Shown here: positions 1 through 61,254 of the stretch, piece by piece | Layout: every line of letters starts with the position of its first letter | Position numbering within the stretch: position 1 is the stretch's first letter | Source: a virus | Taxonomy: Duplodnaviria > Caudoviricetes | Length of the DNA stretch: 61,254 nucleotides | Strand: one strand, 5' to 3' | IMG/VR virus record: IMGVR_UViG_3300032309_001297 | Span: 1-61,254 of that record | Position numbers and translations under genes: made by a program | Notes under the pieces: generated by a model | Seen by the model: the letters and a program-made list of their open reading frames with translations, nothing else | What the model was told of the DNA's origin: nothing | Databases searched by the model: none

Positions 1-91
1 GACATACTTGAAGCGATTGAAGCGGCGAAGGCTTGGCTTGACGAAGAGATTGAGAACGCAAAACAAATAGAAGATGCTGGCGTGGAAATGC

Positions 92-120
92 TTGACCTTC
101 CTGCATAGATTTGTTATGAT
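92..120 (+). promoter_or_regulatory. sigma-70/SigA-type early promoter
   Basis: TTGACC-N17-TATGAT, CTTCCTGCA overlapping the spacer. Confidence 0.8.
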
Positions 121-148
121 GGTGTTACCAAACGACGAAAGGATAAAA

Positions 149-304
149 ATGAAGAAATACAATGTGATTGTCTCTGCGGAGATAAATACTTCCTTTGAGG
201 CAAATACGGCAGAAGAAGCGATTGCTTTGGCTGATGAGTGGGTTGGCGAGGAATACGGCAACCTGAAGCACAAGGCGAACTACAAGGCGGTCGAAATCAA
301 ATGA
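149..304 (+). CDS. hypothetical protein
   Basis: ATG 149 after AACGACGAAAGGA RBS. Confidence 0.7.
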   Translation: MKKYNVIVSAEINTSFEANTAEEAIALADEWVGEEYGNLKHKANYKAVEIK

Positions 305-462
305 AGATGGAACGCAAGTATGTAGTGAGACGGCGAGTTGTTTTCTCTATTGCGGTGATTGCTTTGGCTTTTGTTATCGGCTCGGTGTCTACAAACCTTT
401 GGTGGACAGGCAACGGCTATTGCTGGGGCGACGGCTTTGAGTGTATGACGGCAGGTAAGTGA
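301..462 (+). CDS. small membrane protein
   Basis: ATGA overlap with upstream gene; basic patch then one hydrophobic helix. Confidence 0.65.
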   Translation: MKMERKYVVRRRVVFSIAVIALAFVIGSVSTNLWWTGNGYCWGDGFECMTAGK

Positions 463-974
463 TGCACACTTGTCAGATACTTTTAGTAGAAGCGGAGAGC
501 CACGAAGAGGCGTTAGACAAGGTTGCTTCAGCGATTACTCATAGCGAAGAACGGTATCCGAATTGGTCAGATTGGCACGACACAAGTCCGTATGCAGGAC
601 GGTGGGATAACTTCTTCGGCAAGGGTAAAAATGTATTGCGTTATACGGAGAACCAAACACTTGCGGAGCAGAAGCTCCAAGAGTGGGTCGGCGGCAGGAA
701 AGCGGAGATGCTGCGTCACTTGGAAGAGGTAAAAACTTTGGACTTGGCGGCGCAAGTAGATGCTTACAACACGGAGAAGAACCAACCTTTTGACGGCGAT
801 GGTATGAAGTTGTATTACCTGAAGAAGTTGGCGAGTCTTTTGCAAGATGATTGGACTTGCGATACGGGCGTGTATGACTTGGAGCAACACACGGGCAACC
901 TGCAATACTTCCGTGAACGGCTCGCCGTTGCACCTGAGATGCAATACCTAGTCCCCGTAGACTTCCACTTTTAG
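459..974 (+). CDS. hypothetical protein
   Basis: 171-aa ORF coupled to upstream stop. Confidence 0.8.
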   Translation: MMHTCQILLVEAESHEEALDKVASAITHSEERYPNWSDWHDTSPYAGRWDNFFGKGKNVLRYTENQTLAEQKLQEWVGGRKAEMLRHLEEVKTLDLAAQVDAYNTEKNQPFDGDGMKLYYLKKLASLLQDDWTCDTGVYDLEQHTGNLQYFRERLAVAPEMQYLVPVDFHF

Positions 975-991
975 ACACGGCTAGAAGATGC

Positions 992-1020
992 TTGACTTGC
1001 CTGCACTTCTGAGTTAGATT
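992..1020 (+). promoter_or_regulatory. sigma-70-type promoter
   Basis: TTGACT-N17-TAGATT with CCTGCAC in spacer. Confidence 0.8.
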
Positions 1021-1048
1021 ATAAATAACAAACGACGGAAGGATAAAA

Positions 1049-1207
1049 ATGACTCAGAGATACGACATAAAGCCTGATTATGAAAGCACAGGTTGGTGGG
1101 TTGTTGATACGGCGAACCGCTATTGCCAAATAGAACTTCACCCAACCCGCGAAAGCGCGTTGCGGAAAGCAATTCAGATGGACAGACCCAAGAAGGTAAA
1201 AAGATGA
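1049..1207 (+). CDS. hypothetical protein (52 aa, below ORF-track cutoff)
   Basis: ATG after AACGACGGAAGGA; MTQRYDIKPDY...; ATGA overlap with next gene. Confidence 0.65.
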   Translation: MTQRYDIKPDYESTGWWVVDTANRYCQIELHPTRESALRKAIQMDRPKKVKR

Positions 1208-1518
1208 TAAAACCAAATCCACTTCGTGAATATGACGAGTTGCAGTTAGGCGACTTCGTTGGTGATACTCAGCGTATGGTTTTGATGCGAACTAAACTGA
1301 GTGAAAGAGTTGTTGGAGATTGTTATGCCTCTTGGGTAGTTATTGGGGTAAAAATTACCGAGTTGCACTCTTATGTCGTATGGACAGTTATTGCGACCTC
1401 AAAAGGTTTTGTTGCCGAGAGAGGCGATTACTTCTCCGAGTTGGTAGATGCCCGAAAGCGATACCAAGAGCGAGGTGGGGTAGTTACCCACCCTTCAGTT
1501 TTAGGGGGCGTGAAATGA
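1204..1518 (+). CDS. hypothetical protein
   Basis: ORF with coupled start at 1204. Confidence 0.7.
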   Translation: MIKPNPLREYDELQLGDFVGDTQRMVLMRTKLSERVVGDCYASWVVIGVKITELHSYVVWTVIATSKGFVAERGDYFSELVDARKRYQERGGVVTHPSVLGGVK

Positions 1519-1598
1519 CCTCAGGTTGGTGGGATTGGTATGGATACCCTGCCCCCAAAGATGTGACGAAAGACACAAAAGAAAAGTTGTAAATGGAG

Positions 1599-1627
1599 TT
1601 GCAATTGTCAGGAAGGTCGTGTAATGT
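1599..1627 (+). promoter_or_regulatory. sigma-70-type promoter
   Basis: TTGCAA-N17-TAATGT with CAGGAAGG in spacer. Confidence 0.6.
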
Positions 1628-1710
1628 AGTTCTTGTTGGTGAGCAAGCCTCTCCAACCACTACCCACAAAGGGTGCGTAGTGCAAAAGACAGAAAGACAG
1701 AGGTTACCAA

Positions 1711-2046
1711 ATGGCAACAGCCAAAGTAATCAGCAAGGTCGTAACTGAGGTTGCGATGGAGCGTCAGGCAGTAACGCTTGACTCAGCCACACAGGCAGTA
1801 ATCACAGAGTTTGTCGCAACACGCGATATGCTCACTTCTTTGGAAAAGACAAAGAAGGCGCTAGAAGCCAAAATCCGTGAGGCACTTGGCGAAGCAGAAG
1901 CAGGCATCGTTGATGGTGTTGTGCGTATTGAGGTCAGCCCTCGCAAGCGAACAGGTGTTGATACAAAGGCACTTGCCGAAGCCTTCCCTGAGGCTTACGA
2001 AGCGACTCAGACCACTACCGAATACTCGGTTCTAGTAGTCAAGTAA
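1711..2046 (+). CDS. hypothetical protein resembling the C-terminal extension of YqaJ-type phage nucleases
   Basis: GAGG RBS; LEAKIREALGEAE...VDTKAL..FPEAYE pattern. Confidence 0.6.
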   Translation: MATAKVISKVVTEVAMERQAVTLDSATQAVITEFVATRDMLTSLEKTKKALEAKIREALGEAEAGIVDGVVRIEVSPRKRTGVDTKALAEAFPEAYEATQTTTEYSVLVVK

Positions 2047-2056
2047 GACTTCACCG

Positions 2057-2091
2057 AAAAGCCCCTCACCGAAAGGTGGGGGGTTTTTCTT
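2057..2091 (+). terminator. intrinsic terminator
   Basis: GCCCCTCACC-GAAA-GGTGGGGGT then T run. Confidence 0.85.
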
Positions 2092-2235
2092 TGCCCAAAA
2101 TTATTCCGAAGTTGGCGAAGGTGATCGGAAAAGTGCGGGGGTAAAAATATGAGATACGCGGCGAAAATCCGGGGGACAGCTCCCGGCCCGTCCCGATACT
2201 TCCAAATAACTTTGTAAAGATTGTTCGGTAAATGC

Positions 2236-2264
2236 TTGCAAATTGCAGGAAGGTTAGGTATGAT
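2236..2264 (+). promoter_or_regulatory. sigma-70-type promoter
   Basis: TTGCAA-N17-TATGAT with TGCAGGAAGG in spacer. Confidence 0.8.
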
Positions 2265-2294
2265 TACTTTGTTCATAACGACGAAAGGACACAA

Positions 2295-2684
2295 ATGGAC
2301 ACGATGGAAAAGCAAGTAGTGGAGTTAGAAAATAACTGCACTTGCACAAATGAAGATGGAAGTTACTCAGCCGATTGTTTCGGTTGCTATGACGATGCAA
2401 AAGACAACCTGAAGTATTTGCTGAAGGGTTGGGCAGATGCCAATAACTTTGATGCGGACAAGCAAGTTGTTCGTATTCACGGCCGGGCGATGACTTGGCT
2501 ACGAAGTGAAGGCTATGCGGTTGTTGAGTTTGACTCAATACTTGATGCCCTCACACTAAATGGCGACTTCCGACTTACCTTCACGCTAGAAGGCTCAGCA
2601 CTTAGCGTGCGGAGAGGCTCACACGATGAGCCTACGGGCGCATACTTCACACTCAGCGTGATGGAGCGTCCTGAAGAAGAGTAG
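2295..2684 (+). CDS. hypothetical protein with CxC/CxxC motifs
   Basis: ATG after AACGACGAAAGGA. Confidence 0.75.
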   Translation: MDTMEKQVVELENNCTCTNEDGSYSADCFGCYDDAKDNLKYLLKGWADANNFDADKQVVRIHGRAMTWLRSEGYAVVEFDSILDALTLNGDFRLTFTLEGSALSVRRGSHDEPTGAYFTLSVMERPEEE

Positions 2685-2711
2685 TAACTGCAAGTAATAG
2701 AAGTCGGAGAG

Positions 2712-2746
2712 ACTCCCGTGTCGGAAGATGCGGGAGTTTTTCTTTT
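2712..2746 (+). terminator. intrinsic terminator
   Basis: ACTCCCGTGTC-GGAA-GATGCGGGAGT then T run. Confidence 0.75.
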
Positions 2747-3142
2747 GTCCCGATGGCTGCGGCAGCGATGCGGGGTAAAAATTTGGCACTTCGTTGATAT
2801 TCCCAGGGCTGCCGTCGGAAACTTCGCAATAATTTCTCCATATTTTCTCCGAAGGGATACCTCTGAAAGCCTTACTGGAGTTCACAGTGCGAGTAAAGTC
2901 GGCAACTCCCTAATAACTTTTGCACCTGGTGCAGGTATTTGCGCTCGCGGAAGCTGGCTGAAGACTGGCAAAATTTTTACCCCGCTGATCGCTGATCGCC
3001 AGGGCCCTGGTCAAAACTTCCAAATAACTTTCCTTCTTTAATTTTCTGGCTGGAGTTGCTTGTTTTGTGCGGGGCGTTCAGTTTTCACCACGGGGGGGAC
3101 AGAACTTCCCAATAACTTTTACAAGAAATCTCCCTGAGATAC

Positions 3143-3170
3143 TTGACAAAGTGCAGAGAGATGATAGATT
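3143..3170 (+). promoter_or_regulatory. sigma-70-type promoter
   Basis: TTGACA-N16-TAGATT with GTGCAGAGAG in spacer. Confidence 0.75.
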
Positions 3171-3203
3171 ACTACCAAGACAAAACGACACAGGGAGAAA
3201 TAA

Positions 3204-3452
3204 ATGTCTAAGCAAAACCTAGAACTAAGTGAAACAGAACTAGAAGTAAACACACTTGCTACTGCAATGTTTATGAAGTTTATGGAAAGCGAAATAGAGC
3301 GCCATAAAAATCATAAAGATTACTCAATGGATAAGTTGTTTGCCTTTATGGAAATGTATGTTCGTGCAGGAGATATTTGGGTGCGGTTGCAGAAGTTGCA
3401 AGGCGCTACACAAGAAGAGATTGCTCAATACCTATCAGAGCAGGAAGTGTAA
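3204..3452 (+). CDS. hypothetical protein
   Basis: GGGAG RBS, follows promoter. Confidence 0.75.
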   Translation: MSKQNLELSETELEVNTLATAMFMKFMESEIERHKNHKDYSMDKLFAFMEMYVRAGDIWVRLQKLQGATQEEIAQYLSEQEV

Positions 3453-3454
3453 AG

Positions 3455-3862
3455 ATGTTACCGAGATATCTTTACCACGCTACTGCGGTTTGTAATCAGG
3501 AAGGCATTGAGCGAGAGGGATTACTCTCAGCGTTCGGTGAAGTCTATGCAAGTGAAAGTGAAAATGATTGCTTAGCGTTTATGGGCTTCAGGTTGATGTC
3601 GCACTTCCATATGGGTAAAAAAGGCGAAGAGCCAGTATTCGTAAAGCACGACAGATTAGTTGTGTTTCAGATTGACACGAAGGTTACCGATAAATCTAAA
3701 TGGGAAGTGGGAACAGACCACAGTCCAGCTTTTTTTGGTAACGCAACCTCTTGGGTTCATCGCGGTTCCATAGCAAGAGAAGCCCTTGTGCGGGTTATTG
3801 AGTTCGCACCTAAACAAGAATTGTCAGATTGGAAGACTGGATTGGAAGTAAAAATCCAATGA
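3455..3862 (+). CDS. putative ADP-ribosyltransferase-fold (KptA/Tpt1-like) protein
   Basis: YLYHAT...IEREGL...VYAS...VFQID pattern. Confidence 0.5.
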   Translation: MLPRYLYHATAVCNQEGIEREGLLSAFGEVYASESENDCLAFMGFRLMSHFHMGKKGEEPVFVKHDRLVVFQIDTKVTDKSKWEVGTDHSPAFFGNATSWVHRGSIAREALVRVIEFAPKQELSDWKTGLEVKIQ

Positions 3863-4266
3863 AAACTATTATCTTTACAGAGAAGTTCAGTATCTACGTT
3901 GGACTAAATGATGCGGTTGGAATCTTTAGTTTGTATCAAACTTTTCTTTCTGAAGAAGAGTTTCTTCACCTGCGGTTAGAAGCCGTAGAGTTTTTTGTTG
4001 CCGAGTCAAGAAGTATGTCGTATCACGATAAATCATTAGACAACAAAGACTTGCGTATGGAGTTTATAGATGGCGCTATTTATGACTATCTCAATGAAGC
4101 GTTTGATGGTCGTAGAGATATAGAAACACCGATGCTGAAGTCGGCTGCCGATGATATTTTGCTGGCAGATGCTTGGCGAAGTGGGGTAAAAATCGGAAAG
4201 AAACAATGGCAACACCTAAATCAAGACGAAGATAATAGGAGGCTAGACAACTATGCAAGCAGATGA
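3859..4266 (+). CDS. hypothetical protein
   Basis: ATGA-coupled ORF. Confidence 0.7.
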   Translation: MKTIIFTEKFSIYVGLNDAVGIFSLYQTFLSEEEFLHLRLEAVEFFVAESRSMSYHDKSLDNKDLRMEFIDGAIYDYLNEAFDGRRDIETPMLKSAADDILLADAWRSGVKIGKKQWQHLNQDEDNRRLDNYASR

Positions 4267-4765
4267 AAAAGTAGTTGCGAGATTGCTGGAACTAAAACCA
4301 GACCAAAAGAAAGCGTGGGGTGGTAATAGAGCTGCGGTTGAAGTTTTAGAGTTTGACAGACTGATTGTAGATGAGATTGAGCGAGGAGTTTCGGCAGTAG
4401 AACTTGCTCTTGCTTTAGGTTATCAAAGTAGTCAAGCAATAACTAATCGCTATAAAAGAGTAAAGCAGAGTTACTCTATTGGTTTCACTCAAAAAGGTGA
4501 GGTGAAATCTACACAGAAGTTTAGAGTGGGCAGACCAAAGTCAATAACAGTAGACACTACTGCGGTAAAAATTCTCACCGAGTTGGAAATTATCTCTAAA
4601 CAATATTCCGACCTGAAGAAAAGAAAGCAAGAACTAATAATCCTTGCTATTGACAATAAAATAACTGCCCGTGAAATAGCAGAGGCTACGGGTCACACTA
4701 CTTTCAATATAAAGAACTTTCGCCATAAGAAGAATCAAGGTTTTTTAGGGGGTGATATAAAATGA
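4253..4765 (+). CDS. double helix-turn-helix DNA-binding protein
   Basis: SAVELALALGY..QAI and TAREIAEATGHT..NI segments. Confidence 0.6.
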   Translation: MQADEKVVARLLELKPDQKKAWGGNRAAVEVLEFDRLIVDEIERGVSAVELALALGYQSSQAITNRYKRVKQSYSIGFTQKGEVKSTQKFRVGRPKSITVDTTAVKILTELEIISKQYSDLKKRKQELIILAIDNKITAREIAEATGHTTFNIKNFRHKKNQGFLGGDIK

Positions 4766-5085
4766 CAAATCAAAATGACATAGAGATAAATGATGAAGAA
4801 CTAGAAGAAGATAGTGAGTTCATTACGGCTGGCGCACTTGCGGAGTATGTAGACCAAGAGTTTGTTGAAGACGAAATTGTTTCTTACCATATCTATTCTA
4901 AGTCCGATGTTGAGTCAGACCTCGGTGTTGAAATCACAGACGAACAATGGATAAAGTTCCTTAGACTCTGGGAGAACGATGAAGTTCTCAATGAAGTTCG
5001 TGCCGAGACTTGGATGCAAGCAATAGGGACTCTTCGTGAAGAACTCGGAATAGAGGAAGAAGACGATGAAGATGATGAAGGTTAG
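4762..5085 (+). CDS. highly acidic hypothetical protein
   Basis: GGGGGTG RBS; very D/E rich. Confidence 0.75.
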   Translation: MTNQNDIEINDEELEEDSEFITAGALAEYVDQEFVEDEIVSYHIYSKSDVESDLGVEITDEQWIKFLRLWENDEVLNEVRAETWMQAIGTLREELGIEEEDDEDDEG

Positions 5086-5180
5086 AGACCTTGTAAATCA
5101 GTTGCAGATGAACTATCTTCCTGATGACGAAGTTGATGTAAAAGTTGTTGTTGGGTTGATGGAAGAATCAGAGGGTAAAA

Positions 5181-5555
5181 ATGTCGGTAACTGAAGAACC
5201 ATTACACGGTTACGAGATGTGCGATGCGTGCGGGACAGCAGTCCCGTGCGTGTCTCAGGAAAAAGTTCCTGATGATGGATTGCACTTTGACTTCCTAAAC
5301 TCAGGTTATTACGGAGGTTTTACAGATAACTATCCACCAAGAGAAGGACTAAACTGGATAATGTGTCACGACTGCGTTGTGAAGTTCTTAGAGACCTTCC
5401 CGATGTTGGCTAACAAAGTCTCAGGTGGGCAACACCCTGCGGATAAAGATGCAAAGCCTTGTTGCAAATGGGCGTGGGCGTTTGATGGAGATGATGTTCT
5501 TTCGGTAGATGCCGATGGCAACTGGGTAAAAGAGAGAAAGCGAGAAGCCGTATGA
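5181..5555 (+). CDS. hypothetical Cys-rich protein
   Basis: CDAC, CHDC, CC motifs. Confidence 0.7.
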   Translation: MSVTEEPLHGYEMCDACGTAVPCVSQEKVPDDGLHFDFLNSGYYGGFTDNYPPREGLNWIMCHDCVVKFLETFPMLANKVSGGQHPADKDAKPCCKWAWAFDGDDVLSVDADGNWVKERKREAV

Positions 5556-5773
5556 GTGAAGCAGTTGATTTGATACCTCTAACAAAGAGCGTGATGTTTG
5601 TTGGGGACTACTTCTCAATGATTACAACAGTTGTTCTCAACGAGGAGTTGCGTGAAGAAGGCGAAGATGATGAGGATTTCGCTATTAGATTGGCTGGAGT
5701 TCTTATTCAAGAGTTCTACGGCTGGGACGTAGTTGCGGTCTCAAAAGAGATTGGTTTAGTAGAAGAAGAGTAG
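5552..5773 (+). CDS. acidic hypothetical protein
   Basis: ATGA-coupled ORF. Confidence 0.7.
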   Translation: MSEAVDLIPLTKSVMFVGDYFSMITTVVLNEELREEGEDDEDFAIRLAGVLIQEFYGWDVVAVSKEIGLVEEE

Positions 5774-6018
5774 AACGTGCGCTGCGGGAGAAATAGGGGT
5801 AAAAATCCTGAGTTATTCTAGAAGCTCCGCGCAGCGCTGAGAATACTCGCGTAGTGCGATGAGGCGGCTCTACCTTCCGCCGCATCTCTCCTCCTACTCC
5901 CTGAGGGGGAGAGGTGTCGGTTGAGGAGCACTTTTAGGCTCGCTCAGCCCCTCTAAAGACGGAAACTGATGCGGTTAGCCTCCTTATAGAACCAAGCAAT
6001 CAGTAGTAAAGTTCTTGT

Positions 6019-6267
6019 ATGTTGATACCCGGAATAGTTGATAAAGAGTTCCATCAGAATGGCTCTGCCGCGCCTTTTGTCGCCGCCATCATTGACGACC
6101 CAAATGACGGAGAAACCAAACTTGTTATTATGTTTGAGGAGTTAGGGCACATTGCGGTGTTGTCGTTAGACAGACTGATTGACTCTGAAGATATTTCGGT
6201 GAAGAACAATTCCCATCACGCTGATCGTCACGAAGACCTTCTTCGAGATCTGCTGTGGGAAGACTAA
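6019..6267 (+). CDS. hypothetical protein, probably leaderless
   Basis: TAAAGT -10-like box 6 nt before ATG, no SD. Confidence 0.65.
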   Translation: MLIPGIVDKEFHQNGSAAPFVAAIIDDPNDGETKLVIMFEELGHIAVLSLDRLIDSEDISVKNNSHHADRHEDLLRDLLWED

Positions 6268-6329
6268 GGGTAAAAATTTTAGCCTGGTAACCAGGCCCAT
6301 CGCTGCGTGAACAAGGGAGATAGAACGCA

Positions 6330-6893
6330 ATGACTACGATTGCTGCGATACAAGGGGAAGGCTGGGCTGTTGTTGCCTATGATTCCCGCGTCTGCGAAGA
6401 CAATCGTTCTTTTATCCTGCCGAAAGATGCTGGGAAAGTTGTTCGTAATGGTCAATACATTTTAGGTGCGGCCGGGGATATGCGTGCCGTGAACCTTTTG
6501 GCGCATTCATTCAAGCCACCTCTACCTGCTGCTACTGATATTGGCATCAAACTGGACAAGTTCATCTCCTCCAAATTCATACCTGCGCTCAAAGCCTGCT
6601 TTGATGAGGCTCAATACGGTGAAAAGGGAGAACAAGACTCAAATGTTCTAGTGATTGTGCACGGAACTATCTATGAGATTGGCTCTGGCTACGATTGGTG
6701 TCACGAAGAAAGAGGCTTTCACGCTCTGGGAACTGGGGCTGACTACGCATTAGGTGCGATGTATCAAGCTTCAGAGGGTAAAAAAAGAACGATGTCCCAC
6801 GCACGCAGCAGCGCAAAGAACGCGGTCGCCATCGCTTGCCGTCTTGACCCCAACTCAGGTGAGCCTGTTTATCTCTTGACCCAGAGTTCCTGA
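6330..6893 (+). CDS. proteasome beta-subunit/HslV-like Ntn threonine peptidase
   Basis: MTTIAA N-terminus, DSR, GK, GAAG, ALGTGADYALG, D..SG motifs. Confidence 0.8.
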   Translation: MTTIAAIQGEGWAVVAYDSRVCEDNRSFILPKDAGKVVRNGQYILGAAGDMRAVNLLAHSFKPPLPAATDIGIKLDKFISSKFIPALKACFDEAQYGEKGEQDSNVLVIVHGTIYEIGSGYDWCHEERGFHALGTGADYALGAMYQASEGKKRTMSHARSSAKNAVAIACRLDPNSGEPVYLLTQSS

Positions 6894-6956
6894 GTAGATT
6901 TCCTCCAGGCTGGATAGCACTTCCAAATAACTTTCCAAAGATTTTCTTGCAAAGAC

Positions 6957-6985
6957 TTGCATCTTCCTGCACTTCCTGTTATAGT
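6957..6985 (+). promoter_or_regulatory. sigma-70-type promoter
   Basis: TTGCAT-N17-TATAGT with CTTCCTGCAC in spacer. Confidence 0.75.
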
Positions 6986-7011
6986 TGTCCTAACGACGAA
7001 AGGACAGCAAG

Positions 7012-7314
7012 ATGTATGGATTACCAGACAGCGCCATCTATGGCACTTACAAGCGTGCAAGGAGAAGTATGAAGCCTGCAAAGCGTGGAGATAACACCAC
7101 CTACATTTATAACCCAAAGGCACTAGATAAGGCACAAGGTGATGAAGAGTTTTTAGGGTTAGCAATTCTTCTTCCTATGATTGCATTAGGAAAGTTGTTT
7201 GACTTCATTGGTTCATCTGCCGAGCGCATTGGTAATCGTGCCGAGCGTTGGGATAGGAAGATGCGAGCCAAGCGTGCCCGACAAATGCTTGACGCAAAAA
7301 AGAAAGTTTCATAA
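7012..7314 (+). CDS. hypothetical basic protein with hydrophobic segment
   Basis: AACGACGAAAGGA RBS. Confidence 0.7.
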   Translation: MYGLPDSAIYGTYKRARRSMKPAKRGDNTTYIYNPKALDKAQGDEEFLGLAILLPMIALGKLFDFIGSSAERIGNRAERWDRKMRAKRARQMLDAKKKVS

Positions 7315-7319
7315 CCTAC

Positions 7320-7348
7320 TTGCAAAATGCAGGAAGGTCTGATAGACT
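7320..7348 (+). promoter_or_regulatory. sigma-70-type promoter
   Basis: TTGCAA-N17-TAGACT with TGCAGGAAGG in spacer. Confidence 0.75.
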
Positions 7349-7383
7349 TACATCTGTAAGACAAAACGACGAAAGGAAACGAA

Positions 7384-7572
7384 ATGATAAATGCAGTTGA
7401 GAACTGGTTGGGTGTAAGCCTTACTAAGCGAGGACGCTATGTTGTTGGGACAATCTTGTTCCTTCTCTTCCTTGCGGTGTTTGCGCTCGCAGACCACATC
7501 ACGACACCTGAAGCGTGCCGAGTTCCACTAGAAGAGATGAGTTCTTTCTGCAAGAACTTGCTCTACCCATAA
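7384..7572 (+). CDS. small membrane protein
   Basis: RBS motif; one TM helix, two Cys. Confidence 0.7.
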   Translation: MINAVENWLGVSLTKRGRYVVGTILFLLFLAVFALADHITTPEACRVPLEEMSSFCKNLLYP

Positions 7573-7594
7573 GCGACGAAAGGACAGGGTAAAA

Positions 7595-8101
7595 ATGTCA
7601 AAGCATAAAGGTGGACGAACGCTCCCCCAAAAAGTATGGACGCCGTTTCAAGAAGCAGTCCCATACGCACACGGGAAGGAAGCAAAAGAATCACTACGGG
7701 AACACGAAACCCTTTGGGCTAACTCGTTCTATGTAGTTCATAAGTTTCTGTTTGAGGCAACTGAAGAAGGTGCAATCCACCTGAGCATCAGACATCAAAA
7801 CAGAAAAGCAATAAGAGATTGGCGACACTTCCAACGCATCAAGAACGAACTTGTTGGTGCGGAAAGAGAAGCCATAGAAATCTTCCCACCCGAAAGCCAA
7901 CTTGTTGATACGGCTAATCAGTATCACTTGTTTGTCTTGCCTGTGGGAGCAACCTCTCCGTTCACTTGGAACGCTGGTCGTAGAGTGACTAGCGACCCCG
8001 ACGACGAAGAGACCCGTAATTGGATAGCGTCTTTAGGTGGCGACCCTGACACAATCGGGGGAGCAGTCCAAAGACCCATAGAAGAAGGATACGAAAGGTA
8101 A
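7595..8101 (+). CDS. conserved phage protein
   Basis: HLSIR..DWRHFQRIKNELVG.EREAIEIFP..SQLVD.ANQYHL family pattern. Confidence 0.7.
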   Translation: MSKHKGGRTLPQKVWTPFQEAVPYAHGKEAKESLREHETLWANSFYVVHKFLFEATEEGAIHLSIRHQNRKAIRDWRHFQRIKNELVGAEREAIEIFPPESQLVDTANQYHLFVLPVGATSPFTWNAGRRVTSDPDDEETRNWIASLGGDPDTIGGAVQRPIEEGYER

Positions 8102-8103
8102 AA

Positions 8104-8304
8104 ATGAAGAGTGCAAACATCGCACAACAGGCTTCGGAACTTTATGACAAAGGTTTTGCCATAGAAGCCGTAGCAAAAGAACTTGGAGTCGCATACCGAA
8201 CTGCACGCAAGGCGATTTATTCGCAGGGCACAGTCGTTAGAGACCCATCAACTCGTTTGGTTGGAAGAACCCGACCTGACAAGAAAAGGAACACAGATGC
8301 CTAA
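8104..8304 (+). CDS. helix-turn-helix protein
   Basis: LYDKGFAIEAVAKELGVAYRTARKAI. Confidence 0.7.
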   Translation: MKSANIAQQASELYDKGFAIEAVAKELGVAYRTARKAIYSQGTVVRDPSTRLVGRTRPDKKRNTDA

Positions 8305-8446
8305 GAACATTGTTTGGACTTCAGTAATCGCTGCGCTCGCTTGCGTTGCGTCAGTAATCGCTGCGGTGACTAACACACCTGACTTGGTTATCTCGTTTGG
8401 GTTTATTGCCCTTACATCTGCAATCCTCAGTTCAAGAGAGAAATAA
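8297..8446 (+). CDS. small two-TM membrane protein
   Basis: AAAGGA RBS, two hydrophobic segments. Confidence 0.6.
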   Translation: MPKNIVWTSVIAALACVASVIAAVTNTPDLVISFGFIALTSAILSSREK

Positions 8447-8477
8447 CAACTACTAATGAAAGACGAAAGGACGCCAA

Positions 8478-8891
8478 ATGTGGCTATTTAGTGAAACAGG
8501 TTTTGTATCTGCGGTCGTAGACCTGCAGGACAAAAAGAAAATGATTGTTCGTGGTCGTGACAAAAAGAGTTTAGAAGCTCTGGCGAAGTTCGCTGGGGTA
8601 AAAATTCTAGATACCCCGCAGCGGGACTACCCACATCGTGTGTTTGTCTCGAAGAAGAAGTATGCGGAGTGGGTGTTGAAGACCATCGAGGAGATGCAAT
8701 ACAACAACTACAAGTCTCGTATGTATCAGACTCGTGGTGCAGACTTCACTCACAGCCTCTCCGAGGTGTGGTCAGTTATGCATCAGGTCTCAGAGAACTA
8801 TGTGAAGCCGACCTACTCCTACACGGGGTTTGCGGACGACTCATACTACGAAGATGAGTATCCAAGTCTCTTTCCAAAAAAGTCAGGCTAA
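8478..8891 (+). CDS. conserved hypothetical phage protein
   Basis: MWLFSETGFVSAV...VRGR...DYPHR; GACGAAAGGA RBS. Confidence 0.75.
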   Translation: MWLFSETGFVSAVVDLQDKKKMIVRGRDKKSLEALAKFAGVKILDTPQRDYPHRVFVSKKKYAEWVLKTIEEMQYNNYKSRMYQTRGADFTHSLSEVWSVMHQVSENYVKPTYSYTGFADDSYYEDEYPSLFPKKSG

Positions 8892-8895
8892 TAAC

Positions 8896-8924
8896 TTGAC
8901 TTCCCTGCAAATGTCAGGTAGATT
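8896..8924 (+). promoter_or_regulatory. sigma-70-type promoter
   Basis: TTGACT-N17-TAGATT with CCCTGCA in spacer. Confidence 0.75.
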
Positions 8925-8953
8925 GGTCTAAAGCCAACAGGGAGGCAAATCAA

Positions 8954-9574
8954 ATGACACAAATGACATCAACATACGCACCAGCATCTGAGAAGCAAAT
9001 CAAGTTTCTAGATGACTTGGTGAAGAGCCGAGAGATTCCATCAGAGATGGTCTCTGCATACCTTGCGGAGAAAGAAACTCTTGACATCAAGAAGGCATCA
9101 AGCCTGATTGACCTTTTCCTGAAGTATCCCAAGATGGTTTTCCAGCCAACCTTGCCATCTCCAGCCTTCGCTGAATTGGTAAAAAAAGCAGAACCTAACC
9201 TCTATGGAGAACTTATTGGGGCACTTCAGGGAGTGCCTAAAAGCAAGTATGCGATACCAGTTTCTGAGTTGATGACTGACCTTCTGAAGGACAAAGTGCA
9301 CGGAGATTTAGTCTTCGTTGAGGTCAAGGAATATATGAAGAAGACCTACATCAAGAAGTTATATGGTTCAGTTGGAGCGTTCACTCGTGTCCGACCAGCC
9401 GTTGAGGACGCCCTTGTGTTTACACGGATAATCAAGACTGACCCATACAAATACACCAAGTTGTTTGCTGAACATTACCAATGCTGTGGCAAATGCGGTG
9501 CTGAACTCACAGACCCTAAGAGTCGTGAGTTGATGCTTGGACCAGAGTGCAGGAAGGCGTTCATACTCCCGTAA
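8954..9574 (+). CDS. DUF6011-like zinc-binding domain protein
   Basis: C-terminal CGKCGAELTDPKSRELMLGPEC; N-terminal ASEKQIKFL. Confidence 0.7.
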   Translation: MTQMTSTYAPASEKQIKFLDDLVKSREIPSEMVSAYLAEKETLDIKKASSLIDLFLKYPKMVFQPTLPSPAFAELVKKAEPNLYGELIGALQGVPKSKYAIPVSELMTDLLKDKVHGDLVFVEVKEYMKKTYIKKLYGSVGAFTRVRPAVEDALVFTRIIKTDPYKYTKLFAEHYQCCGKCGAELTDPKSRELMLGPECRKAFILP

Positions 9575-9588
9575 CCTTTTGTTTGGGT

Positions 9589-9625
9589 AAATCCACCTTT
9601 TGAGGTAGTCTTAGGGGGTGGATTT
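9589..9625 (+). terminator. hairpin, probable terminator
   Basis: AAATCCACCTTTTGAG...CTTAGGGGGTGGATTT inverted repeat. Confidence 0.55.
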
Positions 9626-9747
9626 CCCTGCAACTGTGCTAGGGTTGAGGAGGTAAAGACGTATTAGACAAAATGATGAGGGCTATCTAACGCCCTTCGG
9701 TGCAGTTTCAATAGCACCTGTCCCTATCCCCTAACAAAGGAGCAACA

Positions 9748-10413
9748 ATGCGTATTTCTAAACGCGAAGCAGAAACAGTAGTGTTCGGTTTGTCAATGGC
9801 TTTCGTGCTATTGAGCGCCAGCGCTGCGGTCGCCCAAGCAGTTGGAAAAGACGATAGCCAATCCAATGTAGTAGCAGTATCAGATACAACAACGACATCA
9901 ACGACAGTAAAGAAGAACGTAGTGATCCCTGATCGCGTCGATAGAGGGGTAAAAATCTACTCACTCAAAGCAGCTTCAGTCACTACCCAGCCTCCAGCCC
10001 CATCAGTTCTCGCTAAGTATGCGGAACGTCGAGCACCATTGGAGCCTGAAGAACTCAAAGAACTTCTCCAAGCAGTTGGATTCGAGGGACAAGCCCTCAA
10101 ACTTGCTTGGGGCATTGTGATGCGAGAGTCCCGTGGAGGTCCTACCTCACACAACGGGAACTCCGATACAGGAGATAACTCCTATGGATTATTCCAAATC
10201 AATATGATTGGTGGTCTCGGAGCAGACCGCCGTGAAAAATACGGTCTTACAACCAACGAAGAACTATTCAACCCAGTAGCCAATGCGCGGATTGCCTTCC
10301 TAATGTCAGGTGGAGGAGAAGATTTCGGCGCTTGGGGGGTAGGCAAGAACGCTTATAATGGTGGGAAAGTTGGTGACCTCTATTCGTGGGTTGCTAAGTT
10401 CCCATCAAAGTAG
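9748..10413 (+). CDS. exported lytic transglycosylase/lysozyme-like protein
   Basis: Signal-like N-terminus, Thr linker, IVMRESRG...SYGLFQIN...FNP..NA. Confidence 0.8.
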   Translation: MRISKREAETVVFGLSMAFVLLSASAAVAQAVGKDDSQSNVVAVSDTTTTSTTVKKNVVIPDRVDRGVKIYSLKAASVTTQPPAPSVLAKYAERRAPLEPEELKELLQAVGFEGQALKLAWGIVMRESRGGPTSHNGNSDTGDNSYGLFQINMIGGLGADRREKYGLTTNEELFNPVANARIAFLMSGGGEDFGAWGVGKNAYNGGKVGDLYSWVAKFPSK

Positions 10414-10426
10414 GAAGGAAACCTAT

Positions 10427-10858
10427 ATGTCAGAAGAAATCAAACCAACCGAGCCTGTTGTTCCTACAGTAGATGCGGTTGTTGTTGTTCCAGAACCAGA
10501 AGTTGTTGTGAAGCAAGAAGCTGTAGCTGTAGCTGCAGCAGCTCCTGAAGCTAAGAAGGGTAAAAATTTCGATCAGTCGAACGTAGCTGCCAAAGGTTCT
10601 GGGGTTTATGTCCAGATGGCTGCGCTTGTTTGCTGCGGAAGCGCTCGCAATTCACGCTCTGTCATCTCAGTTCAGAAGCGTCTGATGGAACTTGGTTACT
10701 CCTCTGCAGGAGATGAGAAGAGTGGTTACTTCGGTGAACACACTTGCTCTGCTCTACAAGACTTCCAAAAAGACAAGCGAATAGAATCAAAAGATTGTGC
10801 TGACTTAGCAACGATTGAGGCTTTATTTAGTGGCACGGCAGTAGAAATCCTGCCTTAG
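10427..10858 (+). CDS. peptidoglycan-binding domain protein
   Basis: VQKRLMELGY...GYFGEHT..ALQDFQK (PG_binding_1-like). Confidence 0.7.
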   Translation: MSEEIKPTEPVVPTVDAVVVVPEPEVVVKQEAVAVAAAAPEAKKGKNFDQSNVAAKGSGVYVQMAALVCCGSARNSRSVISVQKRLMELGYSSAGDEKSGYFGEHTCSALQDFQKDKRIESKDCADLATIEALFSGTAVEILP

Positions 10859-10870
10859 TTCTTTCCTATC

Positions 10871-10910
10871 AACGCCCAGTCTCTCATCTATTATTGAGGG
10901 GCTGGGCGTT
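10871..10910. terminator. hairpin/possible terminator
   Basis: AACGCCCAGTCTCTCA...TGAGGGGCTGGGCGTT. Confidence 0.55.
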
Positions 10911-10962
10911 GTTGCGTCCCGTAGCAACGTCATTAGTGCGGACTATGGAAGGACGGCACAAA

Positions 10963-11238
10963 ATGGCAGCAAATACAGAAAAGACCAAAATGGTTCTATC
11001 AAGAATTATGGCGGTGTTCGCAGCATCTGGGTTATCTGTGATTGGGGCTGGCGCTATCGCTGGCGTAGAACTCACACAAGCAATCTTGATGGCTGGTATA
11101 GGTGGCGTGGCGACCGTAGTTGAGGGGTTGAGTCGCGCTTATCTACAAGATGGGAAACTCACTGCGGCAGAGATAGATGATGTCTTTGCGGCTGTAGATA
11201 AGAAAAGGGCACCTAGCAAGGGTGCAGCATCTAAGTAG
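10963..11238 (+). CDS. holin-like membrane protein
   Basis: Two hydrophobic segments, charged C-terminus, next to muralytic genes. Confidence 0.55.
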   Translation: MAANTEKTKMVLSRIMAVFAASGLSVIGAGAIAGVELTQAILMAGIGGVATVVEGLSRAYLQDGKLTAAEIDDVFAAVDKKRAPSKGAASK

Positions 11239-11253
11239 TTAGACCTGTGAACA

Positions 11254-11295
11254 GGAAGACCCAGGGGGAATTTTTACCCCTTGGGTCTCCTCTTT
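11254..11295. terminator. bidirectional terminator between convergent genes
   Basis: AGACCCAGGGGG-AATTTTTA-CCCCTTGGGTCT hairpin, containing a reverse GGGTAAAAA motif. Confidence 0.7.
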
Positions 11296-11550
11296 CTAAA
11301 GTCCTTCTACCGAACAGAGAATTGTTTCCGCATAAATACCTTTAGCGTTCTTCTCGTTTGAGAACCAACCTATGAAGACTCGTCCGTCTCTCTCATCGTC
11401 ATAGTATGCGCCTCGTATATCTAGCCCACACTTATTGCACCTGTCTAGATATTCTTTCGTGTGCGGTTCACTATTGTGACTGTTGTTAGGAATATGTCTC
11501 TTTAGTATTTCTGCTACTTCTGCATCTAGTGGTTCTGTCTTTGTTGTCAT
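11296..11550 (-). CDS. hypothetical protein with H/CxxC motifs
   Basis: Start at MTTKTEP. Confidence 0.65.
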   Translation of the reverse strand: MTTKTEPLDAEVAEILKRHIPNNSHNSEPHTKEYLDRCNKCGLDIRGAYYDDERDGRVFIGWFSNEKNAKGIYAETILCSVEGL

Positions 11551-11552
11551 TG

Positions 11553-11669
11553 TTAGCCCCAGATGAAGCAGGCAATTACTGCAACTGCTACCCCTATGAA
11601 AGCACCAATAGGTGCACCAAAATCTGCGTTCTCGTCTAGCCAATCTTGTAATGCGGTAAATGGGTTCAT
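11553..11669 (-). CDS. small membrane protein (38 aa)
   Basis: MNPFTALQDWLDENADFGAPIGAFIGVAVAVIACFIWG downstream of promoter. Confidence 0.55.
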   Translation of the reverse strand: MNPFTALQDWLDENADFGAPIGAFIGVAVAVIACFIWG

Positions 11670-11719
11670 AGTCGTCGTTTCTCTTTCTGTCCTTTGCTAC
11701 TCCCTGTAGCAATAAGTGA

Positions 11720-11748
11720 ACTATGCCAACCTTCCTGCACTTTGTCAA
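11720..11748 (-). promoter_or_regulatory. sigma-70-type promoter
   Basis: TTGACA-AAGTGCAGGAAGGTTGG-CATAGT on minus strand. Confidence 0.8.
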
Positions 11749-11775
11749 GTCCTCTACGGCGTGTCGTAGAAAAGA

Positions 11776-11808
11776 AAAAACCCCCCTGCCTAAGCAAGGG
11801 GGCTCTTC
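11776..11808 (-). terminator. intrinsic terminator
   Basis: CCCCCTGC-CTAA-GCAAGGGGG hairpin, A run on plus strand (T run on minus). Confidence 0.7.
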
Positions 11809-11818
11809 TGTCCCGTGA

Positions 11819-12193
11819 CTAGATAAGTGTAATGCTAGGTTCTACGAACTTCTGCACCTTTGCTACGGTCAGTTTCATAATGTCTACCTGCTCCTGTGTG
11901 AGTCCAATAGTCTCACCTTCTGAGTCTGTCCCACCTGTGAGAACTATGTCCCCGACTAGGTAGTCCGTGTGTGCCCCGAATACTTTGTCCCACATATATT
12001 GTGCGTATGGGTTATGCGGTAGCCCTGTCAGTTTGCCTTCTTCGTTGCACCACATTGAGAGGTCTGAGGCTAGGTCTATCGCCTGCACCCACCCACCTAC
12101 TGCGGTCTGTAGTTTGTTGAGGCTGTCCGAGGCTAGGTCTAACTCTGTGACCTCTCCTGTTGTTGTTACCTGTAAGGCTGTCTTTGTTGTCAT
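11819..12193 (-). CDS. DUF3846-like protein
   Basis: LQTAVGGWVQAI...MWCNEEGK...N..A...LVGDIVLTG. Confidence 0.8.
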   Translation of the reverse strand: MTTKTALQVTTTGEVTELDLASDSLNKLQTAVGGWVQAIDLASDLSMWCNEEGKLTGLPHNPYAQYMWDKVFGAHTDYLVGDIVLTGGTDSEGETIGLTQEQVDIMKLTVAKVQKFVEPSITLI

Positions 12194-12232
12194 TGGGTGT
12201 CCTTTGTTTTGTTGTTACTTGCTTACGGTGTA

Positions 12233-12261
12233 AGTCTATAGACCTCTCTGCACTTTGTCAA
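12233..12261 (-). promoter_or_regulatory. sigma-70-type promoter
   Basis: TTGACA-AAGTGCAGAGAGGTCTA-TAGACT. Confidence 0.8.
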
Positions 12262-12264
12262 GTC

Positions 12265-12504
12265 TTATCCGTTAGTTAGTTTGTCGTCCTTGTAGCAATC
12301 GTAGGACTCGTGTGTGTCCTCACGCCTTCCACATAGGCAGACCTTTGCGGTGTAGACCTTTGGTCTGCGGTTAGGCAGACTGCCTACTGCTATTACCTCT
12401 ACAACCTCTACCCCTAGTTTCGTGGCTAAAGCTTGTGCGTCTGCCTGTCTTGCGGTGCTGTAGGTGTATTTTTTACCCGACTTAGGGTTAGTTACTTGAT
12501 ACAT
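12265..12504 (-). CDS. hypothetical protein
   Basis: AAAGGA RBS; CLC..H..C motif. Confidence 0.65.
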   Translation of the reverse strand: MYQVTNPKSGKKYTYSTARQADAQALATKLGVEVVEVIAVGSLPNRRPKVYTAKVCLCGRREDTHESYDCYKDDKLTNG

Positions 12505-12603
12505 CTTTGGTGTCCTTTGTTTGTTGCGGTGTGTGTGTGTTGCGGTGGCATTGGAAAGCCCCTCAGGTCAGGGGGTGACCTAAGGGGCTCTAGTCCTAGT
12601 GGG

Positions 12604-12846
12604 TTAGGCGCTTACTGCCTGCAAGATTTGGACTCGTGCGGTGCGACCCCAGATGATGTCCTGCACTTCTGCCATCTCCATCTTGCGGAGTTGCTTAGGT
12701 CCGTTTCCGTCAATCTCCTCAGTAACGATGAAGCGGGTGATGTCGCAAGAACCTGCGAACAACTCACGAACCTTGTTCAGGTTGTCTAGGTGAAAGTAAT
12801 AAGTAACTCCGCCTGCTGTGATTTCTACTCCATAAGTTGTATACAT
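12604..12846 (-). CDS. hypothetical protein
   Basis: GGGAG RBS before MYTTYG. Confidence 0.7.
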   Translation of the reverse strand: MYTTYGVEITAGGVTYYFHLDNLNKVRELFAGSCDITRFIVTEEIDGNGPKQLRKMEMAEVQDIIWGRTARVQILQAVSA

Positions 12847-12892
12847 TGTTTGTTTCTCCCTGTGTAAGTAAGCCTTATTGCTTACAAGAGAT

Positions 12893-12921
12893 AATCTAGC
12901 AACCTTCCTGCACTTTGTCAA
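12893..12921 (-). promoter_or_regulatory. sigma-70-type promoter
   Basis: TTGACA-AAGTGCAGGAAGGTTGC-TAGATT. Confidence 0.8.
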
Positions 12922-12954
12922 GTCTTTCTGCAATATTTTTTAGATTTATTTTTA

Positions 12955-13380
12955 GCCTCTAGGCAAGCCTCTAGGCATAGCCCAACTAGCCCAGCCAGCC
13001 CAAGACCAGCCCAACACAAGAGACTAAGACCTAGACCCAAGACCTAGACCCAAGAGCCAACCCAGCACCTAGAAAGATTTAGTGTCTAGGTAGACCTAAC
13101 ACTTCCTAATAACTTGATGACCTTGACCTGGTGACCAGGCTTGACTACTTCCTAACAACTTGATGACCTTGATAACAATAAACACACCTTGACCAACAAT
13201 GACCACACATAATGATGATTTGACTACACATAGTGATGACCTTGATGACCTTTGATGACTTTGACAAACATAAAAGCAATCACAAAAGCCAAAACCAAAA
13301 GAAAACAAAAACCAAGCAAAAAAACAAAAAAAGGCCCGGAACGATTTGGCGCAGTGCCAAATATAAGCGGGGCCAGCTCG
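12955..13380. repeat. non-coding, strand-skewed short-repeat region (candidate terminus/packaging site or origin)
   Basis: AAGACCTAGACCC x2, several TGATGAC(C/T) units, ACTTCCTAA(T/C)AACTT x2, long A/C tract, hairpin ATTTGGC..GCCAAAT. Confidence 0.7.
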
Positions 13381-13488
13381 CAGCCCAAAGTCAAATAATG
13401 TAAATGTTCATCTTTTCGCCCCTTCCGTACAAAGAGATAGCCCCTCTTTCTCCCGTACGACACTTCAAAACTCCTGTACTATAGGTAA

Positions 13489-13986
13489 ATGGATCAGACG
13501 CCGCTATTGCCTTCAGATGAAGTGACATTCATCAGCTCTCTGCCGCGTCCAGAGGCAGAATCGCGCCTCCGAGTCCTCTGGGAAGCAGGTTGGTCCCTTC
13601 AGGCGCTGGGTAATTCCCTACAGCCACAAAGACCTAAGACCACAATCCACTTCTGGGTAAAAAGAGCACAAATAGTGGAGCAATTTAGGGATATCCCTGC
13701 TCCACCTCCAAAATCCCTAACTACTTCAGTTCCTACCAAATCTGCACCTCGTCTGAGGTCCATTTCTCCGGGCGTCCCTCCCGATATGAAACCTCGACTA
13801 AAAGAACTTAGTGCTCTAGCCCAAAGGTATAGAGCTAAGACAGCCCCAGACAGTCCTCTGGCTTTAGCTAACGACGAGCTGACGGCTGTAGCAAAGACCC
13901 TGAGAAGCATGGGTGTACCGACTGCGGCTATTGCCGAGGCTGCAGGGGTTTCCTACCGAGCAATGGCGAGAAGGTTGAGTAAGTGA
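13489..13986 (+). CDS. double HTH DNA-binding protein, probably leaderless
   Basis: GWSLQALG..TTIHFW and GVPTAAIAEAAGVSYRAM; TACTAT 6 nt before ATG. Confidence 0.7.
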   Translation: MDQTPLLPSDEVTFISSLPRPEAESRLRVLWEAGWSLQALGNSLQPQRPKTTIHFWVKRAQIVEQFRDIPAPPPKSLTTSVPTKSAPRLRSISPGVPPDMKPRLKELSALAQRYRAKTAPDSPLALANDELTAVAKTLRSMGVPTAAIAEAAGVSYRAMARRLSK

Positions 13987-14315
13987 GACAGTACGAAACA
14001 CAGTCTGGTACCTATACAGAAGAAGAATTAGCCGTTGTGGTTTGGATTAATCCAAAAGCAATAAAGTCTCGACAGTCCAGAGCTCTTGAGACGATGACTT
14101 CTGAGAACTCTCGTTTCCCAATGGCGTTCCCAATCCGCAGTCTCACAAAGAACCGCTCTTGGAAAAACGCCCAGTTGGCTAAAACAAAAGAAGATGTCTT
14201 TTCTTTCATACCTTCAAGTGAGCGTTCTAGACCAGTACTTATTCCGTTAGGAGTAGCAAAAGAAGCTTTGGGGTGGAATGACTTCTACATCCCTTCTGAA
14301 TATACGGAGAAGTAG
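13983..14315 (+). CDS. hypothetical protein
   Basis: GTGA-coupled ORF. Confidence 0.7.
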   Translation: MRQYETQSGTYTEEELAVVVWINPKAIKSRQSRALETMTSENSRFPMAFPIRSLTKNRSWKNAQLAKTKEDVFSFIPSSERSRPVLIPLGVAKEALGWNDFYIPSEYTEK

Positions 14316-14677
14316 TGAAAAAGATAGTTGACGTATTTCCTGCTGTTATAAAACTCGCTCCTCCGGGCTCCCTTTCCGACATCACCATGTTAAAAACAAC
14401 TGGAGATGCTCCACAAGGGACAAGGAAGTTGGATAGATGTCGGGCTGTTGTACTTCAAAACACTTTATTGATCGCTGAAGACTCCCCCGAAGGGCCTAGA
14501 ATTGTTTTCCGTGAGCAGGTAGAGTTAATGGTGCAAGACAAGAAGCTGACTCACATTTTGACCGTTTCAGGCAAGATTATTGCGTTTATGAAGGACGACA
14601 ACTGCGGTTGTGGGTCTAGATTGCGTAGTTGGAACCCATATGGGGGCTTTATTACTTCAGGAGAGGACCCTAGTTGA
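14315..14677 (+). CDS. hypothetical protein with C-terminal CGCGS motif
   Basis: Coupled ORF, GGAG RBS. Confidence 0.7.
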   Translation: MKKIVDVFPAVIKLAPPGSLSDITMLKTTGDAPQGTRKLDRCRAVVLQNTLLIAEDSPEGPRIVFREQVELMVQDKKLTHILTVSGKIIAFMKDDNCGCGSRLRSWNPYGGFITSGEDPS

Positions 14678-14958
14678 GTACTTTGGAGTTCATTGTCTTA
14701 GGTCTAGCGACCTACCGAGTGACACGGCTTATCACTAGAGACACGATTCTCAATACACCAAGAAATTGGATATGGAAAAAGTTCCCTCCAGAGACTTCTA
14801 AGTTCGGATATCTCTTCACTTGCGAGTGGTGCACCTCGATTTGGGTAGCATCAGCCTTTGGAATATCTACTATCATTACATCAGTGACTATTGCTGTAGC
14901 CACGGTGTTCGCACTGTCTGCAGTAGCAGGGCTGTTAACTGCGTATGAGGATAAATAA
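14674..14958 (+). CDS. DUF1360-like membrane protein
   Basis: RVTRLITRD...LFTCEWCTSIW plus TM segments, upstream of portal. Confidence 0.75.
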   Translation: MSTLEFIVLGLATYRVTRLITRDTILNTPRNWIWKKFPPETSKFGYLFTCEWCTSIWVASAFGISTIITSVTIAVATVFALSAVAGLLTAYEDK

Positions 14959-14997
14959 TCTCATGCTCCGTAACCAAATTGACGAAGGGTATCTCAA

Positions 14998-16752
14998 GTG
15001 AGCGTATTCAAAAAAGTAGAGCCAGTTGAAGAAGTGCCAGCTGAAGCTCCTAAGCGCCCAACCCGTCGTCGCGCATCCACAAAGCGTTCAACACAAGTAG
15101 TACAAATTCCGCAGAGACCTGCTCCATCTTCTTTCGCTAATATTTTTACCAGCGGAACTCCAGCAATGTCTGCTGCATATAACATTCCTCGTTCTCTCAC
15201 TGCTGCTGCTGTTCAAGTAAAGGTAAATGACAAAGCAGAATTCGAGCAATTTAAAACTCGTCGTCACGCATCTTCATCAGCATGGCAAGCAGAAGCTTGG
15301 GAATACTACGACGCTATCGGTGAAATCAAATATGCATTCAACTTAGTTGCATCAGTTGTTTCACGAATTAGAATTTATGCTGCAGCAGTTGATGATCCAT
15401 CACAGGCTCCAGTATCTGTAAACGAATCTCGTGTTGTTGAAGGTAATCTTTCAGCAGCAGCAGAGCGTGCATTAGAAAGGTTGAACTCAGCATATGGTGG
15501 TCAAGCAGGTTTACTCAAAGATGCTGCTCTTAATCTTTCCGTCTCAGGCGAATGTTATTTGGTTCAGATGCCTGCTCGTCCAGGAAGTGGTCTTCCTGAG
15601 TCTTGGGATATTCGTTCTGTTGACGAAGTAGTTACTGACCCTAAGGGTGGCTTTAGTGTTATTGGTCGTAGAGAACAAGCAGCTGGACAAGGTGCAGCGT
15701 TTGGTATTTCTCGACTTGGTAGCAAAGCATTTGTAGGACGCATCTGGCGTTCACATCCACGTTTCTCTGACGAAGCAGATTCATCACTTCGTTCACTTCT
15801 AGACCTATGTGCCGAACTTCTACTTTTGAATAGGACATTCCGTGCTACTGCTCGTTCTCGCCTCAATGCTGGCGCTCTATATCTTCCAGATGGTCTTTCG
15901 GTTGCGGCGCAGGCGGACCCAGACTACCCATACGATTCTGAGGATGGCATCGGCGCAGGCTTTACTGCTGAAGAAGCCGAAGACGAATTCGAAGAACAAT
16001 TAATTGATGCGATGACAACTCCGATTCGCGATGAAGAATCAGCGAGCGCAGTTGTTCCTCTTATCATTCGTGGTCCTGCAGAACTTGGCGACAAGATTAA
16101 GCAGTTCAAGTTTGAGCGTTCATTCGACCCTGCACTTGCAGAGCGTTCTGACCGTGTTCTAGAACGAATCCTTCAGGGACTAGATGTTCCAAAGGATGTT
16201 GTAACAGGACTAGCAAACGTTAAATATTCAAACGCACTTCAAATTGACGAAGCACTTTACAAGGCACACATCGAGCCAATGATGCTTCTTATATGTGATG
16301 CACTCACAGTTGTTTATTTGCGTCCATACCTAATTGCTAATGGATACCCAGAAGCTGAAGTAAACAAAATTGTTGTTTGGTATGACCCATCAGCAGTTTC
16401 AACACGCAATGACCGTGCTGCAGATGCAGATGCTGGTTATGACCGTATGGCTGTCTCTGGTGATACATGGCGTCGTGCTCACGGATTCTCAGATCAAGAT
16501 GCTCCGACTCCAAATGAGTTGGCTCTTCGTATGATGACCGAAAAGGGTGCAATGACCCCAGAACTTACAGAAGCAATGCTTAACACTGTTGCTCCTGAAA
16601 TGATGCAAGCAGTTAAAGCTGCTGCACAAGCGTCATCTGTTGCTCCAATGACTCCAGAGTTACAACAAATTCTTGATGGTGGAGCGCCTGCAGAAACTCC
16701 TGCAGAACCACCAGCCGAAACTCCAGCTCCAACTACAGAGGCAGGGCAGTAA
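14998..16752 (+). CDS. portal protein
   Basis: 584 aa; WQAEAWEYYDAIGEIKYA, NLSVSGE, SAVVPLII, GLDVP, WYD motifs recalled from actinophage portals; first large head gene. Confidence 0.85.
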   Translation: MSVFKKVEPVEEVPAEAPKRPTRRRASTKRSTQVVQIPQRPAPSSFANIFTSGTPAMSAAYNIPRSLTAAAVQVKVNDKAEFEQFKTRRHASSSAWQAEAWEYYDAIGEIKYAFNLVASVVSRIRIYAAAVDDPSQAPVSVNESRVVEGNLSAAAERALERLNSAYGGQAGLLKDAALNLSVSGECYLVQMPARPGSGLPESWDIRSVDEVVTDPKGGFSVIGRREQAAGQGAAFGISRLGSKAFVGRIWRSHPRFSDEADSSLRSLLDLCAELLLLNRTFRATARSRLNAGALYLPDGLSVAAQADPDYPYDSEDGIGAGFTAEEAEDEFEEQLIDAMTTPIRDEESASAVVPLIIRGPAELGDKIKQFKFERSFDPALAERSDRVLERILQGLDVPKDVVTGLANVKYSNALQIDEALYKAHIEPMMLLICDALTVVYLRPYLIANGYPEAEVNKIVVWYDPSAVSTRNDRAADADAGYDRMAVSGDTWRRAHGFSDQDAPTPNELALRMMTEKGAMTPELTEAMLNTVAPEMMQAVKAAAQASSVAPMTPELQQILDGGAPAETPAEPPAETPAPTTEAGQ

Positions 16753-18089
16753 TGGCTGAAGAAGTTTGCCCTCCAGCAACACAAGACATTGCAATCAATC
16801 TTAAGAATCGCAAGAACGCTATTGATACTGCAATGTATGGACCTCTCAATCCTGCAGAACCAAACGAAGAGTATTGGACTGCACTCGGCTCTGAGTGGGG
16901 CGTAGATGTTGAGACTGCAAAGAAACAACGCTGTGGCAATTGCGCTGTATTTATTCAAACACCAGAGATGCTTTCTTGCATTGAAGGTGGTTTAACAGAA
17001 AACGCAGATGAGTTTGATTCCATTAATGAAGCTGGCGAACTTGGTTATTGCGAAGCATTTGATTTCAAGTGTGCATCTGCTCGTACCTGTCGTGCTTGGG
17101 TTGCTGGCGGTCCAGTAACAGCAGCTGGTAAGAAAACAATTTCTCAAACACCTGCTCCAAAGAAAGACCAGATTAAAGGCTCAGATAAAAACTCTAAGGG
17201 CTCTGCATCTGGTTCAAAGAAAATTAATTTTGACGCAAAAACAGAAACAACACTAAAGAACAAGGTTGCAGAACACAATGAAACTGCACCAAAGGGTCGT
17301 AAAGCGTCTCTGTCAATGCTCAAGGCCGTCTACCGTCGTGGTGCTGGAGCTTTCTCCGTATCGCACCGCCCCGGTATGACTCGCAATCAGTGGGCAATGG
17401 GTCGCGTTAATGCATTCCTTCGTCTTCTTAAGTCTGGAAAGCCTTCTTCTGCTGCATACAAGACAGATAACGATTTACTTCCAGCTTCACACCCACGAAG
17501 CACAAAGAAGTCAGCATCAGCAATGACTGCATCTGGTTTGATTCCAGAAGAGCAAGCTCTTGCAGAGGCACTTGTTTGGGTTACTACCAAGTATGGAAAG
17601 TTTGACCAAGATGGCGATGGAGTATGGGCTGGTTATACACCTGCATACGACAACGAAGTTAAAGATATTGGCGTTAAGTGTTCCAACTGCGTCTTCTTTC
17701 AAGGAACAGAGTGTCAAATCATTTCACTTGAGATTGAAGCAGAAGGTAAGTGCCGCTTTGCAGTAATTCCAGAAGGAGTTGTTGATGGTTCAGCAATCCC
17801 AGTTCGCGATGAAGAGGATATGGAACTTCTACTAGCAACTGCATACGCAGAGGCGCAGCTTCTTACAGAACTTAAAGAAGAATCAGAATACGATTCTCCT
17901 GAAGAAGTTATTTTTTCTATGACAGAATTTTCTGGCTTAGGTTACGACGCAGAGCAAGCCTTTAGAGCTAGCTGGCTTCGTGCAGTTCGTAACAATGACA
18001 ACCCATTTAAAAGAGTTTCATTACTTGCAAGCATGACATATGACAGCCTTGATGCAGACCTTCTTCCAACACGAGAGGTAGTCCAGTAG
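16752..18089 (+). CDS. modular head-associated protein with two Cys-rich domains and a DUF5824-like domain
   Basis: CGNC..C..C..C and CSNC..C..C; LKAVYRRGAGAF..HRPG..QWAMGRVNAF. Confidence 0.7.
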   Translation: MAEEVCPPATQDIAINLKNRKNAIDTAMYGPLNPAEPNEEYWTALGSEWGVDVETAKKQRCGNCAVFIQTPEMLSCIEGGLTENADEFDSINEAGELGYCEAFDFKCASARTCRAWVAGGPVTAAGKKTISQTPAPKKDQIKGSDKNSKGSASGSKKINFDAKTETTLKNKVAEHNETAPKGRKASLSMLKAVYRRGAGAFSVSHRPGMTRNQWAMGRVNAFLRLLKSGKPSSAAYKTDNDLLPASHPRSTKKSASAMTASGLIPEEQALAEALVWVTTKYGKFDQDGDGVWAGYTPAYDNEVKDIGVKCSNCVFFQGTECQIISLEIEAEGKCRFAVIPEGVVDGSAIPVRDEEDMELLLATAYAEAQLLTELKEESEYDSPEEVIFSMTEFSGLGYDAEQAFRASWLRAVRNNDNPFKRVSLLASMTYDSLDADLLPTREVVQ

Positions 18090-21000
18090 TGAATATCAAC
18101 TACCCAAAGAAGCCAGCTCTTCGTCTTTCTTCTATTGAAGAACAGACACAGAAGATTAATGCTGCAGCCTTAGAGCTTGTTGAAAAAGCCAATGCTGAGT
18201 TCTCTGGTACTCGTACTGTCACAAAGAAGGCAGCTTTAACAGTTATCTCCCGTTCTCTTGCTAAAAACGAATCAGATGCATTCTCTGTTCGTAAGCACAA
18301 GGCTCTTACAGAACTTTCTCACTACATTACTCTTGCTCAAAGCAACAGAGCTCTTACTGCAAGTGTAGAAAATACAGACCTTCTACCAATTGCACACCCA
18401 CGTTCAACTCGCGACAACGATATGACTCTTGCATCATTAATGCAGCATCGTGCTCGTTGGATTATTGATGACCCAGAAATTCAAGATGATAAGGCTCGTA
18501 CTCTTCTTGCCTCTGCTTTAACTTCCCACCCAGCATCAGTTGAATATGAATATGCAATTACTCATCTTTCAACAATGCCTCAGGGTATGGTTCCTCAGTA
18601 CGCACTTCTTGCAGCTCTTGGTGATGGAAACTCATCTGCAGCTCGTCGTGCTCGTGCAATGCTCCAGCGTCGTGACCGTAAGGGTCGCTTTGCTGAGATG
18701 GGTGGCGGACTTCGTGCACTTATCAAACGTGCAGCAAATGGTTTAGTTCAAAGTCTTACTGGAACAGCAGTATCTCAGGGTATCGATGGCGATACATTCG
18801 ATATGGAACTTCCAGATGGAAAGCTTGTTCGCGTTCCAGCAAGTTCAGCTGAAGCAATTAAAGCAATTCTTCCTTCAATGCAAACAAAGGACGGATACAG
18901 CAAGACTCCAGCAAAGGTTTCTATTGGAGACCCTGTAATCAATGAAGCAGACCTAGAAGTTGTAGATGCTCCAGATGGATTTAAGCTTGACGAAACTTGG
19001 TCTCCTAGCGCAGATGATGTTGATTATTACGGAACAAAGATTGATCTTGGTAAAAAGTTCACAGATGATGCTTACGATGTAATTAAATTTGATGTAGCCA
19101 ATGCTTCTGCAAAAGATAAGTTCGAAGCTGCTCAGCAAAAAGAAGCAGAAGGACAAAATATTGTCACTGTTGGCAAGGGTAAAAATAACTGGGTAGATGA
19201 AACTAAGCCAGTTTATTTTGTAAGCCGTCGTGATGGAAAAGATAAGACATTTGCTGCAGTTCAGTCATGGGCAGATGTTCAAGATTTTATTACGCAAGAT
19301 GAGCCTAAGTACGACAAGGGTGAAGGCGTTGACCCATCTAAGTCTGAAACAAAGAAAGAACTTCTTAAGAAGGTAAAAACTGGAATTGAAAAAGTTGCAG
19401 AGAAAAAAGCAGCTGAAGAGGCAAAAGCAGAAAAGCCAGTTGCCAAACTTCCAGAGAAGCAAGAAGATTTTGATTACCCAGAAGGTTCTTACAAGTTAAA
19501 GCAAGGTGTTGAATACACACCAGAAGGTCCAATTGATGGACAGGTCTCCCCTGACTACACAGATGACCCTGCAGAGCTTGCTCAGAAGTTTGAGACAGAT
19601 GAACTTGTAGAGGCTCTTACTCAATCTGTAACAGGAACTAAGAAATCACCAGCTACTGGTTTTGGCGGACTTCCTTTTGAGGCTGGAGATGAAATTGTCC
19701 CAGCAGAAGCAATCTACAACGCTCTTAAAGAGAAGGGCGAAGACGCTGACTCAATTCTTGGAGATATTTACAGCGGTGGAAAGCAAGCAGAGATTTCTGA
19801 AGCAACACCAGAAGTATCAGATGAAATTAAAGATGCTTTAGGTGATGAAGATGTTCTAGATGCTCCACTTCCTAATGGAGAAGAAGACCCTGCAACTCTT
19901 CCACCACTACTTGAAGGTCTTTCAGAAGACGAAAAAGCTAACTACGCTGAAACTGGAGACTACACAAAGTATCTTCCAAAAAATTCAACTGACGAGGCAC
20001 CTAGTGGCTATACAGAACTCAATGAAGACCCATTTAATAATTCTGAGGCAGTTCTTCCAGAAGATGCTCCAGAAGGATTTTCTTTCAATCCAGTAGATAT
20101 TGCTAACTCTTACAACAAAGAAGATCTTAAGGGCGAACTTCGTCGTGCCCTAGAGCCAGGAAACGAAATGCCTGGTTATGGTTTGATTTCGCAAGAAACA
20201 CCAGAAGGCGAAGATTATGTTGGTTATGTTCCCGGCGAAGCGATTCGCGATGCTCTTCAGCTTCAAGGCGAAGACACAAATGCTCTCATTAACGAAATCT
20301 ACGCAGAAGGCGCAGATAACGAACCTACTTCACAGGAGACCCAAGACGCTCTAGAAGGAGAAGCACCTGAAACTACACAAGGAACCCCCACCGAGCAAGA
20401 AGCGCCTGCCGAAAGCACGGAACAAACTCCGTCGAATGAAGCGGGACCCGAAGCCACCACAGTTAACACAGGAGAACCAACAGGACCTGCAAGATTAAAG
20501 GCTAAGGTTTCAGAACTCAAAGCTGGAGATGTTACAACCAACGATTTCTTCACTATTGAAAATATTTACTCTGACGCTGACTCCGAGTCTGCTAAACCAG
20601 GTTCCGTTTGGGTTGAGGGTTACTATCCAGGTCACGCAACTCAGAAGACCAAGCTTTGGTACCCAGATACAGAGATTGAAGTTTATCGAAACGTAGATGC
20701 TCCACAAAAGGGAGACCTACCAGAACTTAGCAAGCCTTTCGCTAAAGATTATGATCCACAGAAGAAGGTTTACAAAGATGAAGCTCTAGGAATTTTTGTT
20801 CCTAAAGATGCTGCAGCTCGTGAGCAATACCTTGCTGATGTTGAAGAATATAACAAGAATCTAGAAGCAGCTAAAGCAATGTGGTCTGCTCCAGAAGGTC
20901 TTGAAGAATGGCAAACACCAGATGCTGCACCTGTATACACTCCAGAAAATCCAATTGGTATTTCTGAAGTTGCATCAGTTGATGTTAAGCCTGGTGATAT

Positions 21001-24000
21001 TACATTTAAAAAAGAATGGGGTCAGGATTACTACGAGTTCTTTGTTGTTGAGGGAGTCTCAACCGATGAAGAAGGAAACGCGGTTGTTCAGGGCTACTAC
21101 CCAGGTCACGAGTCACAGACTAAGACTTGGAAGGGTACAACCAAGATTACAGTTATTAAGGGTGCAACTCCTCCAGAAGCAGGAACTAAACCTGCACTAG
21201 AGCGTCCAAAGAAGGATGACCCAGACTTTGCAGAAAAGAAGGCAGCATTTGATGCAGCAAAGAAAGAATCTGCTGCAACATGGACTGCTCCTATTGATTT
21301 AGAAGCATCTGCACCACAACCAAAGGCTAAGAAGCCAACTCCTCCTGCATTCCAAGGCGACAAACTAAAGGCAATTGCAGAAGCAGCTGGTGGAGATGCA
21401 AAGAAGTTCAAAGAACTCCTTGCACAAGAAGAAGTTGTACACATTGACTTCGAGTCAACAGGTGGATTTAACAAGCCAAGTCCAATTCAAGTTGCTCTTG
21501 TTAAGACAAAGAATGGCGAAGTAATAGACTCCAAGGTTCTATTTATGAACCCAGAGAAGCCACTTGATTCTTTCTACACAGATAAAGACCCTGCAGAAGT
21601 TCTTAAGGACTCTGAAGGTAATCCAATCTCTGATGCATTCCTTGAGAAGCAAATGTCTCAGGAAGATGCATTCAAGCAGATTATGGAATTTATGGGCGAA
21701 AACCCAATCGTCTCTGCACACAACCTCCCATTTGATGGAGAAATCCTCAAGCGCTACACCGACCAGTTTGGAATGGACTACAAGCCTGCTGGCGAGATTG
21801 ACACATTGTCATTGGCACGCAAGGTTATCAATGGTGGCAACGGAGACCACGTTCTCCAAGCTGTTGCTGCTCGTTACGACCTAGCTGGACCAGATACAGA
21901 TTGGCATGATGCTTCTGTTGACGTTGCAGTATTACCTGGAATTCTTGACAATCTTCTTGATGAAATGGCTATTACAAATAGCGGTATTGATTCTCTTGAC
22001 GTTGATAAAGCTAAAGTTGACTTTGATGCTGCAAACGCACAATACACAGCAAGCAAGTCTAAGAAAGCAAAAGCAGACACAGAACTTGTTATGGCAAAGG
22101 CTTTCGCAGATGGTATGGCTGGGAAGGATGTTCCGACTTCAGAAGAACTTGGAAGCGCTCTTCCAAAGGAGCTACCAACTTCAGACGAACTCAGCCCAGC
22201 AACAACCCCAAAGCCATCAGAAGTTTCAGACAACGACTCACAAATCGAATCTGTTCTTGGTGGACTTGTAAGTAATAACTGGGTATCTGAAAACGAGAAC
22301 ACAACTAACGTTGGAAAGATTGCCGTTGAAGATATGAAGCCTGGTGACTTCATCAGTGCACAGTTCGGTGGATACCACGAAATTATTTCTGTAGAACCAG
22401 ACCCAGATAACGATAAAAAGATGGTTGTTACTCGTCGTCTTCTTGCAAATGGCAAGGAATACAAGTCAAGCTGGATTAAGTATCAAGCATATGAAGTTCG
22501 TCGTCGTAACGAACCTATTGAAATTGCACAGCCTGTAGATTCAACTCCTGAAACACCAGAAGTAGAACAACCAATTCTTGAGACAGATGAAGCTCCAGAG
22601 AAGGAAAGCTCAGCTGGTACATGGAACGGCTACAACATTGCACAAGGCACAGATGGTGTCTATTATGCAGAAAACATCTCTTCTACAGACGTTCAAGCAC
22701 TTCGTAATGGACAACTAACACCACCACAGCTTCCATTCTTTGCACCACTTGGTGGAGGAAACGATCAAGAAACTGGAGAAGGTTACTTCTTCTCAGTCAA
22801 TGGAAAACGTTTCTGGGGCAAGTACGGTGCTGCAGGTGCTCTAGTTCGCCGTAAGAACTCCGATGGAGTCTACGAATACTTCTTAGCAAAGCGTTCTTCT
22901 GGTCTTTCACAAGAAGGTGGCAAGTGGGGATTCCCTGGTGGCGCACATAAAGACCAAACAATTGCTAAGTCAGTTGGTGGAACAGCTAAAGAAGAATTTA
23001 GCGAAGAAGTAGGTGGAGACTTATCATCTCTTGAGCCTAAGTACATCCATCAAAACTTTGTAGGTCCAGAATGGGCATATGACACATATGTATTTGAAGT
23101 TGGACCAAAGCAACTTAGCGATTTAACACCTAAGGATGGAGAAAACTCCGAAATTGGTTGGTTTACAGCAGATCAAATTAATCAAATGGCTGCTGATGGA
23201 AAACTTCACACTAACTTTGCTGATTCAGCACAAGCAATATTTGACTTGTCTGAAGACAACACAAAGGGGCCAGAGAAGCCAACACCTGCTGAATCAAAGT
23301 CAACAGAAGTTAAGGCATTCGACACTACCAATTGGAAGAAGATTGCTGGTCAAGCTGGTTCAAATGAGGGTGCATTCTATGTAGACCCTGATACAGGTGA
23401 GCAGTATTACGTCAAGAAGCCTAAGTCTGATAAGCATGCAGCAAACGAAGCTCTTGCATCTGCATTATACGCAGAAGCTGGGACAAAGATTGGTCGTGTG
23501 TATCTTGGAAAAGACAGCAAAGGCAACATCGTCCTTGTATCTCCACTTGTAGAAAACTCTAATAAAGATTTTGCAGACAAGAAGAACGATGCAAACATTC
23601 TTAAGTCTGCACAAGAAGATTTTGCAGTAGATGCATGGCTTAACAATTATGACTCCGTTGGTCTTGCTTACGACAACATGCTTACAGTTGATGGAGATGT
23701 CTACCGTGTTGATCCAGGTGGCTCTCTACTATTCCGTGCACAAGGAAAAGATAAGTCGAAAGAACTTACAGACGATGTAAAGTCTATCGATACACTCCGT
23801 GACGGAAGTATTAACTCAGAATCAAACGACATCTTTGGTTCTATGACAGACGAGCAAATTGCTGAGTCTGCAAAGAAGGTTCAAGCAATCAGTCCTGAAA
23901 AGATTGACCAACTTGTTGACCAAGCATTCCCAGATGACGCAGAAACAGCTTCATTCCTCAAGGAGAAGCTAAAGGCTCGTCGTGAAGACCTCATTAATCG

Positions 24001-27000
24001 TTTCGGTCTTGAACCACAGGAAGAAGAAGCCTCAGAGCCAGTTCAATCAGTAAGTGATTCTAACCCTGTAATACCTCTTGACCCTTCTGGTGATTTAGCT
24101 CAGCAGCTAAACGATGCTGTTGGAAAGAAAGTTTCATTCCTATATAACGGAAAAGATAGAGTTGCAACAGTTATTCCTTCCAAGGAAGGAACAGCACAGA
24201 TTTGGGAAAATCCAAAGAACGGAAAAACTAATATTCGTCTTTTGGATTCAGATGGTGCTGTAAAGAATTTCACTATCTCAAGTATTGAATCAAATTCTGA
24301 AGGATTTGAAGCTCCTAAGGAAGCATCTAAGCCTTCTACAGAAGCTCCATCAGGTTGGACCAAGGAAGGTAACTACACTTGGAAGAAAGACGGCTGGGTT
24401 GTAACTGAAGATACTGAAGGAAACCTTACTGCAAGTAATCCAAAAGTCTCTGGTTTAATTTTTGGCAATTCTTGGGATGAAGTTCAAACCAAGATTGATG
24501 CAGAAGATGTAACCCCATCAATTCCTCAGGTAGCCACACCAGAAGAAATTAAAGCAATCGCTGAATCTCCAGATGGTGGAATCACTCCATCTGCTAACGA
24601 CAACATCGAGCCTTTAAATCCTGTTGACACTCCTCTAACTGAGACAGAGAAGTCAACCTCTTTGTCAGAAGCAGAGAAGCAAAAGGTTCTTGATGAGGTA
24701 TCAAATCTTGCTGAGAAACTATTTGGTTCTAAGGGTAAGACAAAGGACCTTCTAGAAGCACTTAAGGGACAAGAAGGCGTTGATAGCGACCTTATTGACT
24801 CAATCATCAGCGACATCGATGCTCCAAAGACTGCACCTGATGCAACTCCAGAAGAAAAAATTACAAGTGACCTCACTCAATCTCTCACACCAGAAGATGG
24901 CGATGAAGATGTACCAGCTGAAGTTCTTGAATCAATCACAACAGAAGAGCTTGCTGCAGAAGCAAAGACTCCAATGGATCCAGATCTTATCTGGAAGAAG
25001 GTACAAGAAGAATACTCAAGCACCACACTTCCAAATGGTCACATCGTTGTGTTCTCACAGACCAACGGAACAGATAAGTTTGATGTTGTTGTCAAGCGTA
25101 ACTCGGATAATACATTTAGTGTTTATCACCGCATCACTGGTCCAGACGGAACAAGCAAGGTTAAAAACCTTAAGGGTCGTTGGCATTCATTTACCGCTCT
25201 TAAGAGCCGTATCGAAAGTGAAAAGTGGAAAGCAAAGGTAACACCTTCTAAGGTTAAGGCTAAGGCTAAGACAGAAACTCCTGGAAGTATTCTTCCTGCT
25301 GCAATTCCTACTCAAAAGGGTTCTTATGTTTCAGCAGATGGAGTTAGCATTGTTAAGGTTGGACAGAAAGTTAAGGATGTTAAGACTGGCAAGACTGGTG
25401 TTGTTATCTCTCTCAAAGATGAGCTAATTACAGGTAAGTCTAAGCTCAAGCCAGAAGGCTACACCTACACAGACGTTGCAAAAATTAAGTGGGATGACAC
25501 TGGAAAGAAAAACTGGAAGGTGTCTACATACCTTGAGATTTTAGATGGACCAAGCGGCGGTGGTAGCGGTGGAACAAAGACAACACCAACACCAACACCA
25601 AGCTCACCTTCAACACCTTCTACACCAGAAGTTGATGCAACTCCAGCAGAAATTCCTACATACGATGCTCCATCTCTACAAGGAGCAAAAGCTCTTAAAG
25701 ATGTAGAGGCACTTGCTGCAAAGAAGAATGAAAATGAGCACATGTCATACTTTGGTGCAGACAGCTATTCTGACTATAAAGAGTTCCTAAAGGGTGACTT
25801 TGTTAAAGACCCTGAATCTAAGAACCTTGTTCCAGGAATTATTGTCTCTAACGCTTCAACAAATGCTAACGACCAAGACTTAACAAGTCATGGTGTTATC
25901 ACAAAGACTAACTCAAAAACTGGTGAAGTTGAAGTTACATACTTTGATGGACCTCTTGCTGGTAAGGGTCAAACTCTTAAGTCAGACAAAGTATGGAGCC
26001 GTGAGAAGTTCCTAACAGTTGAGCAGTCTAAAGAGCTAGGTATTGATGTAGACACCACACTTCTTGAGAAGTCCCGTGCTGCATCTAAGGCTAAAGGTGA
26101 AAAGTACGCTAAAGAATTAGCAGAAAAGAAAAAGAAAGCTCAGCAAGAAGCAGAAGCAAAGGCTCTTAAATCTAAGTTTGAAGTTAACGGTCCTGGTTTT
26201 GCACTTCAAACACCTAATGCACCAGCAGATTGGTCTAAATCTCCTGTAGACAATGCACCAAGCCTTGCTGATGCATTAAAGGTGGCAAAAGGTGACAACC
26301 CATTAGAAGCAGCTAAAGGAGCGACAGTTCTTGCAGACTCTGATGCAATTGAGGACCTAGAGCTTCGTGTTCAAAAAGTAACTGCAAAAGGTGGAAAAGA
26401 GTCTATTAGAGTTACATTCACTCTCACAGACTGGGCAGCAAACCCACGAGTCGCTGAAATGATAGACGATGCAAGCATTGATAAGTCTTCTGGTTTAGAT
26501 ATTGATAAATGGGAAAAACAACCAGATGGTTCGTTAAAGTATTCTAAAAAGTGGGACAGTAGCTCTGTTGACCAAAGTGGTACTGGTGTTACTTACAGCG
26601 GAAAAGCTGGAAAAGGAACATTTAAACTTCATCGTGCAAAGAAAGGTGCAGAGAAAGCTAACTTCTTTAATCATGCAAGTAACAGCAGCAACTCTGTTGC
26701 ATTCCATAATAAAGTAGAAATAATTCTCCCAGCAAACGCTACCGAAAAAGACATTGAAGATGCAATTAAGGCAATGGGTGGCGTGGACAGTGTTCGTCCA
26801 GCAACTAAGGAGGACATTAAAGGTCTTGTTGAAAACAAGATGATTTGGCTTTATGGACGAAGCACAGATGGAACAAAGAACTATGCTGGCGAACTTCGCG
26901 ACAAGATTCTTCAACAAATCAAAGATGACTATGGATTTACTGCAGACGATGTAGAGATTGTTGTTGATAAAGAGGGTCGTGGTCGTATTAGCTATCTAGC

Positions 27001-27532
27001 TCCTCAAAGTGTTGCAGACAAGATTGCTAGCGAAACAAAAATTAATTATTTCAACCACACTTGGCAGTCTTCTACTCCAAACGGAACTGATGCTATGGCA
27101 GACTTCTTATTTGAAATATTCCAATCTGGAGGCTTGTATTCAACAACTAATCGTTGGATGGATGGAATTAATATCAACGGTATGTCTTCCAAAGCAGATG
27201 TAAAAGCCAACGGTGGAAACTATATGTTTACTCATCAATCATCCTCCCCCAGCAGCGGTTCAAGCTTAAGCTTCTCGTTTGATGCAAGAAAGCTTCTTCG
27301 TAGAATGGACTTCTACAAGAATGGCGGAGATAAGTATGGACAGCTCGTATCTGACGCAGAAGATGTAATCGAAAAACTTAAGAGTGGCGGCGGCGAGATT
27401 ATGTGGAAGAAGAATCTTTCATGGGCTGATCTCTCAAGCGTAAGTATGTCTGATGCTGTCCGAGCAGCTCTTGTGAAGAAACTTCTTGCTGCTGGATTAC
27501 CTGAATACGCACAGATTGTGAAAGGTAAATAA
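18089..27532 (+). CDS. giant polyvalent putative virion protein (DEDDh exonuclease, NUDIX, kinase-like, ART-like domains)
   Basis: 3147-aa ORF in head module; HIDFESTG/AHNLPFD/IDTL/HDA..D; WGFPGG..AKEEFSEEVG; YYVK..NE..DAWL.N.D..DN..VD.G; H..IFQSGGLYS..YMF..EIM. Confidence 0.8.
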   Translation: MNINYPKKPALRLSSIEEQTQKINAAALELVEKANAEFSGTRTVTKKAALTVISRSLAKNESDAFSVRKHKALTELSHYITLAQSNRALTASVENTDLLPIAHPRSTRDNDMTLASLMQHRARWIIDDPEIQDDKARTLLASALTSHPASVEYEYAITHLSTMPQGMVPQYALLAALGDGNSSAARRARAMLQRRDRKGRFAEMGGGLRALIKRAANGLVQSLTGTAVSQGIDGDTFDMELPDGKLVRVPASSAEAIKAILPSMQTKDGYSKTPAKVSIGDPVINEADLEVVDAPDGFKLDETWSPSADDVDYYGTKIDLGKKFTDDAYDVIKFDVANASAKDKFEAAQQKEAEGQNIVTVGKGKNNWVDETKPVYFVSRRDGKDKTFAAVQSWADVQDFITQDEPKYDKGEGVDPSKSETKKELLKKVKTGIEKVAEKKAAEEAKAEKPVAKLPEKQEDFDYPEGSYKLKQGVEYTPEGPIDGQVSPDYTDDPAELAQKFETDELVEALTQSVTGTKKSPATGFGGLPFEAGDEIVPAEAIYNALKEKGEDADSILGDIYSGGKQAEISEATPEVSDEIKDALGDEDVLDAPLPNGEEDPATLPPLLEGLSEDEKANYAETGDYTKYLPKNSTDEAPSGYTELNEDPFNNSEAVLPEDAPEGFSFNPVDIANSYNKEDLKGELRRALEPGNEMPGYGLISQETPEGEDYVGYVPGEAIRDALQLQGEDTNALINEIYAEGADNEPTSQETQDALEGEAPETTQGTPTEQEAPAESTEQTPSNEAGPEATTVNTGEPTGPARLKAKVSELKAGDVTTNDFFTIENIYSDADSESAKPGSVWVEGYYPGHATQKTKLWYPDTEIEVYRNVDAPQKGDLPELSKPFAKDYDPQKKVYKDEALGIFVPKDAAAREQYLADVEEYNKNLEAAKAMWSAPEGLEEWQTPDAAPVYTPENPIGISEVASVDVKPGDITFKKEWGQDYYEFFVVEGVSTDEEGNAVVQGYYPGHESQTKTWKGTTKITVIKGATPPEAGTKPALERPKKDDPDFAEKKAAFDAAKKESAATWTAPIDLEASAPQPKAKKPTPPAFQGDKLKAIAEAAGGDAKKFKELLAQEEVVHIDFESTGGFNKPSPIQVALVKTKNGEVIDSKVLFMNPEKPLDSFYTDKDPAEVLKDSEGNPISDAFLEKQMSQEDAFKQIMEFMGENPIVSAHNLPFDGEILKRYTDQFGMDYKPAGEIDTLSLARKVINGGNGDHVLQAVAARYDLAGPDTDWHDASVDVAVLPGILDNLLDEMAITNSGIDSLDVDKAKVDFDAANAQYTASKSKKAKADTELVMAKAFADGMAGKDVPTSEELGSALPKELPTSDELSPATTPKPSEVSDNDSQIESVLGGLVSNNWVSENENTTNVGKIAVEDMKPGDFISAQFGGYHEIISVEPDPDNDKKMVVTRRLLANGKEYKSSWIKYQAYEVRRRNEPIEIAQPVDSTPETPEVEQPILETDEAPEKESSAGTWNGYNIAQGTDGVYYAENISSTDVQALRNGQLTPPQLPFFAPLGGGNDQETGEGYFFSVNGKRFWGKYGAAGALVRRKNSDGVYEYFLAKRSSGLSQEGGKWGFPGGAHKDQTIAKSVGGTAKEEFSEEVGGDLSSLEPKYIHQNFVGPEWAYDTYVFEVGPKQLSDLTPKDGENSEIGWFTADQINQMAADGKLHTNFADSAQAIFDLSEDNTKGPEKPTPAESKSTEVKAFDTTNWKKIAGQAGSNEGAFYVDPDTGEQYYVKKPKSDKHAANEALASALYAEAGTKIGRVYLGKDSKGNIVLVSPLVENSNKDFADKKNDANILKSAQEDFAVDAWLNNYDSVGLAYDNMLTVDGDVYRVDPGGSLLFRAQGKDKSKELTDDVKSIDTLRDGSINSESNDIFGSMTDEQIAESAKKVQAISPEKIDQLVDQAFPDDAETASFLKEKLKARREDLINRFGLEPQEEEASEPVQSVSDSNPVIPLDPSGDLAQQLNDAVGKKVSFLYNGKDRVATVIPSKEGTAQIWENPKNGKTNIRLLDSDGAVKNFTISSIESNSEGFEAPKEASKPSTEAPSGWTKEGNYTWKKDGWVVTEDTEGNLTASNPKVSGLIFGNSWDEVQTKIDAEDVTPSIPQVATPEEIKAIAESPDGGITPSANDNIEPLNPVDTPLTETEKSTSLSEAEKQKVLDEVSNLAEKLFGSKGKTKDLLEALKGQEGVDSDLIDSIISDIDAPKTAPDATPEEKITSDLTQSLTPEDGDEDVPAEVLESITTEELAAEAKTPMDPDLIWKKVQEEYSSTTLPNGHIVVFSQTNGTDKFDVVVKRNSDNTFSVYHRITGPDGTSKVKNLKGRWHSFTALKSRIESEKWKAKVTPSKVKAKAKTETPGSILPAAIPTQKGSYVSADGVSIVKVGQKVKDVKTGKTGVVISLKDELITGKSKLKPEGYTYTDVAKIKWDDTGKKNWKVSTYLEILDGPSGGGSGGTKTTPTPTPSSPSTPSTPEVDATPAEIPTYDAPSLQGAKALKDVEALAAKKNENEHMSYFGADSYSDYKEFLKGDFVKDPESKNLVPGIIVSNASTNANDQDLTSHGVITKTNSKTGEVEVTYFDGPLAGKGQTLKSDKVWSREKFLTVEQSKELGIDVDTTLLEKSRAASKAKGEKYAKELAEKKKKAQQEAEAKALKSKFEVNGPGFALQTPNAPADWSKSPVDNAPSLADALKVAKGDNPLEAAKGATVLADSDAIEDLELRVQKVTAKGGKESIRVTFTLTDWAANPRVAEMIDDASIDKSSGLDIDKWEKQPDGSLKYSKKWDSSSVDQSGTGVTYSGKAGKGTFKLHRAKKGAEKANFFNHASNSSNSVAFHNKVEIILPANATEKDIEDAIKAMGGVDSVRPATKEDIKGLVENKMIWLYGRSTDGTKNYAGELRDKILQQIKDDYGFTADDVEIVVDKEGRGRISYLAPQSVADKIASETKINYFNHTWQSSTPNGTDAMADFLFEIFQSGGLYSTTNRWMDGININGMSSKADVKANGGNYMFTHQSSSPSSGSSLSFSFDARKLLRRMDFYKNGGDKYGQLVSDAEDVIEKLKSGGGEIMWKKNLSWADLSSVSMSDAVRAALVKKLLAAGLPEYAQIVKGK

Positions 27533-27849
27533 TGAGTCTCCAAATTGAAAAAGTCATCATAGAAGGACCAGCGGTTCTTGAAAAACTTTCTGGTGAGATG
27601 CCCTACAAGCGCCTTGTTGGAAAAGTAACTTACTTTGGGTATTCACCTGAGGAAGAGGACAATAATCTGACAATTATTGGTGCACATGTTTTTCCTGTTG
27701 ACCTAGAACAGATATCTATAGACGAGGAAAAAGGTACAATTGAGTTTCCATGTTATGACGGAAATTACCTAGTTCGTCCTCTTTTAGAGGAAGACACCGA
27801 GTGGATTGGCGAAGAAAACCTTGAGGAGGCTCGAAATGGCAATTTCTAA
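27532..27849 (+). CDS. acidic hypothetical protein
   Basis: TAATG-coupled ORF. Confidence 0.7.
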   Translation: MSLQIEKVIIEGPAVLEKLSGEMPYKRLVGKVTYFGYSPEEEDNNLTIIGAHVFPVDLEQISIDEEKGTIEFPCYDGNYLVRPLLEEDTEWIGEENLEEARNGNF

Positions 27850-28132
27850 CGAAGCAACAGTTGATTTAGAACAATCTGTGGAAGCGCTTACAAACCCAGA
27901 TAGCGGTGAATTAGTTGCTGTTGTTTTCACTGTAAATGGTTTGGGAACTTTCGCTCGCTCTAATAGTAAGTGGATTCCGATGAACTCTGAAGAAGCAGAT
28001 AAATATGATGGTTCAAACATCACTGACATTAAAGTAGATATGTGGAAAGACCTCGTAGATAAGTTTGATTCTGGAGAAAAGATGAATGAAACTGATCTTG
28101 AGGCTTATGCAGCCCCAGAAGAGACGGAGTAG
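27836..28132 (+). CDS. acidic hypothetical protein
   Basis: GAGGAGG RBS before ATG 27836. Confidence 0.7.
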   Translation: MAISNEATVDLEQSVEALTNPDSGELVAVVFTVNGLGTFARSNSKWIPMNSEEADKYDGSNITDIKVDMWKDLVDKFDSGEKMNETDLEAYAAPEETE

Positions 28133-28136
28133 AACT

Positions 28137-31100
28137 GTGGAATACGCAGGCAGAAAAGGCAATCTAGTTCTCTTTATTAAAGAGGGCTTTGGTGCAGTTG
28201 TTGACGAAGCAGCAAACTCTGTTGTTCAAGTTGGCAATGAAAAAGCACTTATAGCTTCTATTGACTGGAACTCTTATGGCAAGAAGCCAAAAGACACAGC
28301 TGTAGAGCTTGCTAATGCTGCCATGACGGATTTAGATATCCGTGTTTTTGCTAGTAATGACCGTATGTACACAATTCCAGATGCTGTAGTTGCCGAAGCA
28401 AAGCGTGGTCTTGAGTGGCGCAAGGAGGAGAACCGTGGTGGAACACCAGTTGGTCTTAATACTGCTCGCACACTTGCTCGTGGTGGTCAGATTGGTATTC
28501 GCAAGGTCCGTCATATTGCAAAATACTTCCCACGTCACGAAGTAGATAAAAAAGGCAAGGGATATAAGCCTGGACAAGACAATTACCCATCAAATGGGCG
28601 TATTGCATGGGCTCTTTGGGGTGGAGACGCTGCAGAACGTTGGGCATCAGCAATTGTTGATAGAGAAAACAAGAAGAAGGCAAATACTTCTATTACTGCA
28701 GGTCTTGGAATGCATGACTATGCACCAATGGACCGAGTTGATTACAACTCATTTATGCCATCAGAGATGGAACCAGAATTCTTTATTCGCATCCGTCTAG
28801 ATGGTTCAGGCATTGACCGTCTCTACAAGGTAGAAGATGACGGAACATGCAAGTTCTGGGACGACGGAGCTTGGGATGACTTAGGAAACATTGAGAATGA
28901 TTTCCACACATATGACAAGTCTCTTGATGACCCATATGACAAGGTGCAAAAGATTCACACACCTGTAGACCGAGAGTCTGCAATTAAAATTTCAGCAATG
29001 CTTGATAGCACTCCAATGGAATACATCAATGTTCAAAAAATTGACTTTGACGAAACAGATATGTTTGAACAAGCAATTCCAGAACTTGACTGGAAGTTTA
29101 TTGATCAACTTAGCTCAGATGAAGTTGAAGAAACTGACGACTGGGATATGGATGGTCTTCTAGCTGCAGGAGAAGCACCTTCAACACCAGCAGCGTCTGG
29201 AGATGGCAACTACACACCTGAAGAGCGTTCTGAAAATGCTCAGACTCAAGTACGAGATAAGTTAGGAAAGTTTGCTAAGAACGGCTCTACCGTTGTTATT
29301 GGTGGAGACTACAAATACAAGGGTCAAATCACTGCAATGGACCCTGCAAAGCAGGAAGTAAGTGTTCTTCTTGAAGATGGCAGAACTGTCAATGTTCCTG
29401 CTAATACAACTCAAGAAATCAGTACTTTCCAGCCTGTCTCACAATCAAATTTTCCAGCAAATAACCTAGATTTCTCAGGCATTTTGGGAGAACCTCGTGT
29501 AGCAATTGATGAGCCTCTTGCTCAGTTGCCTGGTCGTCTTCCACCTCTTAGTGCTCCAGATACCAACCTTCTGGTTAGCGACTGGGGAGCTTGGGTTGCA
29601 GGTCAACGCCTCTCACCAGAATACTCTGGCGACCCAATCCCACCAATGGTTTATAAAGAAGAGCCTGATATGAACACTGTTTTAGGTGAGTACTACAAAG
29701 GCTCTTTCAATCCCGATGGAACTACTAAGCCTGGATTTAACCCTGCAACAACACCAAATGCTTATAACGAACCACTTCTTCGTGATTGGTTAGATAAGAA
29801 ATACGCTAATAAAGCTGGTGATGTTGGCTACCACAATCGTGGTTGGTATGTTCCGCCTGCTAGCGACTATGTAAAATTTGATGACAAACTTGATCGTAAA
29901 AAAGTTTATACTAAAGAGAATAAAGCTGCTTGGGATAGACGATTTGATGTATCTAACTCAAACGAAAAAACTCTTATTGCTGCTGCAGCAGAGGAAGCTA
30001 TAACACCAGAGAATTCTGATGTTCCTCCAATGTTCTTAGCTATTGTTGCACCAGATGATCCTCAGGCTGTAATGGAGTTAGTCTCTGTTGTTCCTGCAAA
30101 TAAGAAGAGCAACACACCAACAACATTCAAGCGCAAGCCAGGCAAGTGGGAACGCGATGATCGTATTCTCAATGACCTCAATAGCCCAACACCTCCCCCT
30201 GTTATCGTTTTAGATAACACTAATCTTGCTGAGGTAACAAAGCAGATTGATGGCGGAGTCGTGGTTGCTTCACTTCGATTCCCTGCTGCTCTAGCTCTGT
30301 CAAATAACCCAGTAATTGCTGCTCTTGTAGCTGCAGGAGGTTTAGATAGAAACCGTGGCAACGCGGAGAAACTTCGTCGCTATTGGACAACTGGTAAGGG
30401 CGGTCTCAAGATTCGCTGGAACACTCCAGGAGACTGGACTCGTTGCCATAAGTATCTTGCTAAATACATGGGCCCTCGCGCTAAAGGCTATTGCGCTCTT
30501 CGTCATAAAGAAATGACGGGAATGTGGCCAGGAGATAAGCGCAATCCAGGTATGAAAAAGAAGTCTTTAGTTTCATCTATTGAAGCAGTTAAGACTGAGG
30601 AAACTATTGTCGGAGAATTCACTCTTCATGCTCGTGCAGAAGCTGCTCGCTCACGCATGATTGGTAGAGAAGGCGTTGTAGCTTCCGAGCATGGTTCAAA
30701 ATTCATTATTCCTTTGGTTATTCCAGAGAATATGGAATCAGGTGACGGACGTATCTTTGAGTCTGGCTCTATCAATACAAGAGATTTGCCACTGCCACTT
30801 CTATGGCAGATTAAGACAGGTCAGGGCCATGATGGTTCTGTTGTTGTCGGTCAAATTACTCACATGGAAAGAACAGACCAAGGCATTGGAAATGCTTATG
30901 GTGTATTCGACCTCGGGGAGTATGGCAAAGAAGCTGAACGTCTAGTTCGCAACGGATTTATCCGTGGAGTATCTGCTGATATGGACAAATTTGAAGCAGA
31001 TGAAGAAGAGGCAAAAGAGCCTACTGGCGACGATTCTGAGGATACAAGGAAAATCGAGTCAGGTAGAATAGTTATCAAAAGTGCTCGTGTAATGGCAGTA

Positions 31101-33404
31101 ACCATCGTGCCTAAGCCAGCATTTCAAGAGTGTTATATCCAAATCGTTGATGATGGCAACGATATTCAGGAGGATGAAGTGTTACCAGACGGAGTATATG
31201 TCGAAGGGATGAGTCCACTAGACGCATCTGCGTTGGTCGCTTGTGGAATGGTTGCTGGAGCAATTCCAGTAGAACCTCCTACATCATGGTTTGACAACCC
31301 AAAGCTAACTAAAGCAACCCCACTCACAGTTACAGATGAGGGTCGCGTATTCGGTCACATTGCTGCTTGGCATGTAGACCACATTGGAATGTCTTTTGGA
31401 ACACGACCACCTCGTAGTCGTAGTAAATTTGCTTATTTCCACACAGGAACACTTCGCACTGCTGAAGGTTCAGATATGCCTGTTGGACAACTAACTTTGG
31501 CTGGCGGTCACGCTGGTCTAGAAGCTTCTGCAGAGGAAGCAGTTCGTCACTATGACGACACTGCATCAGCTTTCGCAGATGTGCACGCAGGAGAGGATGC
31601 TTACGGAATTTGGGTTTCTGGCGCTTTACGCCCAGGCACAACCCCCGAGCAAATCCGCGCTGCCCGTGCCTCAGCACCATCGGGAGACTGGCGTCCAATC
31701 AAGGGTCACCTTGAGCTTGTCGCAGTATGTCAAGTAAATGTTCCAGGCTTCCCGATTGCTCGTGCTCGTGTTGCATCAGGTCAGGTAATGGCCCTTGTTG
31801 CAGCTGGTGCCAATGTTTTGGCTCAGCTAAAGCACGACCCTCTAGCAGAACTTAATAAGAAGATTGATGCCCTTGAAGCTAAGCAAAATCAACCACTTGT
31901 TGCTGCTGCTGAAGAAGCAAAGGCTCGTGTAGCAAGCATTCAAATGTCAATGCTTGAAGAGAAAAAAGCAGAACTTGCCGCTCGTGTTAAGAAGGCAAAA
32001 GATGAAGAATCTGACTACATGATTCAGATGATTGATGACAACACTCAAGAACTTGCTGTTGTCCCACGCCGTGTTCGTGAGCGTCTAGCTCGTGAAAAGA
32101 AGGCTATGCCAGATGGCTCATTTCCAATTAGAAATGTAGAAGACCTAAAGAACGCAATTCATGCATATGGTCGCGCTAAGCCAGGAGCAAAAGCTGCTGT
32201 TCGTAAGCACATCACACGTCGTGCTCGTGGTCTTGACCGTCCAGAGCTGATCCCAGAAACATGGAAAGTTGCATCAGCAGAATTTGGTATTGACGATATG
32301 GCGCAAGACCTACGCGAGCGCATTGCGGAAGCAATGACAGCTGCAGGTGGGTTGGACCGTAACCGGGGAAACGCTGAAAGGCTTCGTCGCTACTGGACAA
32401 GAGGTGAAGGAGCCGCAAAGATCCGTTGGGGTGCCCCAGGGGACTGGAAGCGTTGCGTCAAGCATTTAGCTAAATATATGGGTCCTCGTGCGAAGGGCTA
32501 TTGCCAGCTTCGCCATAAGGATGCATTAGGTTTTTACACATCAACTCATGCTAAAAAAGACCGAAAGAACCTTTCAGAGATAGAAACACTAAATCTGGAA
32601 CTTTTCGGAGCACTTTTTTCAAACATTAATTCTTTTGAAACTATGGTCAGTCCAGAGGATATGGCTAAGGACATCGACAGTATTTTGATGGAACAAGATG
32701 ATGATTTTGATGGTAGCTGGGAACCAAAGGAAGAGATTGTCATTCTTTTGATGGAACCAGAAAACCATATGGAAGATTCAGAAGAGGAACCAGCTGAATT
32801 TGCTATTGACCCAGAAATTAAAGACCTCACACCAGAGGAAATTGATGCTCTAAAAGTAGAGAAAATGAACCGTGCAAAAAAGCCTACCGAGACAGGAAAA
32901 TATACTCCTGACACTCAGCCTAGAGATGCACAGGGCAAATTCCGCTTAGTTCTAGCTCGTCTTAAGTCTGACTTAGGCACTGCTGGTCTTTCTCGTGTAG
33001 TTGAAAAGGTTGAAGAGGCTGAAAACCTTGACAACGCTGGAGATTACAAGAAATCAGCTAAGGCTGCAGACGATTTGATGGGAATTATTGACCGATTGGA
33101 CACAAAAGCATTGAATCCTGAAGCTTTAGAGAACATTAGAAACAGTTCCGCCGAGCTTGGAAAGGTTATTGCAAACCTTCCTTTTGCCTTTGGAGAGGCT
33201 GCCACCAAGATTAGATTCTCAGATGTTCCTCCAGCACTTCAAAAGCTCATGGAAGATATGATTAAAAAGGTTGAAGATAAAATTGGTCAGGAAGATGCCG
33301 ATATAGCAACTGAAGAATTGAAGAGTTTTATGTCTGGTGCTGATTATTACAACCAGTCAGAGATTTCCTCACAAATGGCGAAGCTTTTAAGGCTTCTTAC
33401 CTAA
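28137..33404 (+). CDS. multidomain capsid maturation (prohead) protease
   Basis: GDGR..LPLPLLWQ..GH.GSVVVG..GVSAD..TIVPKPAF at about 30.7-31.15 kb; GRVFGH..SGDWR..VNVPGFP; DUF6582-like MPDGSFPI; directly upstream of capsid; GTG start after GGAG. Confidence 0.8.
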   Translation: MEYAGRKGNLVLFIKEGFGAVVDEAANSVVQVGNEKALIASIDWNSYGKKPKDTAVELANAAMTDLDIRVFASNDRMYTIPDAVVAEAKRGLEWRKEENRGGTPVGLNTARTLARGGQIGIRKVRHIAKYFPRHEVDKKGKGYKPGQDNYPSNGRIAWALWGGDAAERWASAIVDRENKKKANTSITAGLGMHDYAPMDRVDYNSFMPSEMEPEFFIRIRLDGSGIDRLYKVEDDGTCKFWDDGAWDDLGNIENDFHTYDKSLDDPYDKVQKIHTPVDRESAIKISAMLDSTPMEYINVQKIDFDETDMFEQAIPELDWKFIDQLSSDEVEETDDWDMDGLLAAGEAPSTPAASGDGNYTPEERSENAQTQVRDKLGKFAKNGSTVVIGGDYKYKGQITAMDPAKQEVSVLLEDGRTVNVPANTTQEISTFQPVSQSNFPANNLDFSGILGEPRVAIDEPLAQLPGRLPPLSAPDTNLLVSDWGAWVAGQRLSPEYSGDPIPPMVYKEEPDMNTVLGEYYKGSFNPDGTTKPGFNPATTPNAYNEPLLRDWLDKKYANKAGDVGYHNRGWYVPPASDYVKFDDKLDRKKVYTKENKAAWDRRFDVSNSNEKTLIAAAAEEAITPENSDVPPMFLAIVAPDDPQAVMELVSVVPANKKSNTPTTFKRKPGKWERDDRILNDLNSPTPPPVIVLDNTNLAEVTKQIDGGVVVASLRFPAALALSNNPVIAALVAAGGLDRNRGNAEKLRRYWTTGKGGLKIRWNTPGDWTRCHKYLAKYMGPRAKGYCALRHKEMTGMWPGDKRNPGMKKKSLVSSIEAVKTEETIVGEFTLHARAEAARSRMIGREGVVASEHGSKFIIPLVIPENMESGDGRIFESGSINTRDLPLPLLWQIKTGQGHDGSVVVGQITHMERTDQGIGNAYGVFDLGEYGKEAERLVRNGFIRGVSADMDKFEADEEEAKEPTGDDSEDTRKIESGRIVIKSARVMAVTIVPKPAFQECYIQIVDDGNDIQEDEVLPDGVYVEGMSPLDASALVACGMVAGAIPVEPPTSWFDNPKLTKATPLTVTDEGRVFGHIAAWHVDHIGMSFGTRPPRSRSKFAYFHTGTLRTAEGSDMPVGQLTLAGGHAGLEASAEEAVRHYDDTASAFADVHAGEDAYGIWVSGALRPGTTPEQIRAARASAPSGDWRPIKGHLELVAVCQVNVPGFPIARARVASGQVMALVAAGANVLAQLKHDPLAELNKKIDALEAKQNQPLVAAAEEAKARVASIQMSMLEEKKAELAARVKKAKDEESDYMIQMIDDNTQELAVVPRRVRERLAREKKAMPDGSFPIRNVEDLKNAIHAYGRAKPGAKAAVRKHITRRARGLDRPELIPETWKVASAEFGIDDMAQDLRERIAEAMTAAGGLDRNRGNAERLRRYWTRGEGAAKIRWGAPGDWKRCVKHLAKYMGPRAKGYCQLRHKDALGFYTSTHAKKDRKNLSEIETLNLELFGALFSNINSFETMVSPEDMAKDIDSILMEQDDDFDGSWEPKEEIVILLMEPENHMEDSEEEPAEFAIDPEIKDLTPEEIDALKVEKMNRAKKPTETGKYTPDTQPRDAQGKFRLVLARLKSDLGTAGLSRVVEKVEEAENLDNAGDYKKSAKAADDLMGIIDRLDTKALNPEALENIRNSSAELGKVIANLPFAFGEAATKIRFSDVPPALQKLMEDMIKKVEDKIGQEDADIATEELKSFMSGADYYNQSEISSQMAKLLRLLT

Positions 33405-33570
33405 GAACCAGAAGTTGTCTAAAAATCGTACAATCACCTATTTAAATCCGATGTACTATTTAAATCAGGTGGAGTGCCTCCACGCGTTAAGCGTCTCGGA
33501 GTCCCTCGCCTCGACTGATCATAACTCACTAGAGCAACTTTGCTCTAACTAACTGCCCTAAGGAGGGACA

Positions 33571-35703
33571 GTGGACCGAATCAAAGAGATGATGGATCAG
33601 CTTGCTGAACTCGACGACAAACAAGTCGCTGAGCTCCAGAAGTCGATTATCAGCGAATTCGAAACGGTTGAGGGGGAGGACCCAACTCCACAATCAGTTG
33701 ACGCGATGACGTCGCTTGCCGACATGCTTGACTCCGTTCGTACAGAACTGAAGCAACGTGAGGCCGCAGTCACAGAGCTCGCCCAGCGGGCCGCTGAAGC
33801 TGCGACCCGTGTATACGGGCAAGATGGCGAAACCAAGGAAGATGGTTCTGATTCTTCCGAATCACCAAAAGAGATGCCTGCTGAAGAAGCAAAGCCAATG
33901 CCTGAAGCCGAAGCAGCAATGCCTGCTGAGGATAAGAAGGAAGAAGCTCCTGCTGAAGAAGCAAAAGCAGCTCCAATGGAAGAGGAAATTCCAGTAGCGG
34001 ATGCCCCAATGGCTGAAGCCCCAACACCTGCTGAAGAAGCTCCTAAAGTCGAAATGACTGAAGAAGAGAAAAAAGCAGAGGAAGAGAAGAAGAAGAACAT
34101 GACCGAAGCGTCAACAGAGGTGGAAAAGACCGCCGAGCTCTCAACTGAAATCACAGCCGAGACAGTAACCGAGGCACCAGTTGCCGAAGTTCCAGTTACC
34201 GCATCAGCAGAAGACGAAGCAGCACCAGCTGCCGAAGCAGAAGCAGACGCACCCGCAGAAGCAGCAGAAGTAGCAGAAGATGCAGCAGAAGATTCAGCAG
34301 TAGCTGAAGACGATGCAGCAGCTGACGTTGCAGATGGTGCAGAAGCATCAATCAATGAAACACCAACAACAAGTGAGCCAATGGCTCAGGAAACAATGGA
34401 GGCACCCGTGACCGCCGCTGCAAACAGCAACGACCTCACACCAGAGGTCCCAGCGGACCGCCGTCCTGTTGCTCAGGTATCAGCCGCTCCCGTGGCAATC
34501 ACGGCAGGTGCAGATATTCCTGGGTATACAGCTGGCAGCCCACTGGATGACATGAGCGCCGTAGCAGAAGCTATGGCAAAACGCATTCATACGCTTCGCC
34601 GTGTGAATGGTGGAGATGGAGAACAACACATCGTTGCATCCGTATCCACATCATTCCCAGATTCACGCATCCTTACACAGGACGCAGAATCAAACTGGGC
34701 AAAAGTCCAAGCCGTATCTGGCCCAGAAGCACTTGTTGCTGCTGGTGGACATCAAGCACCATTTGAAGTCAAGTACGACATCTTTGGTCTAGGAACAACA
34801 GCTCGTCCAGTTCGTGACGCGCTTCCTCGTTTCCAGGCTGATCGTGGCGGAATTCGCTTCATCACACCCCCTGTTCTTTCAGACTATGACAACGCTGTTG
34901 GCGTATGGACTGCTGCTAATGATGCAGCTACAACTCCATCACCAGCTGCTAAGGCAAGCTTGACAGTGACAGCTGCATCAGAAGTAACAGTAGCAACAGA
35001 CGCTGTAACACTTCAAATGCAGTTCGGTAACCTTGCAACTCGTGCATACCCTGAATTGATCGCTCGTCACAACGAGCTTGGTCTTATTCAGCACGCACGC
35101 GAAGCAGAGCAGAACCTTCTATCGAAGATTGCAGCTGGTTCAACAGCTGTTACAACCACTTCGCTAATCGGTTTCGGACGTGACTTCCTAGTACAGGTTG
35201 GTCGCGCTTCAACTGCTTACCGTTCACGTCACCGTCTTGAGGCAGACGCTCCACTTCGCGTAATTATCCCAGCATGGGTTAAGGACGCAATGGCAGCTGA
35301 CCTTGCTCTCAACATGCCTGGCGACAACCTGCTTAACGCATACTCAGAAATCGACGGCTACCTAGCTGCTCGTGGAGTAGTTGTAAGTTATGCACTAGAC
35401 CAGAACGTATTCGGCGCTCAGGGTGCAACAGCACTTGTTGAGTTCACCGATTCATTCACTTGGTACCTCTTCGCTGAAGGAACATTCTTGTTCCTTGACG
35501 GTGGAAGCCTTGACCTTGGAATCATCCGTGATTCATCTCTAGTCGGAACTAACGACTACAAGATGTTCATTGAAACATTCGAAGGTGTTGCAAAGGTTGG
35601 TGTCGAAGGTCTTGCAATCACTTCAACCATCTCAGTGAACGGTGTAGCAGCAGCTCTCCGTGACACAACAGGTGGCGCAACAGCTGCAGCAGTCGAATAC
35701 TAA
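33571..35703 (+). CDS. major capsid (hexamer) protein with fused N-terminal scaffold
   Basis: Coiled-coil and A/E/P-rich N-half, then LVAAGG..AP..YD..RPVRDALP.F...RGG and LDLGIIRDS...ND motifs. Confidence 0.88.
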   Translation: MDRIKEMMDQLAELDDKQVAELQKSIISEFETVEGEDPTPQSVDAMTSLADMLDSVRTELKQREAAVTELAQRAAEAATRVYGQDGETKEDGSDSSESPKEMPAEEAKPMPEAEAAMPAEDKKEEAPAEEAKAAPMEEEIPVADAPMAEAPTPAEEAPKVEMTEEEKKAEEEKKKNMTEASTEVEKTAELSTEITAETVTEAPVAEVPVTASAEDEAAPAAEAEADAPAEAAEVAEDAAEDSAVAEDDAAADVADGAEASINETPTTSEPMAQETMEAPVTAAANSNDLTPEVPADRRPVAQVSAAPVAITAGADIPGYTAGSPLDDMSAVAEAMAKRIHTLRRVNGGDGEQHIVASVSTSFPDSRILTQDAESNWAKVQAVSGPEALVAAGGHQAPFEVKYDIFGLGTTARPVRDALPRFQADRGGIRFITPPVLSDYDNAVGVWTAANDAATTPSPAAKASLTVTAASEVTVATDAVTLQMQFGNLATRAYPELIARHNELGLIQHAREAEQNLLSKIAAGSTAVTTTSLIGFGRDFLVQVGRASTAYRSRHRLEADAPLRVIIPAWVKDAMAADLALNMPGDNLLNAYSEIDGYLAARGVVVSYALDQNVFGAQGATALVEFTDSFTWYLFAEGTFLFLDGGSLDLGIIRDSSLVGTNDYKMFIETFEGVAKVGVEGLAITSTISVNGVAAALRDTTGGATAAAVEY

Positions 35704-35766
35704 GCCGACTAAACCGTAGTTAATTACTGAAGCAACGCTCAAGGTTCTAGGAAAGGAAGAGATAAG

Positions 35767-36654
35767 ATGGCATTCAAAGGAGTTTTTCCAGCGAGTGAGC
35801 TGATCCCTGCCCCCTGTGGAATCTTGAGCGTTGCTGATGTAACTAAGCACACAGCAAGAGAAACTGATGAGCGTTGGATTAGGAAGTTTTCAAAAGAATA
35901 TCAAAGTCTTCCTTCTTACGTTCGTTTGCTTACAGTAAACGATGAAACAGTAACTAACGGAACTCTTACAGATAATCAAACAAGACAAACTTATATTGAT
36001 TATGTTCCTTTTAATATTGAAGTTGAAGATCTTAGTTCTACTTTTGGTCTTTTAGGTCAGGATCGAATTGCAGGCGTTAAAGCTGCATTAGAGGCTGTTA
36101 CATCTAAAGGTTTAGAAAGAGAATTTTGGGAAGGTAAAGCTGCATTAGCTGAGACAGCTGCCAATGGCAATATGTATCTCAGCAAAGCAGGCGCTGCAAC
36201 TATCCCAGTTGATGCAGCAAAGAAGCCAGAAAATGCTTTGATGCTTTTAGAGCAAGCAATTTCTCTCTCACCAACAGGCCAAAACGGTGTCATTCATATG
36301 ACCCGCGATGTGGCTTCTATTTTAGGATCACGCCTTGTCTACAAAAAAGGCGATACAGAGAATTCTGGACGAGCAATGACTCGTCTAGGCACAGACGTCA
36401 TTATTGGCTCTGGTTATACAGGTAACGGTCCAATTGGACATGCGAACGCAACAGCGTCAGCAACCAACAAATGGATCTATGCAACTGGCCCAGTTGAAGT
36501 ACATCTCGGTAAAATCGAGGTTGTAAACGATAACTTGGCTCAAGGAGCAGATGTTACAATTAACAACATGCGTATCAAGGCATTCCGCCCAGCGGCTGTC
36601 TACGCAGACCCAAGCATGCTTTACGGCATGCGAGTGACATTACCTAGCGACTAA
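35767..36654 (+). CDS. second capsid (pentamer-type) protein
   Basis: Follows capsid; LEREFW, GVIHM, TRLGT.V..G.GY, WIYATG pattern. Confidence 0.65.
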   Translation: MAFKGVFPASELIPAPCGILSVADVTKHTARETDERWIRKFSKEYQSLPSYVRLLTVNDETVTNGTLTDNQTRQTYIDYVPFNIEVEDLSSTFGLLGQDRIAGVKAALEAVTSKGLEREFWEGKAALAETAANGNMYLSKAGAATIPVDAAKKPENALMLLEQAISLSPTGQNGVIHMTRDVASILGSRLVYKKGDTENSGRAMTRLGTDVIIGSGYTGNGPIGHANATASATNKWIYATGPVEVHLGKIEVVNDNLAQGADVTINNMRIKAFRPAAVYADPSMLYGMRVTLPSD

Positions 36655-36684
36655 TCCCAAACAAAGAAAAAGGAGAAAACTGGA

Positions 36685-37731
36685 ATGGCTACACAGGACT
36701 ATGCGGCTAGCGTCCAAGGTGTGGCGATCCGAGTCACTAGACTGGACGCCTCAGGAACCTTGCTAAATGGAGCAGGGGATAGTTACACTACCTCGGCGTT
36801 CCTCCGTACATCATTTACACCCGAATATGAAGAGGGTGACGAAATCACAGAGAAGTCAGCTGACGGCACTGTATGCGTATCATACAAAGCCCCTGACACT
36901 CTAAAGCGCATTACTATGGAGATTGCAATTTGCGACCCAGACCCAGAGCTAACAGCTCTTATGTCTGGTGGTTTGCTTCTCCGCAAGAACTTTGGAAGCT
37001 ACGCTTCCCCAGATAACAAGTCAATTGGTTGGGCCGCACCAGCCGTTGGCGACGACCCAGCAGGTAACGGCGTTGCTGTTGAAGTATGGTCATTCGCAGT
37101 TAAGGACGGAAAGCGTGCTTCATCACTTCCTTACTTCTACTGGGTATTCCCATACGTCAAGCTTCGTCAGTCAGGTGACCGTGTAATTGAAAACGGTCTT
37201 CTTGCTAACACCTTTGAAGGCTACGGTCTAGGAAACGTTGAGTTCAATGCTGGTCTCGATGGTCGCTGGGAGTTCCCAGTTGCTGCAGAGCGTCCATATG
37301 CATACTCACGCTCTTCATGGGCACCACAAGGTCTTAAGGGCTTCTACCGCTGGTTTGATGACTCACAGAAGACCGTGAGCAACAAGTCACTTACTTCTAA
37401 CGTTGCAACACTTACAACAGGTGCAGCACACGGATATGAAGTTGGTCAGAGCGTGACTGTAACTGGTGTGGATTCTACTTTCAACGGTACTTTCACAATC
37501 ACAGCTGTTCCAACAACTACAACCTTCCGCTATGCAAAGACTGCAACAGATGTTGCATCTGCAGCAGTTAGCCCAGTAGGAGCAGTTGTTCGTAACAAGG
37601 GTTACCTAGCTGTATCTGATTTCACCTCACAAGGGTCAACATCTACATACAACGTTCCAGGTAGCGATACCTATAACCCAGATAATGCAATTGACTTCAT
37701 CATTGCATCAACTGAGGACCCAACAGCGTAA
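36685..37731 (+). CDS. major tail protein with inserted beta-rich (FCCH-like) domain
   Basis: RVTRLD..G, YEEGDEI..K.ADG.VC, EVWS, YWVFP; AHGYEVGQSVTVTGV domain. Confidence 0.8.
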   Translation: MATQDYAASVQGVAIRVTRLDASGTLLNGAGDSYTTSAFLRTSFTPEYEEGDEITEKSADGTVCVSYKAPDTLKRITMEIAICDPDPELTALMSGGLLLRKNFGSYASPDNKSIGWAAPAVGDDPAGNGVAVEVWSFAVKDGKRASSLPYFYWVFPYVKLRQSGDRVIENGLLANTFEGYGLGNVEFNAGLDGRWEFPVAAERPYAYSRSSWAPQGLKGFYRWFDDSQKTVSNKSLTSNVATLTTGAAHGYEVGQSVTVTGVDSTFNGTFTITAVPTTTTFRYAKTATDVASAAVSPVGAVVRNKGYLAVSDFTSQGSTSTYNVPGSDTYNPDNAIDFIIASTEDPTA

Positions 37732-37745
37732 TCAAGTAGTTAAAG

Positions 37746-37808
37746 TGGGGCGGGCAGTTGCCGAAAGTGTGTATTAACACTCGGTTGTCTGCCCGCCCCT
37801 TTTACTTT
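37746..37808 (+). terminator. long hairpin terminator
   Basis: GGGGCGGGCAG...CTGCCCGCCCC then T run. Confidence 0.8.
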
Positions 37809-37825
37809 ATGTAAGGAAGGACGGA

Positions 37826-38959
37826 ATGAGTAATCTTTGGACCGATGTCGAAGAGCTTGGCACATATGCTGATTCCGACTATGCCTACGAGGCAGTAAAA
37901 ACAGCTTCCTACATGCTTTGGGCTCTATCAGGGCGCAAATTTAGTGGAGTTACAACAGTTACAGAGCGTTATGTGTCCGCTTATGACCCATACCTTCGCA
38001 CAGGGGCTTCACGCCTAACCCATACACCCGTACTAATCGATGGAAAGGTAGAAAACATCGTTAGTAGCGGCTCGGATTCAAGCCATGATTTTATGGGAGA
38101 TGGAACTTCATCATACTCCCGTGTACGCCTGCGTGGTCGCAAAGTAGTTGAGATTCACTCTCTTCGTGACCAAAGCGGAAACATTATTGACCCTCAGACT
38201 TATTACTTGTCTGACCACTCAACCATCTTTGGGACACCAAATGCAAAGTGGTCTTCATCAAACGTAGAAGTTACTTATACATACGGTTCCCCACCACCAA
38301 CAGCAGGTCGTGCTGCTGCTCGTATCCTTGCACTTGAACTTGTAAAACTCTATGAAGGAGATGACACTTGTGCTCTTCCTCAGAGAGTTACATCTGTTGC
38401 TCGTCAAGGAGTTAGCTACACCGTATTAGATAATCAGTCATTCATTGACGAACTTCGTACTGGTATCTACGCAATTGACCTTTTCTTGAAAACAGCCAAC
38501 CCAGATAGGGCTCGTGCTCGTTCTAGAGTTTTCTCACCAGATACACCTCGTGCTCGCAGAATCATTGGAGCAAGTCCATCATTTGAGCTAAGCGCTTATG
38601 ACCTTTACTTCAATACAGAGGGTGGATCAAATATCTATTATCTCAGTGAGTTTGGTGGAGATTTTCTAGAAGATGATGCAGCATGGACTGTCTATGCAGT
38701 CATATCTAACTTTACAAATACAATCTCAAAAACTCTTACAAATGCAGCAGATTTAGACACTGTAGAGGGTACTATTAGACTTAGCGCTAGCTACGCAGAC
38801 ATTCTTTCTGTTCTAGGTCCTCGTGACCCAGGAACTTTAGATTTGTATGCATCTCGACCAAGCTTAGGTAACCCTGCTGTGAACGAAGTAATCAACCTTT
38901 TGAATAGCAACGTTATCTATCAGCTAGGGAATACTCAAAAGCCAATCGCAATAGTCTAA
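37826..38959 (+). CDS. head-to-tail adaptor with C-terminal extension
   Basis: LWALSGRKF, VTYTYG.PPP, C.LPQRVTSVARQGVS, TGI..ID.F. Confidence 0.75.
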   Translation: MSNLWTDVEELGTYADSDYAYEAVKTASYMLWALSGRKFSGVTTVTERYVSAYDPYLRTGASRLTHTPVLIDGKVENIVSSGSDSSHDFMGDGTSSYSRVRLRGRKVVEIHSLRDQSGNIIDPQTYYLSDHSTIFGTPNAKWSSSNVEVTYTYGSPPPTAGRAAARILALELVKLYEGDDTCALPQRVTSVARQGVSYTVLDNQSFIDELRTGIYAIDLFLKTANPDRARARSRVFSPDTPRARRIIGASPSFELSAYDLYFNTEGGSNIYYLSEFGGDFLEDDAAWTVYAVISNFTNTISKTLTNAADLDTVEGTIRLSASYADILSVLGPRDPGTLDLYASRPSLGNPAVNEVINLLNSNVIYQLGNTQKPIAIV

Positions 38960-38978
38960 GACGAATGAAGGAAATGAC

Positions 38979-39485
38979 ATGCCAATAGTGAATGTATCTG
39001 CAGTAGATGATGGAGCTAAAAACTTAGCTCTGTTTCTTCAAGAAGTCCTTAACCGAGTTATCACCTGTTACGGATCATTTGATATGCCATTACCTGCTCG
39101 TCGTTACTGGACTTTTGGTACACCAGCAGTTGACTGCGAACAGCTTGTTGTTTCTATGATTCAAATGTATGTAGGAAGTCCAGGAGACGAAGCAACTGAC
39201 CCTCGCAGATGTAATGACCCTCGTAGCGCTACTTTGAATATTTCTGTTTCTCGCGCAGTTCCTGTATCTCAACAAAACGGTAATCCACCGCCTGCAGATG
39301 ACATTCAAGCTGCTGCTGTGGTATCGGCATATGATGCTTGGGTATTAATGGAAAGCATTCAACAGCTAGATGCATGGGGAGATATGGGTGGCTACGGTCT
39401 TGGGGTTATTGCAACCGTAGATGCGGCTGAGCCAGAAGGCGGATTCTCAACTACTCGTATGACTATCACGATGGCGATTCCATAA
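38979..39485 (+). CDS. putative tail terminator/neck protein
   Basis: Position; DCEQLVV..R.VP..PEGG pattern. Confidence 0.55.
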   Translation: MPIVNVSAVDDGAKNLALFLQEVLNRVITCYGSFDMPLPARRYWTFGTPAVDCEQLVVSMIQMYVGSPGDEATDPRRCNDPRSATLNISVSRAVPVSQQNGNPPPADDIQAAAVVSAYDAWVLMESIQQLDAWGDMGGYGLGVIATVDAAEPEGGFSTTRMTITMAIP

Positions 39486-39868
39486 TGCCAACTGTAGTCT
39501 TTCGTGAACCAGCATTTAGTAAGTATAAAAACTCTCCTAGTGGGGATGTTGGTAGGTATTTAGCTAAAAAAGGTTTACTAATTACTGCTGCCGCTAAACG
39601 CCAAGTAGGAGTAAATACTGGAGCACTTCGTGCATCAATTCATATGAGGCATTTTGGCGACACACGAGGACAATATGTTCGGATTGGCTCGTCTTTGCCT
39701 TATGCAAGGCTCCATCACGAGGGAACTAGACCTCATTTAATTAGACCTAACACAAAACAAGTTCTGAAATTTGTCACTAGAGGGCAATTGGTCATTACAC
39801 ACTTGGTGAGACACCCTGGTACAAGGCCAAATCGCTACCTAACAGACAATCTCAGGTTGGTAAAATAA
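39485..39868 (+). CDS. HK97 gp10-like neck protein
   Basis: VNTGALRASI, YARLHHEGT.PH.I.P, HPGT.PN.YL. Confidence 0.75.
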   Translation: MPTVVFREPAFSKYKNSPSGDVGRYLAKKGLLITAAAKRQVGVNTGALRASIHMRHFGDTRGQYVRIGSSLPYARLHHEGTRPHLIRPNTKQVLKFVTRGQLVITHLVRHPGTRPNRYLTDNLRLVK

Positions 39869-39924
39869 GCAGGAATGATTTATTACAACAGTGATAAATC
39901 AAAGACACAAGATAAGGAAAAAAC

Positions 39925-40275
39925 ATGACAAATAGATTCAAGGACTTTGGGTCGGGTGGAGATGTAAATACCGCCCCCCTCTCGTTCAAAATTCATGGTG
40001 AGGAGTTTCATTGTCGTCCGACAATTCAAGGTAAATCTCTCCTCAACATCGTAGCCAATACCGATATTAATGACGGTATGGGTATGGCTAAAGTAATCAA
40101 TGATTTCTTCGAAGTTTGTTTACTAGAAGAAAGCTTTACGCGTTTTGAGTCCCTTCTAACAAATCCAGACAAAATTGTCTCGGTCGAGACCTTGGGTGAA
40201 ATTACCGCATGGCTCGTAGAGGAGTATTCAAGCCGCCCTACGCCGCAGCCAGAGCCTTCCTTGAGTGGGCAGTAG
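39925..40275 (+). CDS. tail assembly chaperone (G-like)
   Basis: Upstream of tape measure; ends WLVEEYSSRPT. Confidence 0.75.
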   Translation: MTNRFKDFGSGGDVNTAPLSFKIHGEEFHCRPTIQGKSLLNIVANTDINDGMGMAKVINDFFEVCLLEESFTRFESLLTNPDKIVSVETLGEITAWLVEEYSSRPTPQPEPSLSGQ

Positions 40276-40676
40276 ATCTCTGGCCTTACGTTAATGGGAA
40301 AGCAATTATGAGTGGACTAAGACTAGCTGAGATGGAGGCTTCAGACATGTGTGATGTTTTGCATTACTTCATGGAAGAAGACCTATCCGCATCTACTGCT
40401 GAACAAGCAGAAGCCAAGTCTGAAGCTCGTTCTGTGATCTATAGAACGTTGTATGGAAAAACTTATAAATATGCAATGAGCAAGTCATCAAGTAGTGGAA
40501 GTTCTTCTTACGCTGCTGATGGAAGTTCGCTCCCAGATGGTGGATTTTATGGTGACTTAGATGTTGAGCCATTTGATCCAACAAGAAACGTACAAAAACC
40601 TTATATCCCGCCAACAGAGTTAGACGAAGACAGTTACCTGCCTTTCGGAAAAACTCTAGACGCACCATTAAATTAA
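40236..40676 (+). CDS. tail assembly chaperone extension (T-like), probably reached by -1 frameshift
   Basis: Overlapping -1 frame ORF without clear RBS. Confidence 0.65.
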   Translation, partial: PYAAARAFLEWAVDLWPYVNGKAIMSGLRLAEMEASDMCDVLHYFMEEDLSASTAEQAEAKSEARSVIYRTLYGKTYKYAMSKSSSSGSSSYAADGSSLPDGGFYGDLDVEPFDPTRNVQKPYIPPTELDEDSYLPFGKTLDAPLN

Positions 40677-40703
40677 CTATAAATACGAAGGAGGTGAGAG
40701 CGC

Positions 40704-43700
40704 ATGGCTGTTGTAGGTGATGCTTATATTGTCGTACGCGCTCTCACCAACCGTATTGATAGTGATATTAGAAATGGTTTTAGAGGCACGGACAGAATTG
40801 GTGAAGAAGAAGGAAAGAAAATTGGTGATTCTTTCAGTAGAGGTTTAAGCTCTGCTGGAGGAAACTCTAGTGTATTCAGTGCAAAATTTCTTAATGAAGC
40901 AGAGCAAGCAAGGCAGGGATTTAATAAGCTAATCCAAACTGGTTATTTCTTAGGACCAGCTCTAGCAAGTGTTGCTGGTGCTGTTGGTTCCTTAGGTGCA
41001 TCTCTTGTCACTCTTGTATCTGTATTAGGAGCTGCTGCTCCTGCAGCAATTGTTTTGGTTGGGGCATTAACTGCTGTAGCCCAAGCTGCAATTGTAGCTA
41101 AAATAGCCTTTGCTGGAGTTGGAAAAGCTATTGGAGCTGGTCTAAAAGCTGCAAAAGGTTCTGCAAAAGATACAGATGCACTAGCAGATGCAATCCGACG
41201 TACTGAAGATGCAAATCGGAGATACTTTAGACTTCTTAATGAAGGTAGACCAGAGCTTTTAATACAACTTACTGAACGTCAAAAAGACGCAGAAGATGCT
41301 CTTGCTAATTCAAAAATCTCAGCTACAAGAGCTGAGCGAACATACAAAGAGTCTCAAGAAAAAACTAAAAAAGCTATTGAGAATCTTAATAAAGCTCGTG
41401 AAGATGCAAAAGAAAAACTCCAACAACTTCGTTTTGAAGTTGAAGGCGGTGCTATCTCTGAGAAGAAAGCTCGCCTTGAGTTTGAAAAAGCCCGTGACTC
41501 ACTCCAGCGTGTTCAAGATCTTCCACCAAACTCTCGCGCTCGTCAAGAAGCAGAGCTTGCTTTTGCTGAAGCTGACCTAAACCTTCGCAAAGCAATTGAC
41601 AAAAACAAAGATCTTAAAGCAGAAGAGAAAAAAGCTACTGCTGCTGGTGTTGAAGGTGCTCAAGCAGTTAAAGATGCAGTGCTTTCACGGCGTGATGCAG
41701 TTAACGCTGAGGCTGACGCATTAATTAATAGCAAACAGGCTAAAAAGGGTGTACTTGATGCAGAAAAAGCTCTTGCTGAAGCGACAGCGGAAGCTGGTAA
41801 TAATCCAAATGTTCAAAGCAAAGCACTACGAGACTTTGACAGACAAGTAGCTGACGCAAAGCGTGCTGTAGAAGATGCAAAAAGAGATGAAGCAAAGGCT
41901 CGAAAAGGCTCGGGAACTGATGCTTATGCAGATGCCTTAGCTGGTTTATCTCCTGAGGCTAAAGCTTTTGTTAAATATATTGTTAGCCTTAAAGGTGCGT
42001 TTGAAAGATTAAAAGCTGCTGCTGGTAAAGATTTATTCCCTAAACTAACAACAGCAATAAAAAATCTTGTTACATAGGGCAACTTAAAAGTATTTGATGG
42101 ATTGCTTCAGGGAACTGGATCAGCTATTGGTGATGTCGCAATTGAGATTTCAAAGGCTGTAACAGAGACAGAAAACTTTAAAGCTCTTCAAAGTGTTTGG
42201 AAAACTAACGACAGACTTATCAGAAAACTTGGTAAAGCTTCTGGAAACCTTTATGGTGCATTCATCAATCTTCTTGATGCTGCTGGACCTCTCATTGATA
42301 AGTTTGGTGACTGGATTGTAAAAGTCACAGAAACTTGGGAACAGACAGTAAAGGCAAAAAAAGCTACTGGTGAACTTACCGATAACTTTAATAAAGCTGG
42401 AAAAGTTGCAGGTCGAATTGGTGGAATTTTAAAGAATTACTTCAAGGGTTTCCAAGAAATTGGAAAAGCCGTAATGAACGGTGGTGCTGGAGAGCGTCTC
42501 CTTAAGTACTTTGAAGATGCTAGTAAGCGCTTTGCTGACCTTATGAAGCAAATGAATGGAGATGGCTCTCTCGGTAAGTACTTTGATAAGGCTACGGAAA
42601 ATGGTCTAAAAGTACTTGACCTTCTTGTAAACATTGTTGCAGAGCTATTAAAACTTGGTGATGATAAAGGTGTTGGAGGGTTTGTTGACTCATTAAGTAG
42701 AGCTGTAGACACATTTGGAGGAATTGGTGCAACTCTTACTGATGCTGGTCCTTCATTAGGTCTTTTTGTTGAAGAATTTGCCAAGCTTATTAAGAACCTC
42801 ACGGAGAGCGGTTCTATAGATACATTTTTTAAAATCCTAACCAGTGCTCTAAAAATCTTAAATAAAATATTTGGAAACGAACAAGTTCAAGCAGTTATTA
42901 AATTTATAGCTCCAATCTTTGCTATAACACGAGCTTTTGGTCTTATGTTTAAAGTTTCCAAGTTTGTTACTTTAGGCATAGCTGGAAACTTTATGGCACC
43001 GTTCAGAGCAGTCGGTAAGTTTAAAAAAGCTTTAGCTCCAGGCGGTTCTTTTGATGGACTTCGGCTTAAAGCTATGTATGCCATGGACTCCATTAAATCT
43101 GGTTTTGGGAAACTAAAAACTGCTGCTAGTACAGCAAAAACTAATATTGCAAGTGCACTAACAACTGCTGGGCAAGGTATTAAAGCTGGCGCAACAAAAG
43201 GTTTTGACGCTCTTAAATCAGGATTCTCAACATTAGGAAATGCTGCAAAAACCGCTGCTATGGCAGTTGGAAATGCCTTAAAGAAGATAGTGCTTGCTGT
43301 AGGACGAGCTTTGATGGCTATCGGTCGTGCTTTGATGGCTAACCCATGGATTCTTATTATTATTGCAATAGTCGCTCTTGTTATTATCATCGTTAAAAAC
43401 TGGGACAAGATTAAAGAAGTTGTTGGAGCAGCGGTTGAATGGATTGGTGAAAAAGTAGGAGCAGCTTGGGACTGGATTAAAGAGAAAACCTCTGGAGTCC
43501 TTAGTGCAGTTGTTACCTTCTTTACGGAGCTTCCAGGAAAACTATTAACTGCTATTCAAGGTTTAGCTACTACAGTTTTAGAATTCATTGTTAAATATCA
43601 CCCACTTGCTATTCTTTGGAGACTTATATCTGAGAACTGGGAGTCAATCAAAACTTGGTTTGGTAGTTTAGGTGGGAAGATTAAAGACGCTATTGTCGGT

Positions 43701-44417
43701 CTATCCACAACAGTTTCTGAATTTATTTACAAGTATCACCCAATTCTTATTCTTTGGAGACTTGTTACCGAAAACTGGGAAAAGATTAAGACTTGGTTTA
43801 CTGGTCTTCCTACAAAAATTAAAGATGCACTTGTTGGGCTTTCCACAACTGTCTCTGAGTTCATTACTAAATACAACCCAATAACTCTTCTAAAGAAAGC
43901 TGTAGAAGGCGTATGGCCTACTGTATCTTCCTTTATTACATCAAAGCTTGACTCTATTGTCACATTTATTAAGGGTCTTCCTGCAAAAATTGCATCTGCT
44001 GCAAGTGGAATGTTTAACGGATTAAAAGATGCCTTTAAGGGTGCAATCAACTTTATTATTGACAAGTGGAACGGTCTATCTTTTACACTCCCAAGCGCTA
44101 CAGTATTTGGTAAGAAAATTGGAGGATTTACACTTTCAACTCCTGACATTCCAAGACTTGCTATGGGTGGAGTTGTTATGCCTAGTGCTGGTGGAACCCT
44201 TGCCACAATTGGTGAAGCAGGTCGTCCAGAGCGTGTAGAGCCTCTTGATCCAGATGGTTTGTCAAAGCGTGACAAAGCAATTATCTCTATGCTTGCTGGT
44301 AATGGTGCAGGTGGAGCAACTATCAATGTCTATCCATCAGCAGGAATGAACGAGCGTGAGCTTGCAAATCTTGTTTCCAAGCAACTTGCCTACCAGATGA
44401 GAAAGGGTGCTGCATAA
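40704..44417 (+). CDS. tape measure protein, interrupted by in-frame TAG at 42075-42077
   Basis: ORFs 40704-42077 and 42102-44417 share a frame with 8 sense codons between; helical A/K-rich, NW..IK repeats, IPRLAMGG..GEAGRPE end. Confidence 0.85.
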
Positions 44418-44418
44418 A

Positions 44419-46743
44419 ATGGCTAATCAAGCGCAGGAAAATAATTTTGTAGACCGTGGGTTAATTCCGCTTCCACAGCCACACCTAACTGGCATGAAGC
44501 TTCAAGCCAATATCATTCTTGGCGAATTTATTTTTAACACTATCGATGAGTATGGCGTCACTTGGGTCATAACAAATATCGATGGATGGTGGCGTCATCC
44601 ATCACCAGAAATGCCAGATATCCCTCGTGGTTTTGGTGATGGTTCATACGATGTTCAAGGACGCTATAGCGCAAGAAACTTCACTCTTGAAGGAGTATTT
44701 CTCACTCCAAACCCTTCTTTAGTGGAAGCAGCTCGTGACCGTTTAGTTGATGCTACAAACCTTGTATATCGAGGTGTATGGCTAAAGACTGGTAATGACC
44801 CAATTCGTGCTTCTTTTGTTCGTCTCGGTGGGGATGTAAATATTGACACTGTTAACGCAAGAGGACGCACCGAATTCTCTATCTCTCTTCGTGCTGCAGA
44901 CCCAATTAAATACTCTTGGAATGATACAAACGAAGATGGTTATGACACTGTTGACATTCCAGTTAAGAATTTAACTTTAGGTTATACAGGTTCAGGAATT
45001 GTGACAAACGTTGGAAACTACAACGTTCCTTGCTATTTAGAAGTTACTGGTCCTTTTATAGGTCCAGGTCGAATATTTAACAGAACTACAGAACAACTTA
45101 TTCTTCTCACTCAGGGTTTAAAAGGCAGTATTGTTAACTCTATAATTAACAAGCAGTTGATTTTTAATGTAGACACGCTAGAAGATGTAGCAACTTTAAC
45201 TACCACTACTTCTCATAGATTTACAGTAGGAAATAGCATTTTTGTCTCTGGGCTAGGTTCTCCATTTGATGGTGAGCACATCGTCACTTCAATCCCTACA
45301 GACACCACTTTTACTTACGTTGCTGGTGCGGCATCTATTAGGTCTATATCACACAAAGCTCTTAATTCAAGCGTAGCTACAATTGAGACAACAGCTGCTC
45401 ATGGGTTTACAACTGGTCAACAAGTATTGATCAACGGCGTAGATGCATTGTTTGATGGAACATACACAATTGCCTCAACACCAACTTCAAGCAAGTTTAC
45501 TTATGCAAAGACCCGTGTCCCGCCTAGAACAATTACGGCTAAGGTGCTTGTTTCAAACATTGCAACCTTAACTACATCTGACGCTCATCAATTTATTATT
45601 GGCGAGCAGGTAACTGTTGCTGGAGTAGATGTTAACTTCAATGGCACATACGCAGTTGTTGCTACACCATCTGCAACTGAGTTTAGCTATGCAGCCACTC
45701 GTACTAACGCTCGCTCCGTAATTAACAAGTCTATGGCTGCAGATGTTGTCACATTGACAACTACGGTTCCACATGGTTTTGTGCCTAATGAAATAGTCAA
45801 CATTTCTAATATTGACCTATCTCTTAATGGTGGGTATACCATTACAGCAACTCCAGCTTCAACAACTTTTTCATACAAGCGTCCTCGCGGTACTCAAAAA
45901 AATATCTCAGTAAAAGCTATCTCTTCTAATACAGCTACTCTTACAACTTCAGAGCCTCACGGTTTTGTAGTGGGGGAGAAGGTTGTTGTAGAAAACGTAG
46001 ATTCAACATTTAATGGAACCTACACGATTACTAGCCTTCCAAGTAATTCAACATTTACTTATGCAAAAACCGCTACTGACTTAATTGCTACAACAGTCAC
46101 AGATGCAACTGTAAGAGCTGGAAGCCGTCAGATTAAGTCTCGTCAGTTGGTAGGTAACACCGTAACTATTACAACTGTAAGCACCCATGGTGCAATCCTT
46201 GGAGAGCAAGTAACAATTACAGGTGTTGGTTCCCCATTTGATGGAACCTATACAGTTACATCAATTCCAACAAATACCAGCTTTACATATGCAAAAACAG
46301 ATACAAACGTTGCTTTAGCAGATGTTGCAGGTGCTTTTGTAGAAATGCCAGGAACTATTACATCAACTGGTGTATCACCAGATGGTCTTGCCTCCGTTGC
46401 AGGCTCTCTTGTATTCCAAGCAGCTACTGGAACAGCGAGTGTTTCTGACACAATTGCAAGAATTGCAGCTTCTGGAAAAGCAATCAAAACTAACAACGTA
46501 ACCTTCACTCCAGGTATTAGTGGAGCAACAGCAGTTCTTCAAGCAGATATTCTTGAGATTGATACTCAAAACAGAGAAGTTGCTTTTAACGGAGAGCTAG
46601 AAGGTGCAAGAGGTAGAGTTGATGTTCTTGCTGACTTTATCAAACTCGCTCCAGGAAACAACGAAATTGAGTTTGAAGACACTGGTGCTCCAGAAGGAAC
46701 AGCAAGTCTTCGAGTATATTATCGCTCTGGATGGCTTGGATAA
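44419..46743 (+). CDS. distal tail (Dit-like) protein with six inserted beta-rich repeats
   Basis: Follows tape measure; GWW, A.DPIKY, N.GN, LAPG.N, YRSGW; six T..H....G..V....G repeats. Confidence 0.75.
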   Translation: MANQAQENNFVDRGLIPLPQPHLTGMKLQANIILGEFIFNTIDEYGVTWVITNIDGWWRHPSPEMPDIPRGFGDGSYDVQGRYSARNFTLEGVFLTPNPSLVEAARDRLVDATNLVYRGVWLKTGNDPIRASFVRLGGDVNIDTVNARGRTEFSISLRAADPIKYSWNDTNEDGYDTVDIPVKNLTLGYTGSGIVTNVGNYNVPCYLEVTGPFIGPGRIFNRTTEQLILLTQGLKGSIVNSIINKQLIFNVDTLEDVATLTTTTSHRFTVGNSIFVSGLGSPFDGEHIVTSIPTDTTFTYVAGAASIRSISHKALNSSVATIETTAAHGFTTGQQVLINGVDALFDGTYTIASTPTSSKFTYAKTRVPPRTITAKVLVSNIATLTTSDAHQFIIGEQVTVAGVDVNFNGTYAVVATPSATEFSYAATRTNARSVINKSMAADVVTLTTTVPHGFVPNEIVNISNIDLSLNGGYTITATPASTTFSYKRPRGTQKNISVKAISSNTATLTTSEPHGFVVGEKVVVENVDSTFNGTYTITSLPSNSTFTYAKTATDLIATTVTDATVRAGSRQIKSRQLVGNTVTITTVSTHGAILGEQVTITGVGSPFDGTYTVTSIPTNTSFTYAKTDTNVALADVAGAFVEMPGTITSTGVSPDGLASVAGSLVFQAATGTASVSDTIARIAASGKAIKTNNVTFTPGISGATAVLQADILEIDTQNREVAFNGELEGARGRVDVLADFIKLAPGNNEIEFEDTGAPEGTASLRVYYRSGWLG

Positions 46744-46770
46744 TGAAACGACATAGACAGGACGAAAAAT

Positions 46771-48765
46771 ATGGCTCTTCAAACATCTGTTGAATATAGA
46801 TATTTTCTAACAGACCTTCTTACTAACTCTGTTATTTCTGAAATTCCTTTTAAAGGAGTCTCTTATCAGCGTGTAAATCGTCGTGCTGGAGAGTTCTCTG
46901 GGGATATACCTTTCATTGAGGCAACAAAAGGTTTAGATATTTACGAAGCAACAATGCCTGGAAGAACTGGCTTGTATGTTATGCGTAATCAAGTCTGTGT
47001 GTGGGGTGGAATTATTTGGTCACGCTCTTATAGCGTAGAAAGCAAAACTCTCTCTGTAAGCGCTTCAGAATTCACAAGTTATTTTTATCATCGAAACCTT
47101 TGGCAGACTCTTCAGTATGGTTCTGAGTTTATTGGTATTGCTTCTTATGCTGTATCTGGTGGAGTAGGAACTATTACAACAGAAGTTCCTCATGGGTTTG
47201 TTGTTGGTCAAAAGGTAAAAATTACTTTTACCAGCCCTATTGTTGACGGTGTTCAAACAATTACAGCTGTTCCTGCAGCAAATCAATATCGATTTACAAC
47301 AGCTTCTGCTAACGGTTCTGGACCAAGTACAAGTGGAGCTTGTAGAAGCTTGGTTGATACCTATGACTTTGCACGAGATTTGGTTTATAGGGTTGCAACT
47401 GATTTGGGTGGAATTAATTTTGCTAATGAAGTCATTAAGCCAGCTAAAGAACTACAAGGCTCTGTCATCTCAAAGCGTCGCTCAGCTGGTATTGTAACTC
47501 TACGAACAGCATCTGCACACGAGGCAGTGCCAGGTCAAGAAATTGAAGTTGTAGAGGTCGGCTCTGGCTTAGATGGTCTTCACGTTATTACAGAGATCCC
47601 AGACTCCACGACTGTCCGCTATGAATTACCAGGTGCTGACCTTGCTGAAGCTTCTCTTTCAGGGATTCGCTCTCTTAACGTTGTTCAAAAGCAGCTTGTA
47701 GATAATGTAGCAACTATTACTTTAGACCGTGCTCACGGTGCTGCTGTAGGGCAAACTGTTATCTTAGATGGTGTCGATGCTTTCTATACTGGAAGATTAG
47801 ATACAACATTTAATGGTCGGTTTACTATTACAGGAATTCCATCTGCAACAAGTTTTACTTTTGTCTCTGGGGGAATCCTTAACGTAGGCGCAAGTGCAGT
47901 TGCTGGTGGTATCGCAACATTTGGTTCAAAATTTATTTACGGAGACTTTGGAAGCTTTACTTCAAATGCTGATATTGGCATTCTTTTTGAGAACCTAACG
48001 CAAAGCGGTTCCTATCAAGACACTCAAATATTTCGTGGATTTGAACAGAGAAGCGTTGGTGAAGTTCTAGAAACCTACTCAAATACTGTTGAAGGTGGAT
48101 TTGAGTACCGTGTTGACTGTGACTATGACTTTGATACTGCCCAGTTCACTCGTACTTTTAAGATTCTCCCAATTGATCGCTCAGAATCCCCTGCAGGTAC
48201 TGTTTATACAGCAGAAGAACTTGGCGCTGATCAAATTGTTTTTGAATATCCAGGTAATATTTCTACTTTTAGTATTGAAGAAAGTGCCGAAGATGCTGCA
48301 ACTAGATTTTTTGTTGTTGGAAGCATTGAAGATTTAAATGATGCTGCAAGTCAGCCATATGCAGGTGCTTCGGCTAAAGACCTTCTTGATAATAAAACTG
48401 GAAGAAGTTGGCCTATTCTTGATCAAGTAGAAACACTTGATAAAATTGAAGATGAGCTTACCCTTTACAGTTATGCAAAAGATTATCTTTATGAATCAAG
48501 ACCACCTATTGGTAAATACAGCATTACTGTAAACGGCTCTCTTGCTCCAATTATCGGCTCATACTTTCCAGGTGAGTGGTGCTCAATCATTATTGATGAC
48601 GAGTTTGTTCGTCAGCGTTTGGCTAACGACCAAGAACCAAGAGATGACATCTTGATTAGGAAGATTGGGTCCTACACAGTGACTGTTCCTGACAGTCCTA
48701 CATTCCCAGAATCAGTACAATTAGAGCTAGTGACGGATTGGAAGGTCGATCAAAGTGGCAACTAG
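46771..48765 (+). CDS. baseplate hub/minor tail protein with three beta-rich repeats
   Basis: YRY..TDL, VWGGIIWSR, GFEY, FEYPGNI motifs. Confidence 0.7.
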   Translation: MALQTSVEYRYFLTDLLTNSVISEIPFKGVSYQRVNRRAGEFSGDIPFIEATKGLDIYEATMPGRTGLYVMRNQVCVWGGIIWSRSYSVESKTLSVSASEFTSYFYHRNLWQTLQYGSEFIGIASYAVSGGVGTITTEVPHGFVVGQKVKITFTSPIVDGVQTITAVPAANQYRFTTASANGSGPSTSGACRSLVDTYDFARDLVYRVATDLGGINFANEVIKPAKELQGSVISKRRSAGIVTLRTASAHEAVPGQEIEVVEVGSGLDGLHVITEIPDSTTVRYELPGADLAEASLSGIRSLNVVQKQLVDNVATITLDRAHGAAVGQTVILDGVDAFYTGRLDTTFNGRFTITGIPSATSFTFVSGGILNVGASAVAGGIATFGSKFIYGDFGSFTSNADIGILFENLTQSGSYQDTQIFRGFEQRSVGEVLETYSNTVEGGFEYRVDCDYDFDTAQFTRTFKILPIDRSESPAGTVYTAEELGADQIVFEYPGNISTFSIEESAEDAATRFFVVGSIEDLNDAASQPYAGASAKDLLDNKTGRSWPILDQVETLDKIEDELTLYSYAKDYLYESRPPIGKYSITVNGSLAPIIGSYFPGEWCSIIIDDEFVRQRLANDQEPRDDILIRKIGSYTVTVPDSPTFPESVQLELVTDWKVDQSGN

Positions 48766-50419
48766 AAGAAGTGCAAGAAGTTCCTCTATTACGGGGTCTA
48801 TTGGCGATGTTATGCGTCGTCTTAAATATCTAGAAGCACGACCTGCTCCGTCAAAACTTGCTAACCAAGTTGTTAGACGAACCAACATTCAGCCACGAGC
48901 TGTAGCAACTGACCAGATTGCTCTTGCTGCAATCACTAATGATCAGATGGCTGAAAATGCAATTAGACAAGCACAGTTAGCTACTAACTCTGTAGGTAAT
49001 GATGAAATTGCTACTGATGCGGTTGATAGCGCTGAGATTAAAGATAATGCTGTAGGAAACTCTGAACTAGCCACAGATTCAGTCAATTTTGATGAAATTG
49101 CATTAGACGCTGTTAGAGGTTCTGAGATTGCAACAGATGCTGTAGATAGTTCAGAGATAAATGCTAATGCTGTAGGTAACTCTGAAATTGGAACAGATGC
49201 TGTTCGCTCAGATGAAATCTTTACAGACGCAGTAGGAAGCTCAGAAATTGCTACCGATGCAGTAAATTCAGCTGAGATAAATTTTGATGCTGTTGGAAAC
49301 TCAGAGATGGGTACTGACTCCGTACGCTCTGATGAAATTTATGTTGATGCTGTAGGGAGTTCTGAGATTGCAACTAATGCTGTAGATAGTTCAGAAATTA
49401 TTTCTAATGCAATTGGAAATGATGAAATGGGCACTGATTCAGTAAGAGCAGATGAAATCTATATTGATGCTGTAGGTAGTTCAGAAATAGCTACTAATGC
49501 TGTAGATAGTGCAGAAATAAATGCTAATGCTGTAGATAGTTCAGAAATTGCTACTGGAGCAGTAGATGCAGATGAAATTGATTTAGATGCTGTAGGTGCA
49601 AGTGAACTTGCCAATAATGCTGTAGATACAAATAGTATTGTAGATGGAGCTGTTACTGATGCTAAAGTAGCTAGTGCTACTCTTGATGGTAATAAACTTA
49701 AAGATTCTACAATTTTTTATACAAAAATTGCCACAAAAACTGTTGGTGGAAGTTTAGATGCTTTTAAAAACAACATTACTGATAACTCAATTGGTCAGTT
49801 AAATATTGGACCTAACGCAGTTGGTTCTGGTGAGATTATTGCTGGTGCAGTAGGTAGTACAGAAATTGCTGCTGGTGCGGTTACAACAGACAAACTTGGA
49901 AACGGTTCTGTTACATTTTCAAAAATATCAAGTGGTTCAATTGGAAATGGCTCTACTCAGGTAGCACAGGGGTCTCACACCCATACTGGATTTGCTGGAT
50001 CAGGTCACACGCACGCAGTAACAATTGAATCCAGTGGTGCTCACGGTCACACACTTCAATCTGGTGCTCACGCTCACACTGGTACAACAGGTGCACCTTC
50101 TTCTCGTAAGTTCAAGACAGATATCTCTGACTACATGCCAGAAGATTTACAAAAAATTCTTCAACTAAATTTTGTAAAATACAAATATCATAAAAAATGG
50201 ACACCGCTTAATAGAGGCCGTGAGTGGAGCTACGGCTACATTGCTGAAGATGTAGAAGAACTGGGTGTAAAAGAAATAATTGAGTATGATGATAAAAAGC
50301 AACCTATTGCTATCAACTACGCTATGTTGTCAACACTCGTGTTAGAAATTGTAAAGGTTCAACAAAGTGAGATAGACTTACTTAAGCAGCAACTAGCAAA
50401 GTTGATGGAGACAAAATGA
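48755..50419 (+). CDS. tail fibre/spike with decapeptide repeats and C-terminal S74-type intramolecular chaperone
   Basis: Many AV.S.EI..D repeats; H.H motifs; SSRKFKTDI...YGYIAEDV...INY. Confidence 0.75.
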   Translation: MATRRSARSSSITGSIGDVMRRLKYLEARPAPSKLANQVVRRTNIQPRAVATDQIALAAITNDQMAENAIRQAQLATNSVGNDEIATDAVDSAEIKDNAVGNSELATDSVNFDEIALDAVRGSEIATDAVDSSEINANAVGNSEIGTDAVRSDEIFTDAVGSSEIATDAVNSAEINFDAVGNSEMGTDSVRSDEIYVDAVGSSEIATNAVDSSEIISNAIGNDEMGTDSVRADEIYIDAVGSSEIATNAVDSAEINANAVDSSEIATGAVDADEIDLDAVGASELANNAVDTNSIVDGAVTDAKVASATLDGNKLKDSTIFYTKIATKTVGGSLDAFKNNITDNSIGQLNIGPNAVGSGEIIAGAVGSTEIAAGAVTTDKLGNGSVTFSKISSGSIGNGSTQVAQGSHTHTGFAGSGHTHAVTIESSGAHGHTLQSGAHAHTGTTGAPSSRKFKTDISDYMPEDLQKILQLNFVKYKYHKKWTPLNRGREWSYGYIAEDVEELGVKEIIEYDDKKQPIAINYAMLSTLVLEIVKVQQSEIDLLKQQLAKLMETK

Positions 50420-50874
50420 TAGAATACAAAGCGAAATATGAAGCTGGGCAAGAGCCTCATATCTGCAAACTTATTACTGCATCTAGTGGTGAAGAGTTTT
50501 GTACAGAGATTAACTTAACTAATACATCTGAAGTTGAAAACATCTCTGATGAAACTATTAATGAGCATATAGAACATCTAGGTCAATACCTAGCTCATCT
50601 TGCTGCTGATTTTGCACCATACCCAGAACCAGAAGTATGGACAAAGCCTTGGCCTTTTGTTAATATTAAAGAGATTTATGATGTCCTTGAGAAATCAACT
50701 CAATGGTGGAATCATTTAAATAACAATGGTCATCAAGGTAGAACTCTTACTATGACTGATGAAGAGCACAGTTTATTGCATCAATTTGATGAACCACATG
50801 AGCATGACCCAGAAACGGGTGAGCCAACATACGGATTGGGAGTAAGAGGAGAGTTTGGGTCAACTGATGTATGA
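50416..50874 (+). CDS. hypothetical His/Glu-rich protein
   Basis: ATGA-coupled ORF. Confidence 0.7.
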   Translation: MIEYKAKYEAGQEPHICKLITASSGEEFCTEINLTNTSEVENISDETINEHIEHLGQYLAHLAADFAPYPEPEVWTKPWPFVNIKEIYDVLEKSTQWWNHLNNNGHQGRTLTMTDEEHSLLHQFDEPHEHDPETGEPTYGLGVRGEFGSTDV

Positions 50875-51337
50875 GGTAAAAGACGGTTCCCGTACTCTTC
50901 AATTTAATGGTCGTCTATTAGGAGAGTCTTCCTCATGGCGTCGTGGTTCTACTAGATGGATTGAGTTTAAGCTTTACAAGACAGAGAATGGCTCATACAT
51001 TCTTTCTCGTGTAGGTGTATCTCTTATGTTTCATGGTGCTGCATGCCCACTTGTTAAGCGTTACAACCTCACAGAGGCATCCTCAGATGAGCTTAAAAGT
51101 GATGCACTTCCTTGTGAAGAGTGCTTCCCATCTCGCTCACTGCCTGTTGTATTTCCTGAAAAAGACCGAACATGGGCTCAAGTAAGTGAAGACCCAACAC
51201 CAGTTTTAGATGCTCTTTACAAATACGACCAAGGTGGGGCAAGATATCTAACTAATGTTGCTCAAAGATTGCTAGAACTAGCAGCAGATCAAGACGAAAA
51301 AATTGACAGTATCTATAGAGTGGAAATGATTCCATAA
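50855..51337 (+). CDS. hypothetical protein
   Basis: F.G.LLGESSS...RW.E..LYKT..G.Y pattern; H..C, C..C. Confidence 0.7.
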   Translation: MGQLMYEVKDGSRTLQFNGRLLGESSSWRRGSTRWIEFKLYKTENGSYILSRVGVSLMFHGAACPLVKRYNLTEASSDELKSDALPCEECFPSRSLPVVFPEKDRTWAQVSEDPTPVLDALYKYDQGGARYLTNVAQRLLELAADQDEKIDSIYRVEMIP

Positions 51338-51376
51338 AAGAGATATATTAGTTTTACCTTCAAGACAGAGGAAAAA

Positions 51377-53203
51377 ATGACCCAGCGACGAACGGACCTA
51401 TCAGGTGTACAACTACACCTTGTCAACAATGTACAAGAAGCAGAAAAATTCTTGCATTGGCTTGGTGAGCGACGTCCCCATAACGCTATCGCAATTGACA
51501 CAGAAACTGGTGAGCATCTAGGACGCCCTCGTGCAGATGCGCTATCTCCTTGGCATGGTGATTTGCGTCTTGTTCAAGTAGGCGATGGCATGACTGGTTG
51601 GTCAATTCCTTGGGATGAATGGTCTGGTGTTTTCTACGAAGCAATGGACCGATTTGATGGACCTATTGTGTGCCACAATATTGCATTCGAAGCCCGATGG
51701 TTTGCTATTAAATCGCGTTGGCAGATGCCATGGGAACGTGCACACGACACGATGATTATGGCTCACATTGTTGACCCACTTGGTTCTGGTGCATTGAAGA
51801 GCCTTGCATCCACTCACATTGACCCAATGGCTGCACACTTGCAAAGCAAACTTGATGAAAGCCTTGCAACTAATGGCTGGACTTGGGGCACTGTCCCTAC
51901 ATCATTTGAACCTTATTGGTCTTACGGCGCTCTTGACACAGTTATCACGATGCGTCTGTGGGAGATGTATTGGGAGAAGTGTGGTCCTGAAGGTCCGTAC
52001 CACAAGGCTTATGAACTTGAGATGGCTACACGCAAAATTGTTACTCGTATGGAGATTAACGGTGCTCGCGTAGATGTCGAGTATTCAAAAAAGAAATATG
52101 AAGAGCTTCTTGACTACACCGAAAAGGTAAAGCTTTGGGCTTATAACAAGTACGGAGCTTCAATTACAAGCAACGTTCAACTTGTAAAGATTCTTGAAAA
52201 CCTTGGTGCTGATATTACAGAGTTCACACCATCTGGTCAGAAGTCCGCTGGTGCAGACCAACTTAAGCAATTAGCAATTGCTGGAAACGAAGAAGTTAAA
52301 AACCTTGCAGAGACTGTCTTGCAGCAACGCAAGGCTGACAAACTTGCTAACACTTACTTCCTCAACTTTATGAATAAGCATGTCAATGGCTTTGTACATC
52401 CATCCGTAAAAACTCTTGGTGCTCGCACCTCTCGCATGTCTATTACTGACCCAGCGTTGCAGACTCTTCCTAAAGGCGATGCCACTGTGCGCCGTGCGTT
52501 TATCCCAAAGGATGAGGACCATGTATTGATTACCTCAGACCTTGACCAAGTTGAGTTCCGTATGTTTGCCTCTCTTTCTGCAGATGAGAATTTAATTAAA
52601 CTTTTTCATATTGCAGACCAAACTGGCTCTGATCCATTTACCGAAATCGGTCGTCAGGTTTATCAAGACCCAACGATGCAGAAATCAGATAAGCGACGTA
52701 ACCTCATTAAGGGTGTTGTCTACGGTCGTCTCTACGGTGCTGGAGTGGCTAAGCAAGCGCTTACTGCTGGAGTTCCAGAGCATCAGATGCGTGAAGTATC
52801 AGACTCGTTTGACCTCAACTATCCAGGAATGATGTCATTCCAAAAACAGATTGACAACATTGGTCAACAAAGATTCCGCAACGAAGGTCAAGGATATGTT
52901 TATACATGGACTGGTCGTCGTATCCCTTGCGATGATGACCGCACTTACACACTTGTGAATTATCTGATTCAAGGTGGAGCAGCAGAGATTTTTAAGAGTA
53001 ACTTAGTCAAGCTTGACGCAGCAGATTTAACAGATTATTTAATTGTTCCAGTGCATGACGAAATTGTTTTACAAGCCCCTCGTAAAGAGGCAGAATAAAT
53101 TAAAAAGATTGTTCGTGAATGTATGACAACAACAGAAGGATGGGCCGTCCCACTTACAGCAGATGTAGACGGACCACTTGAAAATTGGGGACAGAAATAC
53201 TAG
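51377..53203 (+). CDS. polA: family A DNA polymerase (3'-5' exo plus polymerase), interrupted by in-frame TAA at 53096-53098
   Basis: IDTET, HNIAFE, DLDQVEFR (motif A), K...YG.LYG (B), VHDE (C); 34 more in-frame codons give a VPLTADV...NWG C-terminus. Confidence 0.9.
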
Positions 53204-53205
53204 AC

Positions 53206-53526
53206 ATGAGTAAATATCTAGATATGGCGCTTGCGCTCGCAAAGACGAGCAAGTGCCGATACAGGCATGGCTGCGTAGTTGTTTCTAACGGAAGGATTAT
53301 CGCCACAGCAACTAATAAAAAGATTGCTGACCCAACAACACATTGGCGTAGGTCGCATGTACATGCGGAAGCAGCGGCAGCACTTGCAGCAGGGACTCGT
53401 GTAAAAGGAGCTCTTGTCTATGTTGCTCGTGCTGCTGCTGACGGCTCTGCTGCATATTCAAAACCTTGTAAGAAATGCGAAAGTTATCTAGAAAGACTTG
53501 GAGTTTCTAAGGTGGTATGGACATGA
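53206..53526 (+). CDS. cytidine/dCMP deaminase-family protein
   Basis: S.C..RHG, HAE, PCKKC. Confidence 0.85.
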   Translation: MSKYLDMALALAKTSKCRYRHGCVVVSNGRIIATATNKKIADPTTHWRRSHVHAEAAAALAAGTRVKGALVYVARAAADGSAAYSKPCKKCESYLERLGVSKVVWT

Positions 53527-54002
53527 GTCATGTAGTTCTTGCAGTAGACCCAGGAAAAGCAACTGGTGTTGCTCTTCTGTCTTGGTCAGGAAATCCTGAC
53601 GAGATACCAGAGCGTCTTTACTCAACTGAGTGTCAACCTGATGCTTTTGCTAACGATGTTCTGACTGGCTTGGCTGATTGGAAAAAATATGATAATTTCA
53701 AAGTTGTATGCGAGCGCTTTGTAATCAACGCTGCAACTGCTAAGAACTCTCAAGCGCCTTATAGCCTTGAGCAGATTGGCGTTCTCAAGCATCTATGTAG
53801 GGAAAACGACTATCCAGTAGACAACATCATATTTCAAGCTCCTGTAGACGCTAAGAATATGTTCCCTAATAAAGCTCTCCAAACCATTGGCGTTTGGCAT
53901 AAGGGGGGAGAAGGTCATGCTAATGATGCAATACGACATGGGCTTCTATCTCTAGTTCGCTCAAGATGGATTCCTCGTGTACTCTTAGACAAAGAAAAAT
54001 AA
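53523..54002 (+). CDS. RuvC-like Holliday junction resolvase
   Basis: LAVDPG.ATG, VVCE, HANDA.RH. Confidence 0.75.
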   Translation: MSHVVLAVDPGKATGVALLSWSGNPDEIPERLYSTECQPDAFANDVLTGLADWKKYDNFKVVCERFVINAATAKNSQAPYSLEQIGVLKHLCRENDYPVDNIIFQAPVDAKNMFPNKALQTIGVWHKGGEGHANDAIRHGLLSLVRSRWIPRVLLDKEK

Positions 54003-54072
54003 CTAACAGATAGGTTGTAGTTTTTCATCAAATCGTGTTAGTATGTGACATAGCGACGAAAGAAGGTAGCAA

Positions 54073-55872
54073 GTGCCAGTAATAGTGGACCTCGACAGCG
54101 AGAAATCCCACATTCTCATTACCGCAGAATGGCGATACAAGGAACTATGTAAATCCCTGCCTGGCTCCTCTTGGAATCAAACTGAGCAGGTATGGAGAGT
54201 TCCTCTTAGCTGGTCTAGTTGCCTAGCCCTACGCTCCACTTTCCGCGATGATTTAACTATTGGCTCAGACCTTACAGAGTGGGCTACAAACGAGCTAAAC
54301 AGCCGTGTAAGCCCCGCAATGGCCCTCAGAGAGCTTGAGACAGCAGATGGAGACGAAGACCTATTTCCACATCAAAGAGCTGGCGTAGCCTTCCTAGCGA
54401 CCGCTAAACGAGCCCTTTTGGCAGATGAGCCCGGTCTTGGTAAGACTGCTCAGGCTATCCGCGCCCTTAAGAAATTGCAGGAAAATGGCGAAGATGTCTT
54501 TCCTGCGCTTATTGTTTGCCCTAATACCCTCAAGAAGAACTGGGCTCGTGAATTTAAGACTTGGTGGCCTGAAGTTACTACTCAGGTAATCAAGGGAACT
54601 TCTGCTCAGCGTAAGAAACAATTTGAATCAAACGCAGATGTCTACATCATCAACTGGGAGTCCTTGCGTACACATTCACGACTTGCCCCATACGGATCAG
54701 TTGCCTTAACACGCTGCTCCACATGCGGTGGTCACGATGAAGCAATAAGTGAAAACCGTTGTGAGGTTCACCTTCGTGAACTAAATAAGATTGATTTTAA
54801 AGCTGTTGTTGCAGACGAAATCCACCGCTCTAAGGAACCTAAGTCAAAGCAGACTCGTGCTCTTTGGTCAGCAACTGGAGACGCTCAGATTCGTTTTGCT
54901 CTTACTGGAACACCAATTGCAAATAATGTTGTTGACTTGTGGGCAATTCTTCACTGGTTATCTCCAAAAGACTGGCCTTCAAAGACAAAGTGGATTGACC
55001 GAATGATTGACACGATGCTTAATGCATTTGGTGGGATGCTTGTAATTGGGGTAAAGCCTCACATGCAGGATGAGTTTTATAAAGCAATTAATCCGCATAT
55101 GCGCCGTATGCTTAAGTCCGTTGTGCTTCCATGGCTTCCAGAAATTATTAACGAACGCCGTGATGTTGAGATGTCGACTAAGCAAAAGAAAGCTTACGAG
55201 CAGATGCGTGACACCATGATTGCAGAGCTTGAATCTGGTGATGCACTTACTGCCCCAAGTATCTTGACTCAAACGACAAGACTTGTCCAATTTGCTAGTT
55301 CTTATGCAACTATGGAGGTAAATGAGACCACAGGGGAAATGAAAGCAAGATTGTCAGACCCCTCCTGTAAAGTCGATGCTCTGATGGATGATATTTCTCA
55401 TGGTGACTTTGGTGATGATTCAGTAGCGGTATGTGCTGTATCTCGTCAGTTGATTGAACTTCTTAGCGCCGCTATGACCAAGGCAAAGATTGACCACGGT
55501 CTTATTACTGGTGCTCAAGATGAAGATGAACGACAGAAGGCTATTGATGATTTCCAGTCTGGAAAGATTAAATGGATTCTATTTACAGCACAGGCTGGCG
55601 GTGTGGGTGTGACCTTGACTGCTGCCCGTAGGCTGATTATGCTTCAGAGGCCGTGGTCATTAGTTGACCATAAGCAAGCTTTGGATCGCGTTCATAGAAT
55701 TGGTTCCGAAATTCACGATTCAGTGATTATCACTGATTACGTTACTGAAGGAACTATTGAAGAACGTGTATTGCAAGTGCTAGAAACAAAAGCAGATAAC
55801 TTTGAGCAAATTGTCCGTGACAAAGACCAACTACTCAGGGTTCTAAAAGACGATAAGGCAGGAGTCCTATGA
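54073..55872 (+). CDS. SNF2-family helicase
   Basis: LADEPGLGKT, DEIH, LTGTP, GVGVTLT, QALDRVHRIG. Confidence 0.92.
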   Translation: MPVIVDLDSEKSHILITAEWRYKELCKSLPGSSWNQTEQVWRVPLSWSSCLALRSTFRDDLTIGSDLTEWATNELNSRVSPAMALRELETADGDEDLFPHQRAGVAFLATAKRALLADEPGLGKTAQAIRALKKLQENGEDVFPALIVCPNTLKKNWAREFKTWWPEVTTQVIKGTSAQRKKQFESNADVYIINWESLRTHSRLAPYGSVALTRCSTCGGHDEAISENRCEVHLRELNKIDFKAVVADEIHRSKEPKSKQTRALWSATGDAQIRFALTGTPIANNVVDLWAILHWLSPKDWPSKTKWIDRMIDTMLNAFGGMLVIGVKPHMQDEFYKAINPHMRRMLKSVVLPWLPEIINERRDVEMSTKQKKAYEQMRDTMIAELESGDALTAPSILTQTTRLVQFASSYATMEVNETTGEMKARLSDPSCKVDALMDDISHGDFGDDSVAVCAVSRQLIELLSAAMTKAKIDHGLITGAQDEDERQKAIDDFQSGKIKWILFTAQAGGVGVTLTAARRLIMLQRPWSLVDHKQALDRVHRIGSEIHDSVIITDYVTEGTIEERVLQVLETKADNFEQIVRDKDQLLRVLKDDKAGVL

Positions 55873-56798
55873 GTGAAGTAGTTAGACTTTCAAACTCTGA
55901 AATTCAAACATTTAAAGATTGTCGCCGTCGTTGGTGGTTTAGTTACTACCGACGCTTGCAACCAAAGCACAGAGACTCTACTGGTGCTCTTGCATTAGGA
56001 ACTCGTATCCACGCAGCACTTGACGATTATTATGCAAATGGAACTAACCTTCTGACTGCACACAATAATCTTGTCAACACCGAGAAAGCTGTTTTGCTTG
56101 AGAAGTTCCTTGATGTATCTGAACTTGAAAAAGAAGCAGAGCTTGGTCACATCATGCTTGAGGGTTATCTTCAGTGGGTTGAAGAGAACGGAATTGACGC
56201 AGAGCTTGAGATGATTTCAACTGAAGAAATTATTACTGCACCGCTCTTCAATGGTGAGGTTGAACTTACTGGAAAGCTTGACATGCGTGTTCGTCGCAAA
56301 GGTGACGGTGTTCGTATGTTCCGCGATTTCAAAACTGTAGGTGGGTCTCTTGGAGACTTTGCAAATCTTGCACCTATGAATGAACAGATTCTTACCTACA
56401 TGCTTCTTGAAGCAACAAAGGTGGATGAGACGGAGCGCTCAGACGGAGGTATCTTCACAATGTTGAAGAAGGTTCGTCGTTCTGCAGCAGCACGACCACC
56501 TTTCTATGACCAGATAGAGGTCAGACACAATATCTTCACCTTGCGTTCCTTCTGGGATCGCATTCATGGGACGATTACGGACTTGATGAGAGTTCGTACT
56601 GCCCTTGATAAGGGGGAGAGCCCTGCATTCCATGCGTATCCGAGCCCGTCTCGTGATTGCAAATGGAAATGCAAGTTTTACTCTGTATGTACTCTCGTCG
56701 ATGATGGAAGTGCATCAGAGCAAGCAATAAGTGAAATGTATGAAGTCGCAGACCCATACGCATATTACGGAATCAACGAAACAAAAGGAAACGAGTGA
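55869..56798 (+). CDS. PD-(D/E)XK Cas4/RecB-like exonuclease
   Basis: C.RRW, GT.IH, E, GKLD, DFKT, C..C.....C. Confidence 0.85.
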   Translation: MSEVVRLSNSEIQTFKDCRRRWWFSYYRRLQPKHRDSTGALALGTRIHAALDDYYANGTNLLTAHNNLVNTEKAVLLEKFLDVSELEKEAELGHIMLEGYLQWVEENGIDAELEMISTEEIITAPLFNGEVELTGKLDMRVRRKGDGVRMFRDFKTVGGSLGDFANLAPMNEQILTYMLLEATKVDETERSDGGIFTMLKKVRRSAAARPPFYDQIEVRHNIFTLRSFWDRIHGTITDLMRVRTALDKGESPAFHAYPSPSRDCKWKCKFYSVCTLVDDGSASEQAISEMYEVADPYAYYGINETKGNE

Positions 56799-56801
56799 CA
56801 C

Positions 56802-57602
56802 ATGAGTGAGATACAACGGTCATTGACCGTAATGGTTTACGGAGAATCAAAAGTAGGTAAATCCTCTTTTGCCGTAACCGCGCCATATCCACGTCTTATG
56901 CTTGACGTTGAAGGTGGACATAGATTCCTACCTATCGTCGTTAAGTACTGGGACCCATTGAGAGAAGAACCACCTCTTGCAGATGGTACTTGGGACACCT
57001 GTGTTGTCACTGTCCGTGACTACGACACGGTTATCAAGACGTATCAGTGGTTGCAGTTAGGTAAGCACCACTTTAAGAGCTTGATTATTGACTCTATCTC
57101 GGAGTTGCAAGTCAAGTGCATGGACAGCATTGCTGGAAACGAACAAATGAAGATGCAACAGTGGGGCGAACTTCTTCGTCACATGGGTGGTCTACTTCGT
57201 GACCTTCGTGACCTTACGATGCACCCAACTAATCCACTTGAGGCTGTCGTATTAACAGCGATGTCTCGTGTGACGCAGGACGGAAAGCATCGTCCATATT
57301 TGCAAGGACAACTTGCAATTCAAGCACCATATTTTTACGACATTCTTGGTGCTCTAACAATTGAACAGTTTCCCAACCCAGACCCTCTTCAAGCTCCTTA
57401 CAAGGTTCGTCGTATGTATGTCGAACGCACAAATGAGTATGAAGCAGGAGAGCGTGTACAAGGAAGACTTGGCGCAATTGTTGAGCAAGACAAGCTTTCA
57501 ATTGAGACAATGCTCAATGAGATTTTCGGTGCGAAGCAGGTAGCTTCGGCTGAGAAAACAACAACAACAACAAACAAGAAAGAAACAGAGGTACCAGCGT
57601 GA
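56802..57602 (+). CDS. AAA ATPase, Sak4-like recombinase
   Basis: YGESKVGKS, DVEGG, IIDSISE; between exonuclease and SSB-like gene. Confidence 0.8.
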   Translation: MSEIQRSLTVMVYGESKVGKSSFAVTAPYPRLMLDVEGGHRFLPIVVKYWDPLREEPPLADGTWDTCVVTVRDYDTVIKTYQWLQLGKHHFKSLIIDSISELQVKCMDSIAGNEQMKMQQWGELLRHMGGLLRDLRDLTMHPTNPLEAVVLTAMSRVTQDGKHRPYLQGQLAIQAPYFYDILGALTIEQFPNPDPLQAPYKVRRMYVERTNEYEAGERVQGRLGAIVEQDKLSIETMLNEIFGAKQVASAEKTTTTTNKKETEVPA

Positions 57603-58126
57603 GTTCGCTAAATTGGTCAGACCTTATTAAAGATGCGGGAGAGACCGCATCATACGAAGCCCTTCCAGACGGAGATTACGATCTCGTTGTACTAGAAGGA
57701 ACTGCAAAAGTAACACAGTCAGGTAAGACAATGTTTGCCCTAAAGGCACAGGTCGAAACTGGCGCACACGCTAAGCGTCTTGTTTGGGATAACCTTGTTG
57801 TTTCCCCAGATAATCCGACAGCACTTGGTATCTTCTTCCGTAAGATGCACTCTCTTGGTCTTGGTAAAGACTTCTTTGACCGTGCACCAAGCAATGCTCA
57901 AATTGAGCAGGCAATGGTTGGTCGTAAGTTTCGTGGACAAATTGGTTCACGAACTTATAACGGTAATAAGAAGAACGAAATCAAGAACTATTACCCAGCA
58001 AGCGGAGCAACAACTGCTGCTCCACAAACGGCTGCAGCAGCACCAGCTCCTGCACCAGCTCCTGCACCAGCTCCAGCGCCTGCGCCAGCCCCAGCCCCAG
58101 CAGCAGCACCTTCATCACCGTTCTAA
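57599..58126 (+). CDS. DUF669-like single-stranded DNA-binding protein
   Basis: LPDGDY, SGK.M, YNG...NEIK; (AP)n tail ending PF. Confidence 0.75.
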   Translation: MSSLNWSDLIKDAGETASYEALPDGDYDLVVLEGTAKVTQSGKTMFALKAQVETGAHAKRLVWDNLVVSPDNPTALGIFFRKMHSLGLGKDFFDRAPSNAQIEQAMVGRKFRGQIGSRTYNGNKKNEIKNYYPASGATTAAPQTAAAAPAPAPAPAPAPAPAPAPAPAAAPSSPF

Positions 58127-58149
58127 TAAACGTTGTTGAGAAGTTTGGG

Positions 58150-58182
58150 AAACCGTCCAGTCGAAAGGCTGGGCGGTTTTCT
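58150..58182 (+). terminator. intrinsic terminator
   Basis: AACCGTCCAGTC-GAAA-GGCTGGGCGGTT then T. Confidence 0.8.
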
Positions 58183-58213
58183 AATTAATAGAAAGTTTTA
58201 GGAAGGTAACACA

Positions 58214-59242
58214 ATGAAAGTACTTATAACTGGATGTACGGCGCAACAAGCGTCTAGTAAAACAGCATTAAGGACTCCAACATTTTCTACTCTCATTGCT
58301 CAAGCCTTAAAAGATGGTGGAGCTTCTGTATCTATTGCAGAGCCATCTATCTATATGAGTAAAGAGGCTTTACAAGAGTACGACACGGTTTTAGTTGGGG
58401 TAGCACCGCCAACAAGTCTCTCTGCTAACAAGATTTATCCAGCGTTTTCTGTTGCTTCAAAGGCAAGAGAGATTGGGAATCTTGCTCTCTTTTTAGATGC
58501 CCCAGAACAATACAAACTTCAATCGTCTTTAAAGTCATGCTATCTAAACATGTCTGACTTGCAAAAAGAGTTTTACAGCAGAAGAAAAAGTTATTCTGAT
58601 CTTGTAAAAAATGATGAACTAAAGCGTGAAGTTTACGGCTTTATTGAATTTTTATATAATGAAGAATGGCCTACAACTCTTTACCCATCTTTTCCGTGGA
58701 TGAGTCATGCCAAGGTTTCTCAGGCAATCCCAAATACAAACGCAAAGAATCTTGCCCCAATAAGTGTTGATGCATATCTCCTTAGGCAGCCTTACATAGC
58801 TCCTGATTTCTCTATAACAAAAGAGTATTGGACGTGCGATTCAATTAAATCAAGTTGGTCGCGTTCTATCTCCGAGACTCTTCGTTATGAAGTTGTCCCA
58901 ACTAGAACAAACCGTTGGGAGAGTCTTGAAGACACTCAGCAGAGGATTAGAAGGTCTATAGGAACCTTAGTGTCCGTATACCGCTCTAATGAGCCTTGGT
59001 GGTCACCAGCTCTTGCACAGAGCCTTGCAAATGGCGTTCCCGTTGTTACTGACTGGCGTCAAAGCTCTGCATTAGGTCTTGAGTGGACTCATCTAGCAAG
59101 CACAGTAGAAACCTTGACGGATTCAGAGAGATTTAATCTTTCTGCTGCTCAAAAAGAATCATATCTAAAAGCAATACCTACATGGAAAGAAACAGTTGAA
59201 GATCTATTACAAACTATTTCTTTAAAAGAAGTATCCGTCTAA
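58214..59242 (+). CDS. putative glycosyltransferase-like (GT-B) protein
   Basis: MKVLITG start and QSLANGVPVVTD segment; weak by-eye call. Confidence 0.4.
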   Translation: MKVLITGCTAQQASSKTALRTPTFSTLIAQALKDGGASVSIAEPSIYMSKEALQEYDTVLVGVAPPTSLSANKIYPAFSVASKAREIGNLALFLDAPEQYKLQSSLKSCYLNMSDLQKEFYSRRKSYSDLVKNDELKREVYGFIEFLYNEEWPTTLYPSFPWMSHAKVSQAIPNTNAKNLAPISVDAYLLRQPYIAPDFSITKEYWTCDSIKSSWSRSISETLRYEVVPTRTNRWESLEDTQQRIRRSIGTLVSVYRSNEPWWSPALAQSLANGVPVVTDWRQSSALGLEWTHLASTVETLTDSERFNLSAAQKESYLKAIPTWKETVEDLLQTISLKEVSV

Positions 59243-59294
59243 TCTTTACTAAACAACTAAAACACACTAGAATTTATATCGAAAGGAGTCTTTT

Positions 59295-59720
59295 ATGGGA
59301 GAGCTCGACATGAACTGGGTTAAGTCTCAGTTGCAAGCAGCAAAAGTCCGAAAGCCAGTAGGCGATGCAACACTCAAACTTGTTGAACTGTTTGATTCTT
59401 TTGAGAATCTAACTCCAGAGTTCAAAAATACAACAATTGAGATGTTCTCAAAACTAGCTCTTGGTCATATTGTTATCAAAGAAAACAAGAATGAAAGCTG
59501 GAGCCAAGTACGCCCTGGCGATATAAAAGTAGCAGAAGAGGTTCGTGTAAAGGCAGATGCTTTTGATGGCGAACTTGGGATGCTGCATAACGGTCGTCGT
59601 GGTGTAGTAGTTGGTGTTCGTTACGGAGATGTCATTGTAAAGATGACTGACGGAAAAGAACCAGCTCTTGAAGGGGCTCACTATCCCCCTCAGAAACTTG
59701 AAAAACTAATCCTTACATGA
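59295..59720 (+). CDS. hypothetical protein with C-terminal SH3/KOW-like domain
   Basis: AGGAG RBS; VRVK...HNGRRGVVV. Confidence 0.7.
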   Translation: MGELDMNWVKSQLQAAKVRKPVGDATLKLVELFDSFENLTPEFKNTTIEMFSKLALGHIVIKENKNESWSQVRPGDIKVAEEVRVKADAFDGELGMLHNGRRGVVVGVRYGDVIVKMTDGKEPALEGAHYPPQKLEKLILT

Positions 59721-59968
59721 GAACAACAACTTTAAAATTTGTTGTTTCTGGAGATAGCTACGAAGAGTTGTCTCAGGCTGCTGACGCAGCTATCTCCAAG
59801 TTTTTAGGTGCTCATAGTGATGACGAAGATGACGAAGAGTTTGAACTTGAACCACCTAGTCACTCTATTAACTATGAATTAATTGTCTCAGAGATTACTG
59901 AAATAACAAGTGAATATCAATACACAGCCGAAGTCATAGCGAGGATAAAAGATGTTAGACAACAATAA
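59717..59968 (+). CDS. acidic hypothetical protein
   Basis: ATGA-coupled ORF. Confidence 0.65.
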   Translation: MRTTTLKFVVSGDSYEELSQAADAAISKFLGAHSDDEDDEEFELEPPSHSINYELIVSEITEITSEYQYTAEVIARIKDVRQQ

Positions 59969-60311
59969 CAAGAGTGAAACATCAAACCCAACAAACGTAA
60001 CAGTTACAGTTAATACTGAAGAGACACCTGCAAGAGTTGAAGCTCTTCGCGAGGCTGCTCGAATTATTAATGGAGACCGTAATAAACAGTACGGTGGTCC
60101 AGAAGAGAACTTTACAAACATTGCAAAGATTTGGGAAGTAATCTTTCAACGTCCATTCACAACAGAAGATGTTGCAATGGCTATGGTTGGCGTAAAGCTA
60201 GCTAGATTTGTTTCTAATTCTGGATTTCAGCCAGATACTTGGATTGACATTGCTGGCTATGCTGGCTGTGGTTACGAGGTTGCAAAGAAGCTATACAACG
60301 AGCCTAAGTAA
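59952..60311 (+). CDS. DUF6378-like protein
   Basis: GDRNKQYG.P.ENF..IA..W...K.AR...D...DIAGYA. Confidence 0.8.
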   Translation: MLDNNNKSETSNPTNVTVTVNTEETPARVEALREAARIINGDRNKQYGGPEENFTNIAKIWEVIFQRPFTTEDVAMAMVGVKLARFVSNSGFQPDTWIDIAGYAGCGYEVAKKLYNEPK

Positions 60312-60322
60312 AGAATCTCTAT

Positions 60323-60604
60323 ATGACCTTAAAAGGCCCGTGGGAATTTACAGAACCAGCTTGTGCTCAAGTTGGAACTACATTTTTTTATCTTAAAGAC
60401 TTAGACGACCCAGACCAAGGTATGGAAGAAGGCAATTATTTAATTGCCAAAAAAATTTGTGACACTTGCATTCATAAAATTGAATGTGCTCAGTGGGGTA
60501 TTGCCAATGAGACGCATGGTGTATGGGGCGGTCTAACACCTAAAGAACGTCGCTCTCTTAAACGTGGGAGAAGCGCACATCTTTTAGAATCCCTATCTCA
60601 GTAG
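60323..60604 (+). CDS. whiB: WhiB-family transcription factor
   Basis: C..AKKICDTC....C, GVWGGLTPKER. Confidence 0.92.
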   Translation: MTLKGPWEFTEPACAQVGTTFFYLKDLDDPDQGMEEGNYLIAKKICDTCIHKIECAQWGIANETHGVWGGLTPKERRSLKRGRSAHLLESLSQ

Positions 60605-60620
60605 GTAGTAAACTAGGTAT

Positions 60621-60923
60621 ATGAGCGGTGAACAACTTCAAGCCCCCATGTCCCTCTGCGAGGTGTGCTGGTTGAAAGACCATGCCAGATGGGAACCAGA
60701 AAGTATGGATAGCAGTGGAGATATCCTTATGCGTCTAACTGGGGTCGATGTTCCAGTGAAGGTGAATACTGGAGCTGTAGAAGTTTGCACTAATTGCGGG
60801 AACATCACGGTGGCTGGCATCTTTGAAATGCAAGATCCAAAAGTTGTTTTCTTCACAACAGATAATCTCCCTACCAGCTCATTAACCTCCCTAAGAGAGA
60901 AAGAAGAGGAAGGTGAGCTATGA
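60621..60923 (+). CDS. hypothetical zinc-binding protein, probably leaderless
   Basis: CEVC and CTNC; TAAACT 6 nt before ATG. Confidence 0.7.
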   Translation: MSGEQLQAPMSLCEVCWLKDHARWEPESMDSSGDILMRLTGVDVPVKVNTGAVEVCTNCGNITVAGIFEMQDPKVVFFTTDNLPTSSLTSLREKEEEGEL

Positions 60924-61254
60924 AGGATGTAAGAATTGGTGAGTCTCTATGGCATCAATGGAGCGGCTCTGGCTACTACGAAGTCACCGAAACAGAGCTT
61001 ATTTACTTCACTGAAGACCATGTAGATATGGAAAATGAAATAGTCCGTAGGGCTCTTGCTTCTACGCTACAAAGGGATGGCATCTCTGACTCGTTGTCTG
61101 ATGGGTTCAAACTTATTGTTGATGGCTATGTTGAGTTCGGCTGGGCTGGCACCATAGAAGGTGAAAAAGAATGGAGCGTCTGCGACGAGCATGGCGAAAC
61201 AAACTATGGTGATTTTGTAGAAGATATAATCGCTGTTACTTGGATAGAAATTTA
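60920..61254 (+). CDS. hypothetical protein (runs to window edge)
   Basis: ATGA-coupled open frame MKDVRIGESLW... Confidence 0.65.
   Translation, partial: MKDVRIGESLWHQWSGSGYYEVTETELIYFTEDHVDMENEIVRRALASTLQRDGISDSLSDGFKLIVDGYVEFGWAGTIEGEKEWSVCDEHGETNYGDFVEDIIAVTWIEI

What the first reader, a model, noticed from the sequence alone, without database searches (positions are those of the whole stretch)
175..12690. Strand-polar TGCGG pentamer saturating the early region: candidate Chi-like end-protection signal
Seen: about 50 TGCGG on the + strand in the first 12.7 kb (about 4/kb, eye count; e.g. 175, 351, 662, 2134, 3484, 3912, 4561, 7473, 8831, 10634, 12101, 12451, 12541), only a handful of CCGCA there, and roughly a dozen TGCGG in the remaining 48 kb. 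Polarity stays on + across the minus-strand genes at 11.3-12.9 kb, so codon usage or transcription direction does not explain it. Known: Bacillus subtilis AddAB recognises the pentamer Chi AGCGG when entering from the 3' side of the Chi strand. Inference: these sites are oriented for a helicase-nuclease entering leftwards from a DNA end near 13-13.4 kb, so they may be the host's Chi equivalent (I know of none defined for actinobacterial AdnAB) or a polar signal for a DNA-entry or translocation motor.
Basis: partly seen in the sequence, partly recalled or inferred. Interest (0 to 1): 0.85.

Follow-up and report, generated by a model that had tools for sequence, protein, structure and literature searches.

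The report
One-strand TGCGG array in phage terminal repeat
The early 13 kb of this freshwater actinobacterial phage is packed with the five-letter word TGCGG on one DNA strand only; related phages carry similar one-strand arrays, in cultured ones inside their long terminal repeat, so it looks like a selected DNA signal of unknown reader.

Summary
TGCGG occurs 53 times on the + strand in 1-13000, against 3 CCGCA there. The remaining 48 kb has 13 TGCGG and 18 CCGCA. It is the top 5-mer. Every single-base neighbour counts 23 or fewer, and no shuffle that keeps the codons reached 53 (maximum 36 of 1000). Sites lie in all frames, in intergenic DNA and antisense inside four minus-strand genes.

All 32 related IMG/VR loci examined show the same bias upstream of the portal gene (690:99). 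Cultured relatives have exact terminal repeats of about 20 kb (Mimi 19,868 bp, Pumpernickel 19,963 bp). Polar arrays of TGCSG (S = C or G), or of other short words, sit in those repeats. The array's right edge at 12.7-13.4 kb matches the expected right boundary of such a repeat, by gene layout and by a step in contig depth.

The function is not shown. My best guess (0.35) is a Chi-like polar signal for an end-processing helicase-nuclease. Against it, six candidate host-lineage genomes show no leading-strand enrichment of TGCGG. A signal for the phage's own packaging or replication machinery is nearly as likely.

The parts
175..12688 (+). Array of 53 TGCGG sites, all on the + strand (about 4 per kb overall; 13 sites between 11163 and 12688). 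It is cut by the left end of the contig.
   Evidence: Shuffle controls. Sites are better conserved than random 5-mers in relatives.
1..11238 (+). Block of about 27 small + strand genes, mostly of unknown function. It includes an SLT lysozyme-like gene (9748-10413) and a peptidoglycan-binding gene (10358-10858). By layout it corresponds to the + strand gene block of the terminal repeats of Mimi and Pumpernickel.
   Evidence: for the ORFs and Pfam matches. Architecture of the relatives.
11296..12933 (-). Four minus-strand ORFs (11296-11748, 11819-12193, 12265-12504, 12604-12933). A TTGACA-type promoter-like repeat occurs three times among them (11722-11753, 12235-12266, 12895-12926). The ORFs carry 9 TGCGG sites on their antisense strand.
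   Evidence: DUF3846 match. Mimi has four minus-strand genes at the right end of its terminal repeat.
12934..13488 (.). Non-coding region rich in repeats: TGATGACCTTGA-type units, AAGACCTAGACCC twice, and an A-rich run at 13280-13330. This is the predicted right (inner) boundary of the terminal repeat. The TGCGG array stops just before it.
   Evidence: Depth step. It resembles the non-coding repeat region at the inner edge of the T5 left terminal repeat (bioRxiv 10.1101/866236, passages read).
13489..16752 (+). Start of the structural module: four small ORFs, then the portal gene (14998-16752). TGCGG falls to background here (3 sites in 13.4-16 kb).

Best explanation
The TGCGG sites form a selected, cis-acting, strand-polar array that fills what is most likely a long direct terminal repeat. 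This is the block of small early genes present at both ends of the virion DNA in this phage family. My preferred mechanism is Chi-like. A helicase-nuclease that enters a free genome end and tracks one strand meets many copies of the word in one orientation, and it is switched from degrading the DNA to sparing and recombining it. The enzyme could be the host's AdnAB-type enzyme or the phage's own SNF2 helicase with its PD-(D/E)XK nuclease. The result would be that the redundant terminal DNA is protected or used to circularise or concatenate the genome.

Shown here: the enrichment, its polarity, its independence from coding, its conservation with turnover among relatives, and the presence of arrays inside the terminal repeats of cultured relatives.

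Inferred: that the window's region is itself a terminal repeat ending near 13 kb, that an end-processing enzyme reads the word, and which end and which strand are read.
For: 1. Selection on the DNA word itself. Counts are 53:3, and 0 of 3000 codon-preserving shuffles reached 53. Sites occur in all frames, in intergenic DNA and antisense in minus-strand genes.

2. Conservation with turnover.
- 60 of 61 aligned sites are kept in two relatives at 95-96% identity, against 0.83-0.86 for control 5-mers.
- 23 of 50 are kept in five relatives at about 70-75% identity, against 0.23-0.39 for controls, with 35 sites found only in the relative.
- All 32 related loci examined have more TGCGG than CCGCA upstream of the portal gene (690:99). 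Downstream the ratio is 55:147. Most of that upstream DNA does not align with the window.

3. Link to terminal repeats.
- Mimi and Pumpernickel have exact repeats of 19,868 and 19,963 bp.
- Mimi has 85 TGC[CG]G sites in the first 5.7 kb of its repeat (78:5 in the first 5 kb). They cross a minus-strand gene.
- Atuin has TGCCG 50:6 and TGCGG 34:5 in its first 5 kb.
- Zooman has TGCGG 35:8 and TGCCG 32:7 in 2.5-10 kb.
- In the window, gene layout and the contig-depth step (X14: 345-374, then 281, then 175; X2: 38-49, then 27.5) place the right edge of the repeat at 12.5-13.4 kb.

4. Precedent. Lambdoid phages LLS and MD8 carry terminally clustered, uniformly oriented host Chi sites, 20:3 and 32:0 (PMC12315714, passages read).

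5. A possible reader exists. All 5 genomes searched in the candidate host genus have an adjacent pair of ORFs of about 950-1050 aa with PD-(D/E)XK domains, which looks like AdnAB. None of the 5 has RecC. The window itself encodes an SNF2 helicase, a PD-(D/E)XK nuclease, an AAA_24 ATPase and DUF669.

6. The word differs by one base from the B. subtilis AddAB Chi, AGCGG.
Against: 1. No chromosomal Chi signature. In 6 of 6 candidate host-lineage genomes TGCGG is 41-51% on the leading strand and 0.79-0.95 of expectation. The complement CCGCA ranks 3, 256, 37, 703, 561 and 85 of 1024 words for leading-strand bias. The host assignment rests on a single phage contig binned into a metagenome-assembled genome, and that contig itself lacks the array.

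2. The AdnAB literature I read says there is no information that a Chi exists for AdnAB, and speculates that the enzyme is Chi-independent (PMC5314763, passages read).

3. This phage has its own recombination module, unlike the Chi-rich lambdoid phages (PMC12315714).

4. Position in cultured relatives. Arrays abut the left physical end on the strand whose 5' end is there. For the written word, that is the inactive orientation for that end.

5. Microbacterium phages from three host species share a different polar word (AACCG or RACCG) at the left end of the repeat. Cece lacks a TGCSG array. This fits a reader specific to a phage clade at least as well as a host enzyme.

6. Cinna, a more distantly related phage (portal about 31% identical) that infects Zooman's host, has no such array.

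7. The SPO1 terminal redundancy shows only weak AGCGG polarity, 28:16.
Confidence: 0.35

Rival explanations
1. The array is a cis signal for the phage's own DNA machinery acting on the terminal repeat. One option is a polar signal read by the packaging terminase as it approaches the repeat's cut site, comparable to lambda cosQ. Another is binding sites for the small terminase. A third is T7-style primase sites: template 5'-CSGCA-3' with a cryptic 3' base would give a GCSG primer.
For: - Arrays lie in the first few kb next to the left cut site in 6 of 6 cultured phages examined: TGCSG in Mimi and Atuin, AACCG or RACCG in Zooman, Pumpernickel and Cece, and (TGTAGC)n in Forza.
- The AACCG-type word is shared by three Microbacterium phages from three host species, which suggests specificity of a phage clade.
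- Cece gene 1, at the left end of the record, is annotated as small terminase.
- Host chromosomes show no signature for the word.
- A pentamer with one cryptic base matches the format of T7 primase sites. This is from recall only.
Against: - 53 to 85 copies spread over 6-20 kb far exceeds any pac or cos element I know of.
- The TGCSG array is strong in Zooman, weak in Pumpernickel and absent in Cece, although these phages are close relatives. An essential packaging element should not vary like that.
- Primase sites should be needed across the whole genome, but the late 48 kb has only 0.27-0.37 per kb.
- In the window's lineage the array is densest at the right edge of the presumed repeat, not at the left cut site.
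Confidence: 0.3
2. The array relates to host defence. The words would be recognition sites of an asymmetric-site restriction or defence enzyme (Type III or Type ISP-like). Kept head-to-tail, they cannot trigger cutting, and the array may act as a decoy in the DNA that enters first.
For: - The words are short (5-6 nt) and asymmetric, and they differ between lineages: TGCGG; TGCCG in L036 (23:1); possibly TGGCA in L029 (33:4), GATTG in L066 (22:0 in 6 kb) and ACCTA in L099 (25:1).
- Presence and absence differ among close relatives on different hosts.
- The one-strand bias of EcoP15I sites in T7 is a precedent. This is from recall only.
Against: - Evasion explains loss of one orientation but not a 5-fold gain of the other.
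- The rest of the window holds both orientations (13 and 18), so head-to-head pairs remain.
- The same TGCSG word occurs in phages of Arthrobacter, Microbacterium and freshwater hosts. That is broader than a strain-level restriction specificity.
Confidence: 0.1
3. The array is a by-product with no function of its own: unusual amino-acid or codon usage, a regional mutation bias, or an RNA-level signal in long rightward early transcripts.
For: - The early region has strong G over C skew (0.13-0.18 in 1-7.5 kb) and unusual GCG codon use.
- 26 of 37 sites in + genes share one reading frame.
Against: - All one-base neighbours of the word are at background.
- Codon-preserving shuffles fail to reproduce the count.
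- Site density in non-coding DNA (7 sites in about 2 kb) and antisense in minus-strand genes (9 sites) equals that in + genes.
- Sites are better conserved than control 5-mers.
- The same word is enriched in unrelated gene content across 32 loci and in phages with 54-60% G+C.
- In Mimi, Atuin and Forza the polarity ignores gene direction.
Confidence: 0.05

Closest known systems
Terminally clustered, uniformly oriented Chi sites in lambdoid phages LLS (E. coli) and MD8 (P. aeruginosa) (PMC12315714; passages read)
   Same: A short asymmetric word is strongly over-represented, almost entirely in one orientation (20:3 and 32:0), and concentrated towards one genome end.
   Different: In those phages the word is the host's proven or presumed Chi octamer, they lack a recombination module, and their ends are cos sites. 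Here the word is a pentamer with no known reader. The phage has a recombination module. The array fills a presumed 13-20 kb terminal repeat at 4-15 sites per kb. Candidate host genomes show no Chi-like skew.
B. subtilis AddAB Chi (AGCGG) and the homologous AdnAB enzyme of actinobacteria (PMC5314763, passages read; the Chi sequence itself is recalled)
   Same: A G+C-rich pentamer that differs at one base. AdnA corresponds to the Chi-scanning domain of AddB. AdnAB-like gene pairs are present in 5 of 5 genomes of the candidate host genus.
   Different: No Chi is known for AdnAB, and the paper speculates that it is Chi-independent. Nothing here shows recognition.
Long terminal repeats of T5-like phages, carrying pre-early genes and transferred first (bioRxiv 10.1101/866236 and PMC10644984; passages read)
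   Same: A siphovirus of about 120-190 kb whose 10-20 kb direct terminal repeat is made of small early genes, with a non-coding repeat-rich region at the repeat's inner edge. The T5 preprint points out that the end entering first is exposed to exonuclease before any phage protein is made.
   Different: No polar pentamer array is described for T5 in the passages I read. Two-step DNA transfer has not been shown for this actinophage family. The terminal repeat of the window's own phage is inferred, not seen.
One-strand bias of EcoP15I sites in phage T7, and pentameric T7 primase sites (both recalled; no paper read)
   Same: Short asymmetric words with strand polarity in a phage genome.
   Different: Those biases are genome-wide. 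Here the bias is confined to one region, and the rest of the genome carries both orientations.

Membership tests
Chi (orientation-dependent regulator of RecBCD/AddAB-type helicase-nucleases) | Short asymmetric sequence present in one orientation relative to a dsDNA end | tested here: inconclusive
   Uniform orientation is met (53:3). The position of the physical end is only inferred: near 13 kb by layout and contig depth. In cultured relatives the arrays sit next to the left end.
Chi (orientation-dependent regulator of RecBCD/AddAB-type helicase-nucleases) | Over-represented in the host chromosome and co-oriented with replication | tested here: not met
   TGCGG is 41-51% on the leading strand and 0.79-0.95 of expectation in 6 of 6 genomes tested: 3 of the candidate host genus and 3 of its order, each over up to 200 kb either side of dnaA. 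Caveat: the host assignment rests on one binned phage contig.
Chi (orientation-dependent regulator of RecBCD/AddAB-type helicase-nucleases) | The host has a cognate helicase-nuclease | tested here: met
   An adjacent pair of ORFs of about 950-1056 aa, both with PDDEXK_1, is present in 5 of 5 genomes searched. RecC (PF04257) is found in 0 of 5.
Chi (orientation-dependent regulator of RecBCD/AddAB-type helicase-nucleases) | The enzyme recognises the word and its nuclease activity is attenuated | not testable with these tools
   This needs a biochemical resection assay.
Long direct terminal repeat carrying early genes (T5 / SPO1 type) | The same sequence is present at both ends of the virion DNA | tested here: inconclusive
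   Exact repeats of 19,868 bp (Mimi) and 19,963 bp (Pumpernickel) are shown for relatives. For the window there is only a 1.6-2.1-fold step in contig depth in 4 of 4 runs. No raw reads were available.
Long direct terminal repeat carrying early genes (T5 / SPO1 type) | A block of small early genes, bounded by a non-coding repeat region | tested here: met
   About 27 small + strand ORFs and 4 minus-strand ORFs, followed by non-coding repeats at 12934-13488. The layout matches Mimi.
Type III restriction-site strand bias (T7 / EcoP15I type) | The site is absent in one orientation across the whole genome | tested here: not met
   Outside the array both orientations occur (13 TGCGG, 18 CCGCA).
Dispersed or tandem repeat family | Copies share sequence beyond the core word | tested here: not met
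   Flanks are unconserved apart from T or A at the next base. Spacing is irregular, 11-1006 nt with CV 0.83.

The most novel reading that the evidence does not exclude
TGCSG, or its complement read on the strand that ends 3' at the genome terminus, is the first Chi-like regulatory sequence for an actinobacterial AdnAB-type helicase-nuclease. This phage family loads its long terminal repeat with it to survive or exploit end resection. More broadly, polar arrays of short words in long terminal repeats may be a general, so far undescribed way for phages to manage their ends. The word changes with lineage: TGCGG, TGCCG, AACCG, TGTAGC.
Probability: 0.2. Interest if true: 0.9.

Novelty: new variant of a known kind. 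Interest (0 to 1): 0.72.

Why it matters
Whether AdnAB, the main end-resection enzyme of actinobacteria, responds to any Chi-like sequence is an open question. PMC5314763 says there is no information on it.

This finding gives a concrete candidate word. The word is also strongly enriched in phages that can be cultured on laboratory hosts: Mimi and Atuin on Arthrobacter globiformis, and Zooman on Microbacterium foliorum. The question therefore becomes testable at the bench.

A whole family of large actinophages marks its roughly 20 kb terminal repeats with dense arrays of short words on one strand, and the word changes between lineages. I found no description of this in two full-text searches. 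It bears on how long-repeat phages protect, package or recombine their ends.

Tried and rejected
- DNA searches of 1-13400 and of 14998-33404 against the phage collection found nothing. Relatives were reached only through the portal protein.
- The window has no large terminase gene (tblastn with the DSL-LC01 and Pumpernickel terminases) and no tRNA.
Rejected.
- Contig ends as a marker of a physical end: of the 80 loci, 59 contigs end within 10 kb upstream of the portal gene, and 32 of these end 1-3.5 kb upstream. Downstream the figures are 21 of 51. The difference is too weak to use.
- The branch point at 2058-2090 in three runs, and a joint from 2087 to 13372 in X1 with only 25 letters on the shorter side, coincide with a terminator hairpin. 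I read this as a strain mosaic boundary, not a genome end.
- SPO1 as a positive control for Chi in a terminal repeat: AGCGG is 28:16 in the 13.2 kb redundancy against 19:18 in the next 37 kb. Mild enrichment and weak polarity, so not informative.
- Cinna, a more distantly related phage (portal about 31% identical) that infects Zooman's host, has no array.
- Alternative words in some relatives (TGGCA in L029, GATTG in L066 and L067, ACCTA in L099) were not checked with codon-aware controls. They are leads only.
- Logan contigs cannot show read starts or true depth. The depth step is one figure per contig and may be affected by strain mixtures.
- Rows left out: and one search used 32 of the 80 loci, namely those I picked as having several kb of flank upstream of the portal gene (the shortest has 5.1 kb; a few loci with similar flanks were not taken). 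L036/L037 and L002/L015 are near-duplicates.
- In one search I pooled five relatives (L017, L058, L012, L016, L030) for the distant set. G3rc duplicates L058 and was not counted twice.
- Supplementary files of papers were not consulted. The supplements of PMC12315714 may list more phages rich in Chi sites.

Full report
What the window is. The window is an IMG/VR viral contig of 61,254 nt, classed linear, with a CheckV completeness estimate of 46%. G+C is about 45%. It encodes a portal protein, a major head protein, a major tail protein, a tape measure protein and DNA polymerase I. It also encodes an SNF2 helicase, a PD-(D/E)XK nuclease, an AAA_24 ATPase and DUF669. DNA searches against the phage collection gave nothing. 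By portal protein the nearest named relative is the metagenome-assembled Actinomycetia phage DSL-LC01 (75% identity). Next come Microbacterium phages Pumpernickel, Zooman and Cece (58-64%), Arthrobacter phages Mimi and Atuin (about 47%) and Gordonia phages (about 37-40%). IMG/VR holds at least 597 related stretches, of which 80 loci were kept. Sequencing runs that hold the stretch are freshwater or lake metagenomes from 6 studies.

The observation. TGCGG occurs 53 times on the + strand between 175 and 12684, against 3 CCGCA. The remaining 48 kb has 13 and 18. Zero-order expectations are 11.4 and 8.4 for the early part, and about 31 and 30 for the late part. TGCGG is the top 5-mer by z in the early region. 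Every single-substitution neighbour has 1-23 copies. Flanks are unconserved apart from T or A at the following base in 42 of 53 sites. Spacing is irregular.

Three codon-aware shuffles of 1000 replicates each gave means of 19-26 and maxima of 30-36, never 53. Of the 53 sites, 37 lie in + strand genes, and 26 of those read NNT GCG GNN. Nine lie antisense inside the four minus-strand ORFs at 11296-12933, and 7 are intergenic. The minus-strand ORFs are real genes. One matches DUF3846 at E 3.4e-20. A TTGACAAAGTGCAG promoter-like repeat occurs three times on the minus strand among them. The late-region counts match a maximal-order Markov expectation that I worked out by hand from the counts: about 10.6 for TGCGG against 13 observed, and about 23 for CCGCA against 18 observed. 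I therefore see enrichment in the early region and no special avoidance elsewhere.

Conservation. I examined 32 related IMG/VR loci, picked from the 80 as having several kb of flank upstream of the portal gene. In all 32 the flank upstream of the portal gene has more TGCGG than CCGCA, and in 25 of them at least three times as many. Totals are 690:99, or 3.14 against 0.45 per kb. Downstream the totals are 55:147, with TGCGG ahead in 3 of 32 loci. In DSL-LC01 the array spans 32.5-47.5 kb (90:23) and ends about 1 kb before the portal gene. In G003 it spans 20 kb just upstream of the portal gene (58 sites).

Only 2-4 kb of the window's early region aligns at the DNA level with relatives at about 70-75% identity. 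Where it does align, 23 of 50 sites are kept, against 0.23-0.39 for control 5-mers, and 35 new sites appear in the relatives. In two relatives at 95-96% identity, 60 of 61 sites are kept, against 0.83-0.86 for controls. This is the pattern expected for a distributed signal whose density is selected for, rather than a set of fixed sites.

The region is probably a long terminal repeat.
- Pumpernickel's record starts and ends with an identical 19,963-bp sequence, and Mimi's with an identical 19,868-bp sequence.
- In both phages the repeat is the block of small + strand genes at the left of the map. In Mimi it also contains four minus-strand genes at its right end, then a gap before the next genes.
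- The window has the same order: small + strand genes to 11238, four minus-strand ORFs to 12933, a non-coding repeat-rich stretch at 12934-13488, then the structural genes.
- Logan contig depths in four runs from four studies are higher over the early region. In X14 they are 345-374 for four contigs within 1-11.3 kb, 281 for a contig spanning 12540-14379, and 175 at 16.9-18.7 kb. In X2 they are 38-49 against 27.5. In X1 they are 13.3 against 8.2. In X6 they are 9-17 against 6.8.
- These are single k-mer depths per contig and can be distorted by strain mixtures. I take them as weak support for a collapsed repeat whose right edge lies at about 12.5-13.4 kb. Raw reads were not on offer, so no terminus was mapped.

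The signal generalises. Mimi has 85 TGC[CG]G sites on the top strand in the first 5.7 kb of its repeat. The first is at nt 134 from the physical left end, and the ratio is 78:5 in the first 5 kb. Sites are often 5-6 nt apart. The array runs straight across a minus-strand ParB-like gene and then stops. Atuin shows TGCCG 50:6 and TGCGG 34:5 in its first 5 kb. Zooman shows TGCGG 35:8 and TGCCG 32:7 at 2.5-10 kb. Pumpernickel shows TGCGG 20:3 at 5-10 kb. Cece and Forza show none. The IMG/VR relative L036 uses mainly TGCCG (23:1).

An unbiased scan turned up further polar arrays at the left end of the same repeats: AACCG 37:2 in Zooman at 0-3 kb, 32:5 in Pumpernickel at 0-4 kb, RACCG words in Cece at 0-5 kb, and a (TGTAGC)n array (TGTAG 22:1) in Forza at 0-2 kb. 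One-strand arrays of short words near the left end of the genome therefore appear to be a family trait, with the word varying by lineage. In the window's freshwater lineage the array is longer, and it is densest at the right edge (13 sites in 11163-12688).

Tests of the Chi idea. The only related stretch in 185,579 species genomes is a phage contig binned into a metagenome-assembled Actinomycetota genome. That contig itself lacks the array. The genus of that genome has genomes of 0.7-1.9 Mb, and the three I sampled have 51-54% G+C.

In three of those genomes, over up to 200 kb either side of dnaA, TGCGG is 41.4, 48.1 and 43.9% on the leading strand. The complement CCGCA ranks 3, 256 and 37 of 1024 words. 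Much of that bias follows the coding strand. In G049 the sense-strand densities are 1.69 against 0.89 per kb in genes co-oriented with replication, and 1.27 against 1.03 in genes oriented against it. In three high-G+C genomes of the same order, all four words lie at 47-53%. The chromosomal signature expected of a Chi is therefore absent in these candidates.

The genus does carry AdnAB-like gene pairs (5 of 5 genomes) and no RecC (0 of 5). PMC5314763 states that nothing is known of a Chi for AdnAB, and speculates that the enzyme is Chi-independent. PMC12315714 provides the nearest precedent: lambdoid phages with terminally clustered, uniformly oriented Chi sites.

Orientation. For a RecBCD or AddAB-type enzyme the word is read on the strand that ends 3' at the entry point (PMC12315714 and PMC5314763). 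In the window the array is densest at the presumed right edge of the repeat, which fits. In Mimi, Atuin and the Microbacterium phages the arrays sit at the left edge of the repeat. That fits one of two readings. Either an enzyme enters the left physical end and reads the complement, or the array works as a last barrier at the inner edge of the right-hand copy. I cannot decide between them.

Verdict. The array is real, strongly selected, conserved, and tied to the terminal repeat. Its reader is unknown. I put a Chi-like signal for an end-processing enzyme at 0.35, a signal for the phage's own packaging or replication machinery at 0.30, a defence-related arrangement of sites at 0.10, and a by-product at 0.05. 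The remainder is unassigned.

Noticed in passing
window 12934-13488: A non-coding stretch between the minus-strand genes and the structural module. It holds direct repeats (ACTTCCTAAYAACTTGATGACCTTGA twice, TGATGACCTTGA-type units, AAGACCTAGACCC twice) and an A-rich run. It could be an origin, a packaging site, or an injection-stop-like region as in T5.
   Followed up: partly
window 3143-3156 (+), 11735-11748 (-), 12248-12261 (-), 12908-12921 (-): Four exact copies of TTGACAAAGTGCAG. Each has a TAnnnT-like element at -10 spacing, as read by eye in the sequences. They are probably strong early promoters. A variant appears in a related strain's contig (table 5c).
   Followed up: partly
window 624-10567 (+): GGTAAAAAT occurs 14 times exactly on the + strand of the early region (44 matches with up to 1 mismatch in the whole window, against 17.7 expected). 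Several copies overlap an ATG start (5181, 7595, 8104). This looks like a gene-junction motif combining Shine-Dalgarno, stop and start.
   Followed up: partly
window 18089-27532 and 28086-33404 (+): Two giant ORFs (3147 and 1772 aa) lie between the portal and major head protein genes. The larger one has an RNase_T / DEDD exonuclease domain at aa 1117-1281. The relatives have similar giant genes (DSL-LC01 52800-62669; Mimi gene 77, annotated DNA helicase).
   Followed up: partly
Zooman L158:1-3000; Pumpernickel L084:1-4000; Cece L222:1-5000; Forza L159:1-2000: Other one-strand arrays at the physical left end of cultured relatives: AACCG 37:2, AACCG 32:5, RACCG words, and a (TGTAGC)n array (TGTAG 22:1). 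Zooman and Pumpernickel carry an AACCG array followed by a TGCSG array.
   Followed up: partly
L036:1-8000; L029:1-8000; L066:1-6000; L099:1-8500: Some IMG/VR relatives show a different top polar word upstream of the portal gene: TGCCG 23:1, TGGCA 33:4, GATTG 22:0 and ACCTA 25:1. Only TGCCG is clearly a variant of the same motif. The others were not checked against codon-aware controls.
   Followed up: partly
window 2058-2095: A terminator-like hairpin (CCCCTCACC GAAA GGTGGGGGG followed by a T run). Contigs of three independent runs branch here, so it looks like a mosaic breakpoint between strains.
   Followed up: partly
window 40704-42077 and 42102-44417 (+): Two adjacent ORFs both match tape measure protein families, matching successive parts of phrog_4197. 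The tape measure gene may be split, or read through.
   Followed up: no
SPO1 L220:1-13185: The B. subtilis Chi word AGCGG is denser in the SPO1 terminal redundancy (28 + 16 in 13.2 kb) than in the next 37 kb (19 + 18). It is only weakly polar.
   Followed up: no

Follow-up and report, generated by a model that had tools for sequence, protein, structure and literature searches.

A non-palindromic word of 10–12 nt is dispersed along the non-structural part of the genome of this large freshwater actinobacterial phage, and the array is real and preserved in related phages, where it lies upstream of portal. A phage regulator probably docks at the word, which most likely acts on DNA. The reading that fits most contexts, which is partly supported, is an array of stoperator-like, directional binding sites for a putative phage-encoded DNA-binding factor, serving as operators or roadblocks (we put the probability of this reading at about 0.35).

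A dispersed word confined to one end of the window

The window, meaning the whole 61,254-nt stretch that was analysed, is a viral record, 46% complete, and a relative of Actinomycetia phage DSL-LC01. Scanning both strands recovered 19 exact copies of the nonamer GGGTAAAAA, 18 of them inside 623–13663, at exactly the positions that the initial annotation had listed for 18 copies and one more at 19177. In 100 dinucleotide-preserving shuffles of the window, the nonamer occurred 0.66 times on average and at most three times, with 19 reached in 0/100; the binomial probability of at least 18 of 19 copies falling in the window's first 22% was 2.8e−11. The density is 18 copies per 13 kb. A T usually follows, as had been described (13 of the 16 + copies), and GGGTAAAAAT is the most frequent 10-mer of the window, with 15 copies compared with 7 for the runner-up. 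The full word is gGGGTAAAAATt, with no conservation in its flanks, and GGGGTAAAAAT is the window's own form. One-mismatch copies number nine in the first 13.7 kb (727, 1194, 4563, 8096, 9177, 141, 1041, 5524 and, on the minus strand, 12949) versus eight in the remaining 47.6 kb; the near matches previously given at 1194, 4563, 8096 and 9177 were found there, and the one given at 728 actually lies at 727. The 14 + copies from 623 to 10558 are separated by 13 gaps of 471–1351 nt, which fits the intervals of roughly 0.5–1.3 kb proposed earlier, and the evenness of these gaps (CV 0.31) was matched by 0 of 20,000 random placements. Relative G002 does not show this evenness, its gaps ranging between 59 and 4292 nt. 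The window copies are as follows.

623..631 (+): inside ORF 459-974, reads K-G-K-N
1346..1354 (+): inside ORF 1204-1518, reads G-V-K-I
2139..2147 (+): intergenic, past ORF 1711-2046; upstream of promoter 2236, 88 nt from its -35
2773..2781 (+): non-coding 2685-3203; about 25 nt past a terminator-like hairpin and T-run (2707-2750)
2974..2982 (-): non-coding 2685-3203; antisense to both neighbouring genes
3613..3621 (+): inside ORF 3377-3862, or right behind a possible ATG at 3611
4184..4192 (+): inside ORF 3829-4266 (G-V-K-I); 60 nt before ATG 4253
5173..5181 (+): gene junction; final A opens the ATG start codon of gene 5181-5555
5797..5805 (+): 245-nt intergenic stretch 5774-6018
6268..6276 (+): right behind the TAA of gene 6019-6267; 53 nt before ATG 6330
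6776..6784 (+): inside HslV-like peptidase gene 6330-6893, reads E-G-K-K
7587..7595 (+): gene junction; final A opens the ATG start codon of gene 7595-8101
8596..8604 (+): inside gene 8478-8891
9947..9955 (+): inside SLT lysozyme-like gene 9748-10413
10558..10566 (+): inside peptidoglycan-binding gene 10427-10858
11271..11279 (-): loop and 5' arm of bidirectional terminator 11257-11288, between convergent + and - units
12470..12478 (-): inside minus-strand gene 12265-12504, S-G-K-K, same orientation as the gene
13655..13663 (+): inside gene 13489-13986, encodes W-V-K-R
19177..19185 (+): alone inside a 3147-aa giant ORF
12949..12957 (-): one-mismatch copy, GGCTAAAAA followed by T; upstream of minus-strand promoter 12921, about 28 nt from its -35

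Intergenic, terminator-loop and intragenic placements thus hold as first described, the intragenic copies falling in two frames (GKN/GKK and GVKI). Copies 2773 (left arm) and 2974 (right arm) form an 18-nt inverted repeat. The copy in the giant ORF is consistent with chance at 0.66 expected per window, and the other structural genes of the window are free of the word. Copy 13655 is probably fortuitous, because it encodes W-V-K-R and the word is kept in only 5 of 46 distinct orthologous segments.

The word and the host-type promoters are distinct elements

The array region of the window contains nine sigma-A-type promoters, all separate from the word.

92..120 (+): sigma-A-type promoter, TTGACC-17-TATGAT, first of seven on the + strand
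92, 992, 2236, 3143, 6957, 7320 and 8896 (+): the seven + strand sigma-A-type promoters
12233..12261 (-): sigma-A-type promoter, TTGACA-17-TAGACT
12893..12921 (-): sigma-A-type promoter, TTGACA-17-TAGATT

The seven + promoters delimit transcription units that hold the word, and only one promoter-defined unit of the window, the 300-nt unit 6957–7314, is without a copy. The region also carries a conserved ribosome-binding leader, distinct from the word, and a lysis-like cassette. The nine host-type promoters agree with the initial description of this region as early; with the lysis-like cassette beside them, that label is too simple. The word does not have the build of a sigma-70/sigma-A promoter, with its -35: 121 instances held no information upstream of position -2, no TTG or GTTT enrichment was found, and its TAAAAAT is TA-N4-T, as against the TAnnnT -10 with 16–18 bp spacing of sigma-70/sigma-A promoters.

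Related phages keep the array as lineage-specific variants

A motif scan of relatives found the array kept and confined, with 18 of 19 copies within 18 kb in the complete 135-kb relative G001; the word extends over a block of about 13–22 kb of the genome. Its form differs by lineage, being AGGTAAAAAAT in G004 (17+/2-), SGATAAAAAT in L021 (13+/2-) and GGGGGAAAAA in 20 of 21 copies in G007, and DSL-LC01 has no copy. The word is near-invariant inside one genome, yet different between close relatives: sister lineages with 75–98% identical proteins show a T/G difference at all orthologous sites. These concerted, lineage-specific variants suggest a reader that co-evolves with the word.

Individual copies are kept at orthologous places. 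Copy 5173 has an orthologous counterpart in G002, as does copy 5797, where G004 has its own lineage variant; the site of copy 9947 carries lineage variants in G004 (GAGGTAAAAAA) and L021 (CGGATAAAAAT). Copy 8596 is preserved in L025 and G002 despite 43% protein identity, and copy 10558 recurs in relatives, where it is read in two frames (GKN, VKN, GKK). The window's lineage preserves the codon choice at copy 6776, and the G001 lineage does not. At the convergent junction corresponding to terminator copy 11271, G002 and G004 have their own word variants in the hairpin loop. In-gene copies thus persist whatever the reading frame and in the variant typical of each lineage, so that selection acts on the nucleic acid. 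The DNA-level selection claimed at the outset holds to that extent, and an RNA-level role is its rival (weighed below).

Orientation was scored with our own crude codon-score gene finder, which also supplied the gene calls for the context counts. In seven genomes, 120 of 144 copies run along the enclosing gene or both flanking genes, 18 are opposite and 6 have mixed flanks, which bears out the earlier remark that orientation mostly follows transcription. G007 is the exception, with 8 of 24 copies antisense to both neighbouring genes. Across genomes the word occurs mid-gene (10 of 19 window copies by these calls), at gene junctions, in terminator loops, 8–25 nt past intrinsic terminators (such post-terminator copies occur in all lineages) and in gaps separating a terminator from the sigma-A promoter that follows, namely window 2773, G002 19901 and 20366, G001 22693, L082 56, 425 and 892, and L066 521. 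Such gaps should yield little sense RNA. In the GGGGGAAAAA lineage, all four copies with a downstream canonical promoter begin exactly 51 nt before its -10.

Candidate readers

The initial annotation had named the helix-turn-helix (HTH) genes at 4253, 8104 and 13489 as candidate binders.

13489..13986 (+): encodes a candidate DNA binder built of two tethered helix-turn-helix modules
8104..8304 (+): encodes a 66-aa protein resembling HTH_7/HTH_23, with a match under the Pfam cut-off

None of the three fits. The recognition helix of 8104 is unchanged across lineages, and both 8104 and 13489 have the same recognition helices in lineages with different word variants and are encoded by DSL-LC01, which is without the word. 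The protein encoded by 4253–4765 has no HTH match in Pfam and a poor predicted fold, and searches of the complete G001 genome and of 40-kb stretches from G003 and G004 recovered no relative. What stands of the protein-binding array proposed earlier is the array itself, its confinement, its asymmetry and prevailing orientation, its conservation at the nucleic-acid level and the concerted variants of the lineages. No tyrosine integrase was found in five records, four of which encode a small resolvase of roughly 225 aa; lysogeny is without support, since no integrase and only this resolvase was found. Searches of the five records gave no match for Sigma70_r2, and a PF00940 search gave none either but is uninformative, its control being silent everywhere too.

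Comparison with known systems and alternative explanations

The DNA-level reading is favoured because it accommodates every context seen, including the terminator–promoter gaps, and because the array is confined, co-oriented and separate from the promoters and the ribosome-binding leader. It is also favoured because selection for unpaired RNA was not seen in a weak test, in which unpaired probability was 0.555 with native versus 0.557 with shuffled flanks (n=62) and, in a second set, 0.523 versus 0.550 (n=78). Stoperators are asymmetric sites oriented with transcription, located at promoters and in short intergenic spaces, and their repressor is a monomer of two domains (PMC9283540); their variants differ among related phages (PMC6550527). 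The word resembles the stoperators of Cluster A phages (L5 gp71-type repressor) as a short, asymmetric, many-copy sequence whose orientation approximates transcription, with between-phage variants and sites at promoters and intergenic spaces. It differs from them in length and range, the Cluster A sites being 13 bp and genome-wide in early and late operons, whereas the word has 10–12 nt and spans about 13–22 kb, and about half of the window's copies lie inside genes. Stoperators also belong to temperate phages with a known immunity repressor, whereas here no repressor and no integrase was found. The stoperator-like reading is favoured because nearly every promoter-defined unit of the window holds a copy and because of the constant 51-nt distance in the GGGGGAAAAA lineage. 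It is weakened by the failure of the three HTH candidates and the lack of an integrase match, by the Shine-Dalgarno-like form of most variants and the start and upstream stop codons at G001-lineage copies, which fit a translation or RNA role, and by the TATA-like boxes and antisense copies of G007, which look like a promoter cassette. We infer all three of its components, namely a protein reader, reading as DNA and a block to transcription; that the reader is a phage-encoded sequence-specific factor, rather than the ribosome or a host sigma factor alone, is our tentative preference.

It is possible, though we doubt it, that the word is instead an RNA-level element of the non-structural mRNAs, read by a phage translational repressor or endoribonuclease for post-transcriptional shut-off or tuning. 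The majority of copies are in sense orientation, and most variants resemble a Shine-Dalgarno sequence with an A-rich spacer behind it; judged from their letters, GGGGT, GAGGT and GGGGG could pair with the anti-SD, whereas the L021 form CGAT/GGAT would pair poorly. The G-rich 4–5 nt and A-rich 6–7 nt, about 11 nt in total, are like the T4 RegB/S1 site GGAGAAUAAAA, which PMC1702504 describes as an 11-nt unit of a G-rich block and a 7-nt A-rich block, with about two dozen sites in one temporal class, mostly in Shine-Dalgarno sequences of early mRNAs. That consensus is degenerate, however, whereas the word is near-invariant; RegB/S1 sites are single-stranded intergenic RNA, whereas 10 of 19 window copies are in genes and the G-run of the terminator copy is located in the stem; and the word also occurs in antisense and between terminators and promoters, with no accessibility selection seen. 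The RegB family (PF10715) had no match in five records, which counts weakly as its control was silent in every genome. Start-associated sequences (SAS) of Cluster K mycobacteriophages and Cluster EF Microbacterium phages offer another likeness, being asymmetric and highly conserved, with a Shine-Dalgarno-like core and 10–19 copies in one orientation in the non-structural part (PMC3203893 and PMC7302621). The word shares the core, the mostly single orientation and the restriction to the non-structural region. The G001 lineage fits well, with a start codon (ATG or GTG) between offsets -1 and +3 in 37 of 83 copies and start codons kept between G001 and G003, and the window has its two junction copies (5173, 7587). 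Virtually all SAS lie 3–7 bp before a start, however, whereas the window's lineage has ATG or GTG at -1 to +1 in 9 of 62 copies and none within 12 nt in 44 of 62. The G002 ortholog of 7587 sits past the ATG, at codons 3–6, and the GGG...CCC frame and extended inverted repeats of SAS are absent from the word.

Compact phage promoters are known, such as the T4 late box TATAAATA and T7-type promoters with TATA and then GGG. That the word is the core of a phage-specific promoter class seems unlikely; the G-run would be the start region or TAAAAA a -10-like box, used by host RNA polymerase with a putative phage factor, so that each sigma-A promoter could be paired with a second promoter for middle or late expression. 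The layout is reminiscent of those systems in the GGGGGAAAAA lineage, which has CTATATA at a fixed distance upstream: 15 of 24 G007 copies have aCTATATAnnAG directly upstream, the TATA-like box sitting 5–6 nt away, often right past an intrinsic terminator and as cassettes in both orientations. In the same lineage some genes follow copies with no other promoter (L082 1303, 4427, 4906). In the window, a copy or one-mismatch variant with matching orientation lies 28–400 nt upstream of seven of the nine promoters. The other lineages, however, lack conserved upstream or -35 information, and the TATA box is present in 0 of 18 to 24 copies in the window, G001, G002 and G008. Because many copies abut a start codon, transcription starting about 7 nt downstream would begin inside the gene, and behind window copies 623, 6776 and 8596 only the rest of a gene remains before a canonical promoter comes. 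The searches turned up neither a phage sigma factor nor a phage RNA polymerase; besides the silent Sigma70_r2 search, the giant virion protein has neither a DxDGD motif nor T7 motif B. Quite improbable, finally, is a junction or linker word with no trans-acting reader, that is, a stereotyped cassette of stop, Shine-Dalgarno, spacer and start or a micro-homology favouring the shuffling of small genes, spread and made uniform by recombination. In G001 the word's TAA is the upstream gene's stop in five core copies and a stop directly precedes the word in three; terminator-plus-word cassettes appear modular, and some BLAST segments between window and relatives end at copies (2784, 5183, 6785, 8611, 11285). 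Alignments would be expected to end at a perfectly conserved island regardless, however, and the one clearly exchanged module (4257–4778, 95% identity to G002) has no copy at its end. Flanks of different copies within a genome are unrelated, and mid-gene copies kept across frames require selection on the word.

A proposed model for gating the non-structural block

Under the stoperator-like reading, host RNA polymerase would read the non-structural units from the sigma-A-type promoters, meeting about one site per 0.5–1.3 kb, most of them along transcription. Once made, the factor would occupy the sites as an operator or directional roadblock and so stop or gate polymerase moving through the units, while copies past terminators and upstream of the next promoter would strengthen weak unit boundaries. 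The non-structural block would thereby be switched off or insulated.

A large, apparently lytic group of freshwater actinobacterial phages may, on what is a speculative generalization, gate a host-transcribed block of 13–22 kb through a dispersed 10–12-nt word and a putative co-evolving reader. If so, word and reader would evolve fast, sister phages with 75–98% identical proteins having switched T to G wherever sites are orthologous, and the reader would be a regulator of a new type, which either blocks elongation as at stoperators, though outside lysogeny, or is the actinobacterial equivalent of the T4 RegB/S1 shut-off.

A repeated word is concentrated upstream of the portal gene

An exact scan of the window for the nonamer GGGTAAAAA yielded 19 copies in 61,254 bases (16 on the plus and 3 on the minus strand), 18 of which lay within 623-13663, in agreement with the 18-copy array reported there in the initial annotation. 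The excess over chance that it claimed was likewise confirmed by shuffled windows, which held a mean of 0.66 and a maximum of 3 copies, and a uniform genome-wide spread was not seen, the binomial probability of the clustering being 2.8e-11. The full 10-mer GGGTAAAAAT was the most frequent 10-mer in the window, with 15 copies versus 7 for the runner-up. The flanks of the 19 copies had in common only a G before and a T after, and 121 non-identical instances from the window and 14 related sources gave the consensus R-G-GGG-TAAAAA-W-t, with no information at -35 or elsewhere around the word. The 14 plus-strand copies from 623 to 10558 were evenly spaced (gaps of 471-1351 nt, CV 0.31), an evenness matched by 0 of 20,000 random placements, unlike the copies in the related contig G002, whose spacing was not even. 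Searching 1-16000 against Rfam gave no match at or above the gathering score, and the nonamer string occurs in 247 published full texts, where the matches listed were primers or unrelated contexts.

The window is an entire IMG/VR viral record, estimated to be 46% complete, and the phage collection contained no near-identical record. At the DNA level its portal gene (14998-16752) is 69% identical to the portal gene of Actinomycetia phage DSL-LC01. The genome of this lake phage, 129 kb long, has the window's order of a small-gene run, the portal gene and a giant open reading frame. The array region encodes an HslV-like peptidase, DUF7694, DUF6011 and DUF3846 proteins, many small proteins without an assigned family, and a lysis-like cassette driven by the promoter at 8896. 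Gene 4257-4778 has 95% DNA and 97% protein identity to its G002 counterpart, and its flanking genes have 48-80% protein identity to G002, a contrast that suggests a module exchanged recently. Beyond the portal gene and a DUF5824 protein lies an open reading frame of 3147 aa (18089-27532; 3527 aa in the related contig G008). Two domains were recognised in this virion protein, a DEDD (RNase_T) exonuclease (1117-1281) and a Nudix (RenU-like) domain (1562-1719); the remainder matched no family.

The word is uniform within genomes and switches between relatives

To examine relatives, we took the best 80 of 597 portal loci in viral contigs, most of them partial contigs. Among these 80, loci with sufficient upstream DNA carried the word within 10 kb 5' of the portal gene. 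The array is thus conserved in relatives, as shown by the 14 loci listed together with G001, G002 and G003, and its confinement recurs in the complete relative G001.

Word copies in related viral contigs
L011, L024, L025, L026, L041, L045, L052: 6 to 9 plus-strand copies in the 10 kb 5' of the portal gene
L054, L061, L062, L063, L074, L084, L089: 6 to 9 plus-strand copies in the 10 kb 5' of the portal gene
G001, complete, 135,031 bp, terminal repeats: 19 copies, 18 in 59,710-77,874; portal gene at ~83.5 kb
G002: 31 copies, most in 19.5-41.7 kb; the record repeats ~24 kb of itself
G003: 21 copies, 31.3-56.8 kb
G004/L067: variant AGGTAAAAA(A)T, 17 plus and 2 minus in 40 kb
L021: variant (C/G)GATAAAAAT, 13 plus and 2 minus
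L082, L066, L080: variant AGGGGGAAAAA

One pair of close sisters differed in a single letter of the word: in G007 the letter was G in 20 copies and T in 1, and in G008 it was T in all 16. The T variant GGGGTAAAAA was found in G008, L052 and L074, and the G variant GGGGGAAAAA in their sisters G007, G006 and G009. Proteins of G007 and G008 are mostly 75-98% identical, and the sole differences at their orthologous word sites were the T/G letter and an added box. In G007, aCTATATAnnAG directly preceded 15 of the 24 copies; in the window, G001, G002 and G008, with 18 to 24 copies each, it preceded none. Copies within one genome thus agree in sequence, and close relatives differ by a concerted change. 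A different word, CGCCAGTGCGC, occurred in 14 copies on one strand of L044 and in 7 copies in L042.

Promoters and ribosome-binding leaders are distinct from the word

The same 13 kb contains nine sigma-A-type promoters of the form TTGACn-17-TAGATT or TATGAT, whose spacer contains, in either orientation, CCTTCCTGCA or the complementary TGCAGGAAGG; the spacer word is a possible operator within the promoter. It was also seen in relatives as TTCCTGCAC, with 7 copies in L025 and L038. About 30 nt past each promoter lies a conserved leader, AACGACGAAAGGA, followed by ATG.

Repeated elements and cassette of the array region, with the DSL-LC01 promoters
92-120, 992-1020, 2236-2264, 3143-3170, 6957-6985, 7320-7348, 8896-8924, plus strand: sigma-A-type promoters
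12921-12893, 12261-12233, minus strand: sigma-A-type promoters
134, 1034, 2280, 6995, 7368, 7575, 8462: ribosome-binding leader (A)ACGACGAAAGGA, before the first gene after the promoter
2198, 3016, 3104, 6919, 13101, with looser matches at 2822 and 2906: element ACTTCCnAATAACTT(T)
9748-11238: lysis-like cassette (SLT lysozyme-like, peptidoglycan-binding and conserved membrane proteins), 5' of the structural genes
DSL-LC01 (L009), 2223-11958: 14 copies of extended -10 promoter TCTAAAGaTGTTATAATaGAATC, embraced by the palindrome GATTCTA...TAGAATC

The ribosome-binding leader, whose conservation resembles that of start-associated sequences (SAS), is present in 13-16 copies in DSL-LC01. That phage has 0 copies of the word, and its matching region carries instead the 14 extended -10 promoters, where the palindrome is probably an operator. 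Since promoters and leader are distinct from the word and DSL-LC01 lacks it, the word is a third, separate element. By our reading, every promoter-defined unit of the window has at least one copy except the 300-nt unit 6957-7314. The small basic protein encoded by the sole gene of that unit (7012-7314) begins with the conserved sequence M-Y-G-L-P-D-S-A-I-Y-G-T-Y-K-R, and all word-bearing lineages examined contain a relative of it.

The element ACTTCCnAATAACTT(T), also present in G004, lies ~25 nt 5' of the -35 at promoters 2236, 3143 and 6957, and the non-coding stretch 2685-3203 is filled by four copies at intervals of 84-111 nt. An 18-nt inverted repeat (2770-2787/2968-2985, 94% complementary), formed by one plus and one minus word copy, has its arms 180 nt apart inside a ~520-nt non-coding stretch; a comparable ~850-nt stretch of G002 without coding signal holds three minus copies.

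Word copies mostly follow gene orientation and persist inside genes

Contexts were counted in seven genomes using our own unvalidated codon-score gene calls.

Word copies inside genes, by those calls
Window: 10/19
G002: 11/24
G004: 9/19
G001: 4/19
G003: 3/21
G008: 2/18
G007: 1/24

By the same calls, 120 of 144 copies shared the orientation of the enclosing gene or of both neighbours, which bears out the proposal that orientation mostly follows transcription; 18 were opposite (8 of them in G007) and 6 had mixed neighbours. The word is often the gene junction in the G001 lineage: the upstream gene ends on the word's own TAA in 5 core copies, 3 copies directly follow a stop, and a start falls at -1 to +3 in 37 of 83 instances; in the window's lineage a start falls at -1 to +1 in only 9 of 62. 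Other copies lie 8-25 nt past intrinsic terminators (window 2773; G002 19901 and 20366; G001 22693, 24468 and 25677; most copies in L082). The window copy at 2139 is 5' of a canonical promoter, and the 4 such copies in the L082/L066 lineage all stand exactly 51 nt ahead of the -10. The initial annotation noted a copy in a terminator loop; the copy at 11271 does lie in the loop of a convergent terminator, and G002 and G004 carry their own variants in the hairpin loop at the corresponding junction.

We then compared orthologous segments at in-gene copies, where DNA-level selection had been proposed. In the peptidoglycan-binding gene, relatives whose protein is 38-48% identical keep the word or the lineage variant, and the frame in which it is read differs among them (GKN, VKN, GKK); at the same place in the SLT gene, G004 has GAGGTAAAAAA and L021 has CGGATAAAAAT within an otherwise unalignable stretch; and gene 8478 retains GTAAAAATT at 43% identity. 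Copy 7587 abuts the ATG of gene 7595, and its G002 counterpart lies past the same ATG, in codons 3-6. Selection on the nucleic acid was thus supported by copies at orthologous places in different frames; it did not extend to copy 13655, which encodes W-V-K-R in a conserved helix, is kept in 5 of 46 distinct orthologous segments, and was treated as fortuitous.

Candidate readers of the word

A uniform word that switches between sisters points to a phage-encoded reader, because the ribosome or a host sigma factor alone would not give this pattern. Three helix-turn-helix (HTH) genes had been proposed as binders, and none was upheld. The product of 8104-8304 gave the only Pfam HTH match, weak and below cut-off, and its helix GVAYRTARKAI is identical across variant lineages and present in DSL-LC01. 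In the model of 13489-13986 (pLDDT 84), a proline-rich linker connects two HTH-like helical modules, of which the C-terminal one has a middling resemblance to KorB/ParB/DeoR-type HTHs (Z 4-6); Foldseek returned nothing with E <= 0.001, and the language-model neighbours of this protein, viral HTH proteins with Sigma70_r4 (scores 0.86-0.87), are a lead only. Phages with GGGTAAAAA, AGGTAAAAA and SGATAAAAA have the same pair of helices, as do L084 (T variant) and L066 (G variant), showing no co-variation with the word. The product of 4253-4765 (single-sequence AlphaFold model, pLDDT 51) is 97% identical to its G002 counterpart, and no relative of it was found in complete G001 or in the searched stretches of G003 and G004.

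Gene-by-gene comparison of T and G sisters, over 10 kb and then across the full length of the partial contigs G008 versus G007 and G006, showed no DNA-binding protein that stood out convincingly, and the most divergent protein common to them is acidic. Small proteins common to all word-bearing lineages (5552, 6019, 8297, 7384, 10963) were set aside as acidic or membrane proteins. Sigma70_r2 had no match in five records, a search for the single-subunit polymerase family PF00940 gave 0 matches with an uninformative control, and a pattern search of the 3147-aa virion protein found neither DxDGD nor T7 motif B; an injected polymerase as reader has no support. Five records gave no match to a tyrosine integrase. 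The more complete relatives (G001 33666-34106; G002 68653-69096; G003 76912-77355) encode a small serine recombinase, with a resolvase domain in an open frame of 222-233 aa, and a resolvase of ~225 aa is present in 4 of 5 records.

How the word might act

Our preferred reading, held tentatively at a probability of about 0.35, is that the word is a DNA-level site on which a phage-encoded reader would act as a directional operator or roadblock, with the stoperators of Cluster A mycobacteriophages as precedent (PMC9283540). Such a site is compatible with every context, including copies at places that should yield little sense RNA, and agrees with the null result of an RNA-accessibility test. Action at the RNA level, start-associated or similar to RegB/S1, is possible though doubtful: the Shine-Dalgarno-plus-A-run form of the word and its copies at gene junctions speak for it, as does a formal likeness to the T4 RegB/S1 site GGAGAAUAAAA (PMC1702504; PMC3203893; PMC7302621), but mid-gene, post-terminator and antisense copies do not fit it. 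A RegB homologue search gave 0 matches with an uninformative control. Of the sampled words, 5-8% were present in four lake or freshwater metatranscriptome runs; over 1-16000 these runs yielded short contigs of low depth only, in which no begin or end points of molecules were seen. Three RNA contigs spanned copy 7587 (7503-7653, 7412-7610 and 7419-7616). Run X1 had a mean contig depth of 295 in bin 12817-13350 and loose poly-A ends at 13298 and 13332; this peak is probably a low-complexity artefact.

We consider it unlikely that the word is itself a promoter, since copies touch start codons and the window's lineage is without any upstream signal, although a TATA-bearing lineage and the post-terminator copies would suit such a role. 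A junction or recombination word without a reader is more improbable still; recombination breakpoints at word copies were not convincing. The array departs from the stoperator, SAS and RegB classes in at least one defining feature each.

Stoperators and SAS are short asymmetric repeated words of cultured actinobacteriophages; to our knowledge, only stoperators have a proven mechanism. The word described here is the top non-coding word in a widespread uncultured group of lake phages of ~130 kb. Because it is kept at orthologous places, including inside genes, and changes in concert between relatives, it provides a clean comparative system for a reader search between T and G sisters, one that bears on the timing and insulation of non-structural genes in large lytic actinophages. 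If the word acts in RNA, RegB-like or SAS-like control would reach a new host phylum, and the unexplained SAS class would gain a testable relative.
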